This document shows positions 1 to 64,000 of a stretch of DNA of 64,000 bases, piece after piece. A model generated the notes under the pieces. The model saw nothing but the letters and a program-made list of their open reading frames with translations, had not been told where the DNA came from and did not search any database. The DNA is from Reclinomonas americana ATCC 50394. Its lineage: Eukaryota. The stretch spans positions 6,600 to 70,599 of the forward strand of contig PS015363.1 in NCBI GenBank assembly GCA_048213135.1, written 5' to 3'. The first letter of the stretch is position 1, and every line of letters begins with the position of its first letter. The translations under genes were made by a program, and so were the position numbers.

Positions 1-69
1 GGGAGGGGATGATGAGAAGAGAGACGATAGGCATTTTCGTAAAAGAGTATCGCGAGTTGTTTACGTGGT

Positions 70-888
70 CTACGACGGTGATGGATCGGGTGGCGAGTGA
101 CCGGCGGTGAGAATGATCTGCTTGAGGAACGGCATGCAGGCGTGGTGGCGCAACGCCGGCATATCATTGATCTGCTCCCAGTAATCCAGCACACTACGCA
201 CAAGAGACAGAAGAATTGAGGCATCTTTCGTGGTCTCCCCGACAGCTCTAGCCTGCACGCCTCACCACTGCACTGTGAACATCATCTGTGTCGACGGGCA
301 CGCAAAGACGTGAATGAGGAGCCGATGACCTGAAGATGGCGAAGAAGACAACTGCGACGCAACATGATTCTCGAGTGTGACGAGCAAGTTGTGTGCCGAT
401 GTCTCACTGCACATGCGCAGTCGCGGCAGTTGCACAACGACCTCACGCAGTGCCTCGTCGGCCTCAAAGGGCTCCACGTCTGCGGTCCCTAGTGCTCTCT
501 TGCGTGACGGAGTCGACGATGAGGATGATGATGATGACGATGAGGATGATGATGATGATGAGGATTGCGTGCGGACAGCGGGCATCACTCGTGCCAGCCA
601 CACCGCAGTCACCAACAGCACGCATGCCAGAATGGTCACCCACGAGGCGGCCGAGACACGAGCACGGAAGAGTCGCACAGCGACCCACACACCAGTGGAG
701 AGTGCGACAGCTTGCAGCAGTGCACGATGCGTGCTGACCAGGGCGACTGCACACACAGCCAACACAGGAATGGTGGCGGTCAGCGCCAGACCAATGATGC
801 CTCGAGCCGCTGCCGGTGACGCCACAGGCGACGACGACGACGACGACGACGACTGTTCCAACCGGCTGCCAAGTCGCCGACCGTGCAT
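70..888 (-). CDS. Uncharacterised membrane protein (about 3 hydrophobic segments flanked by poly-Ser tracts), probably 2 exons
   Basis: ATG at 888 (aaaATG) opens MHGRRLGSRLEQ(S)n...GIIGLALTATIPVLAVCAVALV...WVTILACVLLVTAVWL. A plausible GT-AG intron at about 253-309 joins it to the ORF ending TAG at 70. No family recognised. Confidence 0.45.
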
Positions 889-1162
889 TTTGTGAAACCA
901 ACAATCGCTGCGCAGGCAGGACAACTTGCGTATCCTTTGTATCCCATGTCACCGCTGCAGCAGGGCTAGTGGTGTTGTGTGTCGATCATCATGCACTGGC
1001 GCTGACATGCAGTCCGTCGCGAAGATATCACGACCGCAGCAAGTGTGACATGTTTTTTGCGGCCGCGATGACACTCCCAACGCACTGGTCTCCGCTGCGA
1101 TGCCCAACAAAGCGCACTCTGCACCTCGATTGGGCCTTCTTTCGATATCATCATTTCACTCC

Positions 1163-4100
1163 TCATTTCTTCGGTTTCGGCCCCTTGCCACCCGCCGCTG
1201 CGGCGGCAGGCTCCGCACCCGGTGGTGGTGCCATGGTCTGCGAGACAATACCACGTAATTGCACCTTGAACTGGTCGAACGGTGCGGCCACGGCTGGCAC
1301 GCCGCCCTTGAAAGTGCACTGCAAACACAGACGTGAAATGTGAGCGACTGGTGGGCGAGCACAGGTGATGCAGGGCACCATTCCACGCACATCGACAGTG
1401 ACTTCACACGGCACGTCGACACCGGGAATAGGCAACTTGGCGATCGAGGCCGCAGTGGGATTGAAGCGGAAGGTAACGGTTTTGGTGGCGCCGACCTCAA
1501 GTGTGACTGTGTCCACAGAAGAACACCGAGTGAGCACGGGGGGGAAAACAACAGAGTGCTGCTACGCGAGTGACACTCTCGCAACTCTTGGCTGGATCCA
1601 CACTAAAGCCGTCGGCTGCCGCTGTCGGTGACACCTCCACCGCACACTCGCCATTGGCACCCTTGCGCTCCGTCTCGTCGCCTTGCAGTACGTTGCCGAG
1701 CAGTAGTGTCCGGGTCACCGGCATGCCGACTCCCGTCTGCTCGAAGGTGAGCATTCCTTTTTCTACATTGATTCGTGCGACATGCAGCCATCAACTCACC
1801 AGTGGGAAGTCGAGAGTGTACGTCGGCACTCGTGCTTGCCGTGGACCGCCGATATTGAGATCTTGGCCAATCTGCACCGTGAAAAAATATGGTGAGTTAC
1901 AGCCGTGAAGCACAAGCATTGTGACGGAGAACGCGCGCACCAACAGCGCTTCCTCCTCCGGGTACCGCACAAACAACGCCTGATTCCAACACCGACCGCG
2001 CACATGAATGTCACAGGCGCCACTCATGCCCGCACCCGCGTCACCTGACGGCGCACACACGCAGAATGAGAACTCTAGACCGCGACGTATGCGACTGTGC
2101 TAGTAGACAGGCACACGCACCGGCTCCTCGATCACCGCCCCATCGCACACTCAAGTGACACGCGTACTCCCTGCGCGGTCGATCCGGGGCGAAGCGAAGC
2201 GAGAGCGCCTGACGGCCCTTGGCAGGCACCACTGCACTGATCGGTGTCACTGAGAACGGCACAATGCCCGAGTCGTTCTGCAGCTTGAACTGTGCCACAG
2301 AGAGAGAGAGAGAGATAGAGAGAAAACTGTGAGCGAGAGAGTGTGCGTGTGCCACACGCCAATGTAAATCGCAGACGCGCACCTGGTCCACCTGCGCCAC
2401 GAATGGCACATCGAAGTCGGAGTCGTTGATGACTTGCAGTGTCTTGGTGACCGCCTCGTTCTCCAAAACATCGCCCACGTCAAACACTTCCGCTCCCGGT
2501 TCCACACGCACCACTGGCGACACGCCCTATTTCGATGCGTGCACAGTAAGCTGACATGAATCGCAGCGGGAGACACTCGAGACGAGGAGACGCAACTCGG
2601 CCGCGCAGCTGCATAATGACCTTGTTGGTCTCGGTGCTGTCAATAACCAGGCGGAAGGTGTAGTTTACAGGTCGCAGAGGTCGGAAACGAATCGTGATTT
2701 CGCACTGCCCGCCGGCTGGCAACTCGGACACACCGCTCAGGAACGAGAATGGCCTGCCACAAACAATAATTATTAGCAGACGCGAGAAGCACACATTCCG
2801 TTCGATGTACACACACCCGAAAGGGTCGAGAGCGGGCACCGACAGCGTGGTGGTCCGTGGACCGCGGTTGAACAGTCGGAATGTCATCGTGTTCTCCTTG
2901 CCGGCAGCAATCTGGGAGACAACCGTGTTACCACCGATGGCCACTCATGGTGGCAGGGCAAAGGGGGAAAAACGCAACGTCGCCAAACTCGAGCATCTGC
3001 GATTGTTGATTTTGTACAAGCGAAACCAGAGCTGGCTGGATGGCCGTCGTAAACACTTCGAAATGCAGCGGTGAGCCGGCGAATCCTTGAATGAACCACG
3101 GAATCATCCACGTTTCGTGCACTCCCCACTGGTCGTCCAGAGGTGCCACCGACGCACGAGCAGAACCAGACGTTGTCTCTATAAGCAGTCACGCACAGTA
3201 CGTGTCAGCGCTCGGCAGTGTCAATCAGCGAGCTGAAGTCGACTTACCACGACGAACAACCGTCTGTGCAGTGTCGTTCTTGGCGTACACCTCCGGGAGA
3301 GCGTTGAAGGACACCACGACAAACTGCTTGCCCATTGGCGGTACTGTGGCTGTCGACGGTGTCACTCGCAGCAGCGGGAGGCCACTGCAGCGACGGTGGC
3401 GTGGTGAGATTGAACATTCGATACATACACACACATCCTGCATGTAGTGCAGCGCAACTTGTCACGCTGCAGTGGACCACCCGCATTGGCCGCCGCCGAG
3501 GCCCCACCATCCGGCCGGAACACGGCGTTTGGTGGCACGGTAATGGTAAACGTGTGGCTCTGCGTCTTGGAGTTGTTCTGCATGCAGAGAGTGTAGGTGC
3601 TCTGGTCGCCAACGGCCGTCGCGCACATGTCGACTCGAGTGCAGCTCAGCTGCAACGGCGCGTCAACACCCTCGCCCGTGCAGACGATCTTGGTCTGCAC
3701 CCAGATGCGCGTTGGTCGCACACACTCACACATGATGGATGGATGAAAGGGCGCAATGCAAACCTGACGACCCTCCGCGGTGGTGCACACAATCGGCAAC
3801 TTGAAAACGGTGGCCGAATACGGCGCAAACGCCACATGGAGCACACGTGATTCGCCTGGCAGCAGAGCACCGAAACCTCGCGTGTCGCTGTCGGGCGACA
3901 CGCTGATGCCGCGCGGCAGCTGCACAAATCCAAAGCGCTGCGGCAGAGCCGAGATGTTGCGTACCATGATTGGGTGTGCCACCGTCTCGCTCGTGGTGCA
4001 AGTGCCGAAATCGATTCGAGTGGGCGTCACCTGCAAGTTGTCCTCGGTGATCTCGCCTTGCAGTCGGAAGTACAACGGCATGGCCTGGTCGGGCACGCGG

Positions 4101-7100
4101 ACGTGCACAGGCACATCAAACATTGCCGAAACAAACTCGTCATTGACCTAGCATATGCGTGCGCGCACATGTCAGTGCATGTGAGCGACAGAAGGATCAA
4201 TTACACCACCACATACCGAGCGGTACACATATCGCTTGCACTGCTCGATAAAGTCCGCAGTCGGAGTGAACTTCATGTGCACCTCCAGCGCAGAGCCCGC
4301 TTGCACATACGCCATGCTCGGCACAAATTCGAGGAACGGCTGCAGTGGGCGTGGCACTTCGAGCTGTGAAAGGGGAGGACTCAGCACGCAATGTGTTGCA
4401 GGGGGACAGAAATCAGCAACGCACCTCACAGCGCAGTGCAACCTTGCCGCGATTTCGCAGCATGATATTGTCGCGGTACATGGTGTTGTAGAGCATGCAC
4501 TTCAGGTCAATGACCTCGCGCTCCACATACATCGGCACTTCGCCGCCGTATGCCACCAGGTCGAGATACACTGGCTCCACATCCTGCGGTACACGCACAC
4601 ACGTCAAACATCGGCATCGTGCACCTCCAACGCGTCGCACACACACACACACACACCTTGGAGGGGCGGAAGATAACCTCGAGCCGACTGGTGTAGTCGT
4701 GCACGTGGTACGGCGTAAACTTGACAGCCACTTTGACGACCGAGTAGCCGTCAACATCGCCCATGGTCTGCGAAAACTCAAACACTGGCTTCTTCTCGCT
4801 CCCGCCAGCACCCTGTTCCGCAGCAGCTGTTGCTGCTGCTGCGCCACCATCGCCGGCACTCGCGGCAAGCGACTTGCTGGAGGAGCTGCGCCCGAGAGGC
4901 GGTGATGGCGACTTTGCTGGCGTAGCATCAGCACCACCACTGCCGCCCGTGCGAGGCGTCATGCCAGCCGACGTTTCGTATGCATCGACAACCTCCAGTG
5001 CAGCGCCACGCAGTTCAAAACGACACGGCAGTGCGCCGTCGTTGCGAATCGTCAGAGTCTTGGTTGAGCTCTCGCCGAGAGTCACGCTGCCAAAGTGCAG
5101 CTGCGCGCACGACACGAAATGCAACATGAGTGCGCAAATCCTCTCCAGCCTACGTGCTGCAGACCTCCACGCACCTCCTCAAACGGAATCACCGAGGCGA
5201 CAATCTTCTTCGTGTAGGCCACCAGCGGAATGTGCAGCGGTCCGGTGGCAGTGAGCAACGGCAACACAGTCTCAATGTCGGCGTTGACCTTGGGCGAAAA
5301 GTGCACAACCAAGTCGCACGTCATGCCAGCCGACATGCTGCCCGGCAGCTTGTACTCGATGTCGAAAAAGTCCCTGCACAGCAGCCAAAGTGAGCGCGAC
5401 TGCATTCTTGGCGAGACACAGAATGAAAGTGTGTGTGTGTGTGTGTGTATACCGATAGGCATCCTCAATGTGCTGCAGCTTGAACGTGTTGAACGAGTAC
5501 GAAATGTTGGTGAGGCGCACACGCTTCTTGTAGGTCTGGCCGACCTCAAAGTCGGTAAAGACAATCTTGGTCGGATTCGGCTCGAACCCGGAGCCCGTAA
5601 AGGTACGGCCGCACACCACTTGCGGCTGGACCAGCGAGCCCTTTTGCCGCTCGCGCGCCTTGCTCAAGTACTGCTGCTGAAGCTTGGAGATGTTGCCGGT
5701 GCGCCCGCGTCCATCCTCGTCCTCGTTGTCACCAACCGAGTCCTCCGTCCACAGGCCGCGGAATGCGGGCTCGGCCAGCGCCTGAATGTCCTCCTGGTGT
5801 TCGTGCGGATCAAGTGTCGGCAACTGCAGTCGATTCTTGTTCAGAGTGCTCTCCGCCAGCGCCGATAGCTCGCCACCAAATCCAGCGGCACGACTTTGCC
5901 CCGCAAGATGATAAGCACACACAAATCGAGAAATAACACAGGCGCATACAGACCTTCCCTGCTTGGTGCTCATGGCCTTGTCGGTGAGATGTCCGGGCAA
6001 CATGGACTCGCTGAATGTGACCGTCGGGTGCTTCTGTTTGACACGCTCCAGCACCTCCGGCTGCTTCTCGTGCGCCTCTCCCAGACCGAATTTCCAGTCG
6101 GCGGTGATGGTCACCTTTGAGCCGTGCAGCTCTCCCATTCGCCCCGTCGGATCAATGACCGACTCGCCGTTGGCACTCATCTTGGAAATGTACTCGGCGT
6201 TGCGCTGAGCGACGTACGCGCGTCCCAGTGACTTGACGTACCGCGCGGCCGTGTCACTCTTCTCCTTCTCTCGGGCTTCGAGCACCGCCCGCCGTGCTTC
6301 CTCCTCCTGCAGTCGTTGCAGAATCTCCAGCTCTGCCTTCTTTTGCTTGCGCGCCATTTTGGCCAGGCCCTTCTCCAGAATCTGCTGGTGCTCTCTTCTC
6401 CGCAAAATCTGCGCACCAACCGCCACCGTGTCAGGCTCCCGAGTTGCAACACATTAACGTCATTCCTCTTCTCACCTCGTACGGATTGCCTCCGGCGGCC
6501 ACAATCTCCTGCCGCTCAGCCTCGAGCGCATCCAACTCCTCCTGGTGCGCTCGAGCCTTGCGATCGACTTGCGCCTTCATCTTGTCCTTGATCGTGTCGA
6601 TGTTCTTCTTCAGCGACACCACTGGACGGACGAGGGGCGGAGGATGCAGGGTGAGCAACGCCCACCGCTGCCGCACAGAGCACACACCGCACATGACGCA
6701 CCTGCCGACACTTCACGCTCCACCAGCGCCTCCTTGGCTGCCTCAATCTCGGAGATGCGTGACTCGATCGCTCCACCGACCGCCTTCAAGCGCTCGGCGG
6801 CCGATCTGACACCGGCGTCGGCGACGGCCACAGCGCCTTTCTGTCGCTCCACCTGCTCCCTCTCAATGGTCTCCATCTGCTTCAGTCGCTGTCGCTGCTT
6901 CCGCTCCAACTTTCGAGCAGCATTCCGCTCCAGTTCAGCACGTGCATACGCCAGCACCATGTCTTCCCGTGCTGCTGCCGCATCCTCCTCCTGAATGTTC
7001 CTGGCAATGGCCTCATTCTCCACCACCTGCAACTGCGACTTGGCCACCAACTGGATCGCATCGCCGAACCGCGTGTGGTGCTCCTTGACCAACGCTTCGG

Positions 7101-8160
7101 CCTCCTGCAACCGCTGTTGCAGCTGCACATCGACTTGTGAGTCACACGCACACAAACAGTGAGGCGCCCCTTCCACACAGATCTGTCGCTGACCTGCTGA
7201 CGATGTTCGCGCAGCTGTCGACGCTCTTGTCGATCTTGCAAGGTGAGTTCGGGCCGAGAATGAGCCGTATCATGCAACTGGCACACGCGCGCAAACTCGG
7301 TGCGGATGGCGTTGGCGACCTTGTGTGCCTCCTCCAGCTGCACGCAAACACACGCAGAGACATTGTCAGTCTGCAGTGCACCCTCTCACCTCCACGACAG
7401 ACAGCGCGTCACGCACCGACTGCTTGATGCCCTGCGCAATGCGTTTCTTCTTCTCCAGATCCGCCAGGCACGCCGCAATGTCTGCACAGGCAGGTCGGTC
7501 AGCAGTCAACACGACAGCAAAGGTCAACGATGGACCGCCTCACGTTTCTTGGCGCGTTCCCGATGCAATCGACTGTTCCTCTCACGCGCATCGTGGAACG
7601 ACGTGAGCACTCCACTGGCCTCCAAGTGACGCGAGATAATGGTCTCCTCCACCGATGCCGTCTGGTGGTGCGCCCCACGACCATCGTCGCCATCGTCGGG
7701 CAAGTAGTCGTCCACGACACCCACATCGCCGTACTCTTCCTCCTCCTCGGCCTCAGACAACCGCGGTGCCTGTGCTGCTGGTGCCTCTGCGTGCAGAGCT
7801 TGAGCGAGAGAAGGCTGAGGCAACAAGCGCGAGAGCGAGAGACGACCGCAACTTCGCTGATGCTTTTGTGATGACTTGCGTGGCGGTGGCGGTGGTGCGG
7901 GCACTGGCGAGTGATCACCCCCGTCCATCATGCCCTCCTCACCGGGATCCGACAGCTCATCGCGATCGCCATCGTCGTACGCCGGGCTGTTGTTTACGCC
8001 AACGAAGGAGTCAGTCAGTGTGAAATCAATCATCAGTCAGCGCAGGCTTCCTTCTGTGTATCACTCGTGCAGTGCGTGCTGTGTGTGTACGTGTGAGCGT
8101 GCAAGAGTGAGGAGCACACCGTGGCAGGTTGGCAAAGTCAGCCTCGTCGTCGGAAGCCAT
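1163..8160 (-). CDS. CFAP74: Cilia- and flagella-associated protein 74 (central pair; N-terminal coiled coil plus ASH/MSP-like Ig repeats), many short introns
   Basis: Spliced motif FEPNPTKIVFTDFEVGQTYKKRVRLTNISYSFNTFKL...FFDIEYKLPGSMSAGMTCDLVVHFSPKVNAD...TGPLHIPL and repeated 'xDFGxxxxG...xLxNxG' ASH units. Start MASDDEADF at 8160, stop TGA at 1163. Confidence 0.85.
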
Positions 8161-8216
8161 TCGCGCAGACGAGCGTTGATTTGCGAGCACTTCTGTGCGC
8201 GATTGTCCACGCAAAC

Positions 8217-11200
8217 ATGAGGTGCGTGATGCGACCCTTCTTCTCTCTCTTCCCCCCCTCCTCTCTCTCCCTCACACACAAACACTCACTGACTGTGCAC
8301 GTTGACACGACCGCAGCGACCTGGTTGGACAGGTTCGTCATGAGTGATCTTTGCATTCACTCACTCACTCTGCACTCACTTGTGACTCGGCGATCAGCTC
8401 ATGGAGATGGGCTACGATCGCGAGCGCGCAGAGATTGCCGCCTCATCATCGCGCGACATCAACGAGGCACTGAGCATGCTCAATGTTTCGTCGGAGTATT
8501 GACTATGTATGCTCCACATCATCCTTTCCTCACGTTGCCGCCAACAACAGGGCGAGACAGAGGCCCCCAAGCCACCAACCCCGCCACCACCACCACCACC
8601 ACCACCACCAGCTGCGTCAGAGAAGACTGCAGCGGCGCCTCCTGCGGTGCTTGATCGTGTGCTGGTCGACGATGACGCGGGAGAGTCGTACCACTCGGTG
8701 GCGAGCTCGGCACCGGAGGAGGTGCCAGTGGGCACGGTGAGTGTGCCGGGAGTCATGGATCACGGCGAGCATGCAGTGTCGGCGGTGAATCTGCGACGCG
8801 CGCACTTGCTGTCGCCGGCGCAGCTGCGTGAGTACGGGTTGCATGAGCAGGCGGCGGAAGTGGAGGCCAGAGCAGCAGCAGCTGCTGCTGCTGCTGGTGA
8901 CTGTGCGTGGCTCCTCCTTGTCTCTCTGATGGTGGTCAATGGTCGCTGATGTGTAGGTGTGCATCGGTGTAGCTGCTGGTACCACAATGTCGAGTGTGGC
9001 GAGTGAGGACGATGACTCGGCGCGATCGTTTGTGCCGCTGCGCGTACGTCCGCACATGCCTGTGTCGGTGGTGATTGATGAAGTGGCGAATCGGGGCCTC
9101 TGGCCGGCCGCCTCGCAGAAAGTGGTCGTCGGTCAGCTGTCGGAGAATGTTGCGTTTGTTGTCATCGGGTGTTTGTGTTATTGTGGCTCGTCCGTCACTG
9201 ACGTGCGCCGCGCAGTTTATCTTCACGGTGGAGGCGCTGTTGGCCGACTGGATGATGCTGCCGGCTTGTGCGTCTCGTGTGTCTCTTTGACGGTGTTTTT
9301 CTCTGCACGGTGAATGACGCTTATTTGCAGACGGCATCAAGCGACCTGTGTTGCTGGCGATTCGTGACTATCTGTGCGCCACGCTTGACGCAGACACACT
9401 GCGCAAGGTGCATGCTTGTTCCGCGTTGTTGCACACACAGCACGAGTTGCTCGCTTACTCACTCAAGCACACACACAGCACTCGCATCTCGCCGTGGCGG
9501 ATCCCGATGCGACGGTGGCCGCCATCACTACCCTGCTGACCTCGCAGACGACACTGCCGCCTGCCGCCCTTCTCATGGCAGCATCGGCGACGGTGGCTCA
9601 CAGTGGCGTGACAGCGGCGCTGGCCAACCAGATGCAGGGCGCGTCGCGAACCACCCCTGCGGCTCCAGCATCCGTGCCGCCTGCGGGTGCCTCGCAAGTG
9701 TCACAGGATACGGTCTCGTCGACCTCCACCACTGCGGCAGAGGCTCGCTCGGCCGCTCGTCGTGCAGAGCCCGACACGACACTGGAGGATCTCGTGCAGA
9801 TCATTGATGCGTGCTCCAGGGGGCTGGAGGTGCACTTGACAGGTGAGTGCTGGCATTCGCACATCCGCCCTATGTTACTAGTCATTGAGTCGATGCCACA
9901 CACTGCAGACAATGTGCTTGGTCGCGGGAGCTTTGGTGAAGTGGTGTTGGGATTCATCGAGACGGACCAGAATCCGGCCGGACATGTGGAGGTGGCAGTG
10001 AAGCGCATCCCGGTCGGTGGCGCGCGGTCGTCTGGTCAGCTGCGCGACGTGGCGAATGAGATCGAGTTGTTGTCGAACCTCACCGGTCATCGTAATCTCG
10101 TGCAACTGTTTGGTGCGTTTTGGGGGGAGATCTGTGCGACCACTAAAGTGTGACGCAGCCTCATCCGTGGTTCGCTCCCTGCAGATGTGCAGTATGACGA
10201 GAAGCGTTCCGAGGTCCTCTTCGTGATGGAGTTGTGCACCGGAAACTCACTCTCCGACTACATTCACGACTACTACGAGGAGCACGAGGGTGGTCAGATT
10301 CCGCTGGAGACCATTCGCGACTTTACCTCACAGCTGCTGTGGTACGCCCTTTGTCTGTTGTGGGAGTGATCAATTATGCATACATGGTGTTCTGATGAGT
10401 GTTTTGCAGGGGCCTGTTTTGCCTGCACGACAACTTTGTCATTCATCGCGATGTGCGTGTGTGTCCACTGCCAGTCGTAGGTCGTCGAGTGCTCACGTGT
10501 CTGAGTTGCTGTGCAGCTCAAACCGGCCAATGTGCTGCTCACTGAGGATGCCGACTCGGTGATTCTCAAGCTGGCAGACTTTGGGCAAAGCAAGATGATG
10601 GAGCAGACGACAGAGACGGCCACGGAGAATCGCGGCACGCCAGCGTACTGGGCACCGTTTCGTACCCGCCGTACTCCCCCCCCGATCTCACACGTCGCTC
10701 TCGTCTGACTTTATTATGCACCAGGGAGATTTGCGTCGGCAAGCAGGGCAGCAAGAGCCACCGCTACGGCTTGCGTGCCGACGTGTGGAGTCTCGGGTGT
10801 GTGGTGCTGGAGATGGCCACCGGCAGCCGTCCGTATCCCTCGTACAACAAGGCAAGTGTGCTCTGCGTGTAGAATTGGCGCAAGTTCGCTCCTGTGTTCA
10901 CGTCGTGCCTGCAGTTCCAAATCGTCACCGCTCACATGCGCGGTGAGCTGCCGGAGATTCCGGCGTCGTTGCCGGAGCAGCTGCAGTCGTTCCTGCGCGA
11001 GTGCCTGCAAGGGTGGGGTCGCACAGTGCATGCGACAATCGTTCCTCTTTGCTGACCACTCTGCAGTGATCCCAAGAAACGACCGTCGGTGGCCGAGCTC
11101 ATGACGCATCCGTTTGTGGTGGAGAGCTGGGAAGACATTGACGAGGTGCAGGATGCTGCTGACCGAGCCACCCACCTCAGACGCCGCTCCGAACCCGAGC

Positions 11201-12025
11201 CCGCTGAACCTGAGGCTGCTGCATCGCCCGTCGCAACATCGTCACTCGCGACCGACAGTGCTTCGTCTGCTGCAGCTGACGCAGAGGTGTGTATTTGTCC
11301 TCTCCGACGCGTTGCAAGTTATTGTGAACCTCATGCGCAATCGCGGGCACAGAGCTCGGTGTTGCGCACCGAGGTGCGTGTGCAAACGTCCAAGGAGCTG
11401 ACGCAGTTTATGAATCGACTGCGACTGGAGGAGACGCAGCGTCGACAAGAGTACGAAGAGGTTCCGTGAAGCTGTCTGCCTCTTCCTCTCTCTTCCCTGC
11501 TATTGACACAGCCGTGTGGCAGGCGTTCCGCAAACTCGCTGCCGAGAGGCGTGAAGTGGAGATGCAGCAGTCACGTGTTGCTGCGCAGCTGGACTTGGTC
11601 AAGCGGGAGAGAGAGCTGCTGGAGGAGGAGCGCAAACTGGCGCGCGAGGAGCACGAGCGTTGCGTTGTCTCGCGTGTGATTCGAGGAAAAATGTTCCTGA
11701 CGATGCCCTCCGTCGACAGAGTACATCGCAGACACGGAGCGTGCACGACGAGACTGGAATGCCGACGAGGAACGGCGACAGAGGCTCATTGCGTTTGAGT
11801 TGTGGAGCAAGGTACGGGTACCTGTGCTTGCGTGTATGTGCCGACGACCACACACACAATCAATGATCGCTGATGTAAAACCTCGCACAGCAAAATCAAG
11901 CCATCCGCAATGCCGCGCCCGGGCAGACCATCATGTTCCAGGGCAGCAACCATTTCGTGCCACCAAAGGGCCCCTTCAATGTGCCCTTCCCCGCGAAGCC
12001 GCAGACGCGGCCGACTCCCCGTTAG
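8217..12025 (+). CDS. Ser/Thr protein kinase (STE11/MAP3K-like) with N-terminal UBA domain, ubiquitin-like domain and C-terminal coiled coil
   Basis: Kinase motifs LGRGSFGEV, VAVK, HRNLVQLF, IHRD|LKPAN, KLADFG, RGTPAYWAP|E, ADVWSLGCVVLEMATG. N-terminus MSDLVGQLMEMGYDRERAEIA...INEALSML is UBA-like. Stop TAG at 12023-12025. Confidence 0.85.
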
Positions 12026-12206
12026 CTCGTCGGTAACACAACAAGCAAGTGTACAATGTGGGTGATGTCGTGATATAGCTAGCTACACAGCAACAATAAC
12101 AACAGCAACAACACGAGGGGGAGAAAACAAACACAGTCCACACGATATTGTTTTCGTGGCTGCAGGCAACAACATGAACAAACAACAACATTTTCCCACC
12201 AACACA

Positions 12207-12592
12207 TCACAAGACCACACAGTCCTTGTTGCGCCGGCTTTCCTCGTCCTTCTTTTTCGAGGCCCAGTGCGTATCTGCTTGGAACGCCTGTACTGCGCGC
12301 TCCAGCTGACCGTCATTCTCGTCCAGGTAGTAACTGCGTGCAGGGTGGATTCATGATCAGCACCGACAACAACATTCAAACAAAACGAGTCACGCTTTGC
12401 GGCACGAAACTTGGCCTCCTCGCGTGTCGCATTCGTCTCCTTCATAAACTGTCTGACGAGCGCCGCACGTTGCATAGCAGCCACCACCTCTGGCGACTGC
12501 GGCGGCGGAGTCGGCACTGCCGACGCCAGTGCCGTGGGAATGAGAATCACCGGACGCTGCAGCAGCACATCGAGATTGCCGACACACGAATT
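12207..12592 (-). CDS. 3' part of Zn-finger/LysM/UBA-like/CaaX protein (end of LysM, UBA-like domain, C-terminal CVVL)
   Basis: NSCVGNLDVLLQRPVILIP...VRQFMKETNATREEAN|YYLDENDGQLERAVQAF...KDCVVL*. Continues directly from IRRA at 13607 once 12998-13607 is flipped. Confidence 0.75.
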
Positions 12593-12997
12593 NNNNNNNN
12601 NNNNNNNNNNNNNNNNNNNNNNNNNNNNNNNNNNNNNNNNNNNNNNNNNNNNNNNNNNNNNNNNNNNNNNNNNNNNNNNNNNNNNNNNNNNNNNNNNNNN
12701 NNNNNNNNNNNNNNNNNNNNNNNNNNNNNNNNNNNNNNNNNNNNNNNNNNNNNNNNNNNNNNNNNNNNNNNNNNNNNNNNNNNNNNNNNNNNNNNNNNNN
12801 NNNNNNNNNNNNNNNNNNNNNNNNNNNNNNNNNNNNNNNNNNNNNNNNNNNNNNNNNNNNNNNNNNNNNNNNNNNNNNNNNNNNNNNNNNNNNNNNNNNN
12901 NNNNNNNNNNNNNNNNNNNNNNNNNNNNNNNNNNNNNNNNNNNNNNNNNNNNNNNNNNNNNNNNNNNNNNNNNNNNNNNNNNNNNNNNNNNNNNNNN

Positions 12998-13607
12998 AGA
13001 ACGCGTGCTGAGATCTGATTCCGCCCACGCAGAGTCCCTTGGTGAACGATGCCGACGCGCGCATGGAGGTGACGGTGAACCGGGCGATGCAGGAGGGCGC
13101 CAAGTTTGTGGCCGTCTATCGGTGTCTGCGCTGTCAGGCGTACTACAAGCCGTCGGATGCGCGCGAGAATCACGCGACGGCGTGCGCGTTCCACCCGGGC
13201 GAGTTTGTGGAGACGGAGCGCTTGACGGGGCATGTGGTCGGTTGGAGCTGCTGTAAGCGCGGGGAGCGGCATGCGGTGGGGTGTCGACTGGGCGCGCACG
13301 AGGCGGATCCCTCGTCGGGTGTGGTGCACACGGTCGATGAGGCCGAGGAGGCGGCTGCGCAGGAGGCGGCGGCGGCGGCGGCGGCGGCGTGCACAGCACC
13401 CTCGGCTCCACCGGCACCACCGACCGCGGCGCGAGATGAAGGCGCGTGTGTGTGGTTGATTGATGGAGTCTGTTGTTGCTCAGTCCGCGCGCAGATTTCG
13501 TGTCGGATGACGACGGCTACATTCGCCACACGGTCAAGGACGACGACACCATTCCCGGTCTCGTGCTGCGCTACAATCTGCGCAGTGAGGCCGACATTCG
13601 CCGTGCC
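12998..13607 (+). CDS. Middle part of the same gene, inverted in this assembly: BTK-like Cys/His Zn finger plus LysM start
   Basis: CLRCQAYY...CAFHPGEF...WSCCK...GC..GAH, followed by YIRHTVKDDDTIPGLVLRYNLRSEADIRRA (LysM). Confidence 0.75.
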
Positions 13608-13710
13608 NNNNNNNNNNNNNNNNNNNNNNNNNNNNNNNNNNNNNNNNNNNNNNNNNNNNNNNNNNNNNNNNNNNNNNNNNNNCACTCACACTCTGTGGCA
13701 CAGACGAAAC

Positions 13711-13818
13711 TTGCGCCGGCAGCTGTGAGCTCTTTGCGTCGCTGCCCTCGAGCAGGTTGCGCTCAAAGATGGTGGCCAGCTCCGTGTCTTGGCCGGTCGA
13801 TAGTCTTCGACGCAACAT
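13711..13818 (-). CDS. First exon of the Zn-finger/LysM gene
   Basis: ATG at 13818 opens MLRRRLSTGQDTELATIFERNLLEGSDAKSSQLPAQ. Donor GTTTCG at 13710; the intron is completed by the acceptor ...cccacgcag at the start of the inverted piece. Confidence 0.6.
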
Positions 13819-14024
13819 TGTAGAAACGAAAAAAAGTGACGCGGACAATGGACAAATGGACAGCCGGAAAAACGCATGACGTCATTTGTGGGGCGTTGAT
13901 CCAATCCGCATTTGGTGGAGAAGCAAAGTGCGTTGTGCAGAACGGCGCAGCGATTCACCTTCTTGTCTCACTTTCTCCGCGCGCACTCTCTCTCTCTCTT
14001 TATCGTTTCACACAGAGTGAGAAC

Positions 14025-17000
14025 ATGAGTGCGGCATCTCGCAAGACCAGTTCGGCGGGAGCAGTGGCGGGAGGCGTTTCATCGGCGTCGGCATCGGGAT
14101 CGCCTGGAGTGTCGCCGAGTGCGGCCACGGTGAATGTGGCCAGTGGATCAGGCAGTGGCAGTGGTGGTGGCGGCGGAGGTGGTGGAGCGGGGGCAGAGGG
14201 GCTGGAGGACGGCGATGGCATGGTGTTGGACATTTTCGAGAGCCTGTGGAAGAAGAACTCGGATGTTGCGTGCGTGCTTGATGGCATCACAAGGAGGGGT
14301 AACAGAGAGAAAAGAGAGAGGCGTTGGGCGATGTTTCTGTTTCTGCTGGTGTCAGGGATCCGATCTTGTTTCCCGCGCTCTCTCCCCCTCGCTGCTGTCT
14401 CACACTGGTGATCGCGCGTGTGCAGTTGACGAGTTGCCCGGGTGTGCGGATTCCCGATACAGTGGTGGTGCGTCCCCTCGCCCTCTCTCGCTCCTTCTCG
14501 CGCTTTGTATTCACGTCCGATTCATGCATGCGTTAACACTATTTCCCCTCTTGTCGCGTCTCCAGTATGGCCACAACTATGCACGGTGAGCTTGTCTATT
14601 GCCTGTCACTCTCTCCCTCTCAGTTCTTCTCTTGTTTCGCTGATGGCTTGTGTGTGTGTGTGTACAGAAACTGGTACTTTTACGACTCTCGTGCGGGCAT
14701 GTTGAACAAAAAGGTGAAGAAGGAGCTGGACGCGAAGGTCATCTTTGAATCGTTCCGCAAGTCCGGCTCGCGTGATTGCGAGGTTGTGGCGCAGTATCAC
14801 TCGTTCAACGAGGGTGGTGGACCGATTTCCATTGATTTCCTCACCGAGGAGGGACTTGGTGCGTTGCTGTGTGGATGGATGCGCAGTCTCGGAATGCAGG
14901 GTGGCCGACAATGTGTTTTTGTGCGCGTGCAGAGGAGTTCCTCTTCCGGCGAGATGAGAAGCAGGCACAGGGCATGCTGCAGAAGTTTGTCATTCCGAAG
15001 GGCGAGCACAATGGTGCGTGCTCTGGATGTGAATGCCTTGGTGTGGTTCGCGGTGGGTTGCTGACTGCCAGTCACCGCAGCCGTCATCCAGGCAGTGTGG
15101 ACGCCGCGCGTGTGCATGGTTGAGCGTCGTGTCAACATTAACAAGCTGAGCGACCGACGCACTCCCATCCAGGAGAAGATCCTCACTTTTGAGGGCAGCT
15201 GGAAGAACACGCAAGAGAGTGCGTGTGGCCGAGTGTGTTCCGACTCACCTCCTCCACTGACTCTGTACTACATTCACAGTCTTGTGTTCACCCGTGGTCA
15301 CTGAGCGCGTCAAGTCGATTTGCCAGGCCGTCGTGCAGCACGTTGCCGATGTGCGCCACAAGCACATTAGCCGCATGGTGCTGTCGTTCAAGATCGACTC
15401 GCACGACACGCTGTGGCTGCTCTCGTGCACGTGCATGCGGTTCTTCTCCAAGGTAGTTTGGCGTCACGAGCGCTCCATCGTGTGTCGATGCATCATCTCA
15501 CATGTGTGCCAGAGCGACCCCAACTCCGACAAGGTGCCAGTGAATCTCACGCCTTCGTACCGCATCAATCCAATCAAGGGCTCTGCCACAACGGCCGCGG
15601 CGGCGGCAGCTTCTGGTGCGACCAACCCCGACATACCACCCGTGCTGTGCTCCTCGTGCTCCAAGCCCACCGATCCCATGATGTGCCGGGTGACCTTTGA
15701 CAAGGTCCTCGGCCACTACCGCGCCCTCGGCGCCTTCCTCGGTGCGTGCCTGCGTCTGTCTCTCCATGTTCTACACTCCAGTCGCTGACCTGCAAACCCG
15801 CTCGCACAGTGCACACGGCGGCGACTGAAGAGTTGGATGTGCCCGACGTGCAGCTGGCGTCGCAGCCTCCGCCGCGTGGTGCGTTTTTTCTCTCTCACTG
15901 TTGGTGTCACCTTGTGTGTCTCACTCCTCACCGCCTCTCGCGCAGTGCGCAAGGGTGCACGGTCACCTCCTCCGGCGGGCGACGGCGCCTCCGCGCCTTC
16001 CACCCCCTCTGCCGACCCAACACCACCGACCGGCGGTCTGGTGGAGAGGGAACCAGTTAGCGAGTCGTCGTCGCAGGCCGCCGACAGCGAGGAGGAGGAA
16101 GAGGAGGAGGAGTCTCGGAGACCTACGTTCCTGCGTCGCGGTGATGGTGGAGCGGAACCCGAGCTCTCGGATGCCGATCGCAAGATTCTGGACGCGGCGT
16201 TTGCGCAGCTGGTTTGTCACACCAGCGCAGAGTGGGGAAGAGGCATGAAGGCCTCACTGCCTTGTGTGTCCTCCACAGGACGACATTGTGTACAATGCGT
16301 ACAGCCACTTTTTGCGATCGAACCAGGAGTTCGTTTTCCGCATGCCGCAGCTGCCGTCGTCGGTGGAACCGCGCGCGCTCGAGTCCGTGTTTGGCAATGT
16401 CAACATGCGAGAGCTCTCGGACCGACCCGGCTTCTTCGCCATGGGCAAGGAGGGGCGCGTCAGCATTGGCATGCTGCAGGCTCGCGTGGATCGCCTGAAG
16501 AATGCGCTCCTGCACGGCGTCAGTGGCTCACGGGTAAGTCGCTGTCTCTACACACACACACGTGTGTCTCTCTCCTTCCATCATTGTGTCTGATCATGAG
16601 GTCGCGTGCAGCACAAGCATACCCGCAAAGTGGTGGAAACCGTTGAAGAGGTACGTCTTTTCTCTTTCCTATTATATGCCGACGACACCAGTGCGCTGAT
16701 GGTCTCTTCATTCCCCTGCAGGATTCGCTGGAGACCAGCCACGAGGGGCAAGTGCCACAAATCGTCAAGTACTTCTTGCCGGGAATCACATACGAGGATT
16801 TTACTGCGTTGGACATGACGCAACCACTGGCGCTCGACCAGGTCGCCAATGTGTGCCTGCCGTGCTTCCTCCAATTCACCCAACACGATGCCGCCGGCTC
16901 GGGCTCCGCGGCCGATCGCCACAGTCGACGAGTGCGTATATTACTCTTCGTTTTTTTCGCTTCCTCTCGCCTTCTGCTTAAAACAACCGTGTCTACCGCA

Positions 17001-17196
17001 GATGTCGCCACACCGTTCCAGCGCTCCGCCACCCGTGGCCGTGCGCGTCAATCTGTCACATACAATGCCGGCGCGGCCCAAATCCGGCCCGTCCTCGCGC
17101 AGTCCACTGCGTCGGCGGGCCAGCCCACTGGCCGCCGCTCACCGCCCCTCCTCGTCGCCCACGCTGGTGCCCGTGCGCTTGCAGAGCACCATGTGA
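14025..17196 (+). CDS. Conserved uncharacterised protist protein (possibly ATP-grasp-like fold), multi-exon
   Basis: Spliced SCPGVRIPDTVV|YGHNYAR|NWYF...GMLQKFVIPKGEHN|AVIQAVWTPRVCMVERRVN...ISRMVLSFKIDSHDTLWLL. GT-AG junctions are consistent through to TGA 17196. Confidence 0.7.
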
Positions 17197-17243
17197 GGAT
17201 GTTCACATGTGTACGCCCTCTCTTCTCACCGCGTAATGTAAAG

Positions 17244-18509
17244 TTACTTGCTGTCAGTGTCGGTGGTGGTAGTCGTCGTCGTCGTCGTCGAGGAGGAAGG
17301 CGACGGAGGAGCGACTGCTGTCGCGTCCAACAGTGGCCGTAAAATGCGTCGCCGTGCGTTGGTGAACCACGTACGAACTTGTGACGGTGTCATGTTGCTC
17401 AGTCGAATCAGCAGCTCACGCTCCGACGGCGTCGGGTACGGGTTCTCGTAGTGCGTAAACAGCCAGTTCTTCAGCACATCCGTGCGGCGTCCAGACGCGC
17501 CTCCACGTTGCGCACTTGCCGTCGGCGATGTCACCACTGGCATCACGTGTACGTGCACGGGGCCACCATCGCCAGCTGCTGTCTCCGCCGCCAGTAACGA
17601 TGCCGCCAGTCGTGCCGTGCTAGCCGCACGCTCCGTGACACTGTCACCCGCACTGCTACTCTCCCCAACAAAAACAACATCATCATCGTCATCTTCGTCA
17701 GCATCAGCATCGTCAACAGCGGCGGCGGCGGCGGCATCGTCGGCGGGATCCTTTCTCCACTGCACAGTCAGCCGTCGCCGTGAGCGAACATTAACGAACC
17801 TATTGCATACGCCACACATTAGCGACCAACATGTAGCGAGAGGAGCCGGAGCGGAATGGAGAAATATAACTATAAGATGGACATACCAATTATTCACGGT
17901 GGCCAGTGGCAGGCTGCACACCTCCGCCAGCTCCTTCTTCTCACTGTCCGTAGGGTACGGATACTCATAGTTTACGCGCAACCACAGCTCCAGCACCTCC
18001 ACCGCCGCCTCCGGGAGCGACGATCGACGGTGTCTGGGTGGACGTTTCTCGCCTGCACCAACTCCAGTCAACAAACACTTCCACCACCACACATCCTGCA
18101 CGTGATGCATCACACCTTCTTCAGCAACAAGCCATGCCGGTGGTATTGGCGGCGGCACAAGTACTGGTGCCGACGTTGACGCCCGCGGCCGAAATCGCAC
18201 ATGGTGGAACCGCAGTGGATTGCTCTCACTGTGTGCTATCCGCATGTGCCGCACCCACTCGATGGCGCCACTCACGGCGACGGCACACACGGGACACGCA
18301 GCGCACTCTAGCAGCTCCGGGTGCGCCTTGCCCACATGCGCACCGACAACGCGTGAGTCAGTGGAGGGACGGAAGTTGCACAGTGAGTGGCCACCAGCAG
18401 GCCACAGGAAGTCGTTGACACTCCTCAGCGACAGCGGGCATTGATAGGTCATATGCACGTCCCCCCACACCTCGCGCACGCACAACTGGGAAAGCGCGAG
18501 TAATGTCAT
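17244..18509 (-). CDS. Transcription factor with N-terminal C2H2-like Zn fingers and two TALE-class homeodomains
   Basis: HD1 LPEAAVEVLELWLRVNYEYPYPTDSEKKELAEVCSLPLATVNNW|FVNVRSRRR (intron 17800-17886); HD2 VLKNWLFTHYENPYPTPSERELLIRLSNMTPSQVRTWFTNARRRIL. Both carry the PYP loop. Zn finger CPVC...WVRHMRIAH. Confidence 0.85.
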   Translation of the reverse strand: MTLLALSQLCVREVWGDVHMTYQCPLSLRSVNDFLWPAGGHSLCNFRPSTDSRVVGAHVGKAHPELLECAACPVCAVAVSGAIEWVRHMRIAHSESNPLRFHHVRFRPRASTSAPVLVPPPIPPAWLVAEEGVMHHVQDVWWWKCLLTGVGAGEKRPPRHRRSSLPEAAVEVLELWLRVNYEYPYPTDSEKKELAEVCSLPLATVNNWYVHLIVIFLHSAPAPLATCWSLMCGVCNRFVNVRSRRRLTVQWRKDPADDAAAAAAVDDADADEDDDDDVVFVGESSSAGDSVTERAASTARLAASLLAAETAAGDGGPVHVHVMPVVTSPTASAQRGGASGRRTDVLKNWLFTHYENPYPTPSERELLIRLSNMTPSQVRTWFTNARRRILRPLLDATAVAPPSPSSSTTTTTTTTTDTDSK

Positions 18510-18546
18510 ATGACATTGTCGTCATTATAAGGCCTTCGCGCCAAAA
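18502..18546. promoter_or_regulatory. Candidate core promoter of the homeobox gene: TGACA palindrome over the ATG, TTATAA, and an E2F-type site
   Basis: AATGTCATATGACATT (18502-18517), TTATAA (18525-18530), TTCGCGCCAAAA (18535-18546; TTTTGGCGCGAA on the minus strand). Confidence 0.4.
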
Positions 18547-18680
18547 TCTGGGCTGTTGCTCTTATGGTGTACAATGTTGTAGGATGTCATTGCGTTTCCC
18601 CGTGCGTGTGAGAGGCGCACTGTGGCGAGCACCATTCATGTCATCGTCATGATCAAGGAATTGTCTCCGGAGTTCCTCAC

Positions 18681-18840
18681 GCACATCGGTCAAGGGTTGA
18701 CGGTGGAGGGAGACACTGGTCAAACACACCGATCAAGAGTTGAGGGGGGGAGAGACACTGATTGCCCGCACACTCACTCGCACACACACACACACATGCA
18801 CACGCACACGCACACCGATCAAGGGTTGAGAGAGACTGAT
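18681..18840. repeat. Three degenerate direct repeats with core CG(G/A)TCAAG(G/A)GTTGA...GAGAC(A)CTG
   Basis: Copies start near 18687, 18730 and 18816; the latter two are separated by CA-rich sequence. Confidence 0.6.
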
Positions 18841-18976
18841 CACACGCACGCGCACACCCACGCACTCGGCCCTCTCTCTCGTTCCGCACACATATACACA
18901 CACGCACACGCACACACTGGCTCACTCACACAGTGTCACGCCCAGTTGCGTCGTTGAGTGTTCTCTCCTTCACTCA

Positions 18977-19203
<227 letters not shown>

Positions 19204-19227
19204 ACTCGCTGACTCCATCACACACAG

Positions 19228-19461
19228 TCGGAGTCCATACGGGTCAACCTGGCGCACGTTCTTCTTGTGGTACACGTTTCGCATCACTGCAACGAGCTTC
19301 CGAGTACCTGCCAGCACACTGCGGGAGGTACTACCAACTTGCGTGTGGAGAGCAAGACGATGGCAATCGCACTGGGCGTGGTGCTGCAGTGCAACCCTTG
19401 GAGCAATCTGTCGTTCGACATCAACGACTTTCTGTATGGCCAACAGACTGCTATACAGTTG
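19228..19461 (+). pseudogene. Exon-like fragment resembling a SPRY (RanBP9-like) domain, with a 1-nt frameshift
   Basis: Flanked by acceptor cacacag and donor GTGCGT. Removing one T at 19339-19340 gives FASLQRASEYLPAHCGRYYQLRVESKTMAIALGVV, similar to the SPRY pattern xRAxxPxPxxCGxYYFEVxxxS...IGL. Confidence 0.3.
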
Positions 19462-19905
19462 GTGCGTGCCACTGAGAGTGTGTGTGCGTGTGATGCGAGT
19501 GTACGTGCAGCCTGCATGCGTGTCTTTAGTGTGTGTCGGCTGTTCACTCGGCAACACATCAATGCATCATGCTCATCTGTTCTCCCTCCGCCTCACTTGT
19601 CGCGCGCATGCGCGCAGCGCAACAAACACCGGTGAGCAGGGTGCGGAGGGGCGCAGCGGGGTGCCCAGTGACCGCTGCTGGTGAGCGCATCACACGCGCA
19701 CACTGCTGGCGGAGCTCAAACGTGGGGGTGCCAGTTGTCCTTATATTCGCGCACACAAAGCCACAAAGCAAAGCCGTCAAAGCACCAAAGTTCACACAAA
19801 GCACGTCCCCAGGTTCAATTCCCTCCCATACACACGTCCCCACAGATCTTTGCGAAAATCCCCAGAGCGCAAAAAGCGCGTGAGCGACCATTTTTTTGTC
19901 GATTT

Positions 19906-20200
19906 CTACTCATTGACAGATGGCGCACACGATGCCGACAGCAGCTCCGCCGCGTTCCTCCGCAAGAAAATAGAGGGGTGTTGGGGGTTGCTGTGGGCCG
20001 CTATAATGTGATACAACATTATATGCTCGCTCTCGAGCATATAAAAGGCCTTGCAACCACAGCTCGGAGTGCTCGCGGGACATTTCTTATATGCAAGACC
20101 AACGTGATAGAGCACCTGTTATTGCTCATTGCAACGTATAATGGACAATCATGTGATATGATGTCACCCAGACTTTCCCAGTTGCAGTAAAGTCACAAGG
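19906..20200 (-). pseudogene. Degenerate paralogue of the Zn-finger N-terminus of the adjacent homeobox gene
   Basis: GKVW/GDIISHDCPL versus REVWGDVHMTYQCPL; VLYHVGLAYKKC versus VGAHVGKAHPELLEC; LYHIIAAHSNP versus VRHMRIAHSESNP. Carries frameshifts and an in-frame TAA at 20119. Confidence 0.4.
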
Positions 20201-20253
20201 ACAGAGGTGCTCGCCAAAATCGATCTGTCCCAGCCGTGTGTCAGTGAGCGCGG

Positions 20254-23200
20254 ATGTTGTCGGCCTTCTCTCCGAGTGTGGCGCACTTCNNNNNNNNNNN
20301 NNNNNNNNNNNNNNNNNNNNNNNNNNNNNNNNNNNNNNNNNNNNNNNNNNNNNNNNNNNNNNNNNNNNNNNNNNNNNNNNNNNNNNNNNNNNNNNNNNNN
20401 NNNNNNNNNNNNNNNNNNNNNNNNNNNNNNNNNNNNNNNNNNNNNNNNNNNNNNNNNNNNNNNNNNNNNNNNNNNNNNNNNNNNNNNNNNNNNNNNNNNN
20501 NNNNNNNNNNNNNNNNNNNNNNNNNNNNNNNNNNNNNNNNNNNNNNNNNNNNNNNNNNNNNNNNNNNNNNNNNNNNNNNNNNNNNNNNNNNNNNNNNNNN
20601 NNNNNNNNNNNNNNNNNNNNNNNNNNNNNNNNNNNNNNNNNNNNNNNNNNNNNNNNNNNNNNNNNNNNNNNNNNNNNNNNNNNNNNNNNNNNNNNNNNNN
20701 NNNNNNNNNNNNNNNNNNNNNNNNNNNNNNNNNNNNNNNNNNNNNNNNNNNNNNNNNNNNNNNNNNNNNNNNNNNNNNNNNNNNNNNNNNNNNNNNNNNN
20801 NNNNNNNNNNNNNNNNNNNNNNNNNNNNNNNNNNNNNNNNNNNNNNNNNNNNNNNNNNNNNNNNNNNNNNNNNNNNNNNNNNNNNNNNNNNNNNNNNNNN
20901 NNNNNNNNNNNNNNNGCCACTGTCAGCTCCGACAATCGAGTGCGCGTGTACTCGACGGGCGATGGCGGCTCGCTGACCGCCAGCTTCACCTTCCCGTCGC
21001 ACCTCACTGTGCGATGCACATGCATGGCCTTTGCGCCTCCAGCCTCGGCCTCTGCGACAGTGCAGTCGGCCAAGAAGGTCGGTTGTGTGCACACTGCCGC
21101 GTGGCGTTTGACACGCGGCCGTCTGCGAGTGTGTCTTGTGTGTCTATGTGCTCATGCCCATGTGCATGGCCTCCCCTTCTGTGCATGTGCAGAACAAGAA
21201 AAAAGGCGGCGCGCCCCCCCACGCCGCCTCGTCGTCTGCTGCTGCGGGCAGTGCGTCGGTCGACGACTTGATGGCGTTTGGCACCGAGAGTGGTCGCATC
21301 TTTGTGTTTAGTCTCGTCAAGAACGAGTTGGTGATGACGCTGGGTGAATCGGGTGGTGAGTTGGCTCTCCTCCTCCTCCTTCTCTCCGTTACCTCGTCGT
21401 GTGGTGTGCTGAAGACTCCTCCTCTATGCACATGCAGGGCACACCAAGTCTGTCACGGGCCTGGCGTTTGCACCGGCCGGTCGCCAAGTGTTGTACTCNN
21501 NNNNNNNNNNNNNNNNNNNNNNNNNNNNNNNNNNNNNNNNNNNNNNNNNNNNNNNNNNNNNNNNNNNNNNNNNNNNNNNNNNNNNNNNNNNNNNNNNNNN
21601 NNNNNNNNNNNNNNNNNNNNNNNNNNNNNNNNNNNNNNNNNNNNNNNNNNNNNNNNNNNNNNNNNNNNNNNNNNNNNNNNNNNNNNNNNNNNNNNNNNNN
21701 NNNNNNNNNNNNNNNNNNNGGTGTCGGTCGATCGTCGCGTGTTGGAGTGGGATCTCATGTCCAAGGAGCTGCTGAGGTTGGTGTCACTCTGTGTGCATCT
21801 ACGTGCATGTCTGCCGTGGCATCTGACGTGCGTTTTTTGTTATATCGGCAGCTCATTCAAGGGCGGCAAGACTGCGCTGTCGGCCGTGTGCATTGATCCG
21901 AGTGGAAGCCACCTGCTGGTGGCCTCGTCGCGCATCAAGATGTGGGACGTCACCTCCAAGTCCAAGCAGCAGAGGTGCGCTGCGTTGTTTTCTCCTCCCT
22001 TTCCTCCCACTGGATTCTCACTCGGTCATGTGGGGGGTGCATGCAGTTTTGCTGGACACCCGAGCAGCGTGCAGTTTATGAAGTTCCTGCAGTCGGGCGA
22101 CAGCTTCGTGTCGGCGGCGCACGACCGTTTTGTGAGCATGTGGCGATGTGAGGATTCCTCCGAGTCTGCGGTTCCGCTAGTGGCCGATGCGAATCCTGTC
22201 GGCCTCGCCGTGTCGCCGCCTAGCGACTCGGTGAGTGCCGTCACCTATCAGTGGCCTGTGTGAAATGCGTGTGCGACTGACTGTCTTTGTGTAGAACGAG
22301 TGCCATGTCGCGTGCCCCACTGAGAGTGGCACCATTTGCGTATGGCGGGTGGTAGATGGAGCGGTGGATGGGCAGAAGCCGTCGGGTTCAGTGCTCACTG
22401 GTTCCCTGGAGCGCGCCACATCGGTGCGGTGTAGCCGTGGACTCGTCTTTTCTCGCTCCTCGCTGAAGCGTGCATGTGACTCGATGCAGATCCTGAACTG
22501 TGCCTTTGATGGATTTGGTCGTCTCTTGGTGGCACACGGACCGATCGTGAAGCCGGTCATCGAGGCAGTGGTGCGTGGAGAAATGATGTGCTGGCGATCG
22601 TCTTTGTCACTGCAGTCTCACACTGCGTGTACTGTTTTGCAGGCATACTTTGATGCGGAGACGGGCGAATTCAACGAGCACGTTGAGCTGGCGAGCGCAG
22701 CACCGGTACTGTCGCTTTCAACGTTCCCTAAGCGTTCACTTTCATGATCTCTGCTGACTCAGCTGGTCTGTTGTGTGTTGCAGCAAACAACCACGGTTGT
22801 GCTCGGTGGCGTCACAATGCCCAAGATGAAGCGTGGTGCTCCGGAGCAGGTGATTACGCAGGCTGAGATGGTTCTTCCCGACATGATGATGGCACTGGAT
22901 GGCGGCGCATCGGCGGAGGCCGACAGCGCTGCCGCGTCAAGCAACCCAGCACCCTCGAAACGCAAGAAGCAAGGTCAGTACAATGTGTGCGACAGGGAGA
23001 GAGAAGGGGAAAGAGTTTGTGCTCACCTTTTTNNNNNNNNNNNNNNNNNNNNNNNNNNNNNNNNNNNNNNNNNNNNNNNNNNNNNNNNNNNNNNNNNNNN
23101 NNNNNNNNNNNNNNNNNNNNNNNNNNNNNNNNNNNNNNNNNNNNNNNNNNNNNNNNNNNNNNNNNNNNNNNNNNNNNNNNNNNNNNNNNNNNNNNNNNNN

Positions 23201-25036
23201 NNNNNNNNNNNNNNNNNNNNNNNNNNNNNNNNNNNNNNNNNNNNNNNNNNNNNNNNNNNNNNNNNNNNNNNNNNNNNNNNNNNNNNNNNNNNNNNNNNNN
23301 NNNNNNNNNNNNNNNNNNNNNNNNNNNNNNNNNNNNNNNNNNNNNNNNNNNNNNNNNNNNNNNNNNNNNNNNNNNNNNNNNNNNNNNNNNNNNNNNNNNN
23401 NNNNNNNNNNNNNNNNNNNNNNNNNNNNNNNNNNNNNNNNNNNNNNNNNNNNNNNNNNNNNNNNNNNNNNNNNNNNNNNNNNNNNNNNNNNNNNNNNNNN
23501 NNNNNNNNNNNNNNNNNNNNNNNNNNNNNNNNNNNNNNNNNNNNNNNNNNNNNNNNNNNNNNNNNNNNNNNNNNNNNNNNNNNNNNNNNNNNNNNNNNNN
23601 NNNNNNNNNNNNNNNNNNNNNNNNNNNNNNNNNNNNNNNNNNNNNNNNNNNNNNNNNNNNNNNNNNNNNNNNNNNNNNNNNNNNNNNNNNNNNNNNNNNN
23701 NNNNNNNNNNNNNNNNNNCGTGCATCCAAATAACCAGAGAAGAACCAAGACGAGGGCCCGACGCTTGGCGATCAGGTGGAGGCAGCGCACGGTGCCAAGG
23801 AGAAGATCAAGGTGTGTTGGTGGCTTTGCATTCTCTCTCTCCGCGCACTCTCTCACAGACGTGTGATCCATGCAGGCGACTCCGTCGGCAGCGAGTGTGG
23901 TGGCTGTGCTGACGCAGGCGCTGCACACGGACGACTCGGCACTGCTGGAGCAGTGTTTGGCAAACGACAACCAAAAGGTCATTTTCGAGACCATTCGACG
24001 CCTCTCTACTCGCCACATTGTGCCCTTCCTCATGCACCTGGTGTCTCGGTGCGTGCCATCGTAGTCTCTCTCTCTCTCTCTCTCTCTCTCTTTGTCGTTG
24101 CTCATGTACCGTGCAGCCTGAACCGCAAGCCATCACGTGCCGCACGCCTGCTGCCCTGGGTCAAGACCGTGTTCCAGTTGCACACGTCGTACCTCATGAC
24201 CGTACCCGATCTGGTCAAGTCACTTGGCACTCTCTACCAGTTGGTGGACAGTCGTCTCTCGGCGCACCAGAGGTTTGCACGCCTCTCGGGTCGACTGGAC
24301 CTGCTCATGACACAGGTGAGCACGCAGAAGAGTGAGAGTGTTTGCTCGAATGAGAGTGTGTTTCTCACTTGTTGTGTGTCCTGAACAGATCTCCGAGCGC
24401 ACCAAGGAGCAGGCATCGGCGCTGGTCGGTGCCAAGAAGCGCAACATTCCGCGAGTGGTACACGTAGAGGGTGAGTCGGACGATGATGACGACGAGGAGG
24501 AGCTTGCCGGCCGGAGTGCTCTGGCACGAATGATGGAGGACGACGCCAATGTCGACGACATGCTGAGGAAAATGGAGAAGAGGCTCGGCATCGACGACGA
24601 CGAAGATGCTGAGGACAGGGCCAGGGCGGCCCGGCGGCGCAGGTCCTCGTCGGGAATGCATGTCGGTGCGTACTTCTCCTCGTGTTCAGGCGCATGAAGA
24701 TGGTGCACCTGTGTCTGATTGCTTTGGTTTCCACCGCAAGCAGATGGTGACGACGATGACGAGGATGATGATGATGATGAAGAAGAGCTCGGCACGGCGG
24801 TGGACGACGAGGCGTCAACAGCATCCGAGGCCGAGAAGGAAACCACGGAGAAGAGCGCGGACGCCGAAGATGAGGACGACGATGAAGAAGAGGACGAGGA
24901 GGAGGAGACGGAGATTGTGTTCAGAGCAGCCAAGGCAAAACCGACGGCGCGGTTCCGCCGCGAAGTGGATGACGACGACGAGGAGAGCACCGACGATGAC
25001 GATGGTGACGACGACGATGATGATGATGACGAATGA
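20254..25036 (+). CDS. WDR43: WD40 repeat plus Utp12 domain SSU-processome subunit (WDR43/Utp5) with acidic tail
   Basis: MLSAFSPSVAHF+ATVSSDNRVRVY, LMAFGTESGRIF, GHTKSVTGLAF, FAGHPSSV; Utp12 domain SVVAVLTQALHTDDSALLEQCL...LLPWVKTVFQLHTSYLMTVPDL...LSGRLDLL; D/E-rich C-terminus. Three internal gaps close with zero bases. Confidence 0.88.
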
Positions 25037-25197
25037 GGCGCGCAATGAAATAGGTATTAATGTGACAACTGAGTTACACACACACTGCGGAGGTGGAAAA
25101 AGGAAAAACGGGGAGCGCGCTACATGCACAAACTGGCAACGAGGGGGGAAAGAAAGGATTGGGAGGAAAGCAATCGAAGGGAAAACCCGTTCGGCAA

Positions 25198-28100
25198 TCA
25201 TCTCTGCATGTGGCCAGTGGTACGTGGTCGCTGGTAATCGTCCTCCCGATGATGCTGCACATATGCACACGCACGGTGAGTGACAAGCCCCAGCCTCATT
25301 CCATGCAGTGGCACTGGCGCTCGACGTACCCCATTGAGATGGCCAAGCGCACTGCCGAGAATGGCCATACTCTTCGGAGCGCCTGTGCCACAACGAGTTG
25401 AGCAGAGTTGCAAATTGATCACTGATATGATAGACACAACACACCGTCGGCACTGTTGGGCAGGCGTGCAGCGCTGGCCGTGATCAGTGCGCGTATCTTG
25501 CGTTTGCGGCTCTTCAGCGGCACCTGTGTGACGAGGAACAGCTCGTCCAGCTCCTCTGGCACCATGTTTTGAATCTCGGCTGCGCGACGACAGTCAGTGG
25601 CGGCAGAACAAGCAGCCGAATAGTTTGAATGCAATACACACGCAACTGATGGTAGTCTCCTCCTCGTCCTCCAACCGCTGAATCGCCTCCGTGGTCTGCA
25701 TTCGGGAGACCTGCAACTCGGAGATGTTGCGTTCGTACTCGGCCGCCATGGAGTCGGCCTCCTGCACAGCGAGCATCACATGGTTCAGTGACAACGCCCG
25801 CACTCCTTTCATTTGTGCATGAGCAACACACCTTGTACGACTCGAGATCACCGACGGCAAGCGATTCGGCGCGGTCCTCCAGTGCACACCGCCGGCTCTC
25901 CTCCAGCGAGGAGATGCGAGCCGAGATGACGGCCAACTCGGATCGTGCGCGCTCAATGCGTCGACGCAGCTCGCGGATAGACTGTGCTCAACGGTGTTGG
26001 TTAACACATCCACTGAATCTCGAAACTGAGTGCGCGCGAACCTCCAGCTTGTGAATCGCAGTCTTGCGGTGCTCCACCGCCAACTTCCACTGTTCCAGAT
26101 CCTTCACGTGCTGCTCACGTGCATCAGTACACAACAAGACATAACGTGCCTGCGAGATGCACCAACTCACCCGTTGCATGTGCTCGCGCGTCTTCCAGAT
26201 GCTGCCCTGCACTCGGTTTACCTCGGCAGCCATCTGCAGACAAACCACACACTCAGTAATCACGACTGTGTGCGTGCATGCGAGTGTAACCCACGAACCG
26301 GCGTGTACAGCTGGTACAGCTGCATGGAGCGCGGGATGAGCACCTGCAGATCGTCGTCCGACACCTGATCGACCACGATCTTGGCACGGAACACCTCCTC
26401 CTCCTGCGTCGCACATGAGCACGCTGCTGCTGCTGTTTGTGTCTGCTTCTCAACATTGCACCGCTCCCACCTTCTCTTCCTCCCACATGGCCTCCCGGCT
26501 GAACAGCAGATCTGTGTACGCCTTTTCTTCCTCGCGCTCGGCCTCGCGAAGCGCATTCCGCGCCCTCTCCAACGCCACCACTTGCTGCTCAAACCAAATC
26601 ATGCTGGTAGTGAGCAACACATTCACCGCTCCACTGAGACGACGAGACGCGCCTTCTTCCACGACTGCTCGCTCCTGGAGACCTCCTCCCGCACACCATG
26701 CAGCTGCTGCCGCATTTGCTGCAGACGCTCGAGATTGACAGCGGCCTGGCGGTAGGCCTCTGGCTTGTGCTCGGGGTTGGAGTAGCCCGTCTCGCCCACG
26801 TCCAACAGCGACTGCGCACAACAACACGTGAGGGCGTGAACCAACCCCATCTCCCACCACAACTGCCACGCACCAGCAGTCGCATCTGTCGACGGTCCTT
26901 GTGCGAGGCAATAGCATCCAGTCGACGCAGGATGTCCGACAGCAATTCGCCAGCACGCGTGGCCAGCTTCACCTTCTCCTCGCTCCACTTCTTGATGTTG
27001 GACTCGACACCGCGCCGGCGCTCGCCAACCTGTTCGGCGCGCGACATCATGTCGGAGCTGGAGCTGCTCATGGTGTCCTTCAGAGTGAGTTCCAGCTCGC
27101 CCAGTTGCTGCAAGGCGGCCTGGATGTTCTGATCCACACGAGCCTTGCCGCGCTTCACCTCCTCGAGATCCTGCAGCAGTTGCTGCACGTCGTTCTCCTG
27201 CTCCTCGAGACTCTGCTCAAACTTGATTCGCTGCTTGTCGTCGTCAACAACCTGCGCCACGACGGCGGTGTCGAGCGGTGGCACCGGCTGCAGGCTCTCC
27301 ATGCCGCGACCGCCTGTCGTCACGTACCCAAACATTCTGCTGGTGAGAAAAAGAGAGTGGAGCAATACGAGCGGTAGTGGGTACGCGACTCCGTAGTGTC
27401 GACACAATGGCATCCTTTTCAAAGACACGTTTGCGCTGCAGCTCCGACTCCTGTGACGCTCGCAGACGCTCCATCAGCTCGATCTTGCGTGACTCCAGCT
27501 TTTGCATCTGTTGCAGGGTGGCGGAGATGTCGGTCTTGATGGACTGCATCTCGTCAGCTGCGGCCTTGGCCCGCTCCGCTTCCGCCTTGGCTTGCGCCTC
27601 GTCAATGACCGGTGGTGCGCGATACGACTTGGGGGAGCCGCGCGTACCGCCCGACACCATGGTCGGCGAGCCGGAGGAGAGCTGACGCTGCACACGGGGC
27701 GCCGGCGACATGCCAATGTCGTCCTGTTGCAAAATCACAAATGTGAGAAAAACAATGGTGACGTGCGACGGTTGTACAATCGAGTCCCACCTCGCGACGC
27801 GGTCGGTTGGGTGACGGTGGATCGTCTGCGCGGGGTGAGCCCATGGCGGACGGGAAGGCATGCGACTCTGTGGCGGAGGATAATGAGCGACGGATACACA
27901 ACTACCACAAGCAGCGAGACGTGGAACCGACCGAGAGCCTCCGGCGGCAGTTCGGAGGAGACCAACAGTGTGCGCAAACCAAACACTTCTTCGGTGCGCG
28001 GAGTGCTGCGCACAACGAGCACAGGTCAGCGACGGAAGAGAGACGCCCCTCGTCTCTCACTCCCATCACGCAACTCGACAGAGGGGCCGGTGACTTGCAG

Positions 28101-31100
28101 CACACGCAGAGTCGGGTGCTGTGCGAGTGCAGACTGCATCGCGTCGCAGGTAGCGGGCGAGAAGGAGCACTCGCGGGCGCTCAAGCGCAGCAGCGTGCGG
28201 TTGTGATTTTGCAGCGTCAACAGCAACAGTCGACCTACAGCAACAGCAGTCAGCACATCGGCTACCAGTTGACGATGATTCACACATACGCACCGCCCTC
28301 ATCTCCCAAGTCATTCTCATCAACCACCAGCGACTGCAGTGCGCCAGAAGCCTGGCAGGAGCAGCAGCAACAGATATCAGCAGTAACGCTCGGATACATA
28401 TGTGTGTGGGTGCAAATGCAAGTACCTTGACGTAGTCCACAATCGGCAACACCGAGTCCGCCGTGGCGCCGACAGCACGAATGGCCAGGTGTCGCAGTGT
28501 TCGCGAGTATGTCAGCGCCGGCACCAGGCGCGAGACGCCAGTGTCGCCCAGCGGGTTGTGGCTCAGTCGGATCTCGACCATGGAGTGATCGTGGCGCAGC
28601 ACATTGTTGACAAACGACGAAATGCCCTTTTCTGTAATGTTGTTATCCGACACGTCGATGCGCGACAGGTTGCCGTTGAGTTGCAGAACGTGTACCAAAA
28701 AGTCGAATCCCGTGTCGGAAATGAAGTTGGACTGCGTGTGGGGAAGAGTGAGCGCGCAACACGGGAGCTGATTAACATGAAGCGCCGCACCGCCACGTTG
28801 AGCGAGGTCAACGAGGTGTTCTCCCCACGGAGTGCGCGACACAGGTGCCCGAGTCCCTCGTCCGTGAGGTTGTTGTTGGCCAAATTGAGCGAGGTGATGC
28901 TGCGATTCGAGGCCAGCATGTATCCCGCATTCTGACCGCCATGCACACCCAACAAGTTGCCGTCGGCGTGCAACACGCGCAACGTGCTGCACATGCACGT
29001 GAGGAGATGGGTCGAGATGGAGTCGCAGCTCCCACGTACTCACGTTTGGAAACCGAGCACGTTGGTGAGCGTGGCCCAGTCCTGGTCGCTCAGATCCTGA
29101 TTGCCCACGTACAACTCTGTCGGTACCTCGTCCTGTTCGATCGTCGCGTGTAAGGAACGGATGTAAGGAAAACAAAGGGGTCACACGTACCTGGCCAATC
29201 GTATCCGTCTCGAGACTGCCGAGTTGCTTCAGTACGTCGACCAGCTTCTGATTCACAGGGGTGTGCGTGGCCTGGCAGCGGCTCTTGTACTGCGTCAGGA
29301 TCTCCAACACATGATCGCGCATGTCATCCTGCGGTGCATTGCTCAGCACCCAGCACAAAACAAGAAGTGTGGGTTGGTAACGCAACAAGGTCGCTGAAAA
29401 AGTCCTCTTCCTCTTGCAACGAGATCGGGTACGACTCGCGTTCCTGCTGACTGCTAATGTCGATCTTGCCCTGCGGATTGTTGCAGTGATCCAGAATCTC
29501 AGCGATTTGCTCCTCACCCTCCACCGTGGTGTAGTTTTGGTCAATGGCAATCAACTCGATCACCGCATTCAGGTGGAAGACTTCCGCCAGCGCCGTGGCA
29601 CCTGCACATCACGCACATCACACAAAGAAATCAGCTCTTGGCGCAGAGCGGGCGTGCATGCTCGAGAATACGCACCCTGGTCGCGGATAATGTTGCGCCC
29701 CATGTGCAGCTTGGTTAGGTGACGATGAGTGCTGCAGCGACTGCGAGCAGAAGTCGATGAGTGCTTGTTTGCAGACACCGACGACAACAGCAACGATGCG
29801 CAGGCACAACGTACCTGGCCAGCGCAATGGCACCGGCGTCGCCAATCTTGTTGTCGATGAGCGACAGCTCTGACAACTTCGGCATTTTCGGGATGAGGTC
29901 GGCCAGCGCCGAGGCGCCGCGCGAAGCCAGGCGATTGCCGTCCAACAGCAGGATCTCCACACCCAGCGGCAGCATCACGTCGATCAGCGCCTTGCGCAGG
30001 CTCTCGGCACCGCGGACGCCAATGCGGCAGCGCGAAGCGTTCAGGTAGCGAAGTTTCGGGAGGATCAACCCCAGCTTCCCACTAAGCTCAGCAGGCGTGA
30101 GCAGCGACGAGAGCAGCGGTACGACAGGGTGTGTGCGAGAAGGAAACAAGACGCAACGCATTGTCGTTGCGGAGGGGATTGCCGGCAATCGACACGTCCA
30201 CGAGCTCTGGGTGCTCCTGAATGGCATCGACAAGCTGACCCAAGCTGCGCGAGGTCATGCGATTGCCCGACACATCCAGTCGACGCAGAAACTGGTTCTT
30301 CTATACTCCACAGACATACAGAGGCCGGATTCAGAGGAGGCAAAGCGATCCCATGTGGACACGCATGAAAAATCGCAACTCGAATCGCCATTGCCAGCTT
30401 CTCCATGCCCTCATCGCCGACACCGCACTGCGACACAATCAGCGTCTCCAGCGTATCCGAGCTGACTAGCACCGATGCCTACACGCACGAGAGAAGCGTC
30501 AACGAAAAACACCAACAACAACGACGCGAGTGGTACCGATTTCACCACACGCAGCACCGCACATGGACGAACCAACAATCGCGCGCCCTCATCCAACACC
30601 GGGTTCTGCTGCAGCTCCAGCTCCACGAGAGTGCGACACATTTGCGCCACTGCCGGCGACACTGTGATGCTCGAGGAGATGAACGACGCACGTCGCACCG
30701 ATGTCGACTGCACAGCGGGAGAGAATGAGTGAGAAACAGCAGGTGAGAGAAATCGCCCGAATTATGATGTGACCTGATTGATGGCCTCGGCCAACAATGC
30801 CGCCGCATCGTCGCCGAGCGGCACGCCATTGGTCTTCACCAGCGAGATGCTGCTGGAGAAGGCCAGCGTGTATGCAATCGCCTCAATGTCTTCAAAGGTG
30901 TATCCCGCACTGCACACGCACACACGCACACACAAACCGAAATGAGAGAGCATGCGCGTGTGAGAGACAAAAGAGTCACGCAACGAGCCGGCCAGCTTGA
31001 GCGCCTTGCCCTGCTTGAACACGCGCAGCAGATCGCGCTTCGGCTCAATGTGCAGCTCCTATGCGCGTGTGTGAGAGAGACGCGCGCACATAGAGACAGC

Positions 31101-31175
31101 GCGGAAACGGAAGACCAACGCAACTGCACACTTGGCCTCGTACACACTGGCCGCAGAGGTCGCCGCCGACGCCAT
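25198..31175 (-). CDS. RNI-like leucine-rich repeat protein with long C-terminal coiled coil (possible SAM-like end); 3' end uncertain
   Basis: Repeats such as LSELSLIDNKIGDAGAIALA, ITSLNLANNNLTDEGLGHLC and LSHNPLGDTGV splice continuously into heptad-rich ELMERLRASQE...EQENDVQQLLQDLEEVK. ATG at 31175. Confidence 0.7.
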
Positions 31176-31226
31176 GTTGTGTGTGTGTGTGTGTGGTAAG
31201 AAAGCGAGCGCGATTGTCATTCGCGA

Positions 31227-32700
31227 ATGTCACAAGGCGAGGGCGCCACCCTCACCGGCGCCACTGGTGCAATGGGGAGCACTGGTGCTGCTGCTGCAGC
31301 AGCAGCTGCATCAGTGGCGGCGGCGGTGACAGCAACAGCACCGGCGACGACGATTGCTGCTGCAACAGGTGCAGCCGGAGTGGGCACTGCGGCGGCGGTT
31401 GTCGCGGCGGCGTCGAGTGAGAGTGGGGAGCGAGGCAAGGCGGCGAAGAAGTTTGTGCCAGAGGAGTACCTTGGTGAGTGCGACGAGTGAGTGAGCGTGT
31501 GTGCATTTTGTTGGTGCTCACAATGCGCTGGGCAGATCGACATGGTGTGAGCGCGTATTTGAAAGATGTCGTCACGCTGTTGCTGGAGGTGCGTGTATTG
31601 TCAACGATGATAACTATGGGCTGCGATGATGAGCGTGATGTGGCGCAGAATCGACCTGCTGATCCGCTGGCGTTTGTCGCCGACTAGTTGCATTTGCATG
31701 CTTCCTCTTCCTCTCCCTCTCTGTCACTAACAGCGCGCCCTCTTCTTGCAGCTTTCGTAATGTGGTGCATGGCACGAGCAGTGTCATGCGCTCGTATCGG
31801 TATGTGCGGCTGACGCGACGATCGTGTGCCGCCTTCATGGACAACTTGGTGGCGGCGTTTCGCACGCTCGACATGCGACGCACGCCTTCGTCGAGTGGTC
31901 TGTCCGTGTTGCTATCGTTGCCTTCGACTGTGCTCCGTGTCGCTCACTGGCATTGTGTGTGTGCGGCAGAGGAGGGCAGTGGTGCTGGCGATCGTGCAGG
32001 TGGCAGCGGCAGTGAATCGGAGAGTGCGCTGGGGTTGCGCAGTGGCGACATGTCGCGGCTCTTGCGGGCGCTGTGCTCCGACTTCCCCGAGCACGTTGTG
32101 CGACGCATACAGCGTGTGTTTGCAGCCAGCGATACGTCGGTGATCCCGTTCTCGCAGTTCAGCGCCGCCGTGCATGCGTGTCTGTTGTATCAAGGTACGA
32201 CGCCGCGTGTGGGGGGAGAGAGTGAGAGGGCGGGGATGGCACTCACTCGCTTCGCATGATAGAGTTTGTCGACACTGTGGAGGAGATCTTTCGCTCGTGT
32301 GGTGTCGACGACAAGGGCCGCGTGCAGGCCTCGGTGCTGGAGATCGAATTGCTGCAGTGTGCGGCCACCTGGCCTGAGGATTACGGGTACGCATGCGCTC
32401 ACCGTTCGTCTCTCTCCTTCTTTTGCTCACACCGCGCTGCCTAGGCGGTGTCCTACGCAAGAGGAGATTGTGCGGTGCGTGGAAAGCTGCACGCGCAGCT
32501 CCGGCAATGTGCGCTTTGAGGATTTTGCATGGGCCTTTTTCAACGCCTGCGGTCCACCTTCCGAGACCGAAACGGCGGCTGCCGCGAGGCGGATGGCGCG
32601 AAGACCGCCATCGGCCGGAGGCGGTGGTGGCGGTGGCAGTGGCAGTGGCAGTGGTAGTGGCAGTGCTGTCGATGTGACTCGACTGGGTCGCAACCGATGA
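31227..32700 (+). CDS. Tubulin polyglutamylase complex subunit 1 / CSTPP1 (C11orf49)-family protein with RIIa/Dpy30-like docking motif
   Basis: EEYL|DRHGVSAYLKDVVTLLLE|NRPADPLAFVADY|FRNVVHG...AFMDNLVAAF...LLRALCSDFP...FSQFSAAVHACLLYQ|EFV. Confidence 0.7.
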
Positions 32701-32739
32701 TGGCGAATGTGGCATGTACTTGTACAAACTTTATGAGGC

Positions 32740-34980
32740 TCAATCGTCGAGGAGACGCAAAAAGTCGGGGTCGCCGGCGTCCAAGTTGACCATCTCCTGC
32801 TCGTACGGTCGATGCGTGGCGGGGGGTTTCGCGCGTGGCCGGCCCATCACGAGCGATCGGCGAGCCACACACCAGACCACCAAGAACATGGGGACGACGA
32901 CGACCAGCATCACCACATTGAACACAAAGTAGGAGCCGTTGAAGGCGTGTGTCACTGCAAAGCGAGTCAGCTGGGCGTGGAGGCACAGTGCGTTATTTGC
33001 GTACACACACGCACCAGCGTAGAACATGGGGAATTGTGAAAAGGACACCACGGCACCGATCGTGTACAGGCAACCGATGATGCGACCCATGCTGCGCGCG
33101 TGTCAGTGCGTCGCAGTGGCCAAGGGGGACGCACTACCAATACGTACCTTCGTGCGCCAAACACGCGGACCACAAACACCGAGGCCACCGAGAACAGGAA
33201 CGCGCGAACACAGGTGAAGAGCAGGGCGGTGACCAGTTGCAGCTGGATGATGGGCACCTGCACGAGAACAACTGGTCAGATGGAGGGACAAGCGGTCAGT
33301 GACAGGGGAGAAGGGATGACGGAACCAGTGTGAAGCCACTGTACACCAGCGACAGCACGTTAATGATGGTCATGGAGACGGTGAAACCCCATCTGCGAAT
33401 CAACAAATGTGAGCCGGAGAAAGCACAAGGACACGAAAGTCGATACTGGCGTCACCTCTCGATGCAAAACGAGACCAGTGGTGTAAACAGGAAGCCCAGC
33501 ACGATGACGGTGCCGCCCAGTGTCTCGTACAACTCCACCGTGGCCTTGTCCGACGACAGCGATTCCATGAACGGACCAAACATGCCGAGGCTGCCGTCGT
33601 CGAGTGAGCAACGGGAATATCGGGAATAAACTGTGCAATGCAATGCACGACGCAACAAGGCCACGTTGCGCAGCACGTGCACACTAAAGAAGACGAGAAT
33701 GCCGAAAAACTCGATCGAGCACAATTGCTGCACAAAGGGCGCCCGAGTCAAGTCACGGTGACCATTGGCATACATGCGCTGCGCCGACGCGCGCGAAGGA
33801 TGTGTAAGCAACAGCGCGCGAGAGACAGCACAAAGAAAGGCAGGCGAAGCTCACCGAGGGACTGCCAGACAACTCGGCGGCGTCGTCGGTCACCACCGAC
33901 GCGTCCTTCATGTTTTGCTGCAGACCGCGTCGGTTGAGCAGCCAGAGTGTGAAGAGCACCGTGTGTGTGACGATGGTGATGGCTCCAAAGCCGATGAACA
34001 GCTGCCTCAGCGAGAAGCTGCGTGCACCGCGAATGAGCAAACGCGCGTGGAAACGACAAGAACAAAGAGAGAGAGAGGGAGTCGACGCACGAGTAGGCGT
34101 CTTGTAGCAAGCGGAAGATCAAAAAGACAACGTAGCTGTCGACAGAGAGCGACGGTGAGCAAGCAAAACGTATATGCATGCCGGGAGAGACAATGGGAGC
34201 ACGCACGAGGCATCAAAGAGGCCATTGGAGGCCGACAAGATCAAGGTCTCATATCGCGGCAGCAGGTAGGCGACACGGAAGCCGCAGACAAACACCAACG
34301 TGCTGGCAAACCCAATGAGGCAGTAGCCGACCTCGACAGCGACAAGGAAGCCGAAGAGGTAGTAGCCAGCGAGACCGCAAAGCAGGGCGACCAGTGTGAC
34401 AAGTGCCGGACCAAAGCTGCGACTCGTGCGTCAGTCACAGAGACAGAGAGAGGCACAAGGGAAGAGCGGGTCGTTGCACACCAGTCAAGCAGCAGGCCGA
34501 CGACAATGCCCGATGCTGTTTGTGTGAGTGTCGCCAACGAGTAGACCAAGTTGAGGCGATCCTGGGGGGAACGGAAGCACACGGTCACTGTCCATCCACA
34601 GACGAGAGTGCAACTCACTCTCTCTGATACACACACACCTCCTGCGGCGCACACATGCCCTCGGGTGTGNNNNNNNNNNNNNNNNNNNNNNNNNNNNNNN
34701 NNNNCCCTCGCCACACAGATCGGCAAACACTTTCTCTTGCTGCAGAATGTACAACATGGGCGCCCACCCAAAGACTGCAGCCAGCACAACGAGTGAGAGT
34801 GTGTGTGTGTGTGAGTGCATGCATGCAAGCAGTCAACGCACTGACTCCGGAGAACAGCAGGCTGCACAGCAACACCATCAACGCGAGATAGCCACGTCGA
34901 GTGGCAAACCACGTGCCACAGTGACCGCGCTGCTTCTCGGCCGCCTCCTCCTCTAGTCGTCTATGCTGCGCGTCGCTCAT
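32740..34980 (-). CDS. MFS transporter, SLC43/LAT3/FMP42-like
   Basis: LLFSG|VFGWAPMLYILQQEKVFADLC...DRLNLVYSLA...IVVGLLLD, and C-terminal FVVRVFGAR..MGRIIG...FSQFPMF. Many hydrophobic segments. Confidence 0.75.
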
Positions 34981-35046
34981 TGCGGAGTTCAACAACGAAG
35001 AAGTTGTCCCACACACTGCTCTTGTTTCGTTGTGTGCTTTTGTTTA

Positions 35047-37078
35047 CTACTTTGCAGGTTCTGCTGGTGCTGCGCTGTTGCCGCTGGCACTCCCGTTCCC
35101 GTTCGGGTTGATCATGCGCATAATCCGCGAGTAGATGGCGACGGAGGGCCGGAAAATCGGCAACGTCGGCACCAGTGCGTTGCGAATCGGTCGTGGTTCC
35201 ACGCCAATGGTCAGCACCNNNNNNNNNNNNNNNNNNNNNNNNNNNNNNNNNNNNNNNNNNNNNNNNNNNNNNNNNNNNNNNNNNNNNNNNNNNNNNNNNN
35301 NNNNNNNNNNNNNNNNNNNNNNNNNNNNNNNNNNNNNNNNNNNNNNNNNNNNNNNNNNNNNNNNNNNNNNNNNNNNNNNNNNNNNNNNNNNNNNNNNNNN
35401 NNNNNNNNNNNNNNNNNNNNNNNNNNNNNNNNNNNNNNNNNNNNNNNNNNNNNNNNNNNNNNNNNNNNNNNNNNNNNNNNNNNNNNNNNNNNNNNNNNNN
35501 NNNNNNNNNNNNNNNNNNNNNNNNNNNNNNNNNNNNNNNNNNNNNNNNNNNNNNNNNNNNNNNNNNNNNNNNNNNNNNNNNNNNNNNNNNNNNNNNNNNN
35601 NNNNNNNNNNNNNNNNNNNNNNNNNNNNNNNNNNNNNNNNNNNNNNNNNNNNNNNNNNNNNNNNNNNNNNNNNNNNNNNNNNNNNNNNNNNNNNNNNNNN
35701 NNNNNNNNNNNNNNNNNNNNNNNNNNNNNNNNNNNNNNNNNNNNNNNNNNNNNNNNNNNNNNNNNNNNNNNNNNNNNNNNNNNNNNNNNNNNNNNNNNNN
35801 NNNNNNNNNNNNNNNNNNNNNNNNNNNNGAGTACTGTGCAGTGTGGTAGTGAGCCACACGACAAGAGGCCACTGAAGGTGTGCACGAACGGGACGAAACT
35901 GGGGGGAAGAGGAAGGCGTAGACGCCGCTGCCGACAAAGAAGGGGAAAAAGTACGAGGCCAACGTGAAGGGCATGCCAAAGCCCAAAAAGTACGCCCAGT
36001 TCTCCTCAAAGACGCGTACGCGGCGGCGCAGTGGCCACCCCTGCGTATCCCACTTGCAATCAAAAGCGTAGAAACTGTACAGGAAGCAGGTCATGGGGAA
36101 GGCCAGCAGCCAGCCGACCACCGGCACCAACGAGGCGACAAATAGCTGTGCCACACGAGTTTCTTGTCGTCAGACGACGAGGTGGGTGGAAAGGAGGCAG
36201 GTGACGGCGGACGCACTTGCAGAATGAAGAGGAACACAATGGCCAGGTTGCTGAGCTTCTCCGCAATGCGCTGGCCAAACGGAATGGTACACGTGACCTT
36301 TTCTCCCGTGATCCGATTGTGCGCCAACGAGAAGAACTCGCCGTACCTGTGCGAGTCGGTGAGCAGGGGAGAGAGAGAGAGAGAAGAGAGAAGAGAGAAG
36401 TGCGACGGCGCACCAGATCATGTTGAAGATGGTGCTGAGGCCGTAAATGGGGAACAGCCACAGGAGCTGTATGCAGCGAAATATGAGAGTCCACGTCGAC
36501 AGCAGCAGAGACAACTCTCTCGACTGCCACGCAACATAGTATGCCGGGTACAGCAGCCAGTCAAAGTAGGACGACTGTGGCGCGGTGTCAGCGATGATGT
36601 GAGAGAGAGAGAGTGAGGAGAGAGAGAGAGGAGGGAGGAGGGAGAGACTCGCCTGCAAGGCGGGAAACGCCGCCTGCAAGAGCGGCACCAGAATGTACTC
36701 CAACACGACGACACTCCCGATAAAGATGCACAGGTTGAGCATCAGTGACCTGGACGGGAGGGAAGGAACGGGTTACACACACACACACAACGAGAGAGAG
36801 AACAGACACTCTCTCACTCGCACTCGCGCGCGCGCGCGCAACTTTGAATAGATGCGCCACAACGACGCACTTCGCAGCAGCAAGCGCATCGGTGCTCGCC
36901 ACCGACACGCGTGCATGAGGCCACGATAGAACTCTGACACAGTGTCAGAGCCTCCACTGACAGCAGCTGCTCGTGAAGAAGAAGAAGAAGATGACGATGA
37001 TGATCCAACTCCCCCAGAAGACGGCGACGAAGGCTCGCCAGCAGCACTGGCACCCTCTCGTGCCTGTGACGATGCCAT
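35047..37078 (-). CDS. EI24: Etoposide-induced protein 2.4 family (autophagy-associated membrane protein)
   Basis: LNLCIFIGSV, LWLFPIYGLSTIFNMIW, VPVVGWLL...LYSFYAFDCKW...RVRVFEENWAYFLGFGMP...GVYAFLFP. Confidence 0.85.
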
Positions 37079-37339
37079 GCTCACGCACTTACACAACTCT
37101 CTCTCAGTGAGTAGAGAGTGATCACGTGAACCGCCCGATCAACCAACTGTTGTTGTTGCACAGGAGCGAGCGCCAGTTGCGTCCTCTTCTGTCTGTGCAC
37201 ACTGCGTCACACACACACGCACACAGTCGCCTCTGCGTGCGCGCGCGTGTGTGCGTGTGTGTGCTGCTTGCGCGTCATGACTGACACACACACTCGCGCA
37301 GAGAGAGAGAGAGACGCACTCGTATCACACAGCATCGAG

Positions 37340-38757
37340 ATGGTGGAGCGCGGCACAGTGAACAGCAGCAACAACAACAACAACAATGCACAGAAGATGT
37401 CGTCATTAGATGCGGTGCAGGTGTCGAAGCGTGGAATCGTGCGCGCCACAGTCAGCGATCACGAGAAGAAGCTGTTTATGCGCTTCAACTACTTTATCAT
37501 TCCGCTCTTCCAGGTCGCCAATGTGCTGCTCGGTGTGTGTGAGAAGTGTGAGAATGTGTGCGTGGAATGAGAGTGGCAGCAATGTGACACTCGATGTGAT
37601 GCAGCTGGCATCCTCTTCTTCCGCTTGTGTGGATCGGCGGCTGACTATGCGCTGGCGGTGTTGGCCTTGTTTGGAGGAGTTGCGATGCCTTTGCCCTCCC
37701 GCTGCTCTCTGTCTCTCTGTCTTTGCGCCGACAATCGTGCGCGCGCGCGTAGATGTTGGTGATTGATGCGTACTCGTATGCCGGTCATCACTTGATTGAC
37801 AACTATGGAGCGGAGAACACGCCGTGTTGCGTTCACCACCGCTCTTCTCTTTCGTTGCTTTGGTGGCGCTCACCGGCCTCTGTGTGTGTGTGCGCAGTGA
37901 TGGGCAAGAAGGTCATTCTGCCGTTCCGTGTGCACCACGACGATCCCATGGAGCTGACCACGCACGGCTTCTGGGAGGCCAATGGCAACACGTGCCTCGC
38001 CGGCATCCCCTTCTCCATCATTGGTATGTGCAGCAGCAGCACACCGTTCCGTGAACCCTCCGTATAACTCCGTGCACGCAGCGTTGTACAATCTGTTCAA
38101 GTACGCCCCGACCGCCGGTGACGACTGGGCGATTGTGTTTGTGGGCTTTGTCATCGGTTTCTGGGGCCTCTTCTCGTTCAGCAACCAGATGCACATCTGG
38201 TCGCACATGTACCGCAAGGACGTGCCTGTGGTCATTCGTTTCTTGCAGAACGTGGGCATTCTTGTCAGCAAGGAGGTGTGTCGTGATCGACGCACTCCTC
38301 TTCTTCTCTTTTTCCTCCATTTCTCACGAGAGCCGGGGGCATGCAGGGACACGCCACACATCACTCGGAGTTCGCACGCACGTCGTACGCGCTGGTCACT
38401 GGCTGGACCAACTGGGTATTTGATCAGATCCGCTTTGGCGAGATGCTGGAAGCCGTGATTCGGTGAGCCGCAAGATGCACCGTCGTCTTAAAATGTGCGC
38501 GTGCGTGTGTATATATGGCATGCCCTGACTGTACCACCCGCAGCTTCGTGTCGGGCGTGGAGCCGGTGACCAAGCTGGAGATGGAGTTGCCGGCGGAGGA
38601 GCTGAATGCGCGGAAGCCGACCCGGTGGGAGTCCGTCACCTTCCCTTGCATCCTCTTCCCCGTCACCTACTTGTCTCTGTTTATTCCTTCCTCTATCTTG
38701 CTGTACTTGTTCCTTTCACGGTCACCAGCGGTGCTGGCGGCCAGTGGAATGGCTTAG
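37340..38757 (+). CDS. TMEM189/PEDS1/CarF/FAD4-family His-box lipid desaturase
   Basis: His motifs GHHLIDNYG, PFRVHHDDP, NQMHIWSH and GHATHH; also IRFLQNVGILVS and VTGWTNW. Confidence 0.8.
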
Positions 38758-38836
38758 AGAACTCCTCCTCCCTATTGTCTCCCTTTACCTTGGTGCGTGC
38801 AGCGCGACCAATTATTATTGTTGCTTTCGTTTCCTC

Positions 38837-39621
38837 TTAGTACACTGTGAATTTCATACACCTCGTCTCGTCGTGCGTCCCCTTGCATTTGACGCAGCAG
38901 AAGCGCTGGCCGCACCGCAGGCACTTGTAATCACCGTGTTGTCTGCCAAGCGCATGTCAGCACTCGACGAACATTCCCCCTGCCCTCCCTCCGAGACACT
39001 CACCCGCAGATGGAGCACAGCAAGTGCGGCAGGCGCTGCGAGGGGCCAGCCTGAATGGAAAAGTAGTTGGGTGGATCTTTGGGGTGCTTCTCCCGCAGCT
39101 CTTGCGGATTGGGCGGATCCTTCAACGTCAGTCCATACTGCATGCAGTGACCAGCCATCCTCAGCAACAAGCCACCTATACACACGCAACACACAGAAGC
39201 ACACACGCAACATCCTTCCAGAACACGCGATCCAGCGTTCGCACCGGCAGCTGTCCGTGTGCCGATTGCCCGCGTTCTGCACCACAAAAAAAGCGTGAGC
39301 ACCATGCACCTCGCCAAACCAATGCACTTGAACAACGCAACTGCCGCCAGCCGACTGACCACGCGAGGAGCCCGCCGCACCTCCTGCACCCCCTGCAGCA
39401 CTCTTCTTCTTTGGTCGCTTGCGCGTGGGTTGATACATTTCACCTGCGCGGTGTCGACGACCAAGTGAGCACACACGCACACGCGCGCGGTGAGAGGAGA
39501 CCAACTCAACTATCCGAGTCCACATAGTCCGAGTCACCATCGCCACCCAGCGCCATGCTGCCAATCCTCCCAAAGTCGTCCACATTCTGTCGACCTGTGT
39601 GTGTCACATGCAAGACGTGAG

Positions 39622-39663
<42 letters not shown>

Positions 39664-39864
39664 CGTATGCACACGTGCCTAGTGTGTAGTTGTCATTGTC
39701 AAGCGCCTCCAGACGCGAGCGCTGCACCTCGCGACGCGTCTCCTCGTCCACCACTTGCAGGCGTTCGCTGACCTGAGTTCGCGTGTGCATGAGTGAAGCA
39801 GGGAAGGTAGTGTGCGTGGAAACACATGTCACACCTTGCGAGTGCGGCCTGATCGCTTCTCCAT
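38837..39864 (-). CDS. ZNHIT1: zf-HIT protein, SWR1/SRCAP subunit (Vps71/Swc6)
   Basis: RLEALDNDNY...PNYFSIQAGPSQRLPHLLCSICG|QHGDYKCLRCGQRFCCVKCKGTHDETRCMKF. Confidence 0.85.
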
Positions 39865-40046
39865 CTCACCAGTTGTGATTTGTGTGAGTCGTGTGACACG
39901 ACGAACTTGCATCAAATCACTTCACATCGCGTCGCGTCGTCGACAGTCGATTCGCAGTTTCTCTTTTGTTCTTCGCGTGGAGAGAAGACAACTCACTCCA
40001 ACTCTACCTCACTGGTTCCTGGCTTTCTTTTTTCCTTTTTGTTGCC

Positions 40047-40385
40047 ATGGAGACGCTGTTGGTGGAGATTTTGCGCACACAAAACGAAATGCTGGCCGAG
40101 GTGCCGCTGACGGCGCTGCGTACGGCGTCGCGCTCCGAGCGAGAATCGATGCTGGCGGCCGTGTCCACGCTACGTACAGAGATCGAGGCATCGCTCCAGG
40201 CGATCCGAAACTCCCGCACCACGCCCACCCGGGCCCCGACCAGCAGTGTGGCGACGTCGACGGTGCTCGACGACCTGATTGACGAATTGCAGTTCCGGAT
40301 GATGGCGGTGGAGGAGGTGGCCGGTGTGACGCGTCATCGCCACACGCACGTCTACGACTGCGACGACAGAGACGCCATGCAATAA
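40047..40385 (+). CDS. Small intronless helical/coiled-coil protein of unknown function
   Basis: gccATGG start, 112 codons (METLLVEILRTQNEMLAEV...), TAA followed by AATAAA-like context. Fills the interval between ZNHIT1 and PSME4. Confidence 0.5.
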   Translation: METLLVEILRTQNEMLAEVPLTALRTASRSERESMLAAVSTLRTEIEASLQAIRNSRTTPTRAPTSSVATSTVLDDLIDELQFRMMAVEEVAGVTRHRHTHVYDCDDRDAMQ

Positions 40386-40425
40386 AACATGGTAACCATA
40401 CTCTATGCACTCTCTCGATCGCCCG

Positions 40426-43400
40426 TCAACAATAGTACGACGGAGCAATCATCAGCTCGGTGAGAATATCTAGCTCTTCCTCCGTGAACTTGTTCTTGTG
40501 CTCCGCACTCCATCCGTTCTGGTGACTCGTCTGTGCAGGTGCTAGTCAGGGAGCAGCACGACACGCGTAGATAAAAACAAAACACGAACCCAGAACGACG
40601 AGAGCACGGTGCGCACGGCGGCCGACACCGGGAACGGGTCGTTGATGTGTTTCGCCACCTCCACCAACGCCATGCGCGCACTCGGCTGCACGTCATGCGG
40701 GTAGCCACGGACAATGGCGCCAAGTCCGAGGACGCCGCTGTGTCGGCGCAGCGTCAAGCCGCGAGCTGCGTGCATTCACCCGAGTGAGGAAAGAGGGGAG
40801 AAAAGCACGCCGACGATGGTGCATCACGCACTGTCCGGGTGATCCAGGTCAAACTTGCGACCCTTCTTCGGCATGGGCGTGCGCACCCACTCGAGGAATG
40901 TGTCAATCAGTGGCTGCAGCTTATCCTCCGCCTCCAGCAATGGTACGTAGCCCGAGAGCGCCACGGAAGCCAGATCACGGACCTGCAGTCTTTGTGTGGG
41001 GTTGTGTGCGTGGCTTTCTTCAATGCACGCAGTCATACCTCCATCATCGAATCACCGAGGGCACTCACGAGGACCTCGAAGAAGCCGTTCCATGTGACAT
41101 CTGTGTGCAGCGGTGGTAAGTGAGCGGCAGCTACATGAGGACAGCATGAGTGACAGAAAACCGACCGTCGAGCAGGAAGCGATTCTTGAACACCAGCGAC
41201 CTGCGCATGCAGCAGCGGCTCGCACAGTGAGTGCACGCCATGAATCACTCGCCTCCGTCGCTTCACCACGCAACTGCAGCATCACAAGAACGCCCATGCG
41301 ATTCTGCCACGTGGTTCCCTCCTGGTCTCGCAACACCGTGTACAGGTAGTCAAAGAACTCGGAGGTGATATTGTCGGCCGCTGCGCAGCACCGAGAGTGT
41401 CGGTGCACAGAACATAGCAAAAAAAGACGCAGCATCACCACCCACAACGCAACTGTGCTTGCGCCCGTAGACCAAATCCGGATTCGGCGGGTTGCGTGGG
41501 CCAAAGAAGATGGGATGTGCCATGTTGACCAAAGTCATGTTGGCAATTCCGCGTACATCCTGCCACGCACGCCCCAGTGTTGTTGAGTCAACACAGCATC
41601 ACAGACGCGAACGCAACAACAAAGTAACGCGCAACATCATCCGGTGCATTCTGCGCGCGCAGCACGACCGGCAGCAGCGGAATAACATACTGGTAGAACA
41701 TGCGCCAGCGTGCAACATTCGTGCACTTGTAAATAAAGGTGACGGCCGTCTCGTAGACTGCGGGAGATGGTATACGTAGCGCGCAAAGATGAGAGACTGA
41801 GTTATCCATCTCTGCATTCTACACCTCCGCCGACTCACCACCGACGAGACACAGAGCATCGTCCGGGTTGCACTACAATGGGCGAGGGGTGGTCACTCAT
41901 GTGCAATCTTCCATGCGATATGCACGTCAGCAACACTCACCTCGAATGTGGGGAACGGATTGCCAGAAAAGAACGCCGGCGACAACAGATCGACACTCGG
42001 TGTGCTCGGCGTCTCTGGCATGTAGCCCACGGTGACACCCTGGTGGCCGCGCGCAGAGAACGTGAGAGCGGGCATGGCAGGTGGATTTGTCTGCTGACTC
42101 GACAGCCGCTGTCCTGCCACTGTTACCACACCGCCCGACACGGGCTGCGCCGGCATCGGCTCCTCAAAGTTCGGCATGGTCACACTGTGCGTCATGCCGG
42201 TGAGGTCGGGTGCGGCCGGAGTTGCTGGCTGCGGATGTGCCAGCTCCAGGGTGGTGGTGGGATCAAAGGCGATCATGGCCGCCGCTGTACTCGCATCCAT
42301 CTCGTCCCCGACATACTCGCCGGCGTGCACGATCGAATTCTCCAGTCGCGCAATGTCCTCGGCCACCTGGTTCAGATCGATCATCAGCAGCTCCTGGCAC
42401 CACGTCTTGACGAAATTCATCAAACTGCAGTTGCCAGAGTGAGCACCGCGGCAGGCAGGCAGGCAGGAACAGTAACGCAATATGATTTCCGCACCGACTG
42501 TTGACTTCGTTGCCCGAGTTGGCATACGAGGCACGGTGCGTGTCCTTGGTGATGGCCGGACGCCACAGATTGTTGAAAATCTACAGTGGAGAGATGAGTG
42601 AGGACAATTGTTCAGTCCACGCAATGCACGCAGCGCTACACCCACCTGGAACAGCAGCGTGGAGATCTCGTAGCGCACAGCCTTGACTGGGTGGCTCAGA
42701 TAGTGCTGCATGACCTCCAGCAGGCGATAATTCATCTCCGGCAGCGTCCACATTGTCTCCACAGCAATCGGCTGCAGGTACTGCAGCTGGCGCAGGATGA
42801 TTGACGAGGGTGTGTTGAGGCTGTCGAGCGTCACTTGAGAAAAGCAGAGCTCTGCGGTGGACGATATGAGATGCGCAATCACAAACCACAACCACGACAA
42901 TAAAGATACACAGACCGATGAACGGCCGACACCGACGCGGGTCGCGATCGGAGGCGCAAAAGACGGCAAACGAGTACCAGTAGCCGGTGCATTGCAACGA
43001 CGACATGTACATGCACACTTGCAGGAGCGGGAGCAGTTCCTCCCACTGTGTGTACGGCACACACAATTCAGCATCTCGAGCGTGGCAGAGAAAACTGAAG
43101 AGCACTCGACCAAAGACGCAACGAGCTGCTGTTGCTGAGCAAAGGGCCAGTTCTTCGAGCCGCGAACGAAACCGGCGCATAGAGTGGCGCACAAGAACAT
43201 GGCCGGCAGCTCCTCGTGGCCCGTCTGACCAGCCATGCTGGTGCACTTGTCGAGAGTGGGCTTCACCATGTTCCAGAAGCGCACTCCGAGCAACCGCGCA
43301 ATGTCCTTGACGTTGCGCACGGCAGCACCGGCCAGCCAGACGTTCTGCAAACAAGGGACGAAAAGCAGTGTAAGCACACGCAGCTGCGATACACACACAC

Positions 43401-46400
43401 ACAAACACGACGAATGTAGGGCGACAAAACATCGGGCGTGGCTTCGCTCTTCAGCTGCCGCATGATGCCCTCGAGAAGCGTCTCAGTTGGACCCGTGTCG
43501 CCCGGCGACTCCACACCAGCTGCACACCCGCAAAAGTGAGCACACCCCAAGAACGACACGAAGAATTCAACAGCACAAACTGAAGTACCGGCGGCGCCGG
43601 CCGCAGCCGTGGAGGAGCTGCTGCGAGTGGCACGTCGTGGCTGCTGCAACAGTTGTGCAATCATCTCTGCCAGACTCTCGGCATGGCGGGTCTGTTCGCG
43701 CGCCTCGGGAGTCGCAGTCCGTGCATGCTCCACCGTCTCCGGCGCATAGTTGTAGACGGTAAACTCCACCGGATCGGCATAGAATCCAAGAACTGCATGC
43801 ATGTGAGGACTGCGCACACAAGTCGGCGATAACTCGCACGCCCAGACAACGCAACCCTTGTCATAAAAGTTGCACTTGAGCCACTGCTCTTCGTTCTCAG
43901 GCTGGTCGGCGTAGATGGCGACCTGTCGGTGGAAAGCGGGGCGATCGGAGGGCGGACTGCCAACAACAACAACAGCCGCAGATTAGTGCATACAGAAAGA
44001 GCCCATCATCCCACGCTGCACCCACGCCATCAGCACGCAACGGCCGAATGTTGAGCTTGGGTGACGGCACTTTGAATTGCACCAGGGCCCGAGTCAAGGC
44101 CGACGCGCTGCACCGCACAGAGATGATGAGTGCGCACACCGAGGTGAACCACTCCACCGACCCCCACTCAACGCCATCGATCGCACGCCGGCCACATCCG
44201 ACGCCAGCTGCTTCAACAGGAACATCACCATGCGCGGCGGCGGCGGCTCCTCGTTGCGAATCTGGCTGCAGATGAGACCCGTGATGAGCGACTGGAACTT
44301 CCAGTGTCGCACCGGGAGACTGCATCGATGCCGGCGACTGATGAGTACCAGCATATCAACCATCGCGGACACTCGTACGCAACTTGGAGGTGAGCAGAGT
44401 CGTGTCCAGATCGGCCACAGCGTCGGCGGCAGTTCCAACAGCCTGCACGCCACTCTCGCCGCACATGTCGCCGGCGTCGACAATGTTGAGCAGGAAATGG
44501 ATCTGTGCGCATGTGCACATGTCAACACTCACTCGAACAAAACTCCTTGACACTTGACCGTGCATTGCAAACTCACAAATCCATTCCACCTGGCCAGAGC
44601 GAGTTCACCTGCGCACGCAGACACAGTTCATGAGCACACCGAGAAGGAAGAAACTTGTGTAACGCCGGGAGACGCAACGATTCTCGGGCGTAATGGCAAC
44701 ACCACCATGGAAGTGGGTGCGTGCAATGGTGATGAGCGGCAATTCCCATGTGGCCAGCAGCTCGTTGGAGATCAAGTTCAGCATCTCTTGCAGGGACACC
44801 TGCGACAAGCCAGGCGCAGCAGTCAGTGATCGGCACCAAAGAGTTTTCGGGCGAAACACCCGCGCGCACACCTTCTCCAGGTGGGTTGTGGTCAGCATGG
44901 TCAGGCAGAGAGATGTGAATAGCTTCCAACTGCCGAGGATCTTGGGCAGCACTGCGATACTCAGTGAGACGGCCGCAATAAAACATGATGTCGAAATATG
45001 GAGCAGCGAACCTTGGAAGCTGCCCAGCACCCACGCAGCGCCCTTGATCTCGTGTGCCTTGGCATCTGCACAGGAGAGGGTTGGTTTCGAGACGACAGGC
45101 GTCACACGCAAGCAGGCAGTTCTCTCACCGAGTTTCGTCAGCGAACGGAAGATGGTGGGTATCACACGACGGCAAATCTCTGCAGGGAACGCCTGCCAGA
45201 ACAGCTCCAAAGCACCTTGTGCCGCTCTACGCAATACAACATCACAGTCAACGTGTGTCGCCGTAGGAATGCATGACGAGGACGCAACTGTCGAACGTCG
45301 ACAAATTCGTGGAGCGATAGCGACAGCATAATGTGGATGAGGTCAAAGTACGGACGAGTGATCACCAGCGCATTGCTCGACTGCTCCAACAATCTGGTCG
45401 CGTGACGGTCGACTGCATGCAGGGCTGTGTCGAGAGAGAGGAAGGAATGAACAGGCATGCACACGTCGCAATCAAATAGCAGCAGCAAACGAACCCAGGT
45501 GGTGGCGCAAGTATCGGCCGTCCGGCTCGAACACGTCGTACACGTCGCTCTTGAGCAGACTCCAGTATGAACGCAAGGCGTTGGTGGCCGCAGCGCTGCC
45601 GCCTCGTGGTGCCATGAGAGCGATGGTCAGCTGCTCAACGCCATGCGATCAGCCAAGAGACCATAGATCATGCGCATGGTTATCTCGCGAACCTTGCAGA
45701 CATTCTTCCAGAACTTGGGCACATCGACCAGTGGCTGGCCAAGCTTGACGTACATCTTCTCGATGAGACGCACGATGCGCACGCGCACCGTCAGCAGCTC
45801 GCCTGCGTAAAAGGCAAGTGTGAGACGGGAAACTGGGCAGAACGGGGGCGATAGCGTGGACGCAACGGTACGCCTCAGAGTCGTCGGGAGCATACGCCGT
45901 TCCATCGTCAACCGGAAGCGTAATAAGCGGCACCTCAATGATCGTGGAGTCGACGCTGTAGGAATCCAATGTGAGTCGGAGCGATACTGCGCACACGGTG
46001 GTGAACAGCGGCACCTCAAGTCATCCGTCGGGATCTCGGGAATGGCAAGCGAAGCGCCAATGATCACCGTCTGCAGCATGGCAATGGCGTCGAGAGCCAC
46101 ACTCACGTCCATGCGAGTCGATCCTCTGCACACACAGAGAGCTCAGCAGAAAACACAGCCTTGACGAGCATCATCATCAACCACGAAACTCGACCGGGGG
46201 TGCTCCATCCGCACTCCACTCGGCAATAAACTGCTCCAGCGTAGCAAAGCACTCCTTGATGTGCGTCCACGCCAGCTCACGCACGCGCGACACTTGCGCG
46301 GCTTTCTGCACCGGTACAAGCGGTGAGATGACAACACTGTTGAGTGATACCGTCGATTTGCAGGGAAGTGACAAACCGGCTTGTCCCACTGGAACTCGGC

Positions 46401-49400
46401 CGTCTCGGCCGTGTATGTGCGAGCCCAGTACTTCCAGCTGGCCTCCTGGAACTCTTGCGATTCCCACTCGGTCGGCGACACGCAGCGAGCCTCGCTCAAC
46501 GCCGTGCCCAGCAATTGGTCAAAGAGCTGTTCAGCGTGCAGTGAGCGTACCAGGAAAGACGCGAACACGACCATGCAGGACGCCTTGCCTTGCCAACAAT
46601 CTCGGACCCAGCGCGACGGCACTTGCGCAGTTTGCTCGTCATTGCCGCACCGGCGATTTCCATCAGTGTCGGACTGAGTGGTCATACAAGTGAGAAGCGC
46701 AACACGGCGGTTGGGCGAACATGAAAGTCGTGGTAACGCAACAGCTGCTCCTCCACAATGCACAACTCGGCTCCGTCAATGGCTTCCGCAAGGAAACCGA
46801 GATTCCACAACAGCTCGCTCTCGGTCAGCGATCGCAGTTTCATACCTATCACGAAGACACACGTGAGCGACGAATCCTCTCCCACAACAACAGCAGCAGC
46901 AGCAGCAGGAATGAGATTTGCAGACCCTGCGCCGTCTTCTCCAGCAACAGTCCGTGGATGTGTCGCACAAAGTGCTCCAAGCTGTTCGTGGCCCGGACCA
47001 CCATGCCAGCCTGTCACACAGGTCAGCGACAGAATGGCTGTGCACAAACAACTATTCGAGCACACGCACCGTAGCCACGCCCATGTCCTCCAATGCCGAC
47101 GAGAGACCGTCGTACACACATCGCTTCAGTCGACTGCGCATGTCTGGCGAGGTCTGGTGCACCAACAGGCTCAGCGTGAACAGCAACTCCATCGACAGGC
47201 CAGCGTCGTGTTTGTTTTGAGGGATGATGGTGCGGACCTGCGACATCCCACGTTGACAACAGCAGCATTACAGCAATTCGCAAGGCGCAGCAGGACGCAA
47301 CGAATGAGAGGCATCGCTGCAGAGTCAAGAACAACCACGAATCCCAGTTTGCGCCAATCGACGCCAACGCCTCACTGTGCGCAACACCCGGTCAGCAACA
47401 CATCATCACTGTGTGTCGACGAGCTGAGACAGTACCGATCCGCTTCGGGGAGAGCAAGGAAATCCGCGCGCTGTGTGTTGTACGGAAGGGCGGCTACGCA
47501 CGACAATACGCCTGTTGTGCACACAATGTCGCCAGTGAGACACTGGCGTGCGCGACCGATAGTGGAAAATAAACACACGACGAAACTCGAAACCACACTG
47601 CATGCCAACACCGAGTTGGTGTTGTTTCCGGGGTCAATGGCCAGCGGCAGGTGCGGAAGGATTTGCAGCAGACGGCTGGGAGCACCGGGACCTGTCAGCA
47701 GGGCGCGGAACGAGTATTTCCACGCCAGGAGCGCCGACGTTGACCGGTGAATCTCGTGCACGGCATCAAAGGCGCCACTGATGGCCTCGGTGAACCGCGG
47801 CAACGTGTAGGTCGGGGAGATGACTGGCAACGTATTGCAGTGAGCAATCGTTCGACCACAGCAGCAAGCGTGAAACGAGGGGACGCAACAAGAAAGGTAC
47901 TTGATGCCCAGCACCGCAATGCCCTGCAGCGCGGGATTCTCCGCATACATGGCCTTGAGCAACATCGGCAGCACCAGCGACGAGAAACGCTGCGCGTGTT
48001 CGGGCTTAAGCATCCATTCGTCGCTGTAACGATGCTCGCGGTTCAGCTCTGCGGGGGCGCGGGGATGAGTGAGACTTGAGGAGAAAAGTCTATTCTCAAT
48101 GCATTTGAGTCGGCCGACCTTGCGAGAGACGCCGGGAAAAGTTGAAGCAGAGACCGTCGAGGAAGGAGCCGAGCACCGATACATCGGCCTGCTGCGACGG
48201 ATGGTAGAAGCTGCGCGACGGTATGAACAGAGAGAGAGAGAGAGCGCGCGCGTGTGCTGGGAGGATACATGCATGTCAACCCCGCAACATCTCAATGGAC
48301 TCGATGAGGCGTCCGAGGTAATTGAACGCCATATCCGACGTCGGGCTGAGCATGTACACCAGCAGGCCGGCGCAGGCACGAGCCGAATTCGCCGTGTTGT
48401 ACGCCGGGAACAGACTCTGCTCAATCTCGCTGTTCATCGACGGCATTGTGGAGTTGGCCATTGCACCGACAGTCAAGTCTGTGGCACGATTCAGAAGTGC
48501 AGTTCAGCGACACCTGCACGCAAGCGACGACGTACCAAGGGTGTCGAGGAGCTTGCTGTAGATGAGATCGATAAACTTGGACCAATCAATCCGGTCTGCC
48601 AGGCGCACGGCGGTGTTGAGCAGGTAGAAGAACATGGCACTGTCGAACATAAAGTCGGTGCCTGCGAGTCGGAGTGCATGAGTACAAACTCCCGCCAGGC
48701 CCCCGCAGTGAAACACCAATCATCACTGCGCACCGCGCCACGTCCACAGCTCCATCAGCTCGTCGAGCACCTCGTCAATGTTGCTCGGGCACGGAGTGAG
48801 GAAGATCATCATCACTTGGTACCACAGCTTGCTGATATCGGTGGGATACGAGATGCGAGCACGGCACATGTCCATGACCTCGGCGGCGCTGGAGGGCGGG
48901 AAGTAGTGGCGCGCCGTCAGGGCCAGCGTCACCAGATCGTCAACCAAGTGCTTGGTTCCCGGAGTGAGCAGCAGCAACAGCAGCAGTCAAGGAGAGCACA
49001 GGATCAAAAAAAACAAGCAAGCGAAGAGGAGCGGAAGACATCAAGGATATGCATTGACCCGGTGCATGAGCTGCTGGGAGCGGAAGAGCAGCTTGCGAAG
49101 TTTCTCAAAGAGCGGTCGCCACTCCAGCTGGAAATCATCCGGCAGCCACAATGGCTTCCTGCGCACACACACACACACACACACACACAGATCAGCATCA
49201 GCATCGCACACACGTACACGAAAGAAGAAGGCGGGAGAGGCAGCCACGCACTTGAGCAGCGCAATGACGGCATTGATAAAGAAGCCTTGCATACGCTCAT
49301 CCATCTGCGGTGCGAACGTGGCGCGCCACATGAAGCGCGTCAGCTCCGCATGATCGGGCTTGCTGAGCTTGTACTTGAATGTGCGCATCGATCTGCATGC

Positions 49401-49946
49401 GGCGAACTCCATGAGATGCACCACCACAAGGAAAGAATGGATGGGGAGACAATCGTACCGGAAGAGCAAGCGAACGGCAATCACATAGCTGCGAAAGTCA
49501 ATGCCACCAGCGTCGTCTATTCGCAGACAGAGAGTGGTGAGCGGAAAATAAAAAATGCGATCAAAACACGAACACCAGCGCATTCGTCTCACCAGGAGGC
49601 GGCGAGCGAACGGCACGCATGAGTTCCTACGCATCAGCAAGTGAGCACACACACCGGAAGAGAGAGAGAAACAAACAAGAAAACAACAACAACAAAATAC
49701 CTGATAGAATGCTCCGAGCTCGCTCTCTCGAATGCGCGACCAGTACGGCAGCGCGCGTGTGATGCACGAGGCGCGGAAACCTGTCTCGCCTCCATCGCTG
49801 ACGACACCACTGCCACTTGCATTGGCAGCAGAGGAAGAAGAAGACGACGATTCTCCGCTGCCCTTTGCTGCTGCTTGTTCTTGCTGCTGCTGCTCGCTCA
49901 GGTGAAAGTACTCATCCCAGTGACGAGGCGCCGCCTCGCCGCTCAT
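40426..49946 (-). CDS. PSME4: Proteasome activator PA200/Blm10, many introns
   Basis: N-terminal LPYW, LEWRPLF, ARHYFPP, HAHEIKGA-like, LAIDPGN; C-terminal RHSGVLGLGAIVRGYPHDV...FTEEELDILTELMIAPSYYC* (HbYX tail). Confidence 0.9.
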
Positions 49947-50015
49947 TCGCAAAGTTTTTATATTTTTCACGGTCCGGCTTCGTTGATCCGCACACGCAAT
50001 TCGTTTCTTGTGAGA

Positions 50016-51151
50016 ATGAGCGACAAGAAGGTCCTCAAGCTTCTGTTGCTCTGTTGTCGACAGTGTGCTGATGTGGTGTGCGCTTGCGCAGAGTGTTGGA
50101 TGCCGTCGGTGCTGGTACGATGTGTGGTTTGTCATCTGGTTCGCAGTGTACCCCGTGACTGTGCTCATCAGGTGCGTGCTTGTATGCGGGTATGAGTGTG
50201 AGGCGTAGGCGTGTAGTGAGTGAGTGAAAGAGTGAGAGAGTGAGTGAGTGAGATTTGAGGAAGAATTGTGCATGATTTCGCGCGCGCGTTGTGTTCATGA
50301 GTGCATATGTCGAGCTCTCATTGTCTTTCTGTGCCACACATGCGCATATGCTGCCGACAGTGACTACTTCAACTTCCAAGGCGCCATGCACCGTTGCGTC
50401 TGCGTCTGTGCGTGTTTGGCGCCATGCGCAATTTGGTTCACTCACACGCGCACACACACCGCGCCCCCTCCACAGAGGTTGACGTGCACGAGCTCGGCAG
50501 CTACGAGATGTGGCCGTGGAACCCGCCGAAGCAGCTGCTGCAGCTGTACCTGCAGTGGTGCGATGCCGCCGATCCGCTTCTGTGCGCCAACCCGCCCTAC
50601 TTCCAGACCATGGAGGCCATCAACATCCTCTTCCTGCTGTGGTTTTCTGTCGTGCAGCTCTTTGGCTTCATTGGCGGTGCGTGTGTGTGCGTGTTAACAA
50701 CACACAAGCGCACCCCCACATGTGATTGATTGGTGGTGATACAGGCTGGAACTCGATCCGCAAGCTCGGCCTTGTGTGGGCCGCCTGCTGCTTCTACTCG
50801 GTGGTCGTCTGCTGCGGCGAGGTGTGTGTAATACGCGCGATAGGTCGATTCCTCGACGTTACCGAATTGTGTTGTCTGCAGACCTTCCTCGGTGCGTCGT
50901 CGTCGCGCTCGCCGCACCCGCAGTGGTACCTCGCCATGTACATCCCGTACGCGGTGTTCCCGGTTCTGCTGTTCTGGCGTCTGTGGAGCGAGAAGCCGTT
51001 CTCGGCCTCGGGACTGCCGTCGACGTTTGGTGCCCTCATCATGTCGCTGACTGGCATGGCCACGCTCGCGCAGTTCGGCTTTTTCATGTACCAGTTCATC
51101 GCCAAGCACGGTGTCATTGTGTTCCCGGAGCTGGCGCAGTACATCTTCTGA
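50016..51151 (+). CDS. EXPERA-domain membrane protein (TMEM97/TM6SF/EBP-like)
   Basis: WYDVWFVIWFAVYPVTVLIS|DY...WCDAADPLLCANPPYFQTMEAIN...WNSIRKLGLVWA...YIPYAVFPVLLFWR. Confidence 0.75.
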
Positions 51152-51266
51152 GGATGCTCTTCGCTCACCACAGCTGCGACAATGATGTCAGTGTCCTATG
51201 TCGCGGCACACACACATAGATTAGTAAAAACCCTCGGAGAGAGAAAGGAAGCTGTGGGGGACGACG

Positions 51267-53303
51267 ATGGGAACGTGTGCGTGCAAGGGCTCCGCGGTGA
51301 TGGAGCGGGGCATTCACACACAGCAGATTGTTGCGCCCGCACACCAGGAAAGATCGCCAGTTCTATCTCATGTTCTCACACGCGCACGCAGCTCACTGCC
51401 AGAGTGACAACAAACGGGCATGTGGCAGAGGTTGGCGACAACGACCTGGGCTCCGAGGCCTCACTGTCGCACATTGAGGTTTGCACGCCCATCATGACAC
51501 ACGCGAGACGAAATCGCTCATCCTTCTTTCGTCCAGGTCGAAGAGGTTCCCGAGGCCATGTGGATCTCACTCATGTCGTTCATGGACTTGAACGATGTTA
51601 CGCGACTGTGGCGTGTCTCTCGCGACTTTTGTCGATGGCTCGAACGGTGGGTGATTGTAGGGTCCTCGCGTCGCTCTTCTGTGCATCTCATCGCCACAGC
51701 ACAGGCATGCGACGATCGAGGTTGGACGGGAGCAGCTGGCCAAGGCCTCCTCCTTGCCCACTGAGGCCCTCATCGGTGGCATGTTTGCGTCGTTTGGTGG
51801 ACTTTGCGCGTTGCATTTGGACGGAGGTGGGACACATGCTGCTGCTGCTGCTGCACGTGCATGCATTTACTTGTGCATTTCGTCGGGGTGCAGTCGCGCT
51901 TGGGCCACGGGAGACACGGGAGATCGCCGAAGGCATCCGATCCAACTCTGGCTCGCTGCGCACGCTCACGCTGACTCGCAACAGCATTGGTGAGGACGAT
52001 TTGCGCTTGTTGGCCAAGCCGTTGCAGGAGAACCGATCCATCGTCACGCTGCGGTTCAACAGTTGCGCCCCGCCCAACCACCCGCATTGTCTGTCTGTTT
52101 GTCTGACTGACTGTGCACACAGCCAACACGGTGGGCGAACGAGGTGCCGATATGTTTGCGGCGGTGTTGCGCAGCAATGATGCGTTGCGGACGCTGACCA
52201 TTGGATGTGCGTCTCTCTCACCATACCGTCTCGCTCCAGTGACGTGCCTCTCCTCACCAAACCTTCTTGTCACCTGCGTAGTTGCTGGGATTGGTGACAC
52301 GGGCGCCGAGCAGCTGGCGGCCGCGCTGCATGTGAATCAGTCGCTCACGGTGTTGGAGCTGCACGGTGAGGAGACGCTGTCTCACTCTCTCTCGCTCTCT
52401 ATCCCTTGTCAGCAACGTGGAACTGAAGCGCAGGATTGCTGCAGGTAACAAGCTGGAAGACGCCGGTGCGACTGCGCTGGCTCGCATCGTGGCCACACAC
52501 GAGTCGCTGCGTGCACTGAAGCTGTCGGGTGAGTCGCCCGGTGATTTCATGCACGTGCATGCTCGACGATTGCCGACCACTGCATGCAGGCAATATGCTA
52601 GAGGAGGCCAGTGGGCAAGCACTTGCGGATGCTCTTTCCGCCAATCGTGTGCTGGAGAAACTCGATGTGGGAGGTGAGAGAAGGAGGGCAGCAAGGATGC
52701 AGAGTCGGGCACATTCCCACCGCCCCCCATGTGCGCACAGTCAATGACTTTGGCGATGTGGCGGTCGGTTTCTTTGCCGATGCACTACGGTGCGACAACA
52801 ACACGCTGCGCAGCCTGAGTCTGAACAAGAGCCGCATTGCCGAAAAGGGGGCGCGACAGCTGGCCGAGATGCTGCGGAGGAACAAGTCGCTGACGTTCCT
52901 CGATGTGTCGGGTGCGTGTCACGGTGGCGACGGTCTATGTGCACCGCTATGAATTGCTCACCGCCGTCTTTTCTGTGTACAGAGAACCAGTTCGGCCTGG
53001 AGGGTGTGCGCGACTTTGCGGCGGCCGTGGCAGAGAGCATCACACTCAAGGTGCTGGTGTTCAACGGTGCGGCGCAGTGCTATCCTCCGTTACCGTCAAC
53101 TTTGCAATCATTCGACTTATGCTGTATGCGTGCAGGAATGAAGTGTCGTGAGGAGGGGGCGGAGCTTGTCGGCGACATGCTGTGTATCAACGAATCGCTG
53201 GACAGTGTGGAACTGTGCCAGAACGAGTTTGGCGAGCGCGGCATGGTGCACATTGCGCGCGGTGTCACCGAGAACGACACACTCGTCTCCTTGTCGCTGT
53301 CAT
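51267..53303 (+). CDS. F-box plus RNI-like LRR protein, 5' part
   Basis: F-box-like VPEAMWISLMSFMDLNDVTRLWRVSRDF; LRRs LRTLTLTRNSIGEDD, LRSLSLNKSRIAEKGARQLAEML, VELCQNEFGERG. Probable MGTCAC start. Confidence 0.7.
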
Positions 53304-53589
53304 GTACGTCTCTGCCTTGCCACTCTCTCCTTCACCGCTTTCATCAATGTGANNNNNNNNNNNNNNNNNNNNNNNNNNNNNNNNNNNNNNNNNNNNNNNN
53401 NNNNNNNNNNNNNNNNNNNNNNNNNNNNNNNNNNNNNNNNNNNNNNNNNNNNNNNNNNNNNNNNNNNNNNNNNNNNNNNNNNNNNNNNNNNNNNNNNNNN
53501 NNNNNNNNNNNNNNNNNNNNNNNNNNNNNNNNNNNNNNNNNNNNNNNNNNNNNNNNNNNNNNNNNNNNNNNNNNNNNNNNNNNNNNNNN

Positions 53590-54007
53590 CAGGCACAGCT
53601 CGACGCGATGAACCAGGAGGACGCCGAGGCACAGGCGACGAGTGAGAGCAGCCGCCGGTACGTGTCGCCTCAATCCCGCACATTGATGAACGATTTCGTC
53701 TGACTCACTCGTTTGCTGCTGGCGCACAGCGCACGAACGGCTCTGTATCATGCCATCTTCAAGCTGCGGTGGACCAAGTACGACGGCAGCACCGTCAAAG
53801 GATGTGCGTTTTCCTATCATTTACGTCCGCATGCACTTGCGAGGTGACTAACATTCGAGGGTGACGTTAGACTTTGCCGACGATGCCGGCTCACCACAAT
53901 CGGCGCGCGCCGAGGGCTTTGAGTTCGAATCGCACAACGTGACGCCATTCGACGTGGCAGATCGACTGTGGACACTGTCGGAGAGAGTGACAACGGGTGC
54001 TGTGTGA
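53590..54007 (+). CDS. SPC24: Kinetochore Ndc80-complex subunit Spc24, C-terminal RWD half (inside the inverted segment)
   Basis: Spliced QAQLDAMNQED...RTALYHAIFKLRWTKYDGSTVKGY|...FEFESHNVTPFDVADRLWTL matches the Spc24 LY..I..I.W..D....VKG...F...D.LW pattern. Confidence 0.75.
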
Positions 54008-54165
54008 GACTCGCCCCGTGTGGATGTATAGCAACAGCGCAATGCGTGAAACCCATGACAATCGATGTTCCCTCCACAGCATATGCTTCTGCGTCTCTCC
54101 ACTACAACGAGCAAGACTTAGGTTTTTCTTTTGTTTTCACACATTATTCATCACCGTCACCATCA

Positions 54166-56541
54166 TCATCTTTCCTCACTCCCCTCCATGTCCTCATCCT
54201 GTCGTACGAATTGTGCCAAGGCCGACTTGAGTGCTTTGAGCTTCTTATGCAAATGGTTGCGCGCCTCCCGCATCCGGTTGTAGATCTGCGCGAGATGAGT
54301 TGTTTCCAAGTGAGCTAACACCATGATTGCAGCAACAACGGCAGCAGCAGCATGGGAAGGGAAAAAACACCTCAATGCGACTCCTGTACAGCTGCTCCAT
54401 CAGTTTCTGCGTGTTCTCCTTTTTCAGCTTGCTCTCCGCGCCTCTTGGCGTGTTCTCCACACTGCGCAGGCGATGAACGGGAAGCAGAAAGAGCACATAC
54501 AACGACAACAACTGCAGTACCTTCGATTCTTGTACTCGAGATACGCATGCTCCAGCATCTGGAACAAGTCGTTGTTCTCGCGCATCCGCGTGTCGAGCGC
54601 CTCATACACCTTGTACTCCCGATTGAACAGACCGGCCAAGTGGTCGTACTCGCTCGCGCTGGAAACATGAAAGTCTGCGTGGCGACGAGTCAGCAGGCGA
54701 GGTCAACACACAAAGAAAGACACCCGCGGGTCGCCACTCACCTGGCAACACCTCCGACGCCTGTGGCCACTCTTGCCGAGGTGGCAGGTCGCGCAAAAAG
54801 TACGCCTCATTCAGCTCTCGCTCGTCAAAATTCGGAGGATAGGTACTGGCCGACTGTGTGCCGCTGCCATCAGCCTTCTTGCCGTCGGCCTTGGCGGAGC
54901 CTCGTCGTTTCGGCGCCGCAGCGGCAGTCGTGGTGGTGGTGGTGGTGGTCGCGGTCGCTGCGGCCAAGGTCGACGGCGCCGCTGACGCCCGTGAAACTGC
55001 GCTAGCAGACTTCTGCGACAACGAGTGGAGGAATGAGTTGCAGAGTAAACAATTGTGAAGAAGACAGGAGGCGCACCTCCGACTTGGCCTTCTTGGTGAC
55101 CGGACCATCCAATTCACCAGCCGCCGCTCGCTTCGAGCCAGCCATCTTTTGCTTGCCTCGCGGTCTGCACACGTGGGTGAGTGTCTAAGACGGACGGTAC
55201 ACATTCCATCCTTGTGACACGCACTTTGGAGCCGCCTCGCTCTCTCCGTTTCCTGCCGCGGCCGCTAATGAAGCTGCTGTGGCTGCCGCCGCTGCTGCTG
55301 CCGCAGCACTGCATTCACGGGAAGAGTGTGAGAGGCGAGAGAGACAGAGAGAGAGAGAGAGAGAGGACATGGACGACGTGTATCGACGAGACGAACCCAC
55401 GCCGTGACTTGAGGCGATACTTGCCGGGAGTCTTCTTGTCCGAGGCCACTCTTTCCAACACCGCTTTCAGCATGTCCATCTTCACCGTCTTGTACCGCTC
55501 CTTGATCTGGTCAATGGTCATGCAGTCCTTTTGCAGCTCCGCCACAAGGTCCATCTCTAGTTCGCTCTCCGACGTGAACCGCCTGCTCTCCCCCTGCGAC
55601 GACGACGACCGTTCACCTCCATTCGCCGCCCCATTCGCCTTTGCCGGTGCAGCGGAAGCGGTTGCTGTCGTCGTCGTCGTTGTAGTTGTTGTCGTGGTGC
55701 TCGCAGCAGCCGCAGCCGCAGCAGCAGCCGCGGCCGCCGCTGCAGTGGCAGCTCTTGACTGGAAGCGCCCGGGGTTGGGACGCACCATGCCGCTCACAGG
55801 CGCGACCGAGGACGCTCTCGCAGCAGCCGACAATGACAGTCTGCGACCAGTGTCCACCGAGCTGCTGAGGGAAAGAGAGAGAGAGAGATGAGACGCAATT
55901 CAACAACATCAGAGAGAGAGAGAGAGAGAGAGAGAGCCAAGCGCAACGACTGCCCGCCCGCGTGTTCCCCGGAGGCAGACACCACAGGAACACGCAGCGC
56001 TTGATTCCGCATCTGCCACTGTTGTTGCAGAGGCGAGGTGAGTGAGGGACGGAGTGATGACGATGCATAGATGCATGCATGCAAAAGAGAAATGCAACTC
56101 TCTCGCGAATCGGACCCACTTCCACCACAGAGCGCATGGCCGGATGCACACACATGCAGTCTACAGTGTCCAGAGCGCCATCCACCAGTGCCAGCTCGTG
56201 CTTCTCCTCACCCGCAGCAATCGTCTGGTGAGCACGTGTGTGTGTGAGAGAGAGAGAGAGAGTGGAAGAGATGTCCACCTCGTGAACAAAAAACGCACAC
56301 GCATGCACAGACACAGACACGCAGAGAGCAGCATGACAGAGAGTGTGACAGGAGGAGAGAGAGAGGAGGGTGGTGGAGTGCTGTGGGGAGAGTGGCACGT
56401 AACAGCATGGCGCGCATCAAAAACCACGCTCAGCGGCGGCACAGAGGCCGCCGCACCTTGCAACAGCCGCTCGAGATCATCACTGAAGCGCACCGCCACC
56501 ACGTACTGCGGTTGATCACGACAAAAGATCGTCTGACGCAT
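54166..56541 (-). CDS. ELL-like RNA polymerase II elongation factor (winged helix plus Occludin/ELL domain)
   Basis: MLKAVLERVASDKKTPGKYRLK; C-terminal EYDHLAGLFNREYKVYEALD...LFQMLE...RNHLHKKLKALKSALAQF. Start position approximate. Confidence 0.6.
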
Positions 56542-56732
56542 GACTTGCCACACACACACACACAACACACTGCTGCCTCTGGCGTTCCGGACCCTCCGCC
56601 CACGCCTCCTCGTATCACCTCTCTCTCTCTCTCTTTCACACGCCCACGCACGCACTCCGGTCTTCTCTCTCTCGCGTGTATCACCGATTCTCCGTGCGTC
56701 CAATCGACAGACAACTCGACTCGACGATTAAG

Positions 56733-57849
56733 ATGCACTCAGCACTGCAAGCCTTCCACCCACAGCTCTTTGCTGGTCATCGCGTGCTCGTCACGGGCGG
56801 AAGCAGTGGCATTGGTCGCACAGTGGCAATCGCCTTTGCGCGTCTCGGCGCCGCTGTGGCAGGTACACTCTCTCTCTCTCCCTCAGTGCCTCTCTGCCTC
56901 TGTTCCTCACACCACCGAGCAGTGGTCGGTCGCGATCCGGAGCGATGTGAGCGCGTGCTGGGCGAGTTGCGGGAGCAGGCCGGAGCGATGCATCCGGAGC
57001 GACACACGGCGATCCTGGCCGATCTGGCCGAGGTCGAGCCGCACAAGGTCGCCGGCGAGGTGTGGCGACGGGCCGAATCGCACTTTGCGCTGGCCGAGCA
57101 GCTCAAGGAGGCGCGCATCAGTGTGCTCGTCAATGCGGCAGGTGTGTGCAGATTCTTTCTTTTTTCCTTTTGCTTGTCTTATGGTTGGTCGGCGACACAG
57201 GTCTCAATGTCGATCGATTGCTGGCGCGCACCTCGGAGGAGGACGTGTCGCGCCTGTTGAATACGAATGTGGCGGCGACCATGTTTCTGTGCAAGCATGC
57301 GGTGCGGTCGATGATTCGCGCTCGCCAAGGTGCTTGTCAGGCGAATCGTTGTTTTCTTCTGCGTCGTTCGCCTCACGCGTGTGCAGGGTCGATCATCAAC
57401 TTTGGCAGTGTTGTGGGCAAGCACGGCAACGCCGGACAGACGTTATATGGGGCGACAAAGGCGGCGATTGCTGGTGCTGTGTCGCTCTCTCTGTCTGTGC
57501 ACGCGGTTCGCGACAATGACTGACCTGCCATCGCAGGATTCACCAAGTCACTGGCCAAGGAGGTTGGTGGCAGTGGCGTGCGTGTTAACATGGTGGTCCC
57601 TGGCTTCATTGCCACACCCATGACTCGCGGTCTCATCGAAACGACGCCGGTAAACGAGCGCATTGCGCTCGGCAGAGTCGGGCAACCTGAGGTGCGTATC
57701 GTGTCACCTCCGGTGTCGAATTGCGAGCGAGCCCTGCTGACTGCCAGCTGCAGGAGGTGGCCAGTGCGGTGGTGTTTCTGGCCAGCCCAGCCAGCTCGTA
57801 CATCACGGGATCCGAGATCGTGATTGACGGAGGCCTCCTGACGCTGTGA
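56733..57849 (+). CDS. Classical SDR, 3-oxoacyl-ACP reductase FabG/CBR4-like
   Basis: [39 protein letters not shown] (YxxxK), [28 protein letters not shown]. Confidence 0.9.
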
Positions 57850-57855
57850 GCGCAT

Positions 57856-58235
57856 TCAGAGGACGCTCAGTTTGCTCAGTCGTCCAGCTGTCTCGGCGGC
57901 CGCCGCCATGAGCGACTCGCGACCCGGATTGCCGATGCGACACACTGGCGCAGACGAGTAAGCGAGATGACACGGACCGCCTCACAACCCGAGCACGAAA
58001 CGTGAGAGATCGAGTTGCGTAAGAGCGGCGTTCTTCGCCACCGCCGCCGCAATAAACGTAGCGCCGTCGTCTCTCAGCGGATTGCCTGTGGTTTGCATGT
58101 CAGCAGCACGCCGTGAATCAAACAATGCAGGCGTGCAGCAGGGTACGCGACAGCTGAGATCGAGCTGGAGAAGAGTGTCGTTCTCCTCCAAGGCGGCGGC
58201 CAGCAATCTCGCAGACTCGGCGTTGAATTCGTTGT
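57856..58235 (-). CDS. F-box/LRR protein, 3' exons (inside the inverted segment)
   Basis: NEFNAESARLLAAALEENDTLLQLDLS|NPLRDDGATFIAAAVAKNAALTQLDLS|LCRIGNPGRESL...SVL*. Joins the intron interrupted at 53352. Confidence 0.75.
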
Positions 58236-58470
58236 CTGCGGCGACAGCAGAAACGGNNNNNNNNNNNNNNNNNNNNNNNNNNNNNNNNNNNNNNNNNNNN
58301 NNNNNNNNNNNNNNNNNNNNNNNNNNNNNNNNNNNNNNNNNNNNNNNNNNNNNNNNNNNNNNNNNNNNNNNNNNNNNNNNNNNNNNNNNNNNNNNNNNNN
58401 NNNNNNNNNNNNNNNNNNNNNNNNNNNNNNNNNNNNNNNNNNNNNNNNNNNNNNNNNNNNNNNNNNNNNN

Positions 58471-58963
58471 CTCGCTGCCGAGTTCTGCCAGCAGCCTCTG
58501 CGCCTCTCTGTAAAAGCGAATGGATGAATGAGTGAGTTGAGCGTGCGTGGTACGAGGAACGCAACCGCGCATCACTCAACTGCTTCTTTTCGCGAATGGC
58601 CTCAATGGTGCTGTGCAGGGCACGGATCGACGAGGCGTTCTCGTCGGCGTAGGTCTGCCGCTGCAGTACCGTCGTCTTCTCCTCGACTTCGTGCTCACGC
58701 GCATCCACTCGTCTTCTCATCTCTGTGTGCGTGAGCGGGGGCACGCAGTGAGAGGGGGTGGAGGGGAGGGGAGGGAAATGAGGAAGAGGGGAGCACCCAC
58801 CGTCCACCACATTGTCGACATCGGCGGCCTGGCGGTCGAGGTGCCGGCGCACTTCATCACGCAAGTGCTGGATGTTCTGCGCGGTGCGCACATCTTCGGG
58901 GCCCTCATCGGCCAACAGATCGCGAAAGTCGTCAAGACCAGCAGCCAGATCCAGGTCGTCCAT
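58471..58963 (-). CDS. SPC24: Spc24 N-terminal coiled-coil half
   Basis: MDDLDLAAGLDDFRDLLADEGPEDVRTAQNIQHLRDEV...REAQRLLAELGSE joins in frame to QAQLD at 53590. Confidence 0.65.
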
Positions 58964-59639
58964 TCTCTCTTTTCTCAACAAGTCTGTAACGGTCAGAATT
59001 GCCGACCGACGGACACCGATTGTGGAAATAAAATCAGGAAGAACACAGCGACTGTCTGCATGCAGCGAGGTGAAGAGGAGGGTGATAGTGGGAAGAAGAA
59101 GGTGCACGCTCGATCACTGCCGTTGAAAACGCTGGTGACGAAAGATGGTCGGAAAAACAAAGATATCGAGCGCGGATGCACACCACTCCCCGAATTCGAA
59201 CACAAGGCCGCCACCGCCATCCCGTCAACGATGGCAAACATGAAGTATCTCACCAGCAGGCCAATCTCCGTTCTTTCCGGGGGTGCGATGTGCAGTTAAT
59301 GCATCGACAGCAACCACACAAACCATCGCGATATATCGATATCGATCGAACGACGCGAAGCTCTCTCCGACCACACCACTCTTGTCACACCCGTTGTGGC
59401 ATCCGACGCACCTTCCTGTGCATCCCTCCAAACAGCAAGTTGTGGTAACGCCTCTTGCCACACTCGCGGCCTGCCACTGCCACAATTGGCAAGTGCAGTT
59501 GAGCGCGCACACCATTCATGCTCCAGTATTTCTGTCGGGGGACACTTTTTATGTTCTTTGTATTATTCTGTGTCGCCGAGCGCTCGCCGTGTACCTGCTA
59601 TCTTCCCTCCTTTCTTCTCCTCCCGTCTGCATCTTGCGG

Positions 59640-61585
59640 ATGATGCAGCAGCAGCAGGCCGAGGCCTTTGGCACGGTGTCGCGATCGTCGGGCCCGCACC
59701 ATGCTAGCGCTGACGCTGGCATGCTGCTGCCTCCGCTGCTGCTGCCGCCCCCTTCGCTGCCACTTCCTGCAAGCACCGTACACATGGCGGTGCCGGTAGC
59801 CATCGAGGAGAGGCCGGCCGACAGTGCAAGCGGCCGCCGTTTCTCCCTCACCTTGCCCGATGTGGCCATGACGCTGGAAGACGCCTCCCGACTGCACGCC
59901 GAGGACAGTGACGACGACGAAGAGGACTACGAGCTCGACGAGGATAACGACGACGACGGTGACGAGGGGGGAGGCAGGCAACGTGACGGCCTTCGCAGCG
60001 GCGGCGGAGTCGCCACGGCTGCCACCACCGCAGCAACTCCGGCCGGCGCGGCTGCAAGAAGCCGCGCCACAGCTGCAGGAAAGCGCAAGATCGAAATGAT
60101 GTTTCTGGAGGCCAAGAACCGCCGCCATATTACATTCAGCAAACGCAAGGGCGGACTGATGAAGAAGGTGAGGAGAGCCGATTTACGCGACACAGCTGTC
60201 TGCAAATAGTAGTTGACACTCACCGCTGCGCATGCGCTGCGTACAGGCGTACGAGTTGAGTGTGCTGGCGGCTGCACAAGTGCTGGTGCTGGTCGCCTCC
60301 GACAAGTGCCACGTGTACACGTTTGCCACGAGCAAGTTGCAGCCAGTGGTCACACGTCCGGAGGGCAAAGGACTCGTGCAGATGTGCCTCAACATGCTTG
60401 ACTCGGACGAAGAAGACGACGAGGATGGAGTCGACAACGTCAAGGAGGAGGCTGGTGGGCGCCGCCGAGGGAAGCAGCCAGCCGGACGACAGCAGCGACG
60501 AAATACAAAAGACCGTGTTCGACAACAACTCCAGTTGCCACAGCTGCCACCGGCTCCACCACCACTTCTTCTTGATCTTCCTCCGCTGCCACTGCCGCCC
60601 CCACCACCGCCACCGCCAGTGCTGATGGCAGTACCAGCGGAGTCTCGCGGAGACCACCCACCGCTGCCTATCTCTGAATCAGGCAACATCAGTTGGGTTC
60701 TTGCTGCTGTATTTCCTTTTATTCGCACAAAGAAGTTTGCGCTCACCACCATATTTGGCAATCACACAGGTATCCAGACAAACACAGGAGTGAGCCCCTG
60801 GCGACGTGCACTGCCGTCGGCGTCATACAGCGCACCAGATCCGGGACCACATTATCTGTATGCAGAGGCGCCCCCGTCACCTGCTGCGCGCTCCGCATAC
60901 AGTTCTGGTACCATCCCGTATCACCAGTTGCTGCCTCCCCCGCCTCTGTCGTCGCTTCCTCTCCCACCACCACCACCACCACCACCACCACCACCGCCGC
61001 CACCACCAACTTCCTTGTACCCACCCAGCCGATCGTACGTACCCATTGCTCCCGAGCTGTCCCTGGTCGAGGCTTCATCGTTCGTCGGCCACGGTGGTTC
61101 ATCTCTCGGCCTGTCGCCACACACTCACAGCCGTCTGCGATCCGATGGCATCAGCCAGCCGGTGAGTGGACGCAACTCGGCGGAGAAAGTCGCGACCGGA
61201 AAAATCGATATCTCACGTGTGCCTACAATATATACAGCACGGACTGTCGAGCCCGACAGGCAGCTCCACGCCACGTCGCCTGTCGAATCCGTTTCTCACC
61301 GACTTGTTGGCCTCGCCTTCGTCGTCGTTCATGCAACGCACCTCTTCTGGCGCTTCGCTCACGCAGTATGCATGCCAGCTGCCGAGCCATCCGCCGGATT
61401 CACCGCGCATCCCGCTGCAACAGCTGATCAACAGGAAGCCGTCCATGCCGCCGACTCCGCCGAGCACCACCGCCTCAACGACGACGACGACCACCACCAC
61501 CACAACAGCAACTTCTCACGGAACTCCGCTACGTCGTGCTCCCTCCGCGCGGTCACTCAGCTTCTCCAACTCGGGCGGCTTATGA
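59640..61585 (+). CDS. SRF/Mcm1-type (type I) MADS-box transcription factor
   Basis: GKRKIEMMFLEAKNRRHITFSKRKGGLMKK|AYELSVLAAAQVLVLVASDKCHVYTFATSKLQPVVTRPEGKGLVQMCLN; Pro/Ser-rich tail spliced to TGA 61585. Confidence 0.9.
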
Positions 61586-61653
61586 ACTCAGCCACCGCAC
61601 GCACGCTCTCGACGACCATGTATCATCACACCGTTTGCATCATGTACTGCACA

Positions 61654-61686
<33 letters not shown>

Positions 61687-61762
61687 AAATACACAAAAGC
61701 ATTTTCCAATGTGCCCTCTTCCTTCTCACTCACTCTCACTCTCTGTCGCCTTCGCGTGCTGT

Positions 61763-63912
61763 CTAGCGACGAGGGGCTGATCGTGATGGGCCAGCCGAGG
61801 GCGGTGAACTGCCACTGCCCAGCTCGTTGATAAAGTAGTCGCGGAGATCTGGCGGCAGGGCATCGAGGTCGCGCGCATCGCGGAACACACCCTTCGGCAG
61901 GAACTTGAGCAGCTTGGAAGCATGCTCCCGAATCATGCGCTGTCGCTCCTGCTCGATAATGGCACGACGAGCAGCCTGTCGTGACTCCTCGTCCTCCATC
62001 TCCTGGCGCTCACGCTGCCGCTGCTCCTCCACCATGCGCCGACGTTCCTCAATGAGTCGGTCAACCTGAATGACACGAGTGAGTTGTCGTCGTCAGTGAT
62101 TTGCATGCGCATGGCCAAGACAAACTCTCCCACTCACCTCCTTGCGGTGGTCCATTTGCTTGCGACGACGCTTCTCTTGGCTGAGTTGCTCCAGGCGATC
62201 GTCTTCTGCGAACTTTTCCAGCATCTGGCGACGGAACTCGTCCTCCTCCAGGCGCTCGGCTTCCGCACGCTCGGCCTTGACACGCATCTGGAACTCGTTG
62301 GCCTGAATCATCTCCAGACGAGAGCGGATGCGCTTCTCGTTCTCCTCACGCTCCTTCTCGCGCTGCTTCTTGGCCTCCTCCTCCAAGTGCAGCTCCACCA
62401 GCAAGTTCTCGAACTCTTCCTGCTTGGCGCGCTCCTGCAGAATGCGCTCCGATTGCTGCACACACGTACACAGAAAACAGACACTGTCAGTCACCAGTTA
62501 TGAGAGAAGAGATGAAGAGCGTGTGCAAAGACGCAACAATGGCAAGCAAACGGTCCTTCTCGGCCTGCACACCCGCACGCTTGGCCTCGCTGACTGCTGC
62601 TCGCGACTCTTGCTCCTCCAGGTATCGGCGAATCTACACGAGAAAAAATGCACTCACATAAGTTGAACGGACCGGAGATGCTACACAAAATCCACGTGAC
62701 AAACCTGCTCGTTCTCCTCCTGCTGTCTCCGTCTCTCGTTCTCTNNNNNNNNNNNNNNNNNNNNNNNNNNNNNNNNNNNNNNNNNNNNNNNNNNNNNNNN
62801 NNNNNNNNNNNNNNNNNNNNNNNNNNNNNNNNNNNNNNNNNNNNNNNNNNNNNNNNNNNNNNNNNNNNNNNNNNNNNNNNNNNNNNNNNNNNNNNNNNNN
62901 NNNNNNNNNNNNNNNNNNNNNNNNNNNNNNNNNNNNNNNNNNNNNNNNNNNNNNNNNNNNNNNNNNNNNNNNNNNNNNNNNNNNNNNNNNNNNNNNNNNN
63001 NNNNNNNNNNNNNNNNNNNNNNNNNNNNNNNNNNNNNNNNNNNNNNNNNNNNNNNNNNNNNNNNNNNNNNNNNNNNNNNNNNNNNNNNNNNNNNNNNNNN
63101 NNNNNNNNNNNNNNNNNNNNNNNNNNNNNNNNNNNNNNNNNNNNNNNNNNNNNNNNNNNNNNNNNNNNNNNNNNNNNNNNNNNNNNNNNNNNNNNNNNNN
63201 NNNNNNNNNNNNNNNNNNNNNNNNNNNNNNNNNNNNNNNNNNNNNNNNNNNNNNNNNNNNNNNNNNNNNNNNNNNNNNNNNNNNNNNNNNNNNNNNNNNN
63301 NNNNNNNNNNNNNNNNNNNNNNNNNNNNNNNNNNNNNNNNNNNNNNNNNNNNNNNNNNNNNNNNNNNNNNNNNNNNNNNNNNNNNNNNNNNNNNNNNNNN
63401 NNNNNNNNNNNNNNNNCGCAGCACCTCCTGCTGCTGCAGGAACTCGCGAACGAATGCCTGCGTCTCCTCCTGCTTGCGCATGCGGTCCAGCTGTTCGCGC
63501 TCGTCCTCCAGCTGGATCTTACGCACGAGCTCGTCAATCGCATCCTTCTCGCGGAGGAACTCCTCATACGCATGCTGGCGTGCAATCTCGCGCTCCTCCA
63601 TCTGCTGCTGCAGCATGACCTTGCCCTCCAGCAAGTGCTCGTGTCGCAGTCGCTCCTTCTCGCGCTCCGCAGCGTCAGCCGCCAAACGCGCCTGCTCCAT
63701 CTCATCCGCCTTGACTCGGTCGTATTCCTGCACCGCACAAGGTGAGCCCTCACAACAGCCATGTGTGTGTGTGCGTGTGCGCGTGGACGCACCGCATCCT
63801 GCTGTTGCCGAATGCGTGCCTCCTCCACCTGATTGGCACGCTCCATGCTGACATACGCCACACGCAGCTTCGACTCCAAGTCCCTCAACTCATCGCTCTC
63901 CTCGCGAATGCG
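61763..63912 (-). CDS. MNS1: Meiosis-specific nuclear structural protein 1 (axonemal microtubule inner protein); 5' end beyond the window
   Basis: RIREESDELRDLESKLRVAYVSMERANQV; MLEKFAEDDRLEQLSQEKRRRKQMDHRKEVDRLIEERR; IIEQERQRMIREHASKLLKFLPKGVFRD. Confidence 0.88.
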
Positions 63913-64000
63913 CTGCGNNNNNNNNNNNNNNNNNNNNCCATTGTTCATCATCATTACCATCATTATCATGATCAGAGGAGAGCACACTGCCAGAGTCTCT

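Follow-up and report, generated by a model that had tools for sequence, protein, structure and literature searches.

Results

The window analysed here is a single 64-kb stretch of DNA from Reclinomonas americana, from which all counts are taken and in which every junction is predicted by a gene model or by homology. The genome of this organism is extremely intron-dense, with short introns and GTGCGT as the ordinary donor core. Genes in the window include CFAP74, PSME4, a kinase gene, a UBA_4-like gene, an LRR gene, a lipid-desaturase gene, an EXPERA-like membrane-protein gene and a TPH-domain gene. Using a donor-agnostic gene finder, whose only inputs were GT...AG, codon bias, an acceptor matrix and intron length, we obtained 21 gene models and 191 confident short introns; GT and AG were imposed by the model, and the acceptor matrix was learned from all introns. 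The confident set excludes two GTTGCGT introns of a low-scoring model (donors at 39211 and 39341; gene score 36). Junctions were also ranked with profiles built from CFAP74 and PSME4 homologs, taking all GT/GC..AG pairs as candidates. The gene models are imperfect, and the model donor was top-ranked at 28 of the 40 junctions with an informative profile score.

The initial annotation had listed 17 donors in this window as members of a major class GTT(G/T)CGT. All 17 heptamers exist on the strand given for them, GTTGCGT at 11 sites and GTTTCGT at 6, and 15 of them have a base other than G at -1, as had been claimed, the exceptions being 43855 and 58565. Their use as donors is supported for 12 sites, which were recovered by the donor-agnostic model: all 11 GTTGCGT sites (2978, 11659, 28074, 29386, 30157, 33656, 39211, 43855, 47889, 50393 and 58565, with 39211 lying within the low-scoring model) and the GTTTCGT site at 10657. 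The five sites that were missed (12410, 58001, 8485, 13710 and 35899) are all GTTTCGT. The description "at least 17" was an under-count, as the models hold 27 GTTGCGT, 8 GTTGCG[ACG] and 2 GTTTCGT donors. A major class is supported for GTTGCG, which begins 33 of the 191 confident introns (17%), and not for GTTTCGT, with its 2 model donors and hardly any enrichment.

In CFAP74, on the minus strand, the profile placed the GTTGCGT cut first for the introns at 2912..2978 (27.5 vs 24.2 bits, rank 1 of 10, also found by the agnostic model) and 2527..2596 (92.5 vs 87.5 bits, rank 1 of 11), and likewise the GTTGCGA cut at 1507..1585 (17.3 vs 12.5 bits, rank 1 of 16). The profile score was uninformative for a GTTGCGC intron of this gene at 3385..3458, identified by the agnostic model and by reading of the sequence, and for a GTTGCGG intron at 7787..7852 on the same strand, identified by the agnostic model only. 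The kinase gene, on the plus strand, has GTTGCGT introns at 9149..9215 and 11659..11719, both from the agnostic model and both causing a frameshift if retained. Its GTTTCGT intron at 10657..10724 joins Pkinase profile positions 124-165/167 to 170-202, and the cut rebuilds GTPAYWA/PE of the activation loop (the slash marks the junction), in agreement with the earlier argument that the kinase APE motif fixes this donor.

The LRR gene, on the minus strand, has several class introns in the agnostic model. These are GTTGCGT introns at 28006..28074 (a 492-codon open frame ends 2 codons past the site), 29329..29386 (frameshift if retained), 30082..30157 (an LRR repeat runs across the junction in the model protein; stop if retained), 30910..30984 and 31059..31124 (stop if retained), and a GTTGCGA intron at 30301..30379. 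The same model places further minus-strand GTTGCGT introns at 25580..25646 (in-frame stop if retained), at 33591..33656 in a membrane-protein gene, at 58508..58565 (frameshift if retained) and, in both of its versions, at 62456..62537 in the TPH-domain gene (stop if retained), as well as the two of the low-scoring model at 39138..39211 and 39277..39341. On the plus strand, the lipid-desaturase gene has a GTTGCGA intron at 37679..37752 from the agnostic model and a GTTGCGT intron at 37826..37897. The exon following the latter starts at Lipid_desat profile position 26, and the 24-residue exon before it together with the split codon fills positions 1-25. Also on the plus strand, the agnostic model gives a GTTGCGT intron at 50393..50475 in the EXPERA-like gene (frameshift if retained) and a GTTGCGC intron at 52062..52122.

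The GTTTCGT sites missed by the agnostic model are of uneven quality. In the UBA_4-like gene, the intron at 12334..12410 (minus strand) is supported by a profile match (positions 21-36) that starts at residue 2 of the following exon; the agnostic model picked 12386 instead. A possible LRR-gene intron at 57945..58001 (minus strand) comes from reading of the sequence only, in which LDLS/L/CRIGNPGRESL continues an RNI-type repeat; the site has no Pfam hit and lies outside the predicted genes. The candidate at 8485..8550 (plus strand) is ambiguous, since a UBA profile match (positions 7-37 of 37) ends at the site and a stop follows 5 codons downstream, so that this may be the end of the gene. On the minus strand, a weak EI24-like exon (E=0.018) ends at the candidate at 35834..35899, whose 66-base candidate intron runs at once into an N gap, and at the candidate at 13704..13710 an N gap begins 28 bases downstream.

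PSME4, also on the minus strand, holds a series of these donors. The profile ranked the GTTGCGT cut first at 41201..41274 (14.9 vs 8.3 bits, rank 1 of 16), 43046..43122 (65.1 vs 58.5 bits), 44320..44383 (rank 1 of 12, but by only 21.1 vs 20.8 bits; stop if retained), 45227..45288 (25.6 vs 18.8 bits, rank 1 of 16) and 47824..47889 (57.8 vs 51.6 bits, rank 1 of 8), and the GTTGCGG cut at 48211..48288 (45.8 vs 40.4 bits, rank 1 of 3). For example, the 43122 junction, QQQQL/WEELL, matches ...EKLWELL of human PA200, and the GT..AG cut there scores 5.2 bits above one placed a base later. The agnostic model also found, where the profile score was uninformative, GTTGCGT introns at 41381..41453, 44609..44678, 45803..45866 (both versions of the model) and 47238..47301 (5.4 bits, rank 2) and a GTTGCGC intron at 41560..41635. 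Its GTTTCGT intron at 46126..46189 has a low profile score (rank 4 of 10). At 43793..43855, where the agnostic model uses GTTGCGT, the profile favours a GC three bases downstream (23.5 vs 16.1 bits), and this 7.4-bit difference counts against the GT cut. A probable GTTGCGT intron at 43957..44041 was recognised by reading of the sequence; the agnostic model keeps the acceptor of this intron but starts it at an in-frame GT 27 bases further downstream. Over CFAP74 and PSME4 together, the GT cut was ranked first at 9 of the 10 GTTGCG sites with an informative profile score, 7 further GTTGCG sites being uninformative, and the class makes up 8 of about 25 homology-pinned junctions.

The heptamer is abundant in the window and is mostly used as a donor. 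GTTGCGT occurs 43 times on both strands, compared with 14.72±3.67 in 100 dinucleotide-preserving shuffles, none of which reached 43, and is rank 79 among all 7-mers. GTTTCGT occurs 13 times against 6.85±2.46, and one shuffle of the 100 reached 13, which leaves the G form as the one with a clear excess. No donor heptamer is commoner than GTTGCGT among the 191 confident introns, 25 of which start with it; GTGCGT starts equally many. In gene space, 25 of its 31 sense-strand copies are used as donors and antisense copies number only 4, whereas the usage over all 3475 GT sites is 5.5%. Copies that are not donors do exist, such as the one at 43172 inside a conserved PSME4 exon. When donors were forbidden, the loss in gene-model score was 145.8 nats for GTTGCG, above any other tested hexamer, and 92.6 nats for GTGCGT; four control hexamers cost 0-5 nats (GTTGCT 5.2, GTTGGT 0.8). 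A signal is also seen independently of any gene model: across the motif at the 42 N-free copies, T content increases from 0.21 to 0.30, A content drops from 0.21 to 0.15 and codon periodicity from 0.36 to 0.19. Control motifs that begin alike do not change in composition from exon to intron. The class is present in 11 of the 21 gene models, and heterogeneity between genes is not significant (p=0.49).

Apart from the donor, the class introns are ordinary. All are GT...AG with GCAG or ACAG acceptors as in other introns, their median length is 69 bases vs 67 for ordinary introns, their phases (11/12/10) and composition match those of ordinary introns, and retention would give a stop or a frameshift in 27 of 33. 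Over all introns, the last 45 bases show an excess of CTCAC (72 found for 15.6 expected) and of CTGAC (35 for 6.2); a CT[GA]A[CT] match is found in only 6 of the 33 class introns. U12-type introns, which have RTATCCTT-type donors and a strict branch site, were considered and rejected, as the class donor heptamer is GTTGCGT.

The recognition footprint of the class is displaced by one base on both sides of the cut. First, on the intron side, class donors by definition lack +5G and carry G at +6 and U at +7, and +7 of the class matches +6 of ordinary donors. Among the model introns, +3T is closely tied to +6G/+7T, an association that the initial annotation had implied (odds ratio 15.9, p=2.4e-11), and the 29 donors that combine them are 25 GTTGCGT, 1 GTTGAGT, 2 GTTTCGT and 1 GTTCCGT. 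The preference for G and T at +7/+8 of ordinary donors does not recur at +8/+9 of the class, which we count against a shifted reading. Second, on the exon side, the link with the -1 base that had also been suspected is strong: G stands at -1 in 2 of 33 class donors vs 79 of 101 ordinary donors (p=6e-14), a depletion also with respect to the 32% G of exons (binomial p=0.0004), and A at -1 is at 42%, close to the 43% of A at -2 in ordinary donors. Under the ordinary matrix, the log-likelihood of the exon flank is +6.1 nats when the matrix is moved by one base and -34.5 nats when it is unmoved. Third, using the U1 5' end as printed in PMC4856993, which may not be that of this organism, the computed duplex is -1.4 kcal/mol in the shifted register, +0.9 in the canonical and +2.5 in the bulged, the first two both being weak. 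The shifted duplex is very weak compared with the ordinary consensus (-9.7 kcal/mol), and standard U1 alone may not suffice. No snRNA gene lies within the 64-kb window.

Discussion

The GTTGCG class exists, is used at a very high rate and is displaced by one base on both the intron and the exon side, as the computations above demonstrate. On balance, we lean toward the reading that GTTGCG(T) is an abundant, genuine 5' splice-site class of ordinary short GT-AG introns, comprising about 13-17% of donors, which is read by a shifted U1 register. The motif A/GTTGCGT would then be the normal donor of the organism, AG/GTGCGT, whose entire recognition footprint has slid by one base with respect to the cut. 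The 5' end of U1 would pair in a register shifted by one nucleotide, so that G+1 fills the place of G-1, A-1 that of A-2, and UGCGU at +3..+7 that of +2..+6. The cut would be set in a second step, at the only available GU, once U6 and U5 take over. We infer that U1 with a standard 5' end is the reader and that U6 tolerates the extra nucleotide. The broader view, that the organism routinely uncouples U1 binding from the cut and recognises about one sixth of its introns with U1 displaced by one nucleotide, whether a standard U1 that slips or a separate, dedicated U1, has in our estimate an even chance of being right.

Since the exon flank is shifted too, shifted-register recognition or a variant U1 is favoured over a bulged U. 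A dedicated variant U1 would be encoded by a second gene, would differ from the standard at position 8 of its 5' end (opposite +2), perhaps also elsewhere, and would pair fully with GUUGCGU; variant U1/U6 snRNAs were among the options of the initial annotation. Such a U1 predicts the same displacement of the exon flank. Few RNA segments in eukaryotes are as conserved as the 5' end of U1, which speaks against such a gene. On the other hand, if position 8 alone were changed, the computed duplex would strengthen from -1.4 to -5.7 kcal/mol, the near-invariant heptamer (25 GTTGCGT among the 29 donors with +3T and +6G/+7T) fits a strict reader, and the literature includes reports of expressed variant U1 genes in humans. 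We regard this alternative as possible, although rather doubtful.

The bulged pairing proposed in the initial annotation is unlikely. Here standard U1 would pair with G+1 and U+2, one U at +2/+3 would bulge, and GCGU would pair as +3..+6. Such a register exists in humans (bulge +2/+3, PMC4856993), and it fits the intron side equally well, class +7 again corresponding to ordinary +6. In this register, G-1, G+1 and U+2 are paired to C9, C8 and A7 of U1, and G-1 should thus remain favoured; instead, it is nearly lost from the class, and the exon flank fits the unmoved matrix poorly. Bulged pairing is disfavoured, as the exon and intron sides of the footprint move together and, of the three duplexes, the bulged one has the poorest energy.

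It is highly unlikely that the class is the relic of a burst of intron gain, in which the shared donor and the non-G at -1 were inherited from an introner-like element family and its target site, as the initial annotation had also suggested. The heptamer is near-identical in many genes and intron lengths are uniform (55-80 bases), and introner-like elements do give many introns with the same splice signal and a uniform length. The class introns differ from them in having no shared interior sequence: the interiors of the 33 introns match each other only in simple repeats (14 same-class among 643 hits, blastn-short, 191 introns), which leaves a burst from one family without support. Length, acceptor, composition and phase are moreover those of other introns, and the class is evenly spread over genes. 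An old burst whose interiors have decayed may nevertheless have been the source of the class.

We consider it very improbable that the true donor is the GC three bases downstream (GTT/GCGT...), giving GC-AG introns or tandem donors used alternately. Of the 9 informative sites led by GT, 8 have the in-frame GC in second place at a distance of only 3-7 bits, and at 43855 the GC is the best candidate, but GT leads at all the other informative sites. The even use of the three phases would make the invariant GTT an unexplained exon constraint in three frames, and GCGT(C/T) is unlike the ordinary donor past its first base. Finally, an artefact of composition or codon bias in the gene models, or a non-canonical cut that falls a base further on at either end of the intron (so that introns start with U), is scarcely credible: GTT is a rare codon in a GC3-rich genome, so a codon-based model may favour ending exons before it, and homology does not separate the later cut at 9 of 11 sites and prefers it by 2.1 bits at 2978, but the control motifs with the same start cost nearly nothing and show no composition change, antisense copies are few, the GT..AG cut at 43122 restores W rather than G at a conserved Trp, and with a later cut the conserved GCAG would no longer be terminal but lie one base in from the end of the intron.

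The usual textbook picture gives U1 one fixed register for donor recognition. If the shifted-register reading is true, a displaced heptamer as common as the ordinary consensus would show that a second register can be a standard mode of the spliceosome. The organism would then supply natural test cases, in the hundreds to thousands, for the way in which the cut site becomes fixed once U1 has left, and a natural genome-scale system for the register rules of 5' splice-site definition and for the tolerance of U6 and U5 to an extra nucleotide after GU. Annotation would be affected as well: about a sixth of the exon ends in this organism would be put in the wrong place by a gene finder that had learned only one donor matrix. 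For example, our first-pass gene model put the donor at the GT at +6 at three class sites (29381, 44673 and 46737).

Compared with known systems, the class has several partial counterparts. The tandem donors of STAT3 lie three bases apart, and non-canonical U1/U6 registers have been invoked for them (PMC11162779). GTTGCG likewise holds a GT and a GC three bases apart, but its second site is GC rather than GU and is preferred by the profile at only 1 of 10 informative sites. The human bulge +2/+3 donors of the GUU type (68 sites predicted among 201,541 donors, 54 of them kept after curation; PMC4856993 Fig. 1C, Table 3) share U at +2 and +3 and the normal +3..+6 sequence one base late, whereas in our class G-1 is lost, A-1 is gained and the computed energies are unfavourable, all of which argues against a bulge. 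The closest likeness is to mammalian shifted-register donors (Roca & Krainer 2009, as summarised in PMC4856993), in which U1 complementarity is restored by moving all pairs one position; PMC4856993 also describes recognition in the shifted register with the cleavage site fixed later by U6. These donors share with ours the GU-AG ends, the lack of +5G, the cut at GU, and +6G/+7U acting as +5/+6. Their core is of the AAGU type rather than UGCGU, and the register of our class is a computed one. In the account of PMC4856993, shifted and bulged registers are documented only as rare mammalian exceptions: human shifted-register donors are a handful of sites, and all validated non-canonical registers together comprise 3119 of 201,541 donors (1.5%), whereas here one heptamer provides 25 and one hexamer 33 of 191 model donors. 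A donor signal that lies one base out of place is a rarity in humans, whereas in R. americana it appears to be routine, at about one intron in six.

Gene models and gene content of the window

A class of predicted donors beginning GTTGCG(T), in which the ordinary donor signal is displaced by one base, was confirmed computationally in a single 64-kb window. The window is eukaryotic nuclear DNA with approximately 58% GC and 12 runs of N. Because the high GC content leaves all frames open, ORF listing alone was uninformative, and a dynamic-programming gene finder was therefore written. It combined codon scores relative to background with an acceptor matrix, a prior on intron length and intron 3-mer content from +9 on; it was self-trained, and only GT was required of a donor. 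It predicted 227 introns, 191 of which were confident (gene score of at least 40, length 45–110, YAG end). An earlier crude model without acceptor or length terms was set aside as too noisy; GTTGCG was already its top donor hexamer (11/118). The model introns are uniform, mostly 55–80 bases long with an acceptor that is almost always GCAG or ACAG, and they are dense: each kb of coding sequence holds about 6.3 of them, and the PSME4 model about 48. Two pentamers are enriched within 45 bases of the 3' end in the 191 model introns, CTCAC (72 observed, 15.6 expected) and CTGAC (35 observed, 6.2 expected); they are probably the branch-site motif. Accuracy was checked at CFAP74 and PSME4 junctions with a profile score of at least 10 bits by scoring all in-frame GT/GC..AG alternatives, and the model junction ranked first at 28 of the 40 profile-informative junctions. 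The gene models are good but not perfect.

Gene content was called by Pfam matches on open frames. These comprise CFAP74 (~1–8000, minus strand), a protein kinase (~8900–12000, plus), a TALE (KN) homeobox frame (17247–18521, minus; 87.6 bits), a Utp12 protein (from 23734, plus), an RNI-type LRR protein (25354–31178, minus), TPGS1 (~32000, plus), a lipid desaturase (~37000–38900, plus), PSME4/PA200 (~40400–49800, minus; model 40332–49826), a short-chain dehydrogenase and an SRF-type MADS-box gene (59244–60206, plus; weak match, 26.6 bits). CFAP74, TPGS1 and a TPH-domain protein are flagellar genes, and the TALE homeobox, MADS and flagellar genes together fit a flagellate eukaryote. No Rfam family matched the window at gathering thresholds. 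The 12 N gaps sum to 3821 bases, and several of them interrupt genes (e.g. 12593–12997, 13608–13682 and 35219–35828).

The closest CFAP74 protein relatives found were about 34% identical, matches in the ESM Atlas were to CFAP74-like clusters only, and a metagenome search for sequences closely related to the long CFAP74 exon gave 156 pattern matches, none of them confirmed. For the PSME4 C-terminus, the closest relatives were three fragments, P0011–P0013, with 62–65% identity. P0013, which looks genomic, runs into non-coding sequence after ...NDPSPIP, where the window has a single exon (40590–40751, minus), and P0011, which looks spliced and has the same sequence as P0013, confirms the window junction ...SSFW|TSH at 40589; intron positions therefore vary among relatives.

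Occurrence and usage of GTTGCG as a donor

The initial annotation had listed 17 frame-consistent donors reading GTTGCGT or GTTTCGT. The heptamer was found on the given strand in all 17, with a base other than G at -1 in 15 of them. GTTGCGT occurs 43 times in the window against 14.72±3.67 in dinucleotide-preserving shuffles, none of which reached 43 (0/100), and it ranks 79th among all 7-mers; the commonest 7-mers are (CA)n/(GT)n and (GA)n/(CT)n runs with up to 229 copies. GTTTCGT occurs 13 times against 6.85±2.46, a count reached in 1 of 100 shuffles. There are 127 copies of GTGCGT, and GTAAGT, the textbook donor, is present in only 4 copies on both strands. One of these is the model donor at 16534, and another, at ~3247 in CFAP74, was read as a donor by eye.

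Among the 191 model donors, GTTGCGT and GTGCGT were equally frequent (25 each), and GTTGCG with any seventh base accounted for 33 (17%). The 43 copies of GTTGCGT were distributed over 25 confident donors, 2 low-confidence donors, 4 sense-exon, 2 intron-internal and 4 antisense positions and 6 positions outside the models; the 13 copies of GTTTCGT gave 2 confident and no low-confidence donors, 2 sense-exon, no intron-internal and 3 antisense positions, and 6 outside the models. The class is larger than was first reported and consists essentially of GTTGCG(T), whereas its GTTTCGT part is minor and weakly supported. In gene space, 25 of the 31 sense-strand copies of GTTGCGT were used as donors, against 4 antisense copies; this usage (81%) is the highest for any heptamer, and that of all GT sites is 5.5% (n=3475). 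The proposed dependence between +3T and +6G/+7T was also borne out in the model donors (counts 29, 32, 7 and 123; odds ratio 15.9, p=2.4e-11), and +3T was anti-coupled to +5G/+6T in the same 191 donors.

When GTTGCG donors were forbidden, the total model score dropped by 145.8 nats, compared with 92.6 for GTGCGT, 50.7 for GTGTGT, 25.6 for GTGCGC, 22.7 for GTGAGT and 0–5.2 for GTTGCT, GTGGCG, GTCGCG or GTTGGT. Independently of any model, the 42 N-free copies of GTTGCGT showed a change across the motif in T (0.21 to 0.30), in A (0.21 to 0.15) and in codon periodicity (0.36 to 0.19); this change was sharper than at GGTGCGT and was not seen at control motifs. Retention would break the frame in 27 of the 33 class introns. 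Displaced forms of other ordinary cores were near absent (GTTGAGT 1, GTTTCGT 2, GTTCCGT 1), and only the best core seems to be acceptable in this class. Each of the four sense copies called exon by the model, at 14265 (plus), 37176 (plus), 46742 (minus) and 44041 (minus), has a model donor just 5–27 bases downstream, and they may be further class donors misplaced by the model; that at 44041 was taken as a donor by eye.

Homology at the junctions

Profiles were built from 8 CFAP74 homologs and 15 full-length PSME4 homologs, and every in-frame GT/GC..AG alternative was scored at each junction. The GT of GTTGCG was top-ranked in PSME4 at 48288, 47889, 45288, 43122 and 41274, and at 44383 by a margin of only 0.3 bits, as well as in CFAP74 at 2978, 2596 and 1585. 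The profile was uninformative at 7 more GTTGCG sites (47301, 45866, 44678, 41635, 41453, 7852 and 3458). The downstream exon at 37826 begins at Lipid_desat position 26, and the upstream 24-residue exon with the split codon covers positions 1–25; at 12410, the downstream exon begins at UBA_4 position 21. For the GTTTCGT donor at 10657, said earlier to be pinned by the kinase APE motif, removal of the intron indeed restores GTPAYWA|PE and links Pkinase positions 124–165/167 with 170–202.

Other placements of the cut were rejected. The GC three bases downstream was almost always the runner-up in profile scoring; at 43852–43855 (minus), the PSME4 profile favours it (23.5 vs 16.1 bits, 7.4 better), and both donors of a tandem pair may be in use at 43855, or the preference may be alignment noise. 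The three phases are equally used (11/12/10), which makes a constant GTT at the exon end implausible and favours the GT. If both ends were cut one base further downstream, the conserved GCAG would sit one base inside the intron; homology separates this alternative from GT..AG at 43122 only, where the junction QQQQL|WEELL matches ...EKLWELL of human PA200. The GT at +6 as donor and U12-type introns as the identity of the class were also rejected.

Homology-pinned donors without +5G or with odd cores also exist at 48118, 42915 and 5452 (all minus), such as GTCGGCC (44.8 vs 35.2 bits), GTATACA (131.2 vs 118.6 bits) and GTCTGTG. From their sequences, donor requirements beyond GT look loose for part of the introns.

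Nature of the signal and its possible reader

Ordinary donors read AG|GTGCGT(GT), with G at -1 in 78%, A at -2 in 43%, G at +3 in 66% and C at +4 in 47%, and class donors read A|GTTGCGT, with A at -1 in 42%. G at -1 was found in 2 of 33 class donors vs 79 of 101 ordinary donors (p=6e-14; compared with the 32% G of exons, p=0.0004). Under the ordinary matrix, the class exon flank scored -34.5 nats in place and +6.1 nats after a one-base move. Relative to the cut, the motif is thus shifted by one base on its exon side as well as on its intron side: the class keeps the eight bases of the ordinary signal except for a T where ordinary donors have the first intron G, and it is cut one base earlier.

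We propose that U1 would recognise the class one base out of register and that U6 would set the cut afterwards. Pairing energies were computed by the nearest-neighbour method from the U1 5' end sequence given in PMC4856993, which may not be that of this organism; they were -1.4 kcal/mol for the shifted, +0.9 for the canonical and +2.5 for the bulged-U duplex, and -9.7 for the ordinary consensus. A variant U1 with the base changed opposite +2 would predict an identical displaced pattern, with a duplex of -5.7 kcal/mol, and may be the reader instead, though we consider this less likely. Reading through a bulge at +2/+3 is disfavoured, since both the one-base shift on the exon side and the computed energies speak against it; the initial description of the class as register-shifted is supported by the exon-side evidence. 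The suggested burst of gain from a single element family (introners) is unsupported and was rejected: an all-against-all comparison of the 191 introns gave simple-repeat matches only, 14 of 643 interior matches join two class members, class and other introns agree in length (median 69 vs 67) and likewise in acceptor, composition and phase, and the class occurs in 11 of 21 gene models, with no significant heterogeneity among them (p=0.49).

Comparison with known donors

According to PMC4856993, the shifted register is used in a few human donors, in which U1 marks the site and U6 fixes the cut later, and the class described here follows the same logic. The same text gives 3119 of 201,541 human donors (1.5%) for the validated non-canonical U1 registers combined, and 68 predicted sites for the bulge +2/+3 register. 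A tunicate paper names a shifted register merely as a possibility. The papers found on non-canonical U1 registers were human, tunicate and general work only, and no description of such a class was found; among the matches listed, as judged from titles and the openings of abstracts, neither GTTGCGT nor GTTGCG, in DNA or RNA form, occurred in a splicing context. Whereas non-canonical registers are rare in the human data of PMC4856993, one displaced heptamer equals the consensus in frequency among the model donors here, and a displaced heptamer as common as the consensus represents a new quantitative regime.

Follow-up and report, generated by a model that had tools for sequence, protein, structure and literature searches.

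Scaffold gaps that close without loss in conserved genes of Reclinomonas americana and their possible origin in omitted, repeated intron-like inserts

The window analysed here is a stretch of 64,000 nt of contig PS015363.1 in the assembly GCA_048213135.1 of Reclinomonas americana ATCC 50394. It contains 12 runs of N, several of which interrupt recognizable genes, including a WDR43/Utp5-like gene, an EI24-like gene and an MNS1/FAP127-like gene. The initial annotation of this DNA gave coordinates, N counts and flanking strings that we reproduced, but it counted seven N runs where the window holds 12. The gaps, and the gene that carries three of them, are as follows.

12593..12997, unstranded, 405 N: between two divergent open reading frames (reading only)
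13608..13682, plus strand, 75 N: open exon frame at the left, intron-like 3' end at the right (reading only)
19082..19101, unstranded, 20 N: (AC)n on one side and (CT)n on the other
20254..25040, plus strand: WDR43/Utp5-like gene with WD40 and Utp12 domains, carrying the gaps of 626, 221 and 686 N
20290..20915, plus strand, 626 N: first coding exon of the WDR43/Utp5-like gene, between codons 12 and 13
21499..21719, plus strand, 221 N: WD40 repeat of the WDR43/Utp5-like gene, codon split after its second base
23033..23718, plus strand, 686 N: intron 9 of the WDR43/Utp5-like gene
34670..34704, minus strand, 35 N: coding exon of a membrane-protein gene
35219..35828, minus strand, 610 N: near the 3' end of the EI24-like gene
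53353..53589, plus strand, 237 N: left flank intronic, after a GTACGT donor, with CAG at the right
58257..58470, minus strand, 214 N: within a minus-strand gene
62745..63416, minus strand, 672 N: coding exon of the MNS1/FAP127-like gene
63918..63937, minus strand, 20 N: immediately upstream of an MNS1 exon, adjoining a likely 3' splice site

None of the internal contigs was shorter than 500 bp, and 4 of the 11 measured 501–610 bp (P ~5e-5). Because of this floor and the pile-up just above it, we concluded that the N runs are real scaffolding gaps between contigs and not masks. The pipeline clearly dropped contigs shorter than 500 bp. Long microsatellites in the window were unmasked, and hard-masked repeats or masking by the provider, considered as the source of the Ns, were ruled out by the 500-bp floor together with the unmasked simple repeats. 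The 20 N minimum and the 500-bp cutoff of this assembly may be Newbler-like defaults. The gap at 19082..19101 is an ordinary microsatellite break.

The product of the WDR43/Utp5-like gene was aligned using MAFFT with 63 full-length homologues, defined as the proteins of 560–800 aa among 150 listed; the remaining 87, fragments or outliers, were excluded. At the 626 N junction and likewise at the 221 N junction, residues between the junction columns were present in 0 of the 63 homologues. Judged by this alignment, closure of either gap leaves zero residues missing. When the flanks of the 686 N gap were joined, a GT-AG intron of 78 nt was obtained, the eight other introns of the gene being 64–115 nt long; given this length and these ends, the 686 N gap probably closes at zero as well. 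Further, with all flanks joined, the WDR43 reading frame was open over all 12 exon pieces. The identity of the protein to the full-length homologues found did not exceed 37%, and the lineage is for this reason considered poorly sampled. A word-index protein search with WDR43 returned two fragments only.

The MNS1/FAP127-like gene encodes a TPH domain (Pfam). The exon preceding the 672 N gap aligned without internal gaps to the solved FAP127 chain 8glv_4O, residue 156 corresponding to chain position 265, and residue 7 of the large exon that follows the gap corresponded to chain position 319. Between the two aligned parts, 14 + 32 residues are visible, which is exactly the offset in 8glv_4O. Measured against this chain, zero residues are missing when the 672 N gap is closed. 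In the EI24-like gene, a match to Pfam PF07264 (E 9.4e-11; profile positions 126–188 of 199) lies upstream of the 610 N junction, which is thus C-terminal of the match. When the flanks were joined, the frame stayed open and reached a stop 56 codons on; from frame continuity alone, the 610 N gap probably closes at zero. The 56-aa tail beyond this junction matched nothing in Pfam or the Atlas, and word-index protein searches with EI24 and with MNS1 gave no match.

Among the other gaps, that of 35 N reads in frame on closure, as judged from the frame alone within a stretch that aligned to nothing. Joining the left flank of the 237 N gap to the right-hand CAG led to a stop 17 codons later, and this gap does not close at zero. 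The 75 N gap, by our own reading, seems to cut a domain, to hold real sequence and not to close at zero. At the 214 N gap one joined frame was open, but the better-looking frames of the two sides disagreed. A Pfam search with short sequences flanking the gaps of 75 N and 214 N detected no family. The proposal of the initial annotation that the gaps close with zero missing bases was therefore borne out for those of 626, 221 and 672 N, is probable for that of 686 N, and for those of 610 and 35 N is a matter of frame. Its related statement that the flanks abut with no mRNA lost is valid for three gaps and, probably, two others. As the cause, the initial annotation had proposed either over-estimated gaps or a multicopy element of 0.6–0.7 kb.

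In the closed state the gene structure is perfectly ordinary: the joined intron measures 78 nt and the sizes of the exons are unremarkable. This is what would be seen if the contigs abutted with nothing inserted between them and the scaffolder had biased its gap sizes upward, for example through a wrong library insert size. The gap of 35 N and perhaps that of 20 N at 63918 may also close at zero, which suggests that the sizes may be unreliable, and both the lack of significant size clustering and the weakness of the junction motif (see below) are consistent with such an origin. However, two contigs that end on adjacent bases without overlap or loss are then left unexplained; independent contig ends are not expected to abut to the base by chance, and such abutment requires that the read graph branches there. 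Further, an unbiased estimate for abutting contigs would be the minimum, yet the proven cases have 221, 626 and 672 N, and other gaps of the same scaffold do hold real sequence. We consider it rather unlikely that nothing was inserted.

The closing gaps, at 221–686 N, are far above the 20 N minimum, which was seen twice in the window; therefore, the read pairs reported a real distance. In addition, all four gaps longer than 500 N are of the closing kind, and each is too long for one dropped contig of less than 500 bp. Thus, the flush breaks, the closure of every gap longer than 500 N and the dropping of contigs shorter than 500 bp are indirect evidence that leans toward real inserted sequence.

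The five large closing gaps had been described as sharing a YTCG motif. When scored by the original loose rule (two cut offsets, either strand), the motif was literally present at 5 of the 12 junctions, against a background of 3.8% of 59,867 positions. When the best motif could be chosen among 1,536 of equal complexity, a count of 5 was likewise reached in 21 of 400 random draws of 12 sites, and targeting of TCG is accordingly weak (P ~0.05 after correction for the choice of motif). The MNS1 junction lacked the motif when read in the orientation of the gene. The sharing of GTACTC^GGTG (^, cut) by two junctions is unusual: with the microsatellite gap omitted from the observed set, an identity of 10 bases was reached in 22 of 5,000 random draws of 11 sites (P 0.004). 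The reported cluster of gap sizes at 610–686 was not significant (P 0.67), and one element length derived from it was rejected. A restriction-site or adaptor-trimming artefact at TCG was discarded by reasoning only, in that no common site fits all five junctions and trimming would lose bases instead of giving flush closure.

The base pairs at the five junctions were C^G, C^G, T^C, C^G and T^C. No target-site duplication or direct repeat was visible at these junctions, nor was a TA or a pointer repeat. Gaps caused by ordinary transposons have a duplicated target on their flanks and do not lie in exons of conserved genes, whereas here the flanks join without duplication and no short direct repeat of host sequence stands on both sides. 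Helitrons are similar in that they insert without target-site duplication; however, they insert between A and T, and of the present junctions three are of the C^G type and two of the T^C type.

The flush, scar-free closure in coding sequence is also reminiscent of ciliate internal eliminated sequences, the precise removal of which restores the coding sequence, and the gaps could in principle represent DNA-level excision in a sample that contained both unexcised and excised genomes. In ciliates, a TA or another repeated pointer marks both boundaries of the eliminated sequence and is retained in one copy, but neither occurs at these junctions. Further, the composition, the gene set and the ordinary use of stop codons give no hint of a ciliate-like genome, and there was no sign of two genome forms or of nuclear dualism. 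Precise DNA excision is therefore extremely improbable.

Ordinary unique long introns, unassembled owing to features such as internal microsatellites or hairpins, are a very unlikely source of the gaps. Microsatellites do break the assembly, as at 19082, and by our reading the sequence at four junctions can be parsed as ...CG^intron if one ambiguous base is allowed. However, contigs would then reach some way into the unique ends of the introns, and an exact restoration of the frame by joining the flanks would not be expected. In addition, the visible introns are 64–115 nt long and one gap sits within an intron.

Flush breaks are also produced by a graph assembler when an empty and a filled allele are both present, whether through heterozygosity or in a mixed culture, and the insert then need be neither repeated nor spliced. 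Such a presence/absence polymorphism agrees with closure without duplicated bases and with gap sizes well over the 20 N minimum, and with a de Bruijn assembler flush ends may arise in no other way. Against this, three conserved genes within 43 kb would carry four to five inserts in their coding parts that are specific to one allele, a heavy load if these are not spliced, and the junctions, unlike those of most transposons, show no target-site duplication. Nor does the window show ambiguity codes or any further indication of two haplotypes. We regard polymorphism, too, as rather unlikely.

Our preferred reading, which we hold tentatively and with somewhat less than even confidence, is that the contigs on either side of a closing gap break off at the edge of a repeated, intron-like insert, which was omitted from the scaffold. 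At five gaps the contigs appear to meet exactly, one ending on each side of a single point in a gene that is otherwise intact. Each such point would carry an insert of ~0.2–0.7 kb, a member of a repeated family. The assembler would have halted each unique contig at the edge of the repeat, the collapsed repeat contig would have been left unplaced, and the scaffolder would have filled the hole with Ns sized from read pairs. Because WDR43, MNS1 and EI24 are conserved and their flanks restore the frames without duplicated bases, the inserts would have to leave the transcript precisely; they would thus be intron-like elements of the introner kind, presumably spliced and without target-site duplication. 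We infer the presence of an insert, its repetition and its splicing from closure that is flush and free of loss and from contig ends that are real.

Repeated inserts of this kind resemble the collapsed-repeat gaps of Newbler-type scaffolds, in which contigs end at repeat boundaries, a minimum contig size applies and gaps are sized by read pairs. The N runs of the window likewise lie between true scaffold contigs, as indicated by the 500-bp floor and the pile-up at 501–610 bp. Conservative assemblers such as Newbler are described as ending contigs at repeat boundaries in a passage of one report (PMC2864248). No assembled copy of a dispersed repeat was found in the ~60 kb of window sequence, which is expected if each copy breaks the assembly. 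The 24 bases immediately before the 221 N gap, used in a metagenome scan, had 0 matches.

Several observations speak against the repeated inserts. Three of them in one essential gene of 4.8 kb is a lot, the size cluster (P 0.67) provides no evidence for a single element length, the motif is weak, and closure in EI24 is judged on the frame alone. Further, the visible cuts follow C or T, whereas G precedes 12 of the 13 introns read in WDR43 and MNS1; thus, a canonical intron fits three of the junctions only when the cut is shifted by one ambiguous base. A stronger form of the proposal would be a duplication-free element with the preferred site pyrimidine-TC^G (twice exactly GTACTC^GGTG) that is spreading among genes in a flagellate lineage which is poorly sampled and has native introns of only 64–115 nt. 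Such an element would have inserted three times in one essential ribosome-biogenesis gene, and its scar-free removal would occur either on the DNA or by splicing in exon contexts that differ from the standard. We consider this stronger form unlikely.

Introners have been reported in 175 of 3,325 genomes, in families with and without target-site duplications and with mRNA length mostly unchanged, and aquatic protists whose introns are otherwise short are among their hosts (passages of PMC9860276). The candidate inserts resemble the introners of Micromonas, Aureococcus, dinoflagellates and Acanthoeca and the ILEs of ascomycetes in their scar-free closure and unchanged mRNA length, and introner families free of target-site duplication exist. 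Removal of an introner restores the frame; here the frame was restored at three junctions and probably at two more. In contrast to introners, the candidates are known as Ns alone, one site lies in an existing intron and the cut follows a pyrimidine, not the usual G. Our literature search found no papers that join introners with assembly gaps.

If nothing lies between the contigs, several genes would be annotated as broken or split although they are complete, and the gap lengths of this assembly would be untrustworthy. If instead the gaps hide a family of introners, this genome would represent a fresh case of ongoing intron gain, and draft assemblies could hide the very elements that searches for introners seek.

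The window is eukaryotic DNA (G+C 58%; CpG observed/expected 1.04). A Pfam search of 150 of its 151 open frames (minimum 145 aa) recovered CFAP74, TALE homeobox, WD40 and Utp12 (WDR43/Utp5), TPGS1, EI24, PSME4, SDR, MADS box and the TPH domain (MNS1). There were 12 N runs in the window, named here by their N counts, seven of which had been treated in the initial annotation.

N runs in the window (start position, length, context)
12593, 405 N, between two diverging open frames
13608, 75 N, left flank apparently a truncated exon, right flank apparently the 3' end of an intron
19082, 20 N, inside an (AC)n/(CT)n microsatellite
20290, 626 N, WDR43 gene (plus strand), flanks abut in the homologue alignment
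21499, 221 N, WDR43 gene (plus strand), flanks abut in the homologue alignment
23033, 686 N, WDR43 intron (plus strand)
34670, 35 N, frame kept on closure
35219, 610 N, EI24 gene (minus strand), closure by frame continuity only
53353, 237 N, contains real sequence (premature stop on joining)
58257, 214 N, minus strand
62745, 672 N, MNS1 gene (minus strand), flanks abut in the chain alignment
63918, 20 N, the second run of this length

A search profile made from the window's Utp12 exon and two fragments matched 1,861 proteins (E ≤0.001). From the best 150 of the 1,861, we took 63 homologues of 560-800 aa, leaving out the other 87, and aligned the N-terminal 330 residues of each with the window protein, which was spliced by script with the 626 N and 221 N gaps closed at zero. 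None of the 63 homologues had a residue between the two junction columns, either at the 626 N or at the 221 N junction. Both junctions were flanked by conserved columns, namely the F/A.VS.D.R.RV motif of the first blade (626 N; the slash marks the junction) and the LYS/.S.D motif of a WD40 repeat (221 N). Closing the 686 N gap as well left an open coding sequence across 12 exon pieces, and the intron hosting this gap became a GT-AG intron of 78 nt. The eight visible introns of the gene were 64-115 nt long and all GT-AG; ordinary long introns are a very improbable content of the flush gaps, that is, those whose flanks join directly with an intact gene.

Among the 63 aligned proteins, the nearest full-length homologues were those of Cyanophora and Ichthyophonus (34-37% identity, 37% being the maximum). 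The window's own WDR43 protein (gene at 20254-25040) was not found in a collection of 5.8 billion proteins, and a metagenome scan with the 24 bases left of the 221 N gap gave no matches. The source is apparently an unannotated organism from a poorly sampled lineage. The C-terminus of WDR43 (24460-25040) is a long Asp/Glu-rich tail coded by GAY/GAR-rich repeats, the source of most "direct repeat" families reported in the window. An inverted repeat of 41 nt (73% complementary; 18483-18523 and 20144-20184) flanks the homeobox-WDR43 spacer.

In the MNS1 gene, the 157-aa frame ending at the 672 N run aligned ungapped with chain 8glv_4O (FAP127/MNS1), residues 54-156 corresponding to positions 163-265, and residues 7-106 of a 106-aa exon further down corresponded to positions 319-418. 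Between these anchors lie 14 residues past the junction and a 32-codon exon, whose splice sites were read by eye. The first residue of the large exon was thus predicted at position 313 (266 + 46 + 1) and observed at 313 (319 - 6); no residue is missing at the 672 N junction.

For the 610 N gap, closure is supported only by frame continuity. The upstream exon matched positions 126-188 of the 199 in PF07264 (E 9.4e-11), the junction lies about 40 codons past this match, and the 56-aa tail beyond it matched nothing. Directly before the junction, 66 nt (35834-35899, minus strand) start with GT, end with CAG and are a multiple of three in length; by eye, this may be a small in-frame intron, and the junction would then fall 5 nt past its 3' splice site.

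Contig ends that arise independently do not meet at adjacent bases. A closure that keeps the frame is expected by chance at one in three exonic gaps, and the homology tests surpass this frame argument, showing from aligned residues that none is lost at three sites. The initial annotation's claim of closure with zero missing bases held at 626 N, 221 N and 672 N. The 237 N gap, which it had not treated, does not close in this way: a join from the donor GTACGT (53304) to CAG (53590-53592) led to a stop 17 codons on, so this gap contains real sequence. Flush and ordinary gaps are therefore mixed in one scaffold.

Both the 237 N gap and the 214 N gap sit in genes that by eye resemble RNI-type leucine-rich-repeat genes (53134-53303, plus strand; 58075-58510, minus strand), and these breaks may be caused by the genes' own repeat units; Pfam found nothing on a 60-aa piece from them and no family on the short flanks of the 75 N and 214 N gaps. 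In 12300-13300, a minus-strand frame from about 12480 and a plus-strand Cys/His-rich frame from about 13040 diverge from the 405 N gap, which would fall within their common promoter region. The first 20 N gap interrupts a compound microsatellite some 200 bp long, (CT)n-(AC)n-(CT)n-(AC)n (18980-19210); dinucleotide runs are common in the window's introns and spacers.

Although flush closure is real, the accompanying motif and size cluster had been overstated. YTCG, scored as originally defined (on either strand, with the cut following the second or third base), was present at 5 of 12 junctions against a background of 3.8% of 59,867 positions, but when the best of 1,536 equally complex motifs and two cut windows could be chosen freely, 21 of 400 random 12-site sets also reached five hits. 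Further, the MNS1 junction lacked YTCG in gene orientation. The clustering of four gap sizes within 76 bp (610-686 N) was unremarkable (P 0.67). Less easily dismissed is the reported identity GTACTC/GGTG, ten bases shared on opposite strands by the 221 N and 610 N junctions, which was equalled in only 22 of 5,000 randomly drawn 11-site sets (the microsatellite gap was left out of the observed set).

The stretches between N runs measured 12592, 610, 5399, 1188, 583, 1313, 10951, 514, 17524, 4667, 4274, 501 and 63 bp. None of the 11 internal stretches was under 500 bp and four were of 501-610 bp (501, 514, 583 and 610), a pattern that random breakpoints gave about 5 times per 100,000 trials. Thus, only contigs of 500 bp or more went into the scaffold. 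The dropping of shorter ones by the pipeline accounts for gaps below 500 N that contain real sequence; these may simply be dropped unique contigs. Hard-masking as the origin of the Ns was ruled out by this floor and by the unmasked microsatellites. All four gaps above 500 N, each too long for one dropped short contig, were of the closing kind. The shortest N run (20 N, twice) and the 500-bp floor resemble what we take to be Newbler defaults. Contigs of conservative assemblers such as Newbler are described as terminating at repeat boundaries (PMC2864248).

A flush break requires reads to diverge at exactly that base. This could result from a repeated insert, each copy being entered from a different unique flank; from an insert carried by only part of the molecules, which we consider unlikely; or, with equally little weight, from a break of some other cause combined with upward-biased gap sizing and no insert. 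A repeated insert is consistent with contigs ending flush, with gap sizes well above the minimum and with the size-based split of gaps, and agrees with the lack of assembled dispersed repeats in about 60 kb of the window. Because the host genes are conserved and no target duplication was seen at the junctions, such inserts would need to be spliced out, and would thus be introner-like; excision at the DNA level is the least probable of the readings. Against repeated inserts, every gap holds only Ns, so the insert is conjectural; the cuts follow C or T, whereas G precedes 12 of the 13 introns read in the window; a canonical intron at three junctions needs a one-base shift, which alignment ambiguity permits; one gene would have taken three insertions; and a single element length has no support.

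Introners are reported from 175 of 3,325 genomes, with target-site duplications in 49 of 130 families (PMC9860276). As described there, certain families lack both duplications and inverted ends, one in Acanthoeca shows inverted ends and no duplication, and most insertions leave mRNA length unaltered. Drawn from assembly breaks and not from any insert sequence, the best single reading of the flush closures, to which we give somewhat less than even credence, is that a hidden introner-like family may interrupt these genes.
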